A stretch of 59,695 nt of DNA from Rhynchobatus australiae (Eukaryota). The stretch lies in contig JAUZTB010000085.1 in the NCBI GenBank assembly GCA_034780895.1, forward strand, positions 3,248,600 to 3,308,294. Direction: 5' to 3'. Shown here in pieces: positions 1-59,695 of this stretch. Under the pieces are notes generated by a model, which searched no databases, was not told where the DNA came from, and was given only the letters and a program-made list of their open reading frames with translations. Every line of letters begins with the position of its first letter. Position 1 is the first letter of the stretch. Made by a program: the position numbers and the translations under genes.

Positions 1-630
1 GGGAGTGTGTGACGGGACGGTGCGGAGGGAGCCTCACCCTGTGTCTGACCCCGGGAGTGTGTGACGGGACGGTGTGGGGGGAGCTTCACTGTCCGTCTGA
101 ACCCGGGAGTGTGTGACGGGATGGCGCGGAGGGAGCTTCACTGTCTGTCTGACCTCAGGAGTGTGTGACAGGATGGTGCAGGGTGGCTGAGTCCAGGACA
201 AGAGGGCACAGTCTTAGAATTAGAGGGTACCCATTTAGAACAGATGAAGCGAAATTTCTTTAGCCAGAGGGTGGTGGATTTATGGAATTCGTTGCCACGC
301 ACGGCTGTGGAGGCCTGATCATTGGGGGTGATTAAGGAGGAGATTGATAGTTATCTGATTAGTCGGGGTATGACGGGATATGTGGAAAAGGCTTGGAATT
401 GGGTCTAGAAGGGAGAATAGTTTAGCTCATGGTGAAGTGATGGGGTAGATTCGATGCGTCGAATGGCCTACTTTTGCTCCTTTATCTTGTGATCTTGTGA
501 TGTTGTGTGGCAGTGTGTGATGGTGCAGAGGGAGCTTCACTGTGTGTCTGAGCCCGGGAGTGTATGATGGGACGGTGTGGAGGGAGCTTCACTGTGCGTC
601 TGACCCCAGGAGTGTATGATGCGACGGTGT
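1..630 (+). repeat. ~52-bp tandem satellite (GGGAGTGTGTGAYGGGACGGTGYGGAGGGAGCTTCACTGTGTGTCTGACCCC), interrupted by a CR1 3' fragment
   Basis: Units start at 1, 53, 105 and 157; the array resumes at ~510-630 after the CR1 insert. Confidence 0.9.
185..500 (+). mobile_element. CR1-type LINE 3' end inserted in the satellite
   Basis: ACAAGAGGGCACAGTCTTAGAATTAG...CAGAGGGTGGTGG...TGGAATTC (TRGH.L.I / QRVV..WN C-terminus of CR1 ORF2), ending in an (ATCTTGTG)2 tail. Confidence 0.8.
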
Positions 631-885
631 ACATTGCACATGGAACATTACAGCACAGTACAGGCCCTTCGGCCCGCAATGTTGTGACGACATTTTACCC
701 TGCTCTGAGATCTCTCTAACCCTTCCCTCCCACATCACCCTCCATTTCTCCATCATTTGTGTCTATCTAAGAGTCTTCTAAATGTCCTTAATGCATCTGC
801 CCCCACAACCTCTGCACCCTCTCTAAAGCTTCCACATCCTTCCTATAATGAGGTGACCAGAACTGAACACAATACTCCAAGTGCG
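631..885 (-). mobile_element. CR1-type LINE 3' fragment
   Basis: Reverse complement of the CR1 3' UTR (GAACATTACAGCACAGTACAGGCCCTTCGGCCC) and CCAGAACTGAACACAATACTCCAAGTG ([11 protein letters not shown] on the minus strand). Confidence 0.8.
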
Positions 886-1097
886 NNNNNNNNNNNNNNN
901 NNNNNNNNNNNNNNNNNNNNNNNNNNNNNNNNNNNNNNNNNNNNNNNNNNNNNNNNNNNNNNNNNNNNNNNNNNNNNNNNNNNNNCACCCCACACTTTGC
1001 AGACCCCAGCAATTTTCCCTTGGACACCTCTGCCCATCCACTGAATAAATTGTTTGAGTCACGACCTCAGTCCCAACATTGACAGTGTGAAGCTCAC

Positions 1098-1140
1098 CTC
1101 ATCCTTCGCCTGGAACAGGTCCTCACTGCCGTCATTTGTC
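1098..1140 (-). CDS. Candidate isolated 43-bp internal exon of an unidentified gene (xTNDGSEDLFQAKDE)
   Basis: Pyrimidine-rich acceptor CTCCTTTTCGTTGTGACAG, donor GAG|GTGAGC, open frame. No homology recognised. Confidence 0.35.
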
Positions 1141-1589
1141 CTGTCACAACGAAAAGGAGTCTTAAAGACAAGAAGAAATGGATCACTTCAAATGTGGAAC
1201 TAAACATGTTTCTTAAACCATTCAGTGCTATTGTCTGTCCAAATCAACTCTCACTTGTTCGAGAATTACTGGAAATGTAATGAAGCAATGTTCTGAAGAT
1301 GTTGAGCATTTTACAGCATCTACAAAGCTTTGTCTTCAGTGTTTCAGTATTTAGATTCTAAAATGTCACCTGTTCCAACAGATACATCGGTGAGCAACAG
1401 TAACGATGGAAGGTGAAGATGGAATTTGTTTGCAGTTCTGGAGAAATCAAGAGGTGCAGATAGGTATTTTTCTTTATCTTTTTATTGGCTTTTATGTGTG
1501 GTATTTAGTTTTTATTAGGACTGTATTTTACTTGGGTTAGAATTTTTATTGGTACTTTATTAAGGTTTTTTTTAGTTTTTACTGGTTGA

Positions 1590-2414
1590 GTGGGGGCTGG
1601 ACTGCGCAGGCGCGGCGCGCAAGTTTAAAAAAGCAAACAGCCGAGAGAGCGGGCAGTGACGGAGCGGGCAGTTTAAAAAGCGGGCAGCCTATACAGCGGG
1701 CAGCAGCGTAGCGGGCATTGGAGTGAGAGGCAGCAGAGATTTCGGGCTTTGGCTCAAGGGGCTTCAGAAAGAAGAGGCTGAGGAAGAGTTGACACCCAGA
1801 GGGGTAAGGCCAGCAAGTTCCTTTCAGTTAATTAAAGTCGGATTAGGTAATGAAGGCAGCAGCGCGGGCCGTTGTGTGCTCCGAATGCAGTATTTGGGAA
1901 GTCAGGGCAGCACGCTTGTCCCTGATTACCACACCTGTAAAAGGTGTATCCAGCTGCAGCTCGTGACAAACCGAGTTAGGCAACTAGAGCTGGAGCTGCA
2001 TGAACTTCGGATCATTCGGGAGGTAGAGGCTGACATAGATAGGAGTTTCAGGGAGATGGTCACCCCTAAAAGTCAGGAGGCAGGTAGCTGGGTGACTGTC
2101 AGGAAAGGTAAGGGGATTATACAGAGCACCCCTGTGGCAGTTCCCATCAACAATGTGTACCGTTTTGGGTACAGTTGGTGGGACGACCTACCAGGGACAA
2201 GTTGTAGTGGGCAAGTCTCTGGCACCGAGGCGGGACCCTCATCTCAGAAAGGAGGGAGGGTAAAGAGGAGAGCAGTAGTGATAGGGGATTCAATAGTTAG
2301 AAGATTCTGTGGGAGAGATCTAGAATCCCGGATGGGTTGTTGCCTCCCTGGTGCCAGGGTCCGTGATATCTCAGATCGAGTTCTCGATATTCTCAGGAGG
2401 GAGGGTGAGCAGCC
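1590..2414 (+). mobile_element. CR1 LINE 5' end and ORF1 (Zn-finger/coiled-coil plus SGNH esterase domain), cut off by a gap
   Basis: ORF 1723: CKRC...LELELHELRIIRE coiled coil, WVTVRKG, VVIGDSIVR and CCLPGARVRDI esterase motifs. GC-rich leader with repeated AGCGGGCA. Confidence 0.88.
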
Positions 2415-2514
2415 NNNNNNNNNNNNNNNNNNNNNNNNNNNNNNNNNNNNNNNNNNNNNNNNNNNNNNNNNNNNNNNNNNNNNNNNNNNNNNNNNNNNNN
2501 NNNNNNNNNNNNNN

Positions 2515-2519
2515 GAGAC

Positions 2520-2575
<56 letters not shown>
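2515..2575. repeat. (GA)n microsatellite
   Basis: Direct sequence. Confidence 0.97.
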
Positions 2576-2578
<3 letters not shown>

Positions 2579-2579
2579 A

Positions 2580-3035
2580 AATAAGTGAAGTGCTGGGGAA
2601 TAGCGAAAGGTGGTCCACTTGACGAGGGGTTAATTTGCAGACCAGTTCAGCTGAGGGCAGGAAGTGTGTAAATTGCGAAATGGTCTGGGATGTGATACAT
2701 GGAGGCAAGGAAGGACTGCAGATGATGGAGTGTGAGAGGAGAGGAAGGTGAAGCGTCGGACCATGTAAAATGAATGGTGGACAGACGAGAGAAGTGAGTA
2801 GGGAACAGATTTCGATCAGCTGTAATCTTAATAAACGTTGAGGTGGATATAAGAAATGAGCAACGATCATTCTGCCAGAGGAGCTCATTAGGTCGAGCAG
2901 CATCAGTGATAGGGGAAAGAATTGTCGACGTTTCGTGTCGAAACGGCGCACTTCCAATGCTCGATCCGTTGATCTGCTCCAGCAGATTATTTGTTGCTCC
3001 GGATTCCAGTATCTATAGTCACTTGTGTCTCACTT
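2580..3035 (-). mobile_element. Penelope-like-element-derived fragment with an inverted terminal segment
   Basis: Purine-rich tract, then GTCGAGCAGCATC...GTCGACGTTTCG|CGAAACG...ATGCTCGA...CTCCAGCAGATT, the same family as 15200-15335 and 38170-38370. Confidence 0.55.
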
Positions 3036-3305
3036 AATAACCGCGTTACGTGCTCTGGCTCTTGCATTGCGGGCCACCCTGACATTTTCGAGACCAGGAA
3101 CAAACATAACATTTCGTTAGTGTTCAGCTCTACTCTTTATTAAAGATATTTGATAAGCACTTCGGACGGCTTCTGTAGTCAGAGCTAATATCACAGCAAC
3201 TTTCCTGCCATTCTGAACGAGACTCTTCACACCATCGAATGGGGAGTGGTACTTATGAACAAAAAGCAGAATGCAGTTCCGATTTTTGGAGCTCTCCAAC
3301 TCTAC

Positions 3306-4332
3306 CTACGGTTTCACCAATTTTGCTATTAGATTGAAGGGATATGTCAGCCCGTTCCTCAACTCCTCCCTGAATTTTCTCTGGGTAAGGATGTAAATAC
3401 ACGTGTTGGTACAGGAGCTGAGAACTTGCAGCATAATTCCGGTTGTTTGCGTGATATAATTTGGGTCAGAATAACTATACATTCTCAGGTCGACTATTCG
3501 TCTATAAANNNNNNNNNNNNNNNNNNNNNNNNNNNNNNNNNNNNNNNNNNNNNNNNNNNNNNNNNNNNNNNNNNNNNNNNNNNNNNNNNNNNNNNNNNNN
3601 NNNNNNNNCTCAGGTCGACTATTCGTCTATAAATGTTGAAGACAACTTTTGTCGTCCATAACAATACGAAACTGCCGGTTATACTAAATAGCAAAATAAT
3701 GGATTTAATTCGATTCGCCATTTCCGTGTCTTTGTCATTCTCTCCGTCGCTCCGTCCCCGGAGTCCCCTGCGGACTTTACTAGCCGCTAAAATACGTCTG
3801 ACAGTCAGGGCATTCAGCAGCAATATCAGAACGAACGGGACGAAAGGGGTTAAAATACGATCAATCAAGTCAAATGCGACCCAAACCGGTGAGGTGAAGA
3901 AGGTTATTTTTACAACACATTCCCAGGGAACGCCATGAATAAACCGGCCTTGTCTGTACACAAAGTACCAAGGTGCAGAGAACAAACATCCCAGCGCACT
4001 CACTGTCCCGATAACCACAGCCGCTGTTTTCTCGGTGCAATATTTCGGTTTTAGTTTGTCATAGGAAATGGCTACAAATCGGTCAAAGGTGAAAGCGACA
4101 GTCAGCCACACAGAAATATTCGTGGCCGCAACAAGCAGGACGATAATGAAACTGCAGACCGGAGTGATGTGCAGGAATGAATCTGGAAAATAGAACCGAC
4201 CAGTCCGCCTCAGTAATGGATCGGTGAGGACCACCATGAGATCGGACACGGCCATGGCCACCAGGTAGCGACTGACACATTTAGAGAGGCCGCACTTTCC
4301 CCGGCACAGGATCACAATCGCCAGCAGGTTAA
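3306..4332 (-). CDS. GPR139-like: GPR139/GPR142-like class A GPCR paralog 1, exon 2 (TM1 C-half to stop)
   Basis: Acceptor CTTACAG|TTAAC at 4333/4332. Motifs AMAVSDL, TPVC, SVWLTVAFTFDRFVAI, APWYF, LTPFVPF, SSCTNTCIY; TAG at 3308-3306. The gap flanks share 25 identical bp (3484-3508 = 3609-3633); merging them gives a 902-nt exon and an intact 323-aa protein. Confidence 0.92.
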
Positions 4333-5799
4333 CTGTAAGTTCGGAGAAAAGGAAGTAGATAAATAGTCATTTGACAGAAAGACAGACTAGCAGATTGGCA
4401 GGATCTGTGGGAGGTTTCTACACTCTTTGCTGTGCTGTACAAGGAACCCTTGTCCGTTAACTACTGTTGGAACAGAGGCGAATTTCTTTGAAATTAACTT
4501 AGCAGTGAGTTATCAAGTGCTTACAGAAGGTAACTCAAGTAAGATTGCTTTCCAGACGAAGGTCCGAGAAAGGACGATAACACAGACGGGAAAGGAAGGG
4601 TCATTCAGAGAGGAATGCAAAGCGTTAAGCCCAGATTTGGTCATTACAACTATCTGTGGAAAAAAGGGTATGGGGGAGACGGAGTTTACCAGTGGGACAC
4701 TGCAGCAGAGTGTATTGCCGAACATAATTTGCAGAACCCAGTACTGCGATCGAACTAATACCTTCCACAGTTTAATGGGGGACTTCATGCGAAGACCCAC
4801 AGACGAACATAATGTATGCAATGAATTTATTCTCTGCATGCATGCAAATTTTAGTTGGAATATTAGGAGGAATATAACCATTCGTATTGAATAGTGCAGC
4901 CGTAAATGCTTGTTTGAACAGAGATTCCTACATTACATTGAAGTACAGCCTTATATATGGCAATTAACATTCAGGCTTCAAGGTGTCTAGGCATCACAAA
5001 CTCCAACAAGTGCGGAGCTACCTTGACATTGAATGGCATTAGCTCACCCTGTTCTGAAAGATCAATGTGGTGGGGGCCAACATTCTCCTGAATAGAACTA
5101 CAGCTGTCGGATAAATGTTGTTGCTGCAAGAGAAGGTTCTGGGCTTGGCAAGAGAATGACTCAGTGACACATTAACGACTGTCCACCATCAACAGGGCAC
5201 ACCTCACAGACGTGATTGAATACATTTCGGGTTACTAGTGATTGCATTTCAAACACACTGAAAAAGCTTGGAAAATGTAGCTGAGAGACAAATTGTTCAG
5301 CACTAAATCCGTTGCCTGCAACATTTTCTCTCCCATTTTCAGCGGAAACTGCCTGTAGTGAGAACGTGTTTACTCGCCCAGACCACACAACCAAGACTTC
5401 TCGCACGCCCAAGCCCTGTCACCAAGAAGGAGAATGACTTCCGAGCAAGGTTGCACCTGCCTTTTCACGCTGGGCAGTCCTGACACGGAAATACAAGCCG
5501 CCTGTCTCATTCTTGGAAATTCCTCCCAAAATTAAACGTTCCTGCCGTTCTATAACAACGGCATTAATTCATAAAAATGCGTTTCCTTTTCTTCTCAATG
5601 AATCTCAAAGATGGGGAGCAACTGTCCACTCCTCAAATGTGAATTAAAAAATAAAAATGCTGCAAAACCCTAACCATTCAGTATCTTTGAAAGGAGAAAC
5701 TGGTTACGCTTTAAATACAGATTCTTCGCTTCCAGCTCTTGACCCAAACATGTAACATCAGTTCCTCCGCGCAAGGACACATTCCGTTCCAATACCAAA

Positions 5800-6063
5800 G
5801 TTTCTTGAACAAAAAAAAAACGTACTACTAGAAGTCAGAATTGAACCTCTATAACTGAACAAAGCTTTGTGTGGAAACAGTCAACGCCAAGAAAAAAAAT
5901 ATCTGTGTATCCACGGAATTAACACTGAGTCTCACAGTTTCTTGAACAAAGAAACGTAACTACTAGAAATTGAACCGCTGTAACTGAACAGAGTTTTGTG
6001 GGAAACAGTCAAAGCCAAGAAAAAAGTAACTGTGTATCCATGGAATTAACACTGAGCCCCACC
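5800..6063. repeat. Diverged tandem duplication of a ~130-137-bp unit inside the GPCR 1 intron
   Basis: GTTTCTTGAACAAA...GGAATTAACACTGAG occurs at 5800-5936 and again at 5937-~6063. Confidence 0.88.
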
Positions 6064-6088
6064 ATTTACCTTCAAAGGAGCAACTTAC

Positions 6089-6158
6089 TGGGAACTCCAA
6101 CCGCTGAAATAGCCGGATAATAAATACGTTGGACGCGTAGAATTATCGGTGTTCCCAT
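6089..6158 (-). CDS. GPR139-like: GPR139-like paralog 1, coding exon 1 (MGTPIILRVQRIYYPAISAVGVP)
   Basis: ATG at 6158, 70 nt, donor A|GTAAGT. The phase-1 join to exon 2 gives ...GVP-I-NLLAIVIL, matching the GPR139 pattern YY...GLPANILTVIIL. Confidence 0.9.
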
Positions 6159-6234
6159 AATTGGAGGAAGCAGTGAATTCCCAACGCTCAACTTCCATAT
6201 GCACTCTGATCAACTGCTTTACAAGGGTTCCTGC

Positions 6235-6240
6235 TTTATA
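6235..6240 (-). promoter_or_regulatory. Putative TATA box of GPCR 1
   Basis: TATAAA ~80 nt upstream of the ATG; position and flanks resemble those of paralogs 2 and 3. Confidence 0.55.
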
Positions 6241-9200
6241 AAGGGATGTCGACTCGCATCAGAATATCATTCGTCGTTGATCTTTACACAGACGTCAACA
6301 ATCACATTATTTCAAGAACATTGACCCTGGTAATAATAAAGCCGTAAGTTGAAAATAAATATCCCATAAATGTGCCGATGATGTCAGCCAAAAATTTCCC
6401 TCATGGATGGAGAACATGGATGGTACATAATTAATACATTGATAATAGAACGTTTATTTTACCATCAGCTTCTCTGCTCCGTAGAAAGCTTGCGCCACAC
6501 CTCGCTAATGGTTCACATAAAACGACGAGAGTAGAAATGATCTATTTGATCTCCTTGCTATTGCGACCGCCGATGCAGTGGAGCTATTTTAAAATATTGC
6601 AATTGCCAGTTGAACACAGTTGCAGTGCAGTGAGTTTCCCGGTTCCGATCAAAGGAGTTCCTTCAATATTCAACGAATACACTTCGCATCTTCGAATATA
6701 TCTCACAGACCTGGGGATTTTCTTCCATGCTCGCAGAACTGCTCCCTGAATTAGCAAAGACATGACGAGGAAAAATAATCAATAATGCTGAAAATAAGTC
6801 ATGATATCAGTAATTTTTTTTGGGATGGATGGCGAGGGATTGGGTTCAGAGGTTACGTCTTTGATTAAAATCCTGTCTTTAGAAGTGATATCCTCAAGAA
6901 CCTAAACACGTTAATGTTAGAGATGAAGGGCATGGGCTGGAAAGAGGTAGTTTCTGGATCTGGTGTACACCAAGGTATTATCTGACATAAAGGTCGATTT
7001 TCCATCTCAATATTTATATCCACGGGAGCTGTAAATAGAAGGAGTTTAAGTGTAGCAGAGACAAGCGAAAATCTAGGCGGGGAATGCGTGAAGGAATTGG
7101 CAAATTTTAATAAACAGGAATTAAACAGGGAATGATGAATATACTCAATAGGCCACGCATTACCTGCCGAAACATGGAACAAATCAGTGTTATAGGTAGA
7201 TCGATCATATTTAAGAAGAACGTTGGAACGTAGGTGCAAGGGCCAGCGGATTCTCTTTCAAGCAGGAAAACACAAGCGGCACGAATTGATTCTGAAACAA
7301 ATAGCTCCAGACAACTTTTGTTTCCAGATTGAATGAGAGATGGCCAGTTGTGTGAAGGGTCATTAGCCCGTAAGCAAAAGGTGTTCGCATTTGTGTTTCA
7401 GATGCCAGAATAAAAGGAAACTAAGGGAATATGTTTCTCCTGATGGGAGAAACGTGAACAGCAGGCATATCAGAAACTCGGGATGACATCACAAAGGGAA
7501 AAAAGAACTGGTGCAAATGTTCATCCAATGTGGCCGTGCCAGGTGATAACTTCAATGCAAAGATTTTCTTTGGTTATTTGGACTTAGATTCCCATCTTGA
7601 ATTACAGCCGTGAGGGTGTTGATACCCCCACCTATTGCCTGTGAATGCTAGATTAGACGGCTGTCTACTTTTTTTTTAGTTGTACTTGAAAAGGCGTTAA
7701 CGAGGCTCTACCGATCTGTGTGCATCGTCGTTGCCCTGGAGCACATGGTGGTGAAACGACTTCACTTGTGTGTGTAACCGTTCGAAGGCTTTTAGGGCAC
7801 TGTCTCTGTTGAATCATCAACTCTAAACCTTTTAAGAAGCTGTCGGAGAGGCATTATTCTCTGGCTGTCCATTTTTGGAAGAATCATGAAGAAACGGTGT
7901 ATACAGGACCTGCCTCCCTTCCTGTGAATGCAATCACATGGTCTTGCTTGGTCCAGCGTTCCAGGGTCGTTAATACTTAGCCGTGCTCTGTGTAGCAACC
8001 TTAAATTTCATTTTGTGAGGTGATACGAATGGATTTCAATAATATGAAATTGTTAGCGAAATTCAAGAAACGTGTGTCTCCAGCCAACGGAGAGATTTTC
8101 ATTTCAGATTATTTGATCCCTTTAAACCCAGTGCAGTCAAGTGCGCCTCAGTGCAACGAGCACTCACTCTGAGACATACGTAGTTCCAGAAGCATTTAGC
8201 ACTATTTCGTTGCTGTAGCGCCCTTTGACCTATTGTATAAAAGCGAGTTCCCCACATGCTTCATTGATATTTATAGCACCTGGCCGCNNNNNNNNNNNNN
8301 NNNNNNNNNNNNNNNNNNGTTTTAGAATTTAGATAGTCTTCATTTCTGATCCCCGCCCCCCAATAAATTATTACTGCGGCCCTCCATGCGTGGGGTTTCA
8401 TCCATCATGCCTCTGCCATTCAATTCATTTGCATGCACTTCCCTCATGACGGAGAGATCTCTGCTTACGATGACTGTACATACAGATATCGCCAATGTCA
8501 GAATCGTACTGTCTTAAATGACGTGAAATTAAACGTTTTTCGGCAGCGGTACAGTGAAAAGACATAAAAATAGTATTCATACCAAAAATAAATAGTGCAA
8601 AAAGAAGTAATAACGATATTATGGTCATGGGTTCATGGACCGTTCAGAAATCTGATGGCGGAGGAGAAGTTCATATTTACAATTCACTGATACTATAACT
8701 CTCTAATATTTATGAGCAACAGTATTACTGAATATAAAGTGTCGCCTCTGCATATCTTCACCTTCATCCGAACATACGTCTGCTACTCTGAAGCAATTGC
8801 CACTTCACTGAATCATAATTTTTACACAGCTTTTGGCCGTTATCTGAAGGAAAAGATCAGTTGAACGACAGTACCATGTTCAAGAGAGGAATGTTAATTG
8901 CATATGTACCTTGTACACACTTTCGTACTGCCCACTGCAACTTCTAACATGAAGATTGATGAAGAGCCTTTAAGAAAACCTGAATCAGAGAGTTACTGTT
9001 CACTGACACCACAGAGACACAGAGAAATGGTATTGTTCTTTCCCCTCAAGCTGATGGAGCAATCATTATTATTTAATCAATAAATTAGCTGTCGAGATAC
9101 TTGTCAAAACATTGTAAAATATGCGAAAAAATCATAAATGACTTGAATGAAAATGTTGATAGATAGCTGGTTTAGTTCGTAGGCAACATAATTATTGGTG

Positions 9201-9349
9201 GAGATGTCGCTGCTGTATGTCACAAACAACTGATCGTGGTCCTCAATCCACAATATCACTCTTCCGCTACTATCCTCTGTCTCTATGCAAAAGCCAATTC
9301 TAAATCGAAATGACCAAGTGACAGTGGATAACACACATTATGCATCAAC

Positions 9350-10060
9350 ACACAATGGACTTTGTCAAATGCCTGACTAATATCCATGTAGAAATCATCA
9401 ATTGCCCGAATCTCATCAATCACCTGATTGAAATTCTTGTCTTACGTTTGTAAGACATGACTTGCTCCACACAAATCCACACTGACTGTTCACAATCAAT
9501 CCATGTTTTTACCCAAATTTGCTTAAATTGACGCCTAAGAATCATATGCAGTCCCTTACCTGACACTGAAGCGAGGCTAGCTGGGTTAGAATTTCCGGGA
9601 TAATCTTTATTTCACTTCTTGAACAAAGGAACAACATCGGCTACAGTCCACTCGCCCGCGACTTCGCCTGTTGCTAGGAGAAAACATAGTTATTCAAGAC
9701 CTCTTTTTTCCCATTTCAAAAACCTGGCACCTCTTCAACCTGACCCCGTGTACTTATCCACCGTGATGCTCTTCCAAACTCTCTGTACCACTTGATCTCA
9801 TAATGGACTAGCATATTAGCATGCACCACACCAATCTCACTTGTCTCCATGTGCTTCCACTTGGTGAATTCCATCGCAATGTACTTATTTAGCACCTCAC
9901 CCACATTCACTAACTCCAAGCATCAGTGGCTCGACCCTCTCCGTAGCTTACCAAGTATTTTTAATGTAAGTAAAGCATCCCCTGGGATTCTGCTTAATGC
10001 TACTTTCAAACGAAATTTCACGGCCACTTTTGGCTTTCCTGATACCCTGTTTGATCTGCC
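9350..10060 (-). mobile_element. Degenerate CR1 ORF2 (RT) fragment
   Basis: Minus strand encodes YMDISQAFDKV, SQCGFVWSKSCLTN and VGEVLNKY-type CR1 motifs. Confidence 0.75.
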
Positions 10061-10373
10061 AAGAACCTTGTATTTAAGAGTTAAGTTTGAATTCCTCATG
10101 TAGAGCTTTATTACCCTCTAACAAAGAGTAATACATTTTAATGAATTATTGCTTGATGCTAATGAGCTTCGTCTCTCATAATGAGTACTGCAGATGTTAC
10201 CTCAAGGCTGCAACTCCCACCAATTTCTGATTTGTATTTCCAGTGTTTCTCATTGTGCCAACAAATTATGCAATTTCAATGTCATTGATTTAAGGCTCTT
10301 GATTTGTTTTGCTTTCTATTTCTAAGCAATTGAACGTGTCATTTTGAAACTGTTATCACTTATCATTTCACAG

Positions 10374-10525
10374 AGTAAAATTAAGAAACGTTCCTGGGTC
10401 CTACACGAATGTGTGGAAAGAGTGCCTGAAAATGTTGATGCAGCCAGAGAGTTGCTTCAATATGGACTGAAAGGCACTGACCTGGAGGCACTTATTGCTA
10501 TAGGAAAAAGAGAAGATAGAGGCAG
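10374..10525 (+). CDS. NBAS: Single internal exon of NBAS (neuroblastoma-amplified sequence, NRZ tethering complex subunit)
   Basis: CACAG|AGT...GGCAG|GTTTGT, 152 nt, encoding SKIKKRSWVLHECVERVPENVDAARELLQYGLKGTDLEALIAIGKREDRG(R), near-identical to the vertebrate NBAS segment as I recall it. Confidence 0.9.
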
Positions 10526-10707
10526 GTTTGTCAGTTCATTTTTAGAACTGTATAACTTTCTCCTTCCTCTTCCCCACCCATATGTGTTGCGCAACCTTTT
10601 ATTATCTNNNNNNNNNNNNNNNNNNNNNNNNNNNNNNNNNNNNNNNNNNNNNNNNNNNNNNNNNNNNNNNNNNNNNNNNNNNNNNNNNNNNNNNNNNNNN
10701 NNNNNNN

Positions 10708-10990
10708 CTGGGTTATAAAAGTGACCATTGCGCTTGCTTAATGAAATGAATGAATATTACCTCTACACCCCTGATTACGAAACTATGAATTACCATGCAC
10801 ATGCGATGTATGATTTGGGAGGTCCTGGGGGTAGTCCAGGAAGACGGTGCACCTCAGTGCTCTGATTGGAAGAGAGCCAGAGGGGAGTATGTGTCTTTAT
10901 CTTTGCTGTGTATAAAGGAAAGGGATTCCCCTTCCCTCGGTGTGTCTCAAGAGAGAGAGGCACCCGACTCTGCTGACTCGTAAATAAATG
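10708..10990 (+). mobile_element. Probable LTR fragment (U3-R part)
   Basis: Reverse CCAAT (10865), TATAAA (10911) and AATAAA (10983) in LTR-like order and spacing; termini not seen. Confidence 0.4.
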
Positions 10991-12649
10991 ATCATTAGGG
11001 GCATGAAGAGAATGAATTCACACATTTGTTTTATTTACCAAGGAAAAGGAATCAAAAACTATAACATGTCATAATTTTAAGGTGATGGGGGAAGATTTTA
11101 AAGCGACAGGAAGGGCAACTTCTTCACGCAGAGGACAGTGGGTATACGGAACGTTCTGCCCGAGGAAATAGTGGAGGCAGGTTTAATGACTGCATTTGAA
11201 AGACATTTGGACAGGATTGGAAGAACATAGGCTAAACGCGGAAAAATCGGACGAGATCAGATTGGAATCTGGATCAGCATGGATATGATTGACATGCAGA
11301 AGGATCTGTTTCCGTGATGCATTACTCTGTAACTTTATGACTCGAGAAACCCCTACTCCATAACCCAATGGCAAGGAAACAACCAACGATAATGATTCTC
11401 TACGATTGGTGTGACCTTTTCATCATCGACTCTACTTGACCTGCTGAGTATTCCCGGAATTAATGGACTTATTGTGGGAAATTAAATATTTTTTGTGCAA
11501 TTACGCGCGGGTAGTTAAGTCGTGAAGAAACTATTTGGATTCCTGCCTCACATTTTTATGTCCGGAAGGAAAAAGTGATAGCTCTTCAAATACATTTGGG
11601 GGCTATTGGAAGATTGAACATCAGCTTCGGTAGTTGGATTTAAGAAGAATGTCGAAAACGATCTCCCTGAATCATCCCATGAGTTTGACTCTTCCGTTAT
11701 TGTTTGTGAGATCCGAAAAAAAATGCGATGAAACTTCAGCCATTAGCTGGAGTACACTGGGCTTCCCGATGGCGTTTTCTGCAAACATTGCGCTTTTTGC
11801 ACTTCTGTAATTAATTGATTGCAAGCATCATTAACATTGATTTGCAATGGAACTGATATTGAAGAGCCGCTAGGGTAGCTCCATCGGTCTGGAAATGCTC
11901 CATAGATCCGATTCTACAAAGATTTTGTCCTCATTGCACCCTCGTTGCATGGTATCTCGCTCACCATGTCGTGATGAGCAGTTTGGAGATTCAGTTGAAC
12001 GACAATATCCGGCACTATATTAGCAACATCCCATTAGAAACGCAGAAGTACACGAACTGAACCGTATGTTATCACATATGCCGGAAAAGTACTGAATATT
12101 TCACAAAGCATTGCCCTGAAGTGCATTAACTAGAGGTTGCTGGTTCGATATCTGGATTCATTTTTCAACTCTCCGTTTCATTTTGTTGAACAGAATGAAA
12201 GGTTGTCCTATTCCTATCAGTGATCCTAGAATTCGGGACATGGATATAATGGACCGGTGATAGTCCAAAGAATTCCTAATTTCAATGATCTAACATTTGT
12301 TGAAATCTTCGGAAAAAGCAGCAGATAATTTTCCAAAACAATCATCTTAAAGACAACTGGAATCAGGCATCAATGCTCTCATCGAAGCAGAAACTTTCCG
12401 TGCCTCAGTAATGATGTCTTCGCTTTAGACATAATGATAATATTCTTCTTAACATCAGGGTCATTGGTTTAAACGGATGAGATGAATGTAGATCCATTGG
12501 ACTCCCATTATCCTGAACTTTCTTACCGTTGTATTGCTTACCGTTAAAATTGCAAAGAATAACCAAAAGAATGGTCCTGGGATAAGGGATGGAGAAATAT
12601 ATTTAATAAGGAAATCAGGAGGACAAAATGAAGGCATGAAAAATCCCTG

Positions 12650-13625
12650 AGAAATTATTGGCAATTCGTTTATGACTGAAACGTGTACTGAGATACGTGG
12701 GGGGGGGGGGGGCCTTTGCTTTGCATGTCATCCATACAGATCATTTCACAACGTAAGNNNNNNNNNNNNNNNNNNNNNNNNNNNNNNNNNNNNNNNNNNN
12801 NNNNNNNNNNNNNNNNNNNNNNNNNNNNNNNNNNNNNNNNNNNNNNNNNNNNNNNNNAGAAATTATTGGTAATACGTTTATGACTGAAACGTGTACTGAG
12901 ATACGTGGGGGGGGGGCGGGGTACTTTGCTTTGCATGTCATCCATACAGACCATTTCACAACGTAAGTACTTCGCGGTAGTACAAAGGGAAAACAATAAC
13001 ATGATGCAGAATATAGTGCCACAGTTACATAGGAAATGCAGTGCAAATAGACATTAAGGTTGAAGGGCCATGACGATATAAGTTGTGAGGTCAAGGGTTC
13101 ATCATTAACGTATAAGTGCTCCTTTCAATGGTCGTTAAAAGACGGATGGAAACGGTACTGGAGTCTGGTGGTATGTGTCTTCAAGACTTTGTATTTTCTG
13201 CCCGATTGCAGGGGGCAGAAGAGAAAATATTAAGGGTAGGAAGGCTCTTTGATGATATTGGCTGCTTCTCTGAGGCAGCGAGAAGTGTAGATATAGCCCA
13301 TGGAGGGGAGGTTAGTTTTTGTGATGTACGAATCTGCACCCACAACTTTCTGCCAATTATTGTGGTCTTGGGCAGTACAGTTGTCATACCAAGCTGTGAT
13401 GCCTCCGGATAGGATGCTTTCTATGGCACATCGAGAAAACATGGTGAGGGTCAGCAGGAACGTAGAGGCAGTAGAGTCAGTAGAGGCGCTGGCGCGCTTT
13501 TTTGAGGGATTGGCGTCTTCGAGGTTGAACCAGTACAAGCTATTGGTGATGTTAAACAGATATAAACATGAAGCTCTCAACCATCATCAGCTCCGACAAT
13601 CAATGCTAAAATATTCTATATGTAT
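12650..13625 (-). mobile_element. Rex1/Babar-type LINE 3' fragment (start duplicated across the gap)
   Basis: ORF 13230-13580: RCAIESILSGGITAWYDNCTAQD...YTSRCLREAANIIK, the typical RT C-terminal extension. Confidence 0.75.
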
Positions 13626-15950
13626 GCTACGACCAAACGCGTTGGTCAGGAGAGACTAGGTGCTCTTGAGAATCGGTTTATTCTTCTGGGTGTGGATTAC
13701 GAGAAATAGAAATGCTTAAATAAATATTCCTTGCCTTTCGTTATCATGGAGAAGGACATGAAAGCAAATTAGTTCAGGGAAGAGAAAAATGTTATCCTGA
13801 AACATATCAGCATTGCCTAATACGATGTTTTTGCGGACTTGAATCAACAAAATGCGGATAAATCCCCTAGGCCTGGTGAGATGAATCTTCGGACGTTGTG
13901 AGGAGTAAGGGAAGAAATTTCTGGAGTCCTGATAGGGATTTTGTAGCTTAATTTGGCACGGGTGATCTGCCAGAAGATTGACGGATGGCAAATAGTGTGC
14001 CTTTATTAAAGAATAGCTACAAGGACAATCCGGCGAAGTGCATTCTGTGAATCTCACCTCTGTGGTGGGAAGTTACTGGAGGGTTTACGGTTTTCTGATA
14101 GGATCTCTCTGCATTCGAAATGAAATGGAATGACGGTTATTGAGATCATTCATTTGTTCGTGAGAATTATCTTGCAAATATGACAGATGTTTGTTTGAGG
14201 AGATGATCGAAAGTATTGACGAGGTAAGGCAGTAGGCATTGTCTGTGTGGACTTCAGAAAGGAGTTTGACAAGGTCCCACATTGTTGGCTGATCCAGAAA
14301 AACTTACAATACATGTGATGTGATTCAGGGTGATCTAGCCAATTCGATGCACAATTAGATTTATAGTGAGAAGCCGATGGTGGTAGTGAAGTGTTGTCAA
14401 ATAGGAGGCTTGTGGCAATGGTTTACCACACAGATCTGTGCTCGGTACCATGTGGTTTGTTACACAAGTTGATGATTTGTATAAGTGTCCTTGTCCTTGT
14501 TGGTAAGTTTGCAGAAGGTACATAATTTTGTGATATAGTGGAGATTGAATAAGGTTGTATAAGGTTACACCGGGGTATTGATCAGTTGGGAAATTGGACG
14601 GAGGAAAGGCGGGTGGAATTTAACTCTGACAAGTCCAAAACGATGAATTTTTGGGAAGCTGAACTGGGGCACGTCATCCACCGTGAATGGCAGGACCATG
14701 GGGAGTGTTGTTGAAAGGAGAGACGTGGGGGTTTAGATATATAATACGCATAGTTCTCTAATAGAGACGATAGAGGTAGACTGGTCAGTGAAGAAGGCAT
14801 AAAAAATGCACGTTGGTAGTCTCCAAACTGATGGCATGAACATATAATTCACTACTTTACGTACTTTTTAACCCTTTTCATCCCACTGGACCCAATCATA
14901 CTCTGTCTCCTCCTCCACTCTCACCATTTCCCTATCACTTGCACATTCCTCCCACTGGTTCCACTCCTCACCTTCTTCCCTTTTATTCCAGGTTCCACTG
15001 TCCTTTTCGATCAGATTCCATCTTCTTCAACCCTTTCCCACTTACACTATCTTCTGACACAATTCCCACTATCTCTCCTCCTTTATCTGCCTCTCACCAG
15101 CCCCATTCCCCAGAAACCTGGGTACACTCATCACCTGCCTGTTCCAGCTCCACCCATGTGCCTCAGCTTTTTAGACTGCCTTCCCCCCCCCCTTCTTTAC
15201 ATCCCGATGAAGGGTCTCCATCCGAAACATCATCTATCCACATCTTCCATTTTTGCTGCCTGTATCACTGGTTCCTACAGCTCATTTGGCTATTGGTTCA
15301 GATTTTTTGCATCTGACTTGTCTTGTGTCTCCAGATGGCAGGCTTGTCTTCAAGGGCCGTGGCAATGAAGACAAGAGTTTGGTCGTCGTGCCACAGTTGT
15401 ACAAAAAGGTTTGTGAGACCAAATTTGCAGCATTATGCGCAGTTCTGCCCGCCGCGCGAGAGGAAGGATATGACAAAGAAAGAGAAAGTGCAGAAATAAC
15501 ATATCCAGGATGTTGCTGTAACTGAGTCGCTTGAGTTCCACAGAGACGGATCTGCTGGGATTGAGTTCCCGGGAGCAGTGCGTGATGTTGTGTAACATAT
15601 ACAAAGTTATAAAATCGTGGGTGGTACAGATCGGGTGAATAGTGATAGATTTTCCCCAAATTAGGCAAGTCTAATGCTAGAGGACACAGGTTTAAGATGA
15701 TTTGGGAAATTATAGGGGACTTTAAAGGGAGCTCTCTCACGCAAGAAGGTGGTGGGGAGGTGGAACGAGGTGCCAGAAGAAGTGACAGAGACGGGTACAT
15801 TAACAAAGTTCAATCGGCGTTTGGACAGGTACGTGAATAGGGATTATTCAGGATAGGGGCCAAGCTCGGGCATTTATAACCAGCGTAGACAGTCATCCTG
15901 TTTGGTATGGACGAGTTGGCCTGAAAGGCCTGTTTCCGTGTTCCATAACT
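13625..15950 (+). mobile_element. Degenerate CR1 ORF2 to 3' end, interrupted by a Penelope-like insert at ~14800-15335
   Basis: VDFRKEFDKVPH, PQGSVLG-like and KFA.GT.F motifs, ARGHRFK tail; the CR1 text GTGAAGAAGGCAT...ATGGCAGGCTTG is continuous across the insert. Confidence 0.8.
14800..15335 (+). mobile_element. Penelope-like element 3' fragment (GIY-YIG C-terminus, pyrimidine-rich UTR, degenerate hammerhead-like motif)
   Basis: GTTGGTAGTCTCCAAACTGATGGCATGAAC = VGSLQTDGMN (LGxLxPxG(L/M)N motif); CCGATGAAGGGTCTCCATCCGAAAC at 15204-15228. Confidence 0.75.
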
Positions 15951-16561
15951 CTCCTACTCAATGTTTCCATTATCGTGCAGGTGTAGAGTGTGAGAAGCAG
16001 ACACAGAGGGAAAAATATTAAATGGAACTTCATGGGGAACGAGGTACCAAACTGCATGGAAGACATTGCAAACCTGCCCTCATGCAGCACGAGATCAGGA
16101 GGGTATGGGGTAGCCAGAGTGTGTTCAGCGGTGGAGATGCAATGAAAACCCCATTGCTTTATCCACAGATTCTGCCCCTCTGTGTTTCACTTTGCAAACT
16201 GGTGAACTGTTCCACACCGATTGGACCCAGTGCAGAACCTGAATCAGCATCTGGGAACGAAAAACCATCCGATAAAAGAAATCAAGTCTCATTATAAGAT
16301 ATGCGAAGAAGTGACCAATAACTTTATCGAAGAAGGAGCGCAGGATATATTGCAATTTCAGTTGGATGCTTTACAGAAGGCATTTTAATCAGGTGCTGGT
16401 CAAGAGAGCTAATGCTGTCTCAATGGATAACAAAATAACCATTCAGAGTCAAAATGAACAGTTATCAATAATGTAGGAAGAAACTCCATTCCCATCCAAC
16501 GGAAAGTGCAGTGCATGGAGTAACAACTGTGACTCGAGGATACAAACCGCTTTAGCTCTTT

Positions 16562-17466
16562 CTATCGTTGAACTATCTTAACAATTGCATTCAGTGGGTA
16601 TTTCGTCGCGTTCATCAACTCTTCTCTGAATCTATTCTGCGTCAGGACATAAATGCACGTGTTAGTGCAGGAACTGAGGACTTGCAGCATAAAGGCTACT
16701 TGTTGTGTGATGTAATTGGGGTCTGAATAAGAGTAATAAACTTGAATGTTTGCAATCCGTCGATAAACGTTGAAGAAAACTTTTGTCGTCCACAACAATA
16801 CGAAACTTCCCGATATACTGAAGAGTAAAACAATGGATTTCCTTCGGTTCTCCATCTCCGGGTCCTTGCCATTTTCTCCAATGCTGCGTTCCCGGAGTCC
16901 TTTGCGAACTCTACTAGCCATTAAGATGCATTTGACTGTCAGAGCATTGAACACCATAATCAGAAAGAACGGGATAAAAGGTGTTAAAATCCGGTCCATC
17001 ATGTCAAATGCGGCCCAAGCTCGTGAAGTGTAGAAGCTTAGTTTTGGAAGGCAGCCCCAGGGAATATCACCAATGAAGTACAGTGGTTTATAAATAAAAT
17101 ACCAGGGAGCAGACACCAAACAACTCAGCACACTCACTGTCCCGATAACCACATTCGCCGTTCTCTCGGTGCAATACTTTGTTTTCAGCTTCTCACAACA
17201 AATAGCTACAAATCGATCGAATGTGAAAGCGACGGTCAGCCAGACAGAACTCGTCGTTCCTGTCGAGAGCAGCGCGACAGCGAAACTGCAGACGGGAGTC
17301 ATGCGCAGGAATGAGTCCGAAAAGTAAATCCGACCAATCCACCTCAGTAAAGGGTCAGTGACAACGACCAAGAAATCGGCCGCCGCCATGGCCAGCATAT
17401 AGCGAATGATACACTTGGAGAGACCGCACTTTCCACGGGACAGGATTATAATCGCTACCAAGTTAG
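16562..17466 (-). CDS. GPR139-like: GPR139/GPR142-like class A GPCR paralog 2, exon 2
   Basis: Acceptor CCCTTGTAG|CTAAC; uninterrupted 905-nt exon with AMAAADFL, TPVC, AFTFDRFVAIC, PWGC, LTPFIPF and SSCTNTCIY; 324 aa together with exon 1. Confidence 0.95.
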
Positions 17467-17554
17467 CTACAAGGGTAATAAAGCAAAGCAGAGAGGTCAG
17501 AGAAAACAGGCAGCGGTCGTGAGGTATTGAATTCCTTTGTTGCTACCTCCGTAT

Positions 17555-17885
17555 CTCTATAATAGGTGGCACGGTCTCGCTGCTCGCGGAACCTCTGTCT
17601 CACAACGCTGGAGACCGTGACTGAATCCTGACTTCTCGTCGGGACTGTGTGGAGTTTGCATTGTGACAGCTGAAGTTTTCCCCCACGTTATCAGCTTTCT
17701 GCCCATATCCCAAAGAGTTGGTCGGTTAATTGATAACGATTGCTGACACCAGCGTGTAGGTGATTCGTGGAAGCTGGAGGGAGTTAATGAAGGAAACTTG
17801 ATGAATGTAGTACTAGTATAAATGAGGAGTTGATGGTCGCCAGGGAATAGTTGAGTCGACAGGTCTGTTTGTGTTCTGAACATCT
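17555..17885 (+). mobile_element. tRNA-derived SINE (HE1/V-SINE-like)
   Basis: GGTGGCACGG...CTCACAACGCTGGAGACC...TGTGTGGAGTTTGCA core with a CR1-like 3' tail; related copies at ~20500-20710(-), 22330-22680, 40440-40640 and 50550-50800. Confidence 0.65.
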
Positions 17886-18799
17886 CTTAATTCTGCAAAT
17901 AAAAACTACAATTCTGCTTTTACTGGTAATGTAAATATTTTTGGAAGACTTCCGAAGTTATTATTCTCCTCGTCAACTTGTTAACTCTTAAGCCTCTACC
18001 AATAACCTGACGTTGCTACATTTCATTTTTTTCCACTTCCTTGGTATTAATATTCGCTGTGAAGTAATTTAACAGCCTTAATCAACTGTTGATGGTGAAT
18101 GATACTTCTTCTCTCAGTATTTACTCTCACAATTCCCATGCCGGGCCTATCTATCCTGTGACTTGCCGTCACTTTATTTGGCACTTTCTATAGGAAGGAT
18201 GTGACAAAGTAAAGAGGGTGCAGAAATTATTCACAAGGATGCTGCTGGGATTGAAGGAGGCGTGAGGAACAAGCTTTTCATCCAGATGGTGGTGAGTATG
18301 TGAAATGAATTGGAAATCGCAAAGACGACGTTTGAAAGGCATTTCGACCAGTTCACCGATAGAAAAGGTCGAGAGAGAGATGAGCCAAATGCAAGCGAAT
18401 GCGACTAGCTCAGGTCGCATCATGGTCAGCTTGGGAAAGTTGGCCTGAAAGGTCCTTATGCGTGCTGTACACCTTTATGACTCATTTTTCTCGCGATGAT
18501 CACGCCCTAAAGCATTGATCCTTCATTCACTAAACTATCCTCTCTCTATTGTTTTCACTGGCAATATGTGAAGTTTTGCAGGATCTGCCAATGCGTTCTA
18601 GTTGCCGGAGTCTTTCACAGTTCCCTTTTGATGACTTTAACCCTCCACTTCAGCTGCATTGTTCCACCTAGAAGGTGTGTTCTAAACAGTGCAGACAAAC
18701 ATTGAAACTGTTTCTGTGGCTGTGCTGCTCGTAAAAGGAATTGGTAGAAACCACTATTGTTCAATAGGGAAAATCCCAACACCTCCTCTGCTCATTAAC

Positions 18800-19350
18800 A
18801 GAAGAAGACAGAATTCCAATTACAAAGAGCACTCAGACAAAAAAAAATCACGTATGCTCATTCTTGCACTGAGAGTGGACTAGTCTGAGGACTGGCAGGT
18901 CAGAGATGGGGTGCGAGGTGGCGTTGAAGTGATTGGTAACGGGAAGATGCAGATCGCGATTACGGACAGAGCGCAGATGTTGTGCGAAACGGTCATCGAA
19001 TGTGCTTTTCTATCGTATTTGCCAATGCAGAGAAGGCCACACTCCTGGCACGCAATTCAGTAGATGATATTAAGCGATGTGAAAGTGAATCCCTGTCTCA
19101 CCTGGTAGCACTATTTGGATCCCTGGGTAGAGGCGACGGACGTGGTGTTGGGCAGCTGTTGCACTTATGGCGCGGGTAGTGTAAAGTTCCTGGAGCGGGA
19201 ATGAGATGGTTGAGGTGGGGAGGAGTGAACCAGAGATTCGCGGAATGAGCGGCCTCTGCGAATGTCAGAAAGGGGCGGAGAGGGAAAGATAGATTTTTGC
19301 TGAGGTCCCGTTAGAGATGGTGGAAGTGACGTAAATGATGTGCTGGAACA
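18800..19350 (-). mobile_element. Penelope-like element fragment (RT-EN linker and GIY-YIG endonuclease)
   Basis: Minus strand: IFPSPPLSDIRRGRSFRESLVHSS, QGSK.CYQVRQGFT, NIIY*IACQECGLLCIG, DRFAQHLRSVR, LPVTNHFN. Confidence 0.82.
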
Positions 19351-20090
19351 TTGGCAAATGACATTCAGTTCGGGGAAATGTGTGGCGTTGCATTTTAGAA
19401 AATCAAACCAAAAAAGGGCAGAAACTGTGAATGGTCGAACCCTGGAGAGTATTGGGGAGTAGAGGGCCCGAGGGGTACAAGGACATGGGTGGCTATGACC
19501 GGCGTTTGACAAGCTGGCCTTCAGAAATCTGGGCATTGAGTCGAGGAGTTGAGATGCTATGTTGTAAAGACGTTGGTGAAATCGCACTTGGAGTATTGTG
19601 TCCAGTTTTGATCGTCCTTTTATGAGAAATACATATTAAACTGGAAAGATTACAGACAAGATCTAAAAGGATGCTGCTCGGACTCGAGGCCCTGTGTTCC
19701 AGGGAGAGGTAAGGCTGTCTGGGAACTTATTCCTTGGAACATCGGAGACTGAGGGGCAACCTTATGGAGGTGACTAAAATTAATAGTGGTACAGATAGGG
19801 CCAATGTGCACAGTCTTTTTTTTCCCAGGATCGGGACAGTAAACATGAAGGGCACAGATTTAAGGTGAGAGGCGAAAGATTTTAAAGGTAGTTGAGGGGC
19901 AACTTCACGCAGAGGGTGACCTGTATGTGGAACGAGCTAACGGGGAAGTGGTTGAGGCAGTTACTGCACTCGGATAAATACTTGGATAGAGGATGTTTAG
20001 AGGGATATGAGCAAATGGGTCTCGCTTTTGGGAACCATGGGAAGCATGACTGAGGTGGGCGGAATGGTCTGCTTCCCCGCTGTCTCCTTC
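19350..20090 (+). mobile_element. CR1 3' fragment
   Basis: [33 protein letters not shown] motifs. Confidence 0.8.
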
Positions 20091-21459
20091 TGTGACGAGG
20101 TGGCTTATATTGGTCGATCCATTATATCTCTTTAGCAAAATTCCGAACAACATTACCAATCCCTACAAGTACATCGGAATACAACCTCTTTACCAACACC
20201 AATCACCATTGAACCATACAGACAGACATCATAGAAACAGGCACTTCAACCCACACAGTCGCCTCGACCATCAACCACCAATTTCACGCTAAGCACTTGA
20301 ATCCCAGGTTCTACCAATAACCGGCATACGTGGAAATATACAACAGCGAATTAACCTATCAATCTCACGTCTTTATGATGTTGCAGGGAACCAAAGCATA
20401 TGCGNNNNNNNNNNNNNNNNNNNNNNNNNNNNNNNNNNNNNNNNNNNNNNNNNNNNNNNNNNNNNNNNNNNNNNNNNNNNNNNNNNNNNNNNNNNNNNNN
20501 NNNNACGTGGAAATATACAACAGCGAATTAACCTATCAATCTCACGTCTTTATGATGTTGCAGGGAACCAAAGCATATGCGTGAAGCCCATGCGGTGGCA
20601 GAGAAAGCGTGCAAAGTGCACGCAAACAGCACCCGAGGTCAGAATCGAACGAGGCTGTTTGGCGCTCGGGGGGGGGGAGGGGCGAGGATCTGCTGGCTGC
20701 CATTGTGCCGTCTCTGCAGCCGTCGGTTGAAGTCAGCCTCAGGAAAGAAGCAGTAAAATGTTCGAGAGAGGACTTTCAATTGGACATGCTGCATTTCTGC
20801 CCCTTCATGTCAGGCGCTACTCTTTGTATGTTGCCTTCTGAAGCTCCCCTTTAAAAATCCCCGTGACCGAATCCCTGCGTTGTCAGTAAGTCTGCAGGGA
20901 CAGAATAAGAATGGACCAGGTTTGTCCTCGGAGTATATTCCCAGGGCGCTGGAAACATTACTTACTAATACGGGAGATTATGGTTAGAATATCATTCCAA
21001 AATTGTATGTTATTTTCATTGGTACAGGACGAATCCAGTTTAATAACAACAATCGTTCACTCCTATTATCACTAATACTGCTTAATTCAGGCAACATCCG
21101 GTGAATCTCCTCTACATGCTCTGCAAAGGGTGTCAGATAAGTTGCATATCCTTGAGATCTTTGTCTTTCCACCATTTTATTTGCACCAGCGTTAATGCTG
21201 CTGAGGTAATAATTGTTGATTTTCAACTGTCATTGAAGAAGCACTGATCAGTGCGTAACGGTGCCAGCGGCGTCTTATTCGCCATACTAAACCCGAATTC
21301 CTATGCTGGGTCCTCTCGAGTACGTGCCGGTCCAAACAATTTCAGAGCAACAAAGTTCATGTTTCTCTGTGTAATTGGACACCCTGTTATCACGTTGATG
21401 GAAGGTATTTTTCACAGCTGTTGAAATTCCCAACTCTGCGGAAAATAAGTTGCATTTTG

Positions 21460-22215
21460 AACGGTCAAATGTTAGAGGAAAGTAAATGGCAGAACCCTTC
21501 GGAGCTTTGATGTACAGGGGAATCTTGGGGTTCAGGACCATAACCATGAAAGTAGGAACACTGGTAGATGGAGTGATAAAGAAGGCCTGTGGCATACTTG
21601 CTATCATCTATCGGGGTGCTGAATATAAATGTAGGCAAGACATCTTCAGCTTCATAAGGATTTGGTGGGGCAAACTTTGGCGCGCAGTTCTGGTCGCCGC
21701 GTTGCACGACGAATGTGGTGGCTTTTTACATTTTGCAGAAGAGGTTCACCAGGATGTTGCTAGATTAAAGAGTATTAGCTATGGGGAGAGGTTGGACAGA
21801 CTAGGTTTGTTTTCTCTGGACTCTGGCAGGCTGAAGGGGCACTTGATACAATCTTATACAAATTGGAGATACATAGATCAGGTTTATAGTAAGAATCTTT
21901 TTCTCAGGGTGGAAACATCAAATGCCAGAAGGCAGAGGTTTAAGGTGAGTAGGGACAAGGTAACTGAGATTTAGGAAACAAGTGTTTTCCACATAGAGTA
22001 GCGGCCGTCTGGAATGCTTTGCCAGGAGGGGAAGAGTGGGTTATCTGCTGGAAGCGCGATATGATAGAAATGTTTAAGAGGCATTTGGAGAGGCATATGA
22101 AGAGCCAGGGCATAGATGGATACGGACTTTTTACCAGAAGGTGGAATTCGTTAATCTGGCATCATAGTCGGTGCAGAAATGTCTGTTCCTGTAGTAAATT
22201 GTTCGATGTCGTATG
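21460..22215 (+). mobile_element. CR1 3' fragment
   Basis: ORF 21486: VIKKACGILAII, SYGERLDRLGLFSL...RLKGHLI. Confidence 0.82.
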
Positions 22216-23068
22216 AGTACATTACTCGGTCCCGGGAGCTTGCTCTGTCATTGAGCAAAATCGTGACTGAACGACTACAACTTTAACACAACACATACAT
22301 ATACCCAATCTAAGTTTGTTTACAGGACAGGTGCCGCTGCCTCACAGTTCCCACTACACAGTTTGGGTCATGATCACATATACTCTCGGTGTGGATTTTG
22401 CACGTTGTTTACTGCAACGGCGTCGATTTCAGCTGAGTGATCCGGGTTCCTTCGTAAGTCAAAAACGCGAAGGTATGTAAATGGCAGACTACAAATTATC
22501 CCCTATTGAGCAGGCTGGCATGAAAATTAGAAGGATGTTTGAAAGAATAGAGTAGAGGGAAATAGCGTTGACTGGAATGGTCGAAAAACTGACATGGACT
22601 CTGCGGGCCGAATGGCTTCCATTTGTATCGTAAAGAAACACAGGCTATCAGCATGGACTCGAGAGTTCGCATGGCTTCCTCCTACACCGTAAGGAACACA
22701 AATGAGAGCTTCTTGGCTTTTATCATAAGAAGCTCACATGTTTGAATGTTACAGTACTTTCTCTTCTCAACGTGAATATTTGTACAGTTGCCCATCTTGC
22801 CAAACCAGCCCCTAACCCAATGATCGGATAGCAGTTCATTAAGCGCCGGGAATAACCCACCATCAATACCAAAGCGGAACGAATCAAAACTCATGCAGGA
22901 CAAAGGCACGTGCGACGAGACCAGAGCATCAGAGGCTTTGTGTATTTCGATATAAGACCGCTCAAACTTGACTAATAATCGTGGAAAACGGGGCACCGCG
23001 AAAATCATAAATTTACGCATCGCAGCACAGTTAAAGCAGAGTTGAACAAGTGACCCCCGCGAACTTAC

Positions 23069-23138
23069 CCGGAACACCAAGGGCTACAATAACAGGATAA
23101 TAAATCCGTTCAATGCACATGATGATTGGGCATCCCAT
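23069..23138 (-). CDS. GPR139-like: GPR139-like paralog 2, coding exon 1 (MGCPIIMCIERIYYPVIVALGVP)
   Basis: ATG at 23138, 70 nt, donor G|GTAAGT, phase 1 matching exon 2 (GVP-A-NLVAIIIL); same length as paralog 1 exon 1; intron 17467-23068. Confidence 0.9.
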
Positions 23139-23208
23139 TATGATGAGAAGAAGTGAATTCTGCAGCTCCAATAAAAACTCTGAGTTGATGCATAGCAAGG
23201 ATTCCCAA

Positions 23209-23214
23209 TTTATA
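23209..23214 (-). promoter_or_regulatory. Putative TATA box of GPCR 2
   Basis: TATAAA ~75 nt upstream of the ATG. The plus-strand context AGTGAATTC..ACTCTGA..CAAGG.TTCC....TTTATA is shared with paralog 1. Confidence 0.55.
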
Positions 23215-25077
23215 GTTTGATCGGTCTCGGCTGATACGATTGTACCACTGGTCGTAACTTCAAAAACAAGTTAAACCATGTTAACACGTGTTATTTCAGG
23301 TTCATTAGCTGCGGAGAAAACAATGTGCTTTTTTTTAAGTATCTCCGGGAACTGTTAACGATGCAGTAACCGATCTCTCGGGAGTAATTGATAACCGTAA
23401 TTGTACAGGACTTATATAACGATTGTCAACGGGATCCTTTACAACGATTGTGTAATATCTTAACTACGATTTCTACTGCTGAATTATCGACAGACGACAA
23501 CGATTCATTTACAGCAGTCACTTAACAGGGACAAATCCCTGTCAATCTACGCATCAAATTTGCAGATCACCAACAACTTTCCCTCCAGGGATTCCTAGAG
23601 AATTTGCCCCTTAGCATTTTAGGTGGGATAAATTAAGGGACGGACACGGTGCATGTCCTGTTCATGTTCCTTTTTCGATTATTATAATCAAACTCTCGTG
23701 ATGTCAACTCTCAGCGCCTGACCAACAAGTGCGGCGAGGGTTGTGGTCATGGTTGGGGCGGGAGGAGTGGTGATGGGTTTATTGGAGTACATATTGCGTA
23801 TAAGGCTGAGCAAGTTATGACGCAGCTGCATACAACCCTGGTGAGGGAAAATTCCAACTATTCTTCTCAGTTCTCGTCGCCACATCAACAGAAAGGATGT
23901 GATTGCTTTGGAGATGATGCAGAAGAAATTGACCGAACTTTTGCCTAGAGTAGATAGTACCAGCTATAAGGGGAGCTTGGGCAAACTTGGATTGCTTTCT
24001 TTGTGACGCTGGAGGTTGAGAGGTGACCTGATATAACTTTATACACGCATTAGAAACACAGAAAGGAGTCAGTCCTTTTTCCTTGGGAAGTAATGAAAAA
24101 TATTAGAGGGAATGTTAAGGGGGAAGGAGGAAGTTTAAAGGCATGCAGGGTCTAGAACTGAGGCGTCGGATATTCCTCTGTCTCCACAGATGATAAATGA
24201 CCGTTCTTCCAGCAGCTTGTTTTTGTTTCATACTTTGGTTTTGTATTTGTTTGGTTTTCCAGCGCGCGCAGTGTTTCACGCAAAACAACGATGTTTTCGT
24301 TCTAATCTGTCTTCATTGGCTTTTTTTCGTTCGGGTCGAATTACATCTCTGCACATGAACTGAAATTAACAAATCATCACACTCTTTGGCATCCCGTTCT
24401 CCCTCCGCCTGGATCATCTGCTTTGGTCTCCACCTGTCACGGTCTTTCCATTCGATGTCTGCCCCACTGTCTTTCCCTGAACACTTAAACCCTCATTTCT
24501 CGTCTAGGAGAGGAAGCTACACTTTGAGGATTTCATAATTTTCTCCGTTCGTTGATATCCTGGTCATGCCTATCGTACAACGGAGTTTTTTTTCGGTAAC
24601 GAAAGAAACTGGAAAAACGAACTGTTCCTGATAAATTTCTAAAAGGTCCAATGCTGTTCAAGTTCCAAAATAATACAGTTAAAGGTTACTTGAGTAACAG
24701 TTTTTGTATTATCTGTTCTAGTTACGTATATCCATTTCCCAACGCTGGGGATCTCTGGAGAAAAATGAGATTTGGTGACTCCTCTCGCACTCAGCCACAC
24801 GTTGGTGAATATCGTCTGAAAAGGCATAGAGCAGAGAACTCCGCGGGTCAGGGGGAATTTCTATGTAATTCAACATTAGTATTTCGCAGATGATGTACGA
24901 ATATCTGGGGTCAATAGTTTACCTGATCACTGGAGAATTGTTTTCAATTTTCTATTGTTCAGCTGATGCTTGGGTATNNNNNNNNNNNNNNNNNNNNNNN
25001 NNNNNNNNNNNNNNNNNNNNNNNNNNNNNNNNNNNNNNNNNNNNNNNNNNNNNNNNNNNNNNNNNNNNNNNNNNNNN

Positions 25078-25144
25078 AACACCGTCATGACGTTCTTTAA
25101 CTTCTGTTTACTTAAACACGCCACACACACACACACACACACAC

Positions 25145-25182
<38 letters not shown>

Positions 25183-25222
25183 TATTAAAGGAACCTCACT
25201 AATTGTAACCTAGTCCGTAACA
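25078..25222 (-). mobile_element. Terminus of a (TG)n-containing LTR, same family as 34213-35069
   Basis: (CA)n-TATATTAAAGG...GTAACCTAGTCCGTAACA is the reverse complement of the start of the 34213 element. Confidence 0.8.
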
Positions 25223-27450
25223 ATGATAATTGACCGTTCTTCCAGCAGCTTGTTTTTTGCTTCATATTTTGTTTTTGTTTTGTTTTGGGTTTTCCAGCGC
25301 CACAGTGTTTCTCGCAAGTACAACGATGCTTTCGTTTCTACATGTCTTCATTGACTTTCTTTCGTTCGGGTCAATTCACATCTCCTTTACACATCAACTG
25401 AAATTAACAAACCTTCACACTCTTTGACACCGGCTCTCCCGCCACCGAGATCATCTGCCTTGGTCTCCACCGATCACGGTCTTTCCATTCGATGTCTGCC
25501 CCACTGCCCATTTCCTGAAACCTTAAACCTTCATTTCTAACATTTCTCGTGTCAGACAGAAAGGTTCAATCTACAGACTTTGTGAATTTCCATAATTTTC
25601 CGAGATCATTGATATGCTCGTCTTGCCCATGGTGCAACGAAGTTATTTCAGGTAACGAAGGAAACAGAAAAAAGATCTGCTCGTGATTGATTTCCAAAAG
25701 GTCCATTTCTGTTCAAGTATTAAAATAATACCGTGAAAGGTTACTTGAGTATCAATTTTTGGATTATCAGTTCTAGTAACGTATATCCAATTCCCAAAGC
25801 TTGGGATCTCTGGAGGAAAATGAGATTTTGTGGCTCCTCTCGCATTCAGCCGCACGTTGGTGAATATCGTCTGAAGAGGCATAGAGCAGAGAACACCAGC
25901 AGTCGCGGGGATCCCGACGCAATTCCACTTTTCGCAATTTCTACGCAATTTCGCAGTTAATGTATGAATATCTGGGGTCAATAGTTTACCTGAACACCGA
26001 AGACTTGTTTTCTATTTTCTATTGTTCAACTGCTTCGGTACACCCGGAAGGCTCACAAAATTATATTTTGCAAGGAAAATTTCAGAGGATTACATTGCTT
26101 TGGTAAATGGGAACCCATATCTTCAATTCATTTGCTGAACTATTTTTATTTCTAGTGGTGGAATGTTTAAGGTTATCTGTAACAACTACCTGTCACCGTA
26201 CCGCGCTCTCTACCTCGCTGATCCTCCCAAAATTTGTGATCAAATGTCATCAACCAACACGTTTAGTGAATATAGCAACATGATGGGATTATAAAGCAAG
26301 GAGTCAAGCCTTTCGGCACATAATTAACGTGCTAGACGTAAATACATATCCACACTTATCAAATTTCCCATAATTCAACCTGAGGTTCGGCATGCCACGT
26401 CATTGCATCTGTTAATCTAAACACTTCCTTCATGTTTTGAGACCGCCGCTTTCCACAACACCGTCAGTCAGTAAGGTCCTGATTTCAGATGGGCAGTGGG
26501 TGAATAAATCTCGGCAAATCCGCTGTAAAATATCCATTTCTTCCTTGAAATCGACTCCCTCCAGCGATAAACACCCTTACACTGGCTGTTCCTAGTTTTG
26601 TATGAATCGCCTTCTGAGTTGCCAAAAATTGTGCCATGTCAGGTAACATCCCGGCGAATCTTCTCCGCAACCTCTCCAGTGCAATCATATCGTTGTTCGA
26701 GTGGAGCGGCCAGAAATAGACAAGGCATTTCAGTTCCGATCAATCCAGTGTTTCATGTGTTTGTACCATGACCTCCATGGTCTTGTTTAATGTCAATGAA
26801 GGAAAATATCCCCCATGAGTTCTTCTCCCCATTACCCGCCCTTTCAGCTGCTTGCATGGATCGGTCACAGGCACACCAAGACCTCTCATTTCCCAGTTTC
26901 CTGTGGTCCTACCATTCCTGCTTCACATTCTCGGCCCTGTCCACGTGACCCTTCATTTTGGAAAAAAACTCTGTCATACCTTTGTCTACGGAAATCATCT
27001 GTATTTCTGCCATCTTACCAAATTATCAACGTTACCCTGCAGCAGAATTATTAACATACACAAGACACAATTCTTCGGGGCAGCTGCGAAGTTGCTAATC
27101 ATGCCACAGATGTTAATATCTCGACTGCTATTATCAATGAAAAACAGTGACTGCCTTAACCTGGACCTTTCCTGCGCACCCGACACTTTTTTGCGGACTT
27201 TCAATCGCCAGAGCACCCCTTAACCACCAGTCGGAGCTCCATATCTCCAAGCCAATTTCGGGTCCAATGAATCAAATTACCTTGGACGCATGGCCACTTA
27301 CGTTTTTGACCAGAGTCCCATGTCAGACTCCTTGTTATCATCTTAATGAAAGAAACTGTACTCATCGAGACATTCATCCACTTAATCAGGATTTCTCATG
27401 AAATCAGTCGGAAGGACATACTTCTACAAAGCTTTGCTGACTATCCATTA
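25223..27450 (+). repeat. Diverged duplicate (copy B) of 24190-24977 plus 27628-~29015 (copy A)
   Basis: Colinear matches throughout, e.g. TGACCGTTCTTCCAGCAGCTTG, CACGTTGGTGAATATCGTCTGAA, GAGCTCCATATCTCCAAGCCAATTTCGGGTCCA, with many substitutions and indels; includes an old minus-strand CR1. Confidence 0.9.
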
Positions 27451-29859
27451 NNNNNNNNNNNNNNNNNNNNNNNNNNNNNNNNNNNNNNNNNNNNNNNNNN
27501 NNNNNNNNNNNNNNNNNNNNNNNNNNNNNNNNNNNNNNNNNNNNNNNNNNATATCTGGGGTCAATAGTTTACCTGATCACTGGAGAATTGTTTTCAATTT
27601 TCTATTGTTCAGCTGATGCTTGGGTATGCCCGGAAGGATCACAAATTTGTATTTGCAAGGGAAGTTTCAGAGGAGTTCATTGCTTTGGTAAATAGAAAAC
27701 CATAACTTAAATTCATTTGCTGATCTATTTTTATTTCGAGTAGTGGAACCCGCGCGTTAATGTGTAAGGTTATCAGTAACGACGACCAGTCGCCGTACCG
27801 CGCTCTCTATCTCGCTTGTCTTTCCCAAAATAGGTGATCAAAGGTCATCAACCAATACGGTTAGTGGATATAACAATATCATGGAATCATAAAGCAAGGA
27901 GACAAGCCCTTCGGTCCATAATTAACGTGCTGGACGGAAAATACATATCTACAATAATAATTTTCCAAATAATTAACCTGTAGTTTCGCATGTCATGCCA
28001 TTGCATCTGCTAATCTAAATACTCCTTTAATGTTTTGAGACCGCCGATTTCCACAGCACCGTCAGTCAATAAGATCCTGATTTCAGATAGGCAGTGGGTA
28101 AATAAACCTCAGCAAATCCGCTGTAAAATTTCCATTTTTTTTCCTTTAAGTATACTCCCTCCAGCGTTAGGCACCCTCGCACTGGCTGATCCTAATTTTG
28201 TATGACTCACCTTCTGAGTTCCTTAAAATCGTGTCATGGGAAGTAACATCCCGGCAAATATTTCCCGCAACCTCCCTAGTGCAATCATGTCGTTTTTGGA
28301 GTGATGCGGCCAGAAATGGACAAGGCATTTCAGTTCCGATCAATCCAGCGTTTCATGTGTTTGTACCATGAACTCCATGTTCTTCTGTTTAATGTCAATG
28401 AAGTTAAGTGTCCCCCATGCGTTCCTCGCCCCATTATCTGTCTTTGCAGCTGCTTGCACGGATCGGTCACACGCACACCGAGATCTCTTCATTTCCTAAT
28501 TTCCTGTGGTCTACCATTCCTACTTCACATCCTCGGCCTTGCCCACGTGACACTTCCCTTGTCTGCAGAAATCGTCTGCATTTCTGCCATCTTACCAACT
28601 CATCAACGTCACCCTGTCGCAGAATTATTAACATACACAAGACACAATTCTTCGAGACAGCTGCGAAGTTGCTAATCATGCCATAGATGTTGACATCTCG
28701 ACCGTTATTATCAATGAAAATCAGTGTCGGCCTTAGCCTAGGCCTTTTCTACGCACCCGACGCTGTTTTACGGGCTTTCTATCACCTTGACCACCATTCC
28801 GAGCTCCATATCTCCAAGCCAATTTCGGGTCCAGTTAATCAAATCGCCTTGGGTACACTGGGCCCTTACGGGTTATTTTTTTTGACCAGAGTCCCATGTG
28901 AGATTTATTGTTATCATCTTAATGAAATAAACATCGACATACACATTCGCTTCATCGGGAAATCTAGTGAAATTAGTCTGAAGGATACCCCTTCTACAAA
29001 GCTTTGATGACCATCCATGATCAGTCCCTAACTCGTCAAGTGCAGATTAATCGTGTCCCAAAGAATTTATCCAGAAAAAATTCCAACGTCTAATATTGGA
29101 CTCACAGGCCGATTTGAGCTGGCTCATCACATCGTCACTTTTGGAACGGATACCCCATTCATTATATTTCATTTACCTAACACTTCTTTGCCTCGTGAAG
29201 ATGTAGAACCTTCCTGCCGGGTCCAAGTAAATGTTTCCCTTCCCTTCCACATCAGACTCAGACGCCTCTCATTAGGCCCCGGGGACTTACGTACCTTTGC
29301 TATTCTCTATCTACTGTGTAAATTTATCCCAGAATTCCATCGCTCCCCTCCTTGAATTTTACAAATGCAATACGTTCTTTTATCAAGAAGGGGCATGGAA
29401 AGCATTCATTTCGGTCGTCAGTTACTTCGTCCAGCTTCCTATATTGCCTATTTATTCCCCAATGGACGTCAAATGCTCCTTTCTGTCTTCCGTACAACTC
29501 AGTGGAGTTCCCTTAGTCTTGCCGTCAGTGTGCCCACATATAGCCCAAATATTTAGTACCCCAGAAGTGCCAGAGGGTATGGAGCCTTAGACCATAGCGA
29601 GAGGGGCTTCTGCCCAATTCCAAGGTGGGCATTACTTTCCTTTCTCCAACCCACAAATTCCCAAAATATCCAGTGTTCTTTGGATGAGTTGACCCCACGC
29701 TTCGCCATTGCCGAACACATTGGCTTCGAAATCTCACTGCTTCATTCATGAATGAGAAATGAAGAGAACGATTATCAGCCAATTTATGGAAGATGACAGA
29801 CACTTCCGAATCAAACAGCGGTTAAAGCCCGGAGGGTAACCATTTGGTGAAACCTCTTG

Positions 29860-30790
29860 GAGTCAGAGAGTTATGCATCCGGAAATAGGCTCTTCCGTCC
29901 AACTCACCCGTGCCGAACGAAGTGCCTTCATGGACCTGTCCATTTGCCTGCTTTGGCACATATCTTTGTAACTATACTATCTTCGTACTGGTCCAAGAGT
30001 CTTTAAACGTGATTGCAGTGATTGTACTAGTCCGTGCCACTTCATTTAGCAGCTCGTTCCAACACATATGCCATAGCCGGTTTAAAACCTTTGCCCCGCA
30101 GGCCCCCTTTAAACCTTCCCTTTCTCAGTTTAATCCTTGTTTTATACACTCCCATCCCGGGGAAACTACTGTCCTAATCCGCCTTACCTATGCCTATCAT
30201 GGTTTTATACAACTCTCTAAACTGACCCCTCTGCTTCCTTCATGACAGGGAAAACAAGTCTCAGACTATCCAGTCCCTGTGCATAATTAAGACTCTCCAG
30301 TCGCGAAAATGCCCTTGTGAATCTTTTTTGCATCCTTTTAAGCTGAATCATATCCTCCTGCAGTCTGGCCTCAGGGACTGTATTCAATACTCCAGGTGCG
30401 GTCTCACCAACGTCATGTACTGCTGTAACATGACCTGCCAACTCGTGTACTCGATGCGCCGTCCAATGAAGTAAAGCGTGCAAAGAGCCTACTTCCCGAC
30501 ATTGTCTGCCTGTGTCGCGAAATTCAGGGAAGTGTGTGCTTATCCCCAGAGGTATCCCTGGAGTACAACATTCCCCAGTCCAGAACTGTTTTAATCTCCC
30601 ACAATTCATCAATGCCAACATGTCCGAGTTAAATTCCACCTGCCATCCCTTTGCCCCCTTTTCCAGTTGATGTAGATCTTGTAACCTCAGAAAACAATCT
30701 TCACTGTCCGCCACACCACTATGTTTGGTGTCATCCGCCAACCCACTAAATACGTCACTTCCACTGTCATACAAATAAGTCCATGCCAAC
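29860..30790 (-). mobile_element. CR1 ORF2 3' fragment
   Basis: ORF 30217-30792: LADDTKHSGVADSEDCFLRLQ, WQVEFNSD, LKRMQKRFTR. Confidence 0.82.
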
Positions 30791-33700
30791 ATTCATTCCG
30801 GAACACACCTCCCCTCAGTCGCATTTGCCTGCACGCTGCAAAATTTGGACAACGTGCACGCAAAGTTTAACGAATAATAATAAACATACGCGCCACATAA
30901 ATGACAAGCAATGGGCATCTCCAACAAGAAACAGCTGAACTACCTACTTTGGTACATAATGTGATCACCGTCTTCGAGTCCGCTGGCATCAACATCCTAT
31001 CGGTTACCAATAACCTGTAGCTCAGCTGCATCTGCCCCATGAATACTCTCACGGTCAGAGAATAGGTGTCCTGCGGCGAGTTTGTCGCTTCCTGCCAGGC
31101 ACAGATTATGTATAATCGACGAGGCGAAACGCTGGATCGTGATGGAATAGTGTCCCTTTGTGTGGTTAAGTGCAGCTTCCATAACACTCAAGAAACTCTA
31201 CATATTCGAAGCCAAAGCAAAAAGTAAATGCCGAATACACACGGCGGGACCATCAGCAGCAATGGAACGAGAAACAGGAGAACCTCTTGTCATAACTGAG
31301 AAATAGAGATAAAATCGTAATTGTCGGTGGCCGAGAAGGTGATGACGGAAATGGATATGAGTAAGGAAATAAATGTGATATGGCAAGGCCGAAGGCCAAA
31401 CAAGACCCGGCAGATGTTGGATAATGGAGCAACAAACAGTCTGACGGGAGGAACTCAACGGTTCCAGCAGCATCTCTGAGGATAAATGAATTGTTCTCTT
31501 TTCATTGCCCGTGTTGTGTAGCTAACAGCAAGACCACGAGACAGGTCCATCTGGCCACGCTTTCATAAAGCAGAGCTACTCTTTTTCATCACATCCTCAG
31601 CAGCTTTCAGTAGGTCAAAGATGCCTGTCCTCTCGTCACATGGACCTCTCGTGGGCAGCAAGATTACGTGAAGCCTTTTACCGTGCAGCCGAAATTCCCT
31701 CATCAGGTGCGCGAGACGATGTCTCGTGGCTTACACTGAAATTGCTGTTCTGGTCGAAGACCTCAACAAAATATAATGTTGAAAGTCAAAAGACAAAGCC
31801 TGAATCGGAAATGAAATTGGTTTATAATTCTCACATCGAGATACAGTGAAAAAAAACTTTGCTTCTTTGCCCTCCCTCCAGGGAGATCATTTCACACTTC
31901 AGTGCATTCAGGCAGTAAAGAGCAAAACGGACTGTAGAATATAGTTTAACGGTTACATATAAAGTGCAGTGCAGGTCTACAAATAAAGTCTAACAGCCAC
32001 AACGGAATAGACTGGGAGCTAAACAGTCAGTCTTTTTTTACTTTTTAGGAGTCTGACATAGCTGTCCTGGAGCCTGATGGTATGTGCTCTGAAGCCTTTG
32101 TATATTGTGTTCTATGGGAGTGGTTGGGGAGAAGAGAATATGATAACGTGCAGGCAAAGTTTAACGAATAATAATAAATCAAGGCCCCACATAAGTGATA
32201 GACAATGGGCATCTCCAACAAGAAACAATAGAACTCCCAACCTGTGTTATATAATATGATCACCATGTTCGAGTCCGCTAGCATCAGTTGCACAGCAAGA
32301 TTAACCCTTTGCATACTATATTTTTAATCTGTTAAAATAGATAAGATAATTTATTTTATCTCAAGGAACATAAACAGTTTAAACAATCCGATTAAGTGCA
32401 AGTGGATATTTAAAGTTTTACACAGATTGAATGCTCAGATCATTTTTGGCCAAGAAACACATATCAGGAGGGAAGATAATCAACTTTTTTTTAGATTTTG
32501 AAGGGGTCCACAGTTTCCTTAAAATTCACAAGCAAAGATGAAAGGAGTTTCTATTTTTATAGACTCTTCAATTTAGTTTGTTCATTTTGGGACAATATCA
32601 GAGCTAAATGGTACATTTGTATTAATTACAGGAAGTCCCCATCTTCCGAACGCCCGACTTACTGGTTTACTTCATAATAAAAAAAAGTTGTTATGGTTGA
32701 TGTTTATGCAGCCAATGTAGATCACCCTGAATTTTTTAAACATTTGTTTACATTCTTTCCTACCTTTAATGAATACACTTTAATTATGGGTGGAGATTTT
32801 AATTGATGTTTAAACCCTTCGATGGATAGATCTGTATGAAATCCTGCACTTCCAAACAAATCCGTTGACTTTATTAATTCCTTATTATTTGAATCCGGAA
32901 CTTTAGATGTTTGGAGATATCTACACCCAAATCATAAATAATTATCACTATTTTTTTCTCAGGTCTGCCCTAATTACTCGAGGATTGATTGTTTTTTTAT
33001 TGATGCCAGACGAGATCCAGTTATTATGGACTGTGAATACGATGCAAATGCAATTTCTGGTCATGCTTCATGGAAATTATCAATTAAGTTAGCAGATGTC
33101 TCCTTTGGTGTCAGACAATGGCGATTTAAAACTTCTCTATTACCGACTTAGATTTTGTCCAATTTATTAAAGAACAGATTTCAGTTTTTTTATTTTTAAC
33201 TAATTTTACTGAATAAATCTCCAGTGGGTTAATACTTTTAAAGCTTATATCCGTTGTCAAATTAGTTCATTTTCCGCTGGATTGAAAAAGCGAACTAGTA
33301 ATTAAATACGTATATTAGCTTATGAGGTTAAAGAAATCGACAAAAATATTTTAATACTCAATCTGGAGCTTTATAAAAAGAGAACAGAACTCCAACTACA
33401 ACATAGTTTATGATTAACATCTTCAATTGAAAAATTACTACTTAAAATTAGAACTCAATTTTATATACATCCTGACAAATCTGGTAAATTATTAGCCAAC
33501 CAATTGAAAGCCACTTTATCTAAACGTCAGATAAACAAAATTGGTAAATAAGATTGAACCTAAACGACAGATCATGTTCCAATTAATAACTCCTTTCATG
33601 AATGTTATACTTCTTTATACCAGTCAGAATCCCCTGACCATTCTACATTAATGCACGAATTTCTAAGAGATTTGAATATTCCCCGATTATCTTTAAATGA

Positions 33701-34212
33701 GCGTTCTATGTTAGACGCACCCACATCGGAGGAAGAAATAAAGAAAACAATATTTTCAATGAATTCGTGGAAAACACCCCACCCTGACGGATATGCAGTG
33801 GATTTTTTTTTCAAATCCTTTTCTGATATTCTAGTTCTTTGGTTAGCAAAAAAAAAACGATGCCCAATCAGTGGGCAAACCACCACAGTCATTCTACGAA
33901 GCAACTATTTCTTTAATTCTTAAAAATGATAAAGATCCGCTGACTGTGCATCTAATATACCTACTTTTTTATTAAATGTAGATTCCAAAATATTTTCTAA
34001 AATATTGGCCTTTAGATTGGAAAATAGGTTTTTCCACAAATAATCTCCGAAGACCAGACAGGATTCATTCAGAATCGTTATTTACACTATAATATTAGGA
34101 GATTAATGAATATTATAAATACCCCTTCATCCCCAATTCCAGGATGTGTTGTCTCACGAGATGCTGAAAAGGCGTTCGACAGAGCCAAATGGGAATATGC
34201 ATTCATTAAACT

Positions 34213-34253
34213 TGTTACAGACTAGGTTACTATTGGTGAATCTCCATTTAATA

Positions 34254-34309
<56 letters not shown>

Positions 34310-35069
34310 CGTGCTTTCGTCAACAGCCGATAAATGACGTCATGAAATGACGTTGTTGAAGAAGTCAGTCAAGAGAGAGAGAGACGGACGAGCGAGAGAG
34401 ACACACAACAGCCTGCTCGTTTTCTCGATCGATGGATGAGAAACAATAACTGTGACTGTCACTACAATCCACGTATGGATTTTGGAAGTAATCCGGTGGA
34501 GTCCACTTTGTCGTTAACCTGTAGAGGAAAACAGGCAGTTGGTGTGGACGGCCACGTCTCGGATGCTTTTGGGTGTGGCAGACACTTCGGAACAAAGAAG
34601 TGAAGTACATTTTGCTGTTGACCTGCAGAGGAAAACAGGTATTTTGTGTGGACGGCCACGGCTCGAATGCTTTTCGGGGTGAGGAAGTCACGACCGAGTA
34701 AACATTGAGGTGTCGTTTGGATTCCATCGTGGAACATTTGAATTTCGTAATTACTCTCTATTTTCTCTCTACATCTACGTCTTATCTTCAGGCCACGGTG
34801 ATTGTTGAAGAAGCCTTTACTCATGTTTCACCTTATGTCTTGCTGAACTGAACTTTAAGAACAATTCCTGGACGTGAAGTTTGGGAATTTGCCACACACA
34901 CACACGACGCTTAGTTTTTGGGGTTATTGTTTAAGATTTAACATTTTGACTTCTAACATTCAAACATTTTTACTTTTATATTTCTTATTATTATAAGTAG
35001 CTATTAATAAAGTTGTTTTTAACACTGAATCATGACTAAGTGTATTCCTTTTGTTGATGGTTCGTAACA
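34213..35069 (+). mobile_element. Solo LTR (857 bp) inserted in the L1
   Basis: TGTTAC...GTAACA termini, 4-bp TSD AACT/CACT, (TG)n, TGACGTCA, internal ~105-bp duplication, AATAAA near the 3' end. Confidence 0.85.
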
Positions 35070-35502
35070 CACTTCAAAAATTTAATTTTAGCCCTAAATT
35101 TATATCTGAGATTACTCCTTGTTTATTTTACAACTATGGTTTCAATACTTACTAATAATGAAAGATCCCCATTGTTTAGGCTTTTTTGATGTACTAGAAA
35201 AGTTTGCACTTTAAGCGCTTTATTATTTGATATGCTTTGGAACCCTTGACTATTGAACTCCGGGATTTTTCAAACATACATGGTATTACTCGCGGGCAGA
35301 AGATTCATAAGATATCCCTTGACACAGATGACCTGTTACTTTATATTTCTAATCTGGAGGAAACTACCCCCACAGTACTATCACTACTAGATCAATTCAG
35401 TGTTTTTTTTCTGCCTTTGATTAAGAGTGAACTTTTCCATTAAATATGCAAACCCCAATATATAGGCAATTACCTTTTAGACGAGAAACTGCCCATTCGT
35501 AC

Positions 35503-35723
35503 TGTTACGAACCAGCAACAAAAGAAACACACCAAGACGTGTATACGTGTTAAAAACTACTTTATTAATAACTACTTATGATAATAAGTAAAATAAAAGG
35601 AAAAATGTTAGATGTAAAAATGTNNNNNNNNNNNNNNNNNNNNNNNNNNNNNNNNNNNNNNNNNNNNNNNNNNNNNNNNNNNNNNNNNNNNNNNNNNNNN
35701 NNNNNNNNNNNNNNNNNNNNNNN

Positions 35724-35796
<73 letters not shown>

Positions 35797-35843
35797 CACA
35801 ATCTAATAAAAGGGACACTCACTAATAGTCCTCGTCTGTAACA
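35503..35843 (-). mobile_element. Second solo LTR of the same family, opposite orientation, middle in a gap
   Basis: TGTTAC...GTAACA termini, perfect TSD GTAC (35499-35502 and 35844-35847), interrupting the L1 RT YLG motif. Confidence 0.85.
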
Positions 35844-38169
35844 GTACCTTGGTGTTAAAATTACTAAGAAACATAAGGATCTATTTAAAGTTAATTTACT
35901 ACCTTTAATTGACCATGTTAAACAATTATTTAATAAATGGTCCCCACTGTCTTTATCATTGGTAGGCCGCATTAATTCGGTTAAGATGAATATTTTACCA
36001 AAATGTTTATATTTATTTCACGCGATTCCAACTTTCGTCCAGAAGTCTTTTTTTGAAAATATTGATTCTAAAATTCTTTCATACATTTGGCAGAATAAAA
36101 AAAAACAAAGGTGAAATAAGAAATACTTCTAAAAACTAAAAACGGATGGGGGTATGGCCCTCCCGAACTTTAGATTATATTATTGGGCAATTAATATCAG
36201 ATTTTGTTTGGATACAAGATTGAGATGTAATTCAATGTTCCAAATGGGTACAGCTTGAGCATCAATTCGTACACAGATTTTCATTAGTTTCTATTTTAGG
36301 AGCCTCACTCCCTTTTTCACTCATCAAATTAACCCAATAGTTAAACATACGAATAGGCTTCAATTTCCCTTTTTTATTTCGATTGAATGAATTTAATTTG
36401 TCAAGTATTATTCAATCTATATTTTTTCTTTCAATCATCCAGAGTTGACTGAGCTTTTCCTATTTGGAAAGGAAGGGAATAATATGTTTCGTGATCTATT
36501 AATTGATAACTGTTTTTCATCTTTTGAACAATTATCGAATAAATACAATTTGTTTAGATCACACATTTTTCAATATTTGCACATTAGAATTCTTTTTAAA
36601 GTGTGCTACACCCTCTTTTCAGACACTATATGAAACTGAAATTATGGGGAAAGAATATGTCTTAATCCTTATCAGAAGGGCTTGATAGCAATAATCTATG
36701 ATTTCATTTTGAGAATATGTACAGAATCACTGGACAAAATTAGAAATGAATGGGAAAGTGAACTCCAGACATCTTTAACCAGAGAGACATGGAAGAAAAT
36801 TCTTCAACTGGTTAATACATCTTCAATGTGTGCCAGCCACTCTTTGATACATTGTAAGGTCGTGCACAAAACCCATCTACCAACGGATAATCTAGCCCGT
36901 TTTTATCATCATATAAATCGTATATGTGACAGATGCAAATCGTATGTGGCTTCTCTGACACATATGTTTTGGTCCTGTCCTCTTTTGGAAAAATAGTGGA
37001 AAGCCATTTTTAACATTAACTCAACTGTATTGAATATTGATTTAAAACATCGCCCTATCTCTGCAATATTTGGACTACCAAAGATAGATTCTGTCCATTT
37101 ATCCGCTTCCGCTTGCAGTGTGATTGCCTTTGTCACATTAATGGCCAAACGATCCATTTTGGAAAAATGAAAGGATCCAATACCCTTTGCTAATATTCAA
37201 TGGTTTTCTCAAACTATATCATGTCTAAACTTAGAAAAACAGGATTGGTACTGTTGATCCTTCGCTTAAATTTGAAGTCATTTGGAGTCCATTTATTCAA
37301 TACTTTCACATGATATAGATCCCTTTTCAATAACTTTTCAATTGAAAGGGCGGAATTGACAACACTTTAGTCCATATTGTTTTTTTTATCTCTTTTTTGA
37401 AATTTTCTTCATAGTTTAGTTTGTTATATTATTTAGAATATTTTTTTATTGATTTGGGGATATTTTTTTCTTTTATATATGCAAAAAATCATTTTCTTTC
37501 ATATTATATTCATCTGCTTAGAGATCGTGACATCAAAAGATTTTTATTAATTTATTATTTTTTATGATTATCTATGTCATGATTGCTCTCTTTGTATTAG
37601 ACGTTTATCCATTGTTGTTATATATAAATCTGCATTAATTTGGAAACTAATAAAAAGACTTAAAAAGAAAAGTAAGAGAGTATGACCCGGGTGGGAGGTC
37701 CTTGATTATTTTGGCTGTTTTCTTGAGGCAGCAAGAGGTGCTGTCGGAGTCAATAGAGGGGAGGCTAGTTTCTGTGATGGACTGTTCTGCCTTTACAATT
37801 CCCTGCAGCTTCTGCGGTGTTGGGAAGAGCAAGTTCCATATCAAGTTGTGTTGCATTGCGCCATGATGTATGCTGCCTGGTCTGCTGAGTTCCTCCGGCA
37901 TAATTGTGTTTTCCATCGAGATTCAGGAATCTGCAGTCCTTTCTTTCTCCAGGATGCTTTCTATGATGCATCTTTCGAATTACTGAGTGTCATTGGGCAC
38001 ATGCCGAAGTTCCTGGGCCTTGTAGGAAGTACAGTCGGTGTTTTGCTTTCTTGGCGGTAGCATCCACGTGGCTGGACAAGGGCAAATCGATGGTGATCTG
38101 TTTAACCTTCGAACTTTTAAGCTAACAAACATCCCCACTTCAGCACTATTGATGCAGCGTCGTGTTGTC

Positions 38170-38370
38170 CAAACAATCTGCTGAATGAACTCAACATGTC
38201 GAGCAACATGTGTGGTAGGACAAGAATTATGGACGTTTCTGGACCCGTATTCCTTTCTCATGACTCAACTTAAAGCGTCACCCCGAAACGTCGAACATTC
38301 CTTTCCCCATAGATGCTGCTCGACTGCTGGGTTCTTCCTGAAGATTTTTTTTTACTCCAGATTCCAGGTC
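38170..38370. mobile_element. Fold-back Penelope-derived element (inverted terminal segments)
   Basis: Left arm GAACTCAACATGTCGAGCAACAT...GACGTTTC pairs with right arm GAAACGTC...ATGCTGCTCGACTGCTGGGTTC. Confidence 0.6.
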
Positions 38371-39515
38371 CATTGCCTTCAGCAGCGTGAACTCCGCCCC
38401 ACATCCTGAAGCTAATGGTCAATTGACATTTTAAACATTCACATGTTATTATTGTATATTCAATATCTTTCTTCGCATAGTTGCCTTTCTACGTATTTGG
38501 AAGCACTCCGTCTCATTCACCAACATATTATACAAGCAATCACGTGCGAGATACATACCGTCCATTCTACTCTATTACTATTGGAGCCCTTGTCTCGCTG
38601 TCGCATTGTAAATTGCAGCGCTCAGTTGAATCACATTCTCCTCATCTGCTTAGCTTCATTGCCGACCCATACTCCCAATATGTTTCTTACCTGAAGTCTA
38701 TCCATCCTAAGTCGCCATGATTCCGATTCAAGTGTACAGTTGACCCATAATCTCCGTCTGTATAGTCGGTAGAACATGATCATTCCAAGTTTTTTTTCAA
38801 CCTGCTCCCTAACTTTCTGTTGGAGGATTTCTTGTGCCCGCTTCTAATCACCAGAAGAAACGTGTTTCTATCATTTTACGTGTGTCGGTAACGTTGACCG
38901 ATCTTCAGAGAAATATCCGCAGACCGTGATTCAAAAGCAAAAAAAAATCTGAGGTAAATCTAAAATAAATTCTCAAGGTAATGAACGTATGGTCTTGGGA
39001 ACGGTAAAACTCAGTAAAGGAAGGGTGTCTGCGATAACAAAGCTGCCAAACTGCAACAAATCAAATCAAATCGAGAAGAAGGAACGCAATGTGTTTATTC
39101 CATCGGCAATGTTGAGTGCTGAGTGATGAACCAGAGAAAATTTTGGAAAGTGAGCCTGCTTACATCATGCCTTACATCATGCTTACATCATCGGAAAGTG
39201 TGACATGCAAATACTGGTGGTGATATGAGGGGAATTTTGCAGGTGTCCTTTTGTTCGAGGCAGTAGCACTTTCATTCCAAAAGTCTTTGTCTAAAACTCT
39301 CGTGATTAACTGCAGCATCGACCTTCATTTCAGGAATTTCATTGCTTCACTGCTCAGTATTTACCAACAAGCAGATCTTCTTGGTTACATCTTTTCCAAT
39401 ATATGTGTTGCACAATACTTTTCACAGGGACAGCACATGTCGTCATCTTCCGCACATAGTGTCTCATATAAATGAGGTCATGGAACTTGCAATGTCTCGG
39501 GAGTTTTTAGCTCTG

Positions 39516-39521
39516 TATAAA
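39516..39521 (+). promoter_or_regulatory. Putative TATA box of GPCR 3
   Basis: TATAAACCAGAGCTCCCTT ~95 nt upstream of the ATG resembles paralog 1 TATAAAGCAGGAACCCTT. Confidence 0.5.
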
Positions 39522-39614
39522 CCAGAGCTCCCTTCAGTGTTACGCCCAACAGCGAATGAACGTCCCGGTTTGCACGAATAGATGCGACAGCTTCGGTAGC
39601 AGGTCACACGGAAA

Positions 39615-39690
39615 ATGGACCAAGTATTTAAAGCTGTTCGTCTGACAGAATCCATTTACTACACAATCCTGGGTGTGTTTGGAGTTGTAG
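39615..39690 (+). CDS. GPR139-like: GPR139-like paralog 3, coding exon 1 (MDQVFKAVRLTESIYYTILGVFGVV)
   Basis: AAAATGG start, 76 nt, donor G|GTAAGT, phase 1 matching the acceptor at 47396/47397; IYY...GV motif; no assembly gap between the two exons. Confidence 0.85.
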
Positions 39691-41699
39691 GTAAGTTCCA
39701 GTTCTGTGTGCTTTTCATTAGGGTTCACGACAAAATGTAAGTGGTGTTTGTTTGACAGTGAATCGCTGTTTTCTTGGCACCTCTCCCAATTACTTGATTT
39801 TGACAGGCTAAGTTTTCTTTATGGAGATGTTGCAGGTTGACCATCAACGCCTACTGATATAATTACAGAATGTTGACGAACAATGACTTCTGCCGAAATC
39901 TCGGTAATATATTACCCAAATCTTGGCGATATATTTTGAGCTTGCGACTCTCTGACAAAATTTTCTCGAGTACAGCATTTCGCCAATTAAAACATTTAGT
40001 TTTAATCTGCATCTTTGTGCTAACCAATGCCTGTGCTTAATATGATCAAACATATTAAAACTGTCAGGGAAATAATGGGAGCGTTTGTCAAAGTTTATTG
40101 CATAATATGTCTTCAGAACGGCGAAACGATCTTCCTCCTTTTAGTCAGAAATGCGAGGTCTCAATCAACCGCATTGTTATTATTGCTAATAGTTAGGAAT
40201 AAAAACAAACGATATTGAATCTAATGCAAGTTCAAACCAACGTTTTCTACCACGAAGAAGAACAGTAAGCGGTTGTAAACAGTGTGTCCCTTAGGTTTCC
40301 TTCCATGCCATACACCACTCTGATTTTCAGATGCAGGACTTCCCTTCATTGTCGACAGTTGCAATCACGCGATCAGTCTGTCCAACATCGCTGCGCGAGA
40401 AGGAGTGCCGCGGTTAAAAGAGACGAACAGCAGCAGTATGGGTGTTACTGTGCCGCGGTAAACTTGAGCTGTTGTCTTAAATCTCCAGTGATCTGGTTTC
40501 GATCCTCACTCAAGGTGATATGCACTTTCTCCCTGCGGTTTCACTCGGGTGCTCCAGTTTCCCCGCACATACCAAAGACTTGCGGATCGGTGGGTTGATT
40601 GCCTGCTGTGAATTTCCCATACGAGGAGATGACTCATCGATTCTGAGTGGAGATGTTGGAATGTGAGGAGTACAGGATTTTACAGCACAGAAAAGGGCAC
40701 CCATCTACACTAATCACATTTGTTCCCATTAAGACCACATTCCTTGCCTATTAAAATGTCTTTCTTAATGCCTATTAAACTCAGTTATTAAATCTTCAGT
40801 TCCACCATTACCCAGAACAACCATCCTCTGCTTTAAAATCTAAACGTACAGATTCTCCTTAAAACTCCTTTCATTCACCTGAAACCTATGCTATTTTGTG
40901 TTTGATAGCGCAATAATGAAATTGGTGACCCCTACTGTGGGATGATGCCCCTACCAGAGGAACATTGACATGGAATTAGTGTAAGTGGATCATTAACAGT
41001 CGAAGCGGATTCGTTGGGTCAAAGGGATTGTTTACAGACTGTTTAACTCTATGTCTACGTATTGCGTGGACTGTACATCCCGATCTTGAAAACGCTATCC
41101 TGATTCTGAGAAATAAAGAGAAAAAATTCCTTTCCAATCTTTTACCTCTCACTTAAACCTATTTTGCCTTCCCGCTTTAATTCTATTCACTTAATTTGGC
41201 ATGTAATTAAATGTTCTAATTCATGAAGCAGTCACGATCTATACATTCTTAAATGTAACCCATCATTTAAAAAAAAGATTGTTTTTCTAAAACACAGACC
41301 CGTGTAATCTTTGGCGTTACCCATTTTTCTGGAAATGCCAAGATTAACTCCAAAGGATTGTTATTAGCAAATGCGAACACAAGGTTTGTGCAATATCCTT
41401 TAGAATCATTCACTGAATGGTCCGTACGTATTGCCATGCTCTTGCAGGATAATTTCATTAATGTAACTTTATTATTCGGCAGCTGATGTCTGGTTGGTGA
41501 AGTTAAGGACAAGTGGTTGGGATGATATTTTCTCCCTCTATTAAATCGGATAAACGAGACGTCATTTTGACTGGAATTATCTGAGAGTCAATGAAAACCG
41601 CTTCGGTATCTCCAGGATGCGAAGAATATGAACTGGTTATTGTCTTTTGTGAGGATGTGTCTGAATATTTGGCAGAAACCGTAGAAGCTGCCTAGCAAA

Positions 41700-43855
41700 A
41701 ATATAAATCACGAGTGAGGATCAATTTCAGCCATTCTGACTTGGTAGAGGATAGTGCGGCAGCCCAAACGATGGGGTGTGGTTGATCAACATAGCTCATC
41801 ATTCAGAGTAGGTTCTTAAGATCGGCATTGAAAGAAAGGGTGGGATATGTATGAAAAATAAAGGGATGTGGAAGAGTCAGATTTAACATGTAGAGAAGCT
41901 TTGAAGAAGGCGAAGCAGAGTGCAGGACATAAAAATAGAAAGGTGCATGGGCTAAGGTACATTTACTTGAATGCAATAAGTATAAGGAATACGGGTGAGG
42001 AACTGAGAGCTTGGAAAAGTACATGGGGCTATGATATTGTGGCCCTTGCGGAGACTTGGCTGACAGCAGAGCAGGAATGGATATTGAATATTCCTGGATT
42101 TCAATGTTTTAAAGGAATGGTGGGGGGGGGAATTGGATGAGGGGTGGCGTTTTTGTCAGGTATACTATTACATCTGAAGAAAGGGTGGATAATGCAGAAG
42201 GGTACTCTCTAGAGTCATTGTGGTTGGTAGTTAGGAACAAGAAAAGAGCAGTTACTCTACTGGGACTATTCTATCGGTTCACTCCCACCCCCACCTCCCC
42301 ACCGGTAGCTGCAGGGATACTGAGGAGCAGATTGGGAGACAGATTTTGGAAAGGTGCAAGAATAACAGGGTTGTCACCGTGGGAGACTTCAACTTCCCCG
42401 ATATTGTTTGGCACCTGCTTAGTTCCAAAGGTTTCGACGAGGCAGAGTTGGTTAAATGTGTCTAGTACGGATTCATGTCACCGTATGTTGACAGACCGTC
42501 AAGAGGGAATGTCATATTTGATCTAGTATTAGTTAATGAACTGTGTCAGTTGACAGATCTCTCGGTGGGTGAGCATTTGGAGCACAGTGACCACCATTCT
42601 ATAACCTTTAGCATTGTCATGTACAAGGAAAGGAGCAAAGATGACAGGAAGATATTTATTTGGGGAAGGACAAATTATGAGGCTATAACGCTAGAACTTG
42701 AGAGTGTAAATTGGAATGATATCTTTTTAAGGGAAATGCACTATGCAGATGTGAACGTTGTTCGGGAATCTTTTGCAGGATGTTAGGGATAAATTTGTCC
42801 CGGTGAGGCAGTGAAAGAATGGCAGGGTGAAGGAACCATACCTGACAAAAGAAGTGGAACATCTAGTTAGGAGGGCGAAGACAGCATACATATGGTAATA
42901 GCTGCAAGGATCTGACAGGGCTCATGAGGAATATAGGGTAGCAAGGGAGGAATTTAACAAGGGGCTTACGAGAGCAATAAGGGGACATGAACAGTCCTCA
43001 GCGAATATGGTTAAGGCAAATCCCAAAGTTGTTTACACGTACGTGGAGAGCAGAAGGATGACGGGAGTAAAGGAAAGACCTATTTGACATAAAGGTGGGA
43101 AGATGTGCCTGAAAACTGTTGAAGTGGGTGAGGTTCTCAATTAATACTTCTGTTTCGTATTCACCAAGGGGCGGGACCTTGATGACGCTGAAGGAAGTGT
43201 TAGTCATTTTAAAGTTCTGGAGTATGTAGCTATCAAGAGACAGGATTTGTAGGAACTGTTAGAAAATATTAGAACAGATAAGTCCCCGGGGCCTGAAGGA
43301 GTATTTCCCAGGCTGCTTCCTGAGGTGATGGAGGAGATTGATGAACCATTGGCAAGGTTCTTTGAGTCCTCGTTGCCGATGGGAATGGTACCGGAGGATT
43401 GGAAGGTGGCAAATGTTGTCGCCTTATTCAAAAGATGTAGTAGAGATACTCCAGGGAATTCCCCACCTGTGAGCCATACGTCTCTGATGTGCAAGCTGTT
43501 GGAAAGGATTCTTCATGGACAATCATGGCCTGATTATGGACAGCCAGCATGGATTTTTGAAGGGAAGATCATGTCTCACAAGCCTGATAGGTTTCTTGGA
43601 GGAGGTGAATTGGGCCAGGAAGATTGATGAGGGTAGTGCAGTAGATGTGGTCTACATGGATTTTAGTAAGGCGTTTGACAAGGTTACACATGGCAGGCTT
43701 CTTCAGAAGGTCAGAGAGATTGTTATATAAGCACAAGGAGAAATTTAAGATAGAGGGATATGTTGGAGGAAGGAGTTAGATAGTCTTAGTTTGAAGGGCG
43801 GTACAACATGGTGGGACGAAGGGCCTGTATTGTGCTGTATTGTTCTGTGGTTCCA
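41700..43855 (+). mobile_element. CR1 LINE (end of ORF1, ORF2 endonuclease and N-half of RT) joined directly to the 3' end by an internal deletion; lies in the GPCR 3 intron
   Basis: YLNAISIRN, YDIVALAETWL, KSPGPEGVFPRLL, SQHGFLKGRSCLTSLI, VDVVYMDFSKAFDKV, then the CR1 3' UTR GAAGGGCCTGTATTGTGCTGTATTGTTCT. Confidence 0.9.
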
Positions 43856-46800
43856 TGGTAACTGCGAGAATGGGCGTGAAAATTTCAAATGAATGCTGGC
43901 CATAATATCACTAATTCTTTGCATTCTGAAGGAAATGATAAATATCACACAAAATCTTTGCAAATCTATGTGCTTAAATGGGCTACAGAAATGAAATTAT
44001 CTAGGAGGAGAGGAACATAAGTTACTAAAAATAACACTCTTAAATAAAAGTATTAATCTCGTGGATTGATCCCTGGGTTTATTTCCAGAGAATGGTATAG
44101 AAGAACATTTATTTACGAAAACAGTATGTTTGATGAGTGACAAAAATAATGCGCAGGCTTCCAGACAGGTTGAAGTTGGAATGCCTATGGAAGAAAGCGA
44201 CATATTTCGGCACCGGCGAAGTTACAACCAGCAGAAATGAAGTTTTCACGAAGTCAATCACTTTCTTGTGTCTGTGATAACACGACTCAGAAAAGGTATT
44301 TTGAGGTGCGATAGGTTCATAGGGCAGACGGAAAATAGACATTCACAATTTTGGTTAAACGAAAGCTGGCATCTATGAAACTAAGCATTTAAAGGCGAAC
44401 TGAGGAAAAAATTATCAAGAATAACAAGGGTCACGTGGTTAGCAAGTTCTTATCAAAATGAATAGTTGATGCCAATTGCAGAATTTGCCGTTAAGGAGAA
44501 TTTGCATTAACAAAAACCGGAAGGAGAACGAAATTTTCTTTTTCCTTCCCTTTCCTTTTTTTGAAGGGGATGGACGTGCGGTGTGAAGCGCTGGCGTGTA
44601 TATAAAGAGTGACATGGCGTTCCGCGTTCAAATCGTGACGCTGTGTTGTTGGTACTCCCTGATTTTTTTTTGTTATTTCTACGACGATAACAACGTCGAG
44701 CAGCTCGACATTACTATCTCCCAGACTCAATTGAAAATGGGACCATTGGCACATAACTGCTTTGAAGTTTCTGGTAGAGAATAGTGTCAGCTGATATGGG
44801 ATTCTGAGACTCCAACAAAAGAGAAATTGCGAGAGAATGATTTCAATGGTCTGCATTTTCAACAGAGGAAATGTTAAGACTATACAAGCCAAATGTGAAC
44901 AGTTTTGGATGATTGGCTCCGTATCTCCGTTGTCAGTGAGCAATTGCAGCTGGATCGGCAGATTAATAATGGCGTTGCCGTAATGTTGACAATACTTGCA
45001 TTGTTACAGCAATGGTCTACCAATATTAATCACATTCTGAAAATTTATGGGCGAATGTATTTGTGCCAGAAATCTCTTGGGAATCTAAAGGCAATACTCA
45101 CCTCATTTTTCCAAAAATGTTGTCCATCACATTATAATTCCCTCACGGTTTACAAAGAATGCGTGGGACCTATGCGTGAAGGAAAGAAAAATATCAGAGC
45201 TTTTGGCATTATTGTGCACGACCGTATGAAGTCAGGAGATGAAGAAAAAGGGATATTGGGAAATTAGTTTATTTTTGTCAAGCATATCGAGGTAGAGTGA
45301 ATAATTTTGTTTTGCAAGCAATCCACACAGATCTTCTCACAACATTAGTCTATGAGGGCAGGGCAGTGGGTATTTTCTACGTAGACTTTCGTAAAGCTTT
45401 CCATAAGGTCTCCAGTGATGGCCTGATATAGAATATTCAGGCAAATTGGTAAATTGTTTTCTTGTTGTCGCATGTACCAAGGAAGAGTGAACTTTTACAT
45501 GCCATCCATACAGATCATTTCATTGCAACGGTGCACTGAGGCATTATAAGGAAATACAATAAAACATTGCAGAATAAAGTGTTACATTTACAAAGAAAGT
45601 GCAGTTCAAGCTGACAGTACGGTGCAAGGTTATAACGAGCTAAATTGTGAGGTGAAGTGTCTATCTTATCGAGCATAGGGACCGTTCAATAGTCTTATAA
45701 CAGCGGGACGGAAACTGTCTTTGAGCCTGGTGGCATATGCTTTCAGGCTGCTATTCAATTACACTGGGCCTTCATGATGCCGCATATAGAAAATTGTGTA
45801 CTGATCTGGTCTGTTGATTTAAGGAGGGATATTCTTCCGATTGTGGAAGTTTACCAGGTTCATTGTTGAGATTGCAATTTTTTGCATGAATGTACATATT
45901 AAGCAATATCTGCTCTTTTTATGGAAGAACACTGCACTGTGATGTCACGGCATAATATGTATTAAATCCGTATTTTGTAGATACTTTCAGATTTGTTGTT
46001 TAAACTGCGTGATGTCTGCGGAAGCAGAATTATTACTCTCAAAGGAAGGGGTCGAGGGATCCGCAATTCAGGACAGAGAGATACTGTGTAACGCCTTCTT
46101 CCAAAAAACAGACAAAGTGCAATTAACCAAGCACGAAGTTCAGACTCGCAGGAAATGCAAGACAGAGACCAGTAGAATTTTGGATACGAAGAATATCAGT
46201 GCATATGGGGCCAGTGAAGGAAAGTGACACCAGGATAGAGCATCGACCAACAAATTATTAAATGTCGGAGAATGCAGCTGAACTGAAGCATCTGGGAGCT
46301 GCACTGCGAGGGATTACATCGTTTCCACAGCTAGTCCGTAACATCGCTTTGGCCACGCCACCGAAAGCTTGGAATATCGTTGGAAGAAATAAGGTCTCAG
46401 CTCCAAACTTGCTTCCCGTCCGTAAACATACTGTACCTGACCACTTCTCCAATTCCATTACATTAGCGAGAAGGACCATTCACATGAGAATGGAACTCAC
46501 ACTCCTCTGACTATCTTGTACCTCACTCTATCCTCGCACAAGGACTCATTTCGTTCCAGCTGTGGCCATATCTGTATCCACCTGCTTAGTTCCAACGAGC
46601 AGCAATGTAAGATTGGGAACAGCTGCTCTTTTTCTGCCTGGGACTCAATATCTTATTGAGCAATCTCAGGTGACTTGCTTTACCCTTTACATCGACACTG
46701 GCCAGTTCTGCCGTCCGTATATGCATCGATAATTTGAACAGTTTTTCTCTTTCTACAGAAACTGCCTGATCTGCCTGAAAATTCCAATCGTCCATTTTTG

Positions 46801-47396
46801 GGTTCAGTTCTCTTCAATAGCTCTGATCTGCATTCCATGGCCCATTGTGTGTCCCTGTGCGAATCTTTTATGTTGTCAAACTGTCCACATGAAACTATCA
46901 ACCAGACGGTTTCTCCATCAGCGTATCACCACGGCAATCCCGACCTTACCCTACCAGAATTATTCCCTTTTACCATTTCTCTCTCCTGCGACCCTATGTG
47001 CAACTACACCTAACTTAATTTGTAATTTTATCCAGTGCGGGTGAGGGTTTTCGACCAAAAACGTTCATATCCTTTCTCCTTCAACAGATGCAGATAGTTT
47101 GATCTTTCCCACAATTTATTCATCACTGTTCTCTCCACACACAAAAAAACTTTGCAGGGATATCACTTTTCACATTCCATATTTCTGGTACTAGTCTGGA
47201 GGAGAATTTTTGTCAGATTCGCAAGAAAACATAAATAGCATGCCTTCTCACTGCCAAGAATCAGGGAAGTTCCCGTGACTCAAAAGAGATGCACTTCGTC
47301 ACAGGATGCAACCACTAGTCTCTGATTTGTGCATCCACCGTACTGGATACGATCATTTCGATAGGGTTCTGAGTTGTGATATATTTTCTCTTGCAG

Positions 47397-48297
47397 TAAA
47401 CGTGATGGCGATTGTGATCCTGTCCCGAGGAAGGTGCGGTCTCTCCACGTGCATCACCCGCTACATGGTGGCAATGGCAGCTGCCGATCTCCTCGTCCTC
47501 GTCACAGAGATGGTGTGTTGGCGCCTGGCAGACATCTTCTTCCCAAGTTCTTTCCTCTTCATGACCCCTGTTTGTGCTCTGAATATCGTCTTGGTTTTTG
47601 CAACTACGCTCGTGTCTGTATGGCTCACCGTCGCTTTCACATGTGATCGATTCGTGGCCATCTGTTTTCAAAAGCTGAAAACAAAATATTGCACACAGAG
47701 AACGGCGGCCGTGGTGATCACAGTCGTGATCGTTCTGAGCGCCCTCAAATGTGCCCCCTGGTACTTCACTTATGAACCGCAGCAGACCATTGGATCAGTG
47801 CCTTGGGGCTACGCGCGTAAACAAAGCTTTATATGTCCATGAACTGGGCAGCATTTGAGTTAAGTTTCTACATAGTTACACCGTGTGCCCCTTTCATTTT
47901 TATCTTGCTGTTCAATGTTCTCACCGCCAGGCACATTTTAGTGGCCAGCAGAGTTCGAAAAAGGCTCCGGAACCGAGGCAGTGGGGAAAATCTCGAAGAT
48001 CCAGAAACGGAGAACAGAAGGAAGTCTGTCGTTTTACTCTTCAGTATTTCTGGTAGCTTCGTTCTGCTGTGGATGACAGAAATTGTATTTTACACATATC
48101 AACGAATCACAAACACCTACGGTTACTCGACCAACGACCGCCTAGATATCGCAGAGAGGACCGGGGTGATGCTGCAGCTTCTCAGTTCCTGCACGAACAC
48201 GTGCATTTATGTCGTCACCCAGGCTAAATTCAGGGAGGAGCTGAAGAGAGCGGTGAAACAACCGGTCAGGTTATTTTCTAAATTAATACATCGTTAA
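47397..48297 (+). pseudogene. GPR139-like: GPR139-like paralog 3, exon 2; frameshifted, probable pseudogene
   Basis: Acceptor TTTTCTCTTGCAG|TAAAC. Split over ORFs 47306-47842 and 47833-48297; one T is missing at 47828-47831 (AGC TTT [T]AT ATG). ECL2 reads PWGY where the paralogs have PWGC/PWEC. Confidence 0.85.
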
Positions 48298-48929
48298 AAC
48301 TGCTGAACTATTTCAATATCCTGAGAGTTTCTCCCTTAGAGCGGAACGTTATTGCAATCCATTCTTTATCAACGGTTCCTTCAATGTAAACTCATACCGT
48401 ATTGCCGCACAGAAACAAACCCATCAGGTCCAAGCCAACCATCAAACACCTATCTATGTGAATGCTATTTACCAGACTCGATCCACAGCCTCCATGCTTT
48501 GGCGAATCAAGCACTCGTCTGGATACGTCTTCATTGTTCTGAGGATCTTTTCCTTTACTACCGACACGTGCAGTCTATTAGAGATTCCAAACACCCTCTG
48601 GACGAAAGCAAATATTTCTCTTACCTCTCACCTCTGAGCAAACCTCTTAACACTCAGCAAACTTTTACCCGTTTGCCTAAAACCCAATGAATTGGCTTTT
48701 AAAATACCCCTGCCGTTGAAAAGGTTTCCTACTACTGATTCTATCTGTTTCACTCTTAATTTCCTAGACTCTTAATTAGGTGCCCAGTTCCGACGAAAAC
48801 TATTCTCGCCTCTCCAGTCTCACATCATGTTGCAAGCGCTCCGTCTCATGCAATATTGTGGTGAATAACATCTGCAGAACAATGTCCTCCTCTGTCCAGT
48901 GTAGCGATCAGAACTGTCAACAGAACACC

Positions 48930-49575
48930 AATGCCTCTACTTCCTCAGGAGGCCAAAGAAATTTGTACTTTCCCCTTTGACTCTCACCAACTTTTACCGA
49001 TGCACCATAGAAAACATCCTATATGGATGTATCACGGCTTGGTACGGGACCTGCTCTGCCCAGGACCGCATGAAGCTGCAGACAGTTGTGGGCACCAGCC
49101 CCGCGCATCACGGACAACACCTACCCTCCTTGGACTCTGTCTTTACATCTCGTTTTCTTGGTTTAGCAGACAACATAATCAAGACCCACCCACATGGGAC
49201 ATTCTTTCTTCTCTCCTCTTCCATCGGGTAGAATATACAGGAGCCTGGGGGCGCATACCACCATAGTTAAGGATAGATTCTGCCCCACCGTGATAAGACT
49301 ATTTGAACGGTTCCCTTATACAATGAGATGGACTCTGACCTCACTATCTACCTTGTTGTGACCTTGCACCTGATTGCACTCCACTTTCTCTGTAGCTGTG
49401 ACACTTTACTCTGTACTACTATTGTTTTACCTGTACTACATCAATGCACTCTGTCCTAACTCAATGTAACTGCACTGTGAAATGAATTCGTCTGTCCGAT
49501 CTGTTTGTGAGAGAAGTTTCTTCACTGTACCTGGGTACAAGTGACAATAATAAACTAATACCAATATCAATACCA
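48930..49575 (+). mobile_element. Rex1/Babar-type LINE 3' fragment
   Basis: ORF 48977: TLTNFYRCTIENILYGCITAWYGTCSAQDRMKLQ; ends in AATAAACTAATACCAATATCAATACCA. Confidence 0.82.
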
Positions 49576-51157
49576 AACCCGTGGCCCAACCATTATTTTA
49601 TAGGGTGTAACATAATTTCCCTGCCTTTTCTTCCGAATGCCTTCTTCAGCAAATTATTACCGGTGCTGCCACCATGGGAGATCCTTGGATCTGTCCACGT
49701 CTCAAAATTCTGTTGTTGTGAGTACACGCCAGGAAGTATGTGCGCACATGCCAAGCATTACTCAGAGAAAGCCAATTATGTGATTATTATGCCTAGATCA
49801 GAATTCACGTGATACACATGGTTCTCTTTCAAGGTTATGCAACCCAACATGGTCTTGAACAACATGCAAATATTTCATTACTTCGAGACCAATCAGAAAT
49901 AAGAGGCTAGTATTCCATCTTATCAAAACTTGTCTTTTATTCAACAAATTATACGACCTCGTAACTCTAGTCGGCTGTTTCTTCTTCTTCGTTCTCGTTG
50001 AGAAATGGATTTGGTTTGTTAAATCGCAATTGAATATTTACACATTTCTTAACTGTGTTCAGCAGCTGTGTATGCTACTGGAATGACTTAAAATATAACC
50101 ATACCCTGAAGACTGGCGAAAATAAAAACAAACTGAAGCACACGCCATTCACAATGACGAATATTCCCTAGTTTTTTGAGTCACGTTGCTTTCAAACATC
50201 TTATTTAAATTCCAAAACATATTTCATGTAAGGCCATTCACCAATGGCCTTTTGAAAATCCACATACGCTAAATCAAATGCATTTGAACTCCACTCGCCA
50301 AATGCGTTGTAAGCAGTTTTTTTGTCAGATGCAATATGCAGCCATCAGTTACAACCTCATTCCCCATTTTCAGAAACAGAGGAGAATAGAAGAAGAGAAA
50401 GGTTATCGGGTCTCTCAAGCCTGCCCTGACATTCAATGTGATCATGGATGCACGATGCTTGCCTGAACTCCTCTTGTATGCCAGCTGACCGCTACCTTCA
50501 ATTCTTACCATGCCATGGCATTGGATAACTGATTCGTCAACTCCTCACCACCAGCTTTAGATCGCCTCACAGCTCCAGCGAACCGAGTCAGTAGGCTTAT
50601 TGCGGGCTGTTAATTGCACGTTAAGTGACCGCGTAGGTTTCCTCCAGATGCTCCAGTTCCACGCTCGCCCTCACAACCCGAATTCACACAGGTCGGCATG
50701 GTAGTTAGTGGCTGTTAATTCCTCATTCTCCGTGTTTGCTCCATGTGCTCCGATATCGGAACACACTCCAAAAGTGAACGACTGGTAGGTTAATACTCCA
50801 CTGAATATTACCGCCAGTGTGTACAGGAGGAGTGGAATATTGAGGAAGGAGGTTAACAGTTGATAGGAATGGGGGAATAAAAGGATTATGGCAGCGGTAT
50901 TAAAAAAAACGATGTTTGATGGTTGACACGTACTTTTCATTGAGTCGTCCGTGCAGAAGGGGATAGTGAAATGGATCTGCAACAATGAAGTAGAGAACAG
51001 GAATGTGATCATGTAGGAGAAATATATCGTGTGCAGTTCTCGTCTGATTGGCCACCTACCTACAGGAAATACATTAATGAGCTTGAAAGACTTCAGCGAA
51101 AATTTTCAAGGACGTTGCCGGCACCTGAGGACCTTAGGTGCAGGGTAAGGGTGAACA

Positions 51158-54100
51158 GGTGCAGTTCGATATGCAGTGCCTCGCACAACTCCTTATTTAT
51201 GTTCCAAATGAAGTGGGGATCATTGTCTGAATTTATCTGTCGGGATAACCCAAACCTTGGTCTAACCTCTGTAAGCAATAATTTCACCACCGTTGAGGCC
51301 TTATTGTTGGTGATTGGAAGAGCTTCAATCCAGCTGATAAATACATCAACAATAACGAGACAGTACTTATAACATAGTACACGCGGTAATTCAATAAACT
51401 TGAGTTGTACACATTTAGAAGGACCACCTGGCAAGGGGGTTTTGCCTGGAGTGCACCTCACCACTTTCCCAGCATTGGTTTGTTGGCATATTAAACACGA
51501 TCGGATTTTGCCTTTTGCTACTTCCTCCAATCTAGGGTGCCACCAGGTGCGTAGTAAAATGGTACACATTCCCTCCTTGCCAAGGTATGTGTTAAAAAGT
51601 AGGCAGTCAATAAGCATTGGTAACAAAGAATCATGTAACATACTTGACGGACTGAAGTAATCCAGAGACCGTGTGACGCAGAGTGCGTACACCCGTGCGC
51701 CTTCCACCTTTGTTTTTTTTTGAGTCGGGATATGCCCCTGTAAGTGCTGCAGAGTGACGATGTCTGGGGTTCCCTGAGTTGTTATTGTTGACTGATACGC
51801 AACCGCTTGTTTTTTTTTTCTGCAGTTGAAACGATTTTAGTCCACTGGTGTGCGACGAATTTAGACTCTGCGTCTGCCCTGTTATTGCCCTGTGTTACTA
51901 GCGAGGCGTCTGAAAGGTGAGCCGAGCATTTAATGATGGCCAATTTGTTGGGGAGGAGGGTGGCCTGGAGGAGGTTCTTCGCATAAGCCGTATTCTGTAT
52001 GGGACTACCTATGGAGTTCAAATATCCCCGGTCCGCCCAGAGTTGGCCAAAATCATGGGCAATTCCAAAACCATAGCGCGTATCACTGAAGATATTAGCT
52101 AATTTGCCTTGGCTAAAATACAAGCTCTGGTCAGGGCAAATAGCTCTGCTTTTTGGGCAGAGACTGGGGGCTGAAAAAATGCAGACTCGACAACATGGGG
52201 AGTCGTTTAATATGGCATAGCCGCAAAGGCGGGTTCCCTGTTCGGAAACGGAGGAACTAACGTCGACATACAGGTTTAATTCTGCCGACTGGAAAGCCTT
52301 ATCCGAAAGGTCCGGACGGGGTGCAGTCAAAAAGTGGTTTCGCATTAAACAATCATGTGTTGGATCTGCAAGATCCTCAGGTGGGGCCTCTAGAAAGGTG
52401 GCAGTGTTAATGCTGCTGCAGTAGGGAAAAGTGAGGAGTGAGTTTATTTAGAAGCTCTACCTCATATCTCTTTAAGCGGGCCTGGGTAAGGTGCTGCGTC
52501 TGATGAGTGTCGTTCAGCTCTGGGAGGAATACATAACTACTGACTGTTGCAGGCTTATATTTGAGGCTGCTGTTACAAGGGAATAGATGGCTGGAAACAT
52601 CTGTGAACATGGTGGGAAGCCTCAAGCAACTGGGTCCAGCCGATTCGAGTAATCTGCCACCGGTCTTTTTCTATTCTCATTGAGTTTGAGTAAGGACAGT
52701 TGTGCCGCCGTCCTCCAGAACATTCACAAAAAGCTGAAATGGGCGGCGGGGAGCTTCCCAGGGATGCGGTGCTGGCAAGGGCCTGTTTGAGCTTATCAAA
52801 GACCTCCTTTTGTTTCTCCGGAAGTTCAAAAGGTCCCACTGAATGGCTTGAAGCCAGGGGTGTGACGTGCTTAGTAAGGAGGGTCACATTAGGTAACCAG
52901 TGCCTGCAGAAATTGACTAAATATAAAAAAGTGCACATACATCGGCGTTGCGGGCGGTGGGACAGCAATGATGGGTGCAATACGTTCACGACTAAGCTGC
53001 AGCTCAGTAGAACTTTAGAGGGTGCCCAGAAATTTCACCCGACGCTGAGTTCGTTTCACTTTCTGTAGAGGTATTACGTATTCTCAAGAGTGGAGTGCGT
53101 TAAGTAGTCTATTGGTGTCGGTGATCTTGGCGGGCTCCGAGGTGCTTGCCAATAAAAGATCATCGACATACTGGACAACGCTGGATTTGTCAGAAAGTTG
53201 CAACCCTTGTAGTTGTTTATGCAAAACTTGCGAGAAAATAGTCGGGGAGTGTATAAAACCTTGCGGGATGCGCGTATAGGTATATTGCTGTCCTTGGAAG
53301 GAGAAAGCAAACATACTGCGAGTCTCTCGGTAGGGGAATTGCAAAGAAATGCATGCTGGAGGTCCACAATAGTAAAAATGAGTCGGCAGCGACGCTGCTG
53401 AGAATAGCAGCTGGGTTCGGGACCACGGAATGTACTGACTCCACTATCTCATTGACCTTACGCAGGTGTTGTGCAAGGCGCCATTCCGTCCGTCCTGGTT
53501 TGGGGATGGGTAAAATGGGGTTGTTGCAGGATGATTGACAAGGGATCAGCATGCTCTGTTTGGAGAATGAATCTATTAAATGGGTTATTCCGTTAACTTT
53601 CTCTCTCCGAAGTGGGTACTGTGGGACGGAAGGCAGTTGTGCTCCCGGTCTTACACGGATTTGGACTTCGATCACTGGGGTGAGTCCCACCTCAGCTTTC
53701 GACATGGCCCATAAATCGGGGTTGGCTCATCCGAAGGGAGTCGGTGCGGCTGATGGTGGCGTAAACAGCCTGTCACCGAGAAAGAGCTGAGGTAGTACGT
53801 CAGGGTCCGTTCTGGCAGAATCCCGTAAAGGCCTGTGTTTGCCTGTACCTCAAGCCGGTGGGCTAGGAATCCCAGATCCTTCGGTTTATGACCCTCTTTA
53901 ACGGACAGAGTGATGCGAGGGGACATCAAGCCCGACTGATTCCACAATTCATTAGGCACGGAGTAAAAGTGCTGTCCCCTCCTTACCTGCTACTTCGCCT
54001 GGAATAGTGACATTCACCATGCTACCCAGGAAGGGAGCAGACAACACTTCTCGCTCTCTTGAGACCCCTATGTGGGTCAGGAGATTTTAAGGGTGGGTTA

Positions 54101-54548
54101 AAATTTCTGTTTGTGAAGTCCAGCGTCCACCACTGAGAAGGCTGGTGAATCTAGAGGATCCTATGGCGTTCAGTGCCATAATAATAGTAATACCTTCATC
54201 CAGGCATTGTATCTTGAGTCGGAGGGGGCAGAGCAGGTCCTTCCCGGCCGTTAACCCCAAGGTGTGAAGTTACTGCGAATTGGATCAGACATCCCCGATC
54301 TCCAAATTTCACTTGTAAAGGTTTAGTTAAAGGTGGGATATTTCCTGTCCCTCCAGCCGGCTCAATGGAACTGAGGCAGAGGACAGTTTAATATCATACT
54401 GGGCGATACAAGGGGCCTCGAGGGTCGAGGTATTTGTCCCCGTGTCTATCATGAAGGGGATCGGCCTTCCCTCAGCAAAGAAATTGAAGATGGGTTCATC
54501 GCCCGAGTTATCGGTGACGACAGGGTGCATGGAATGGCTGCTCCCCAC
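51158..54548 (-). pseudogene. pol: ERV pro-pol (protease, RT, RNase H, partial integrase), fragmented
   Basis: ORFs 54327-54548, 53217-53705, 53084-53344, 52573-52989, 51782-52345 and 51093-51707 lie in canonical domain order. Confidence 0.92.
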
Positions 54549-54554
54549 AGCTAG

Positions 54555-56455
54555 TCAGGCAGGAAACGAGTTGCCAGTTGAAAAAGATTGTCAAATACCG
54601 GAGGGTCTAGCCTGTTGATGGCGATAGTGGGGCAGTCCCGCCACTAATTGTAAGGTGCCCAACAAATGTAACATCCTGTTGACATGACGCTCGCCGGTGT
54701 GGGTTGCTGGGGTCCCCTGGGCTCTGGGTAATTACGAGAGGATGGTGGTGGCTCACAAGGGAGTCCGTACGCTGGGGCTCTTGCGTCGTTGGGTTAGAGT
54801 GGATATCCTTTAACAATCCGGTCAACCCCTCCTGGAACACAAAACGGCCGTTCCATTTCATATCCCATTTTATCGGAGTAGGGAGGTCGGGGCCGAGAGG
54901 GTCTCTTGACCATTTCCTGTTTAACCTTTGTGGCTTTCGAATCGCGACCGTTGCTCCAGAAGTGGACTAGGAACCTCCTCATGGCTAATCGTGTATGGTC
55001 AGGACAATTCATGTTATTAGTACGAATGGCAAACACCACTCCCTCAGGACAAGATTGTAATAGGAGGGCGTTAAACTGGAGGGAGGCACTGCTTCTGTTG
55101 GAGGAATCGTCCCCCACAGAGGTACCAAAAATCTGGGCCGTCCTCACCTTGTTTCAGTCGGCATTCTAAAACCGTAGTTATGTCAAAGGCTGTTGGAGGG
55201 TTTTGCGAAGGGCAGTTCTAATGCTGGTTACCTGGTCCTGAGACCAGACGGCCTCCTGAAAGGCTGTCCAGTCCCATTGTTTTCCAGGAGTTCTTCGCAT
55301 CATTAGTTGTAAGGGTCATGCAACAATGACTGAAAAGGGCTTGAGAGTGGTGGTGGCGTGGGGTGGCTTGGTACATCTGAACTATTTCGATCAAATAATC
55401 TATGAAATCCTTGGGGTTGTTTTTTTATGGTCGGGCGCCTGACTTATGTTTAGGCACATCTCCTGAGGCTTGCAAGGGGTGTAGATTTGGATCGTGGGTG
55501 AGCGCTCGCTTGAGTTGGATCGAGATTGGGCACACTCCTGTTGGAGAATTGTTTTTTTTTAACCTTGGCTCCCTTTACCTCATTCAACATTAGTGGTGGG
55601 CTGAATCTTTAGGGTCGTCATCATCAAGGGTAGAATCGAAGTCATTGTCCGTGTCTGTCTGAGAATCTACGAAAGGTCTGCCCCCTACCAAAAAGTTCTG
55701 TCGATTGTCTGTGGCCTTAGAGCCGTTCGTATGCGGGCTGTCTCTCCATCTAAAATGATTCCTAGTTCGGGACGCAATGGGGCCATGGCATTGTCCTTGG
55801 GACGGACTTGGCTAGCAGTCATTGGCGGTGAGAACGGAACGATTCGCGGACTAGTCGCATTACATGGGGGCTGCAGTGAAACGGGGGGCAGGTAGGGGCT
55901 GTCGGTCGGACCATCCAATCCTCCTGATTTTCTTCCGTATCATTACTTTGGAACGACAGGGACACGCCAGACCTGTCGGGAGGTACCTCCTCCTTATCCT
56001 TATTTCTTTTATTTTTATTCCTATGTTTTTCCTTATTCTCCTGATCTACCCCTTCCCTCTCCCTTCTGTTCATCTCAGCATCGTGGTCTCCGCACCGAGA
56101 CTTCAGGACTTCCCAGCTCTTAGGATTTCCCCTTTCATTACATACACTAATCTTCCTTTCTGCGCGCATTATGTTCCCAGCTACTCTGTTTAGATTTATT
56201 TGTTAGGTCTTCGGCCGTTTTTGCTCCAAGTAGACATAACATTTTCCATTCCCCCCTTATTGCGCACCCAAATGGCCCTTCCTGCCTTTAGGCACTTATC
56301 CACATTCCAAGTTACCCCCAATGGCCATATTTCATTTCCTTTTTTTTATTGCAAAATGCCAATAATTTACGGAAGTTACTCTCATTCTTTGGATCGTCCT
56401 TACACAACTTAGGTAGTGGGTTATTGGACCCAGACTTATCGAAAGTTTGTCCCAT
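54555..56455 (-). pseudogene. gag: ERV gag, fragmented
   Basis: ATG GGA CAA ACT (MGQT, myristoylation-type start), matrix WP..T motif, charged linker, PTAP, capsid-like ORF 54794-55147, degenerate CCHC at ~54630-54676. Confidence 0.8.
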
Positions 56456-56896
56456 TTTGTTTTCTTCCCGATTGTACGGTACAAATCGCTGCGATTAATA
56501 TGAGTGATTTCCTTCCTTCACCTACTTCAGGTTCCTGACCTTCCAATGGGGGATTTCCCCTCTTCAGAACCGGTCCAAGCAGGGTGGTAGTACGGGGAAC
56601 CGATCTCAAAACTTAGAGCTCAAAACCTTGAAATTCACAAACTTAAAACCCGAAACTGGGGACTCGAACCCCGAACAGGAAATTAACTGAACTGGGGTCT
56701 AGAACCCCTCTTACCTGTGGCACTCAGGCAGCTTTCGCGAAGAGTCCGTCAGAGGATATTCGACAAGCGACAGGATCGATCAGGTGTCCGACTCGCTGAG
56801 AGGGATTAAGGTGAATCTTACCTTGTGGGCCCTTCCGTCTCAGGTCGTCGTTATCCCCTTCGATCGCTCACGCTGCTTCCGAAACCTGGTGTTTGA

Positions 56897-56914
56897 CTCC
56901 TGGCTGGCTCACCA
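56897..56914 (-). promoter_or_regulatory. Primer-binding site complementary to tRNA-Arg(ACG)
   Basis: Minus strand TGGTGAGCCAGCCAGGAG, 3 nt after the LTR ...GACA end; 17/18 match to the vertebrate tRNA-Arg(ACG) 3' end CTCCTGGCTGGCTCGCCA. Confidence 0.85.
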
Positions 56915-56917
56915 AAT

Positions 56918-57436
56918 TGTCGTCTCGAAACTAAGTTCTCACTTCTGTCTGCTGTAAAGTAACACAGTGCCACGAGAACAATTCAATAAAACGCTTTGAT
57001 TAGCAGTGCACTGCTCAGGAGAGGTCTCTTCAGGACTCGTTCAGAGTCGCTTCCCGAGTTCTCCCTGCACAAAGGAGCAGAAAGAAGTTTATACAGATAT
57101 TGTCACGCATACTTAATGCATGCGGCGCCGCGAGTTTCGGTCAAGCCACAGAGGTCACGAGGCAGACATCGCACCTATTCTACAGCATAATTGAGTTATA
57201 ATCAAGAAATTCAAAGGCAGGTATCACCCCTCTTGTTTAGGGGAAGCTTCCTCCTCGTCTTCTATTGCACTCAATACTCCTATTGTCCAGCACAACGGGA
57301 CTGACTGAGGTCCCGGACAAAGTAATTAACACCTGATCCGATGACTCAGCAGCTTGCGTGGTCTTTGCTTGAGAGGTATATATTTTTTTTCTGTCAGGTC
57401 TCAGTATGGTTACAGTTTTAACCCTTTACTTCCTCA
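56918..57436 (-). mobile_element. ERV 5' LTR (~519 bp)
   Basis: TGAGGAAG...GACGACA termini on the minus strand, TATAAA at 57093-57088, variant polyA signal AATCAAA at ~57001-56995; CR1 sequence starts right after 57436. Confidence 0.72.
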
Positions 57437-57677
57437 GTCGTGGATAGAAAATAGCCTGACTGGACGGAAGCAGTGACTGGGTATAAATGGGTCGTTGATT
57501 GATGGTAGGACTCAACGACTGGAACAGCACAAGGAACATCGCTGTGGCTCAACTCGTAATATCATTGACTTGGATGAAGTGGCTCGGTGTGATTGTTACG
57601 TCTGACTGGACAGAAAAGATCTATCGCAATTTAGTATGTGTTGTGCACATCAGAAATGGAAACAGAGAGGTGAATAC

Positions 57678-59410
57678 CTCCGCCATTTGAGGTATATTCC
57701 GTACTCCTTGTCCATTGTATTCTTCCACTTTGACCTTATCGAGGTACAGACAACTGTAGAGCCGATAGGTATCCTCGTGGCGGACAAGAGCCTGTGAGTT
57801 CAGCAACCAGCTGTTACTCAACGCTGGAATTTCGTCCTATAAGATATATGGGAGCAGTTTTTAACGATCACTAGGATCTTCGGAAGAAAAGTTTGAAACA
57901 ACGTCGGATTTTTTGGACTAATTAATAAAGTAAGTAAAGTAGGGAAAACAATAAAAAAAACTTTCAGAGAAGAGTTTTCATAACCTGGAAAATACCTATT
58001 TTTTAAAACAAGCAAAACAAAACTAAGTAAGATTGCGTTGATACGGACTTTTCAAGTCGGAGCCTCCTTCAACTAAATGGGGTCGCACTGATTTCACCGG
58101 TCGCTCCCGGATTAAGGGCGGTAAGCGGGGTACGAACTGTACACGACACCTCCGTTAAACCCACCAGTTCTCCAACTCAGTACTCAACCAAGTGAAGGAC
58201 AGTTTCGTTGGACCACCAGTTTCTTTCCAATCTCGCTGTTCGGAAATCAATGGTGATGATGTTGATTTCGGGACATACACTAAATAAATCAGGGATTTCC
58301 AACCGAGTTTACTATCACTACATTTGGAAATTAACGTACCAATATTTAATTGGCAGGAATAACACAGACGTGCTGAGCTCAGGAAACTGATGGATTCTGA
58401 CAGTGTTGTAATAATAATACCAGGTCAGCCTTTTCTCGTGTAACTGCAGAGCTCAGTGATTTATTTTGTTCAAATTAGCAATAGTGTCACTCCCTCTAAA
58501 TTATTCAAGTCAGAAATCAGAGCCAGAGACTAATTTTGTTTGTTCCAATACTTTTTTGAAGAGATGGCGATTACTGAAATTTTGTATGTTACCTTCTACA
58601 CATCATATGTATCTGAACATTGTCCAAACCTTGTTGGTTGCAGCGGACGCTGCATAATCACTTAACGAGCAGGGGATGAACACTGTTGTGACCATCAGTA
58701 AGCATTTGCACGTCGGTCCTTCGTTCAGAGCTATGATCGTTAATGTATAAGCGTTCGATCGATGCTCTGTGCAACTTAAGCAGCAGAAGCTGAGATAACT
58801 GACTGCGGACACGGAATTTAGCTAATAAATCCAGGACAGGAAGCTGAGATTCCTTGTGATTCTGATTAGGCTCAGGTTTTTCGATCAAGATGTTTCAAGC
58901 TGTGAAATATTTCCCCTGGTCTGAAGAGCATTCATTTGAATTCTACTCTTTTGTCCATGCTTGGACCATGGGAAAGGTATGAAACGGAGTGATCCTGGCA
59001 GAGTCCAACCTGTAACGCCAACCCTAACCCTGGTCGTAATACTAATGCAAAGCAATGCGACAAAATGGCAGTGAAGGTAACTTGTTCCGCCACCTCATCG
59101 ATATCTGAGAGGAAACTGATGAAACCACGTTTGGATTTGTTCGCATTTATCTGTGCATGAAACATGGATAAAATTTCCACCTTATGGGGAATGGAGCAAA
59201 TTCAATATTTGTTTCAAACTTGAATTCGGTCAATAGCTCACAATTATCCGGCGGTTTTCTAACCAGCGATAACTTGGATCCGCGAGTGTTTCTGATCAAT
59301 GGCACCCGAAGATCTTCGTGTGGAGGACGAGTGGCGGCAATATCATTAAACAGGTTTGGTTCACTGGTTCGTCCCTCCTTTATTGGATCGTCACTGTCTG
59401 ACACTTCCAT
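57678..59410 (-). pseudogene. Unidentified decayed multi-exon gene (exons ~59410-58593, 58279-58150, 57836-57678)
   Basis: Strong Kozak GCGCCATGG at 59410; AG/GT boundaries with mutually consistent phases (2, then 0); third exon fully open; in-frame TGA stops and frameshifts in the first two; no family recognised. Confidence 0.45.
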
Positions 59411-59695
59411 GGCGCCAATGTTACTTGCTAATTATGAGATCATTTTACCTTGTTGCTTTGATTTCTCAGTGTTAAGACGCGACAGGATAATCTAATGCCA
59501 GTTATGTTTTCTTCAAGTCATTAAAACTCAGTGAACTCGGTAAGTTTTCGTCACGTTAAATAACATTCGGCTGTCACAATGTTGAGCAAACTCACAGATA
59601 ACCCAAATGCTGCACACCGATACAAGACTGGAGTCAGGATACTTCCTCAGGACAAACACAGGCAGTAACTGGAAGGAATCTTGCCTTGGAGATCA

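Follow-up and report, generated by a model that had tools for sequence, protein, structure and literature searches.

A large family of GPR139-like receptor genes in a ray, a likely chemosensory repertoire

Cartilaginous fishes have 20 to 62 known olfactory receptor genes each, averaging 43.8 complete genes over the known olfactory families, despite large noses with many neurons (PMC10869828), and they have been described as GPCR-poor (PMC8455134). In the catshark, the V2R co-receptor marks 5.94 neurons per mm, and the neurons make up a nearly unbroken monolayer (PMC10116579), sparse labelling that leaves, in our view, room for further receptors. Catshark OR genes have gone undetected in olfactory neurons, so belonging to a gene family does not by itself settle the tissue. 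Two other systems bear on the genes presented here. GPR139, a receptor of the brain, belongs to the MIP/proctolin/FMRFamide receptor group (PMC12208981), and its Trp/Phe pocket consists of F3x33, H5x43, W6x48, R6x51, and N7x38 (PMC5430874). The srw receptors are a nematode chemoreceptor family that is closest to peptide receptors (PMC3963977). Literature searches found no description of the family reported below.

Three receptor genes and the state of their reading frames

The window, meaning the whole 59,695-nt stretch of Rhynchobatus australiae DNA that was analysed, contains three two-exon class A GPCR genes, P1, P2, and P3, with the features collected in Table 1. The common architecture that a sequence-only reading had claimed for them is borne out: a first exon of 70, 70, or 76 nt, a phase-1 GT-AG intron in TM1 lying 2 bases ahead of the N1.50 codon in each gene, and a longer second exon. 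Its hand count of about 70% identity between P1 and P2 over TM1-TM4 comes to 71% when computed (88/124), and P3 is indeed the more distant paralog, with 74/124 and 79/124 identical to P1 and P2, respectively. The closest database protein to P2 is from Mobula birostris at 83% identity, among the matches listed (best 120 of 2199). Its only Pfam match is PF00001, and 7tm_4 is absent.

Table 1. Features of the receptor genes and a neighbouring exon, in window positions
Feature	Position	Strand	Remarks
P1 exon 1	6089..6158	-	70 nt, coding from the ATG through a short N-terminus and the first half of TM1; GT donor in phase 1
P1 exon 2	3306..4332	-	TM1-TM7 and stop; 100-N gap inside at 3509-3608
P1 TATA box	6235..6240	-	82 nt upstream of ATG
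P2 exon 1	23069..23138	-	70 nt
P2 exon 2	16562..17466	-	Intact receptor, 324 aa
P2 TATA box	23209..23214	-	76 nt upstream of ATG
P3 exon 1	39615..39690	+	76 nt
P3 promoter	39488..39521	+	Moderate O/E-like element match at about 39488-39507; TATA box 39516-39521
P3 exon 2	47397..48297	+	1-nt deletion behind 47827 (ECL2)
Other exon	10326..10523		Tentatively NBAS; look-ups did not confirm this identity

The reading had further counted two intact genes and one disrupted one. This holds for P2, and for P1 it is an expectation drawn from the flanks of the assembly gap, on both of which the same 25 nt are repeated. The gap is not spanned by any contig of run X1; if the overlap is taken only once, an open frame of 323 aa results, and P1 is probably intact. 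The 1-nt frameshift in P3, a single missing T, is real, and a version with the base is also present in X1. That run has two contigs with identical ends (47746-47857), one matching the window (depth 16.6) and one carrying the T (depth 14.2) with 4 other letters different. The T is also present at this site in runs X2 and X7, from other organisms; run X9 shows none. The two X1 contigs and the T in X2 and X7 mean that the lesion is no simple assembly error; a null allele probably exists alongside either an intact one or a near-identical copy, and the frameshift appears to be segregating.

Size and relationships of the family

The family extends far beyond these three genes, to at least 638 loci in the Rhynchobatus australiae genome, which is the number matched by one exact family motif. 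Exact matches of the three patterns used numbered 638, 391, and 335, with 0 for the reversed-pattern control of each, and capture-recapture gives about 950-1400 loci, the separate estimates running from 957 to 1396. The first 100 motif loci comprise 45 open copies, 15 broken, and 40 with N gaps, so that 45/60 gap-free copies are open and about a quarter are broken. Among 46 open copies, the median pairwise identity is 50% and the maximum 83% (39-83% over the family), and we reject assembly redundancy as the cause of the count on these values. The earlier proposal of birth and death in a clustered family that stands apart from the conserved ortholog is supported, and the alternative of a few 1:1 orthologs is not what the genome contains. 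The automatic label "probable GPR139" does appear among the matches listed, as had been thought possible, and a family about 20 times the known olfactory set has been hidden under one label; the count changes whatever the tissue. All named matches among the best 120 of 2199 and the best 120 of 2444 are from sharks or rays, which is the range of the family so far, and the tree contains old subfamilies common to both. Among 20 matches to 7tm_4 in the same genome, only 2 are strong and full-length. As a separate observation, the summed contig depth of run X1 at the conserved ICL1 motif is about 1000 times that of unique parts, a depth that does not equal copy number.

To place the family, a tree was built from 36 family members, GPR139, GPR142, and other class A receptors, with two OR loci and the invertebrates left out. 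The 36 form a clade of their own (support 100/99), outside GPR139 plus GPR142 (100/97) and separate from the remaining class A receptors in the tree. The sister position to GPR139/GPR142 is weak at 91/67, on long branches in this tree without invertebrate rows. Identity is 20-26% to GPR139 and 17-23% to GPR142, and the true GPR139 ortholog of the ray is a single locus on a separate scaffold (C127:20.78 Mb), 87% identical to human. Of the pocket residues (n=46), those kept are F3.33 in 3, W6.48 in 40, R6.51 in 0, and N7.39 in 9, a histidine stands at the aligned pocket column in 12/46, and the complete F+W+R+N set is found in 0/46. Hence the identification of these genes as GPR139 orthologs is rejected, on the separate clade, the low identity, the missing Trp/Phe pocket, and the true ortholog elsewhere, and the amino-acid ligands suggested by GPR139 analogy are not supported, with R6.51 and the four-residue set both at 0/46.

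Some features nevertheless point to a relationship with GPR139 and GPR142. The best solved-structure match by sequence profile is GPR139 (E = 4.5e-20, the next being 3e-12), W6.48 is mostly retained, the sister position agrees, weakly supported as it is, and the acceptor of the phase-1 intron just before N1.50 occupies the same position in the GPR139 gene of the ray as in 81/100 family loci. The Foldseek best 50 do not include GPR139, and class A receptors are not told apart there. The differences are that hundreds of family copies stand against a single gene, that the TM3-ECL2 cysteine pair (C3.25 plus an ECL2 cysteine) is present in 45/46 family members whereas cysteine at 3.25 is found in 0/8 GPR139/142 sequences, and that an N-glycosylation site is found in 0/58 exon-1 peptides of the family. 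Beyond the family's own, the nearest Atlas clusters are FMRFamide-receptor-like and Srw-bearing, and PF10324 Srw matches are carried by GPR139 proteins. This recalls nematode srw in its peptide-receptor stock, but the present family is a vertebrate one and probably an independent expansion.

Selection, ligand pocket, and promoters

The family is under purifying selection and its function is kept, with a dN/dS of 0.19 over 19 independent paralog pairs. Variation is concentrated in the pocket: the 29 pocket positions have a mean entropy of 2.10 bits (n=46), the other 149 TM positions one of 1.18 (p = 1.7e-7), and those facing the cytoplasm one of 0.97. Pocket residues differ between subfamilies, and the cytoplasmic loops are conserved. 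Comparison of close paralogs revealed no positive selection in the pocket (dN/dS 0.19, 95% range 0.14-0.26).

Family promoters have a TATA box at -50 to -100 and a forkhead-like site at -125 to -175. De novo search gave the motif YTAATTG-TCYC-NNY-GGAGA, with information of 10.3 versus 6.0 in shuffled and 6.7 in upstream sequence, cross-validating between clusters (p = 5.5e-5 and 4.4e-9) and scoring 8 or more in 41/59 family promoters and 12/59 upstream controls. P1 and P2 have weak matches to the element. Its O/E-like 10-mer occurs in 37/61 family promoters versus 31/244 control windows; the strict O/E consensus occurs in 0/61. The combination of a homeodomain and an O/E-like site is reminiscent of the Lhx2/Ebf composite found in OR enhancers of the mouse (PMC5608512), but the mouse probe has a 1-bp spacing, whereas by the strict pattern the family has 0 bp in 5/61, 2 bp in 7/61, and 1 bp in 0/61. 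The V2R-type positive control failed, since only 1/14 exon-1 promoters of ray class C genes (V2R-type, CaSR, other) score 8 or more. Promoter likeness among paralogs also follows from common descent. EBF factors are active also in B cells and other neurons.

What the receptors may detect

We think it likely, judging from the genes, that the family is an undescribed, subfamily-structured chemosensory receptor repertoire. It is like the OR, TAAR, V1R/ORA, V2R/OlfC, and T2R repertoires of vertebrates in size, clustering, pseudogenes, and old subfamilies, in a variable pocket with a conserved cytoplasmic face and a short N-terminus, and in the homeodomain plus O/E-like promoter element. It differs in having two coding exons, in that P2 is PF00001 and not 7tm_4, and in its separate place among the class A receptors of the tree. 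Each receptor would respond to a range of external molecules of its own and signal through a G-protein interface that would be common to all, with one or few genes expressed per sensory cell, most likely in microvillous olfactory neurons and possibly in taste or solitary chemosensory cells. Signalling would run by Gq/Go-PLC-TRPC2, because GPR139 is Gq-coupled and shark olfactory neurons are Go/TRPC2. Small peptides or amino-acid derivatives would be more likely ligands than free Trp/Phe, because the ECL2 hairpin is disulfide-tied and the GPR139 pocket residues are lost. The family makes the long-standing paradox of shark olfaction directly testable. If it is sensory, a chemoreceptor repertoire would have arisen independently once more among vertebrates.

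More tentatively, and with the odds somewhat against it, sharks and rays may smell mainly via these receptors. With several hundred intact genes, they would make up a fifth olfactory family of independent origin, descended from GPR139/peptide-receptor stock and expressed one per neuron under an OR-like homeodomain plus O/E promoter. If true, this would overturn the view that no vertebrates have a smaller olfactory repertoire than sharks and rays. Against a chemosensory role of the family in general, a catshark "brain & olfactory epithelium" library has no GPCR in its 50 top genes, which is weak since the tissue was pooled with brain (PMC11979771). Ten Logan-only family proteins include 0 with an exon-1 peptide, 6 starting in apparent intron read-through and 4 inside exon 2, and no spliced transcript was found. 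No RNA run was among those listed for P2, which speaks neither for nor against expression.

Internal sensing is an unlikely explanation to which several features nonetheless lend themselves. Formyl-peptide and MRGPR families of mammals offer the analogy, and the receptors would sit on leukocytes, mast-like cells, or gut/gill epithelium and recognize microbial or tissue-derived peptides and metabolites. The peptide-receptor-like fold with its predicted disulfide-tied ECL2 hairpin suits this, as do an EBF-like site that fits B-lineage cells, forkhead and homeodomain sites that fit endoderm, and the lack of the family element in V2R-type promoters. But the pocket is without an arms-race signal at dN/dS 0.19, and the corresponding sites are not enriched in 61 promoters versus 58 introns (ETS-type 31 versus 37, RUNX-type 13 versus 14, NF-kB-type 3 versus 2). 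The copy number, about a thousand, also speaks against it, as known innate GPCR families are smaller.

Diversified neuropeptide or identity receptors of brain, sensory ganglia, or gonad, neuronal without being external chemosensors, are improbable. The closest solved relative is a brain receptor, as the GPR139 profile match has it, and EBF plus LIM-homeodomain sites serve many neurons, but receptors for endogenous ligands are usually few and conserved, as the single-copy GPR139 is, whereas this family has 39-83% identity within itself and turnover. Finally, mostly passive subtelomeric duplication or assembly redundancy with most copies functionless, to which 56/95 sampled loci on large scaffolds lying within 2 Mb of a scaffold end, 9 neighbouring pairs less than 5 kb apart (probable gap duplicates among them), and many motif matches on small contigs might point, is largely refuted and very improbable given copies too divergent to be redundant, the purifying selection, the predominance of open frames, promoter elements kept across clusters, and subfamilies common to sharks.

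Receptor genes of the window and their relation to GPR139

A six-frame scan and tblastn over the whole window find three class A GPCR exons, those of P1, P2 and P3, and no fourth. Each gene has a first coding exon of 70-76 nt ending in a phase-1 GT donor, with the intron acceptor two bases before N1.50, in agreement with the three paralogs and phase-1 intron in TM1 described by the sequence-only reading, whose hand-counted identities also match the computed values. Its division into two intact copies and one disrupted copy is upheld, with P1 probably intact. P2 has a product of 324 aa, and P3 lacks one T behind 47827. Sequencing run X1 contains the forms with and without that T on two contigs sharing both end points, and the T appears in 2 of the 3 remaining runs. 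This agrees with a null allele that segregates, or with a second, almost identical copy. P1 is interrupted by a 100-N gap whose flanks repeat 25 nt; it would encode 323 aa across the gap, being open only if the flanks overlap, and no bridging was found among the X1 contigs. Such gaps with repeated flanks are negative-gap assembly artefacts, and many family genes elsewhere are split likewise.

The family shares its intron position with the ray GPR139, and GPR139 gives its best PDB profile score, but the Trp/Phe pocket described in PMC5430874 is not retained, and the family carries paired cysteines at C3.25 and in ECL2 that are absent from GPR139/142. A GPR139 motif occurs at one locus in the genome, 87% identical to human GPR139; exon 2 of this gene matches a protein of Hypanus sabinus at 100% identity, which marks the source as a stingray or a near relative. 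In a tree of 55 rows (57 given, two outgroup rows dropped, vertebrate rows only), all 36 family rows group together (100/99) at the end of a long stem, next to a separate GPR139 plus GPR142 clade (100/97); support for joining the two is just 91/67, and this node carries a warning of long branches. The family is not GPR139, in line with the sequence-only reading, which set it apart from the conserved ortholog. In the tree P2 groups with a Mobula protein and P1 with one from Pristis, and the P1/P2/P3 clade also includes shark proteins, so the subfamilies are older than the shark-ray split.

Database searches matched 2199 clusters with P2 and 2444 with a deep-branching family member. Among the best 120 of each, all named entries are shark or ray, with no chimaera or bony vertebrate, and most carry the label "probable G-protein coupled receptor 139" that the sequence-only reading had thought possible for automated annotation. 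Public annotation already lists the genes, though the name misleads. No description of the family was found in the literature searched, mainly open-access titles and abstract starts, and "undescribed" applies within that literature; main-text passages of PMC12294341, PMC11979771, PMC10620051, PMC8455134 and PMC10869828 do not mention it. A passage of PMC8455134 calls the GPCRs of cartilaginous fishes relatively few.

Size, turnover and location of the family

In this 2.23-Gb assembly, P2 exon 2 returned 3812 first-look candidates, and all 131 scored matched it at E 1.1e-90 or better, with 48-74% identity, self hit aside. Exact degenerate motif matches number 638 for TM3, 391 for TM7 and 335 for ICL1, and reversed-motif controls gave 0. 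Within the range common to the first 100 listed places of each motif, 28 of 49 TM7 matches, 24 of 36 protein matches and 34 of 64 ICL1 matches were found again by the TM3 motif, for an estimated 957-1396 loci with fragments and some gap duplicates counted in. A sample made up of the first 100 TM3 loci out of 638, 49 of them from scaffold C17, has 45 with an open exon 2, 15 with a broken one and 40 where N interrupts it, which suggests several hundred intact genes; 9 close pairs, some of them probable gap duplicates, were also seen. The acceptor was located in 81 of the 100 and exon 1 in 74, a few of these common to neighbouring loci. In five loci that belong to one subfamily (L072, L074, L076, L084, L102), exon 1 is longer (37-48 codons) and the promoter is laid out differently.

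On ten large scaffolds, 89 of 95 loci lie in the outer 15% and 56 within 2 Mb of an end, the loci being non-independent and scaffold ends not necessarily telomeres. The window lies at 3248600-3308294 of scaffold C85, which is 3.93 Mb long. P1 opens its cluster there: no family gene lies within 70 kb to one side of it, and the 130 kb on the other side contain seven longer copies and two fragments. The large, clustered birth-and-death family suspected from three genes is borne out, with many copies genome-wide rather than a handful of 1:1 orthologs. Its existence as a class A receptor repertoire is well shown, a real and surprising feature of this ray genome; its function is putative. Pfam 7tm_4 matched 20 of 92 candidates in the same genome, only 2 strong and full-length, and passages of PMC10869828 give an average of 43.8 olfactory receptor genes in cartilaginous fishes.

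Variation, promoters and candidate function

The 46 open exon-2 sequences (45 sampled loci and P2) are 39-83% identical to one another, with a median of 50%. Under Ballesteros-Weinstein numbering, entropy is highest in extracellular loops (2.27 bits) and the pocket (2.10), lower at the remaining TM positions (1.18) and lowest on the cytoplasmic side (0.97). In 19 closest pairs without shared members (dS ~1), dN/dS is 0.19 overall, 0.19 (0.14-0.26) in the pocket, 0.30 in loops and 0.13 inside, with no sign of an arms race. Pockets therefore vary among subfamilies and are held within each, a pattern that fits stable ligands particular to each subfamily. The likely product of each gene is a receptor whose G-protein face is conserved and whose pocket is specific to its subfamily. 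Passive duplication is very improbable.

AlphaFold predicts that P2 exon 2 folds into seven bundled helices with a hairpin in ECL2 (pLDDT 83.8); Foldseek matches to this model are class A receptors of the peptide type, among which it does not discriminate. Published sources place GPR139 (PMC12208981) and srw (PMC3963977) near peptide receptors. We regard neuronal or gonadal peptide receptors as an unlikely identity for the family.

Across 61 distinct upstream regions, the TATA box is concentrated 50-100 nt before ATG (27 exact matches there, with no other bin exceeding 2), and a forkhead-like site lies 125-175 nt before ATG. Motif discovery gives YTAATTG-TCYC-NNY-GGAGA, ~15-30 nt upstream of TATA and upheld across family clusters; P1 and P2 match it weakly. 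The sites are putative, and the factor names are presumed from consensus matches. The element is missing from 13 of 14 class C promoters of this ray. A one-motif search had yielded those 14 class C first exons (L122-L135; V2R/OlfC-type, CaSR-like and others), several with a TATA box near ATG and without the element. The motif is similar to the Lhx2/Ebf composite found in mouse OR enhancers (PMC5608512, PMC7804114, PMC11643329), but is spaced by 0 or 2 bp instead of 1 bp. A shared regulatory programme is a safe conclusion, and the compact promoter would likely direct transcription in one specialised cell type, for which olfactory neurons are a reasonable though tentative guess.

We lean slightly towards external chemosensory receptors as the putative function; action in olfactory neurons specifically is a more tentative proposal, and immune or gut sensing is rather doubtful, if less so than the peptide-receptor identity. 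According to PMC10116579, catshark olfactory neurons all appear Go+/TRPC2+, cells labelled by the V2R co-receptor number 5.94 per mm, and V2R families have 8-43 genes.

Other features of the window

The exon-like frame is single-copy in the assembly, and is a putative NBAS exon, a name that Pfam, Atlas and PDB did not confirm; should the name be right, P1 and P2 would be antisense to NBAS and either inside it or next to it. The LINE-like frames are presumably CR1-type, and Pfam gave no match for the two that were tested. The duplicated segments are probably decayed repeat elements.

Features of the window, and the GPR139 locus elsewhere in the genome
Feature	Position	Strand	Remark
100-N gaps, repeated flanks	20328-20581, 24901-27627, 12650-12967, 3484-3633 (P1 gap)		flanks identical up to 77 nt
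Exon-like frame	10326-10523	+	terminal GT donor
Broken retrovirus-like pol	51096-53726	-	several frames; Pfam RNase H E 4.2e-6, integrase core E 6.8e-9
Tandem duplicated segments (24190-29018)	24190-24965 vs 25223-26032; 25968-27448 vs 27551-29018		~81% identical
Decayed LINE-like frames	1660-2412, 21486-21971, 30220-30792, 42113-43624
52-bp tandem repeat arrays	1-179, 528-630
Single true GPR139 ortholog	L009 819-1775 (G000:C127)	-	93% identical to Mustelus, 88% to birds
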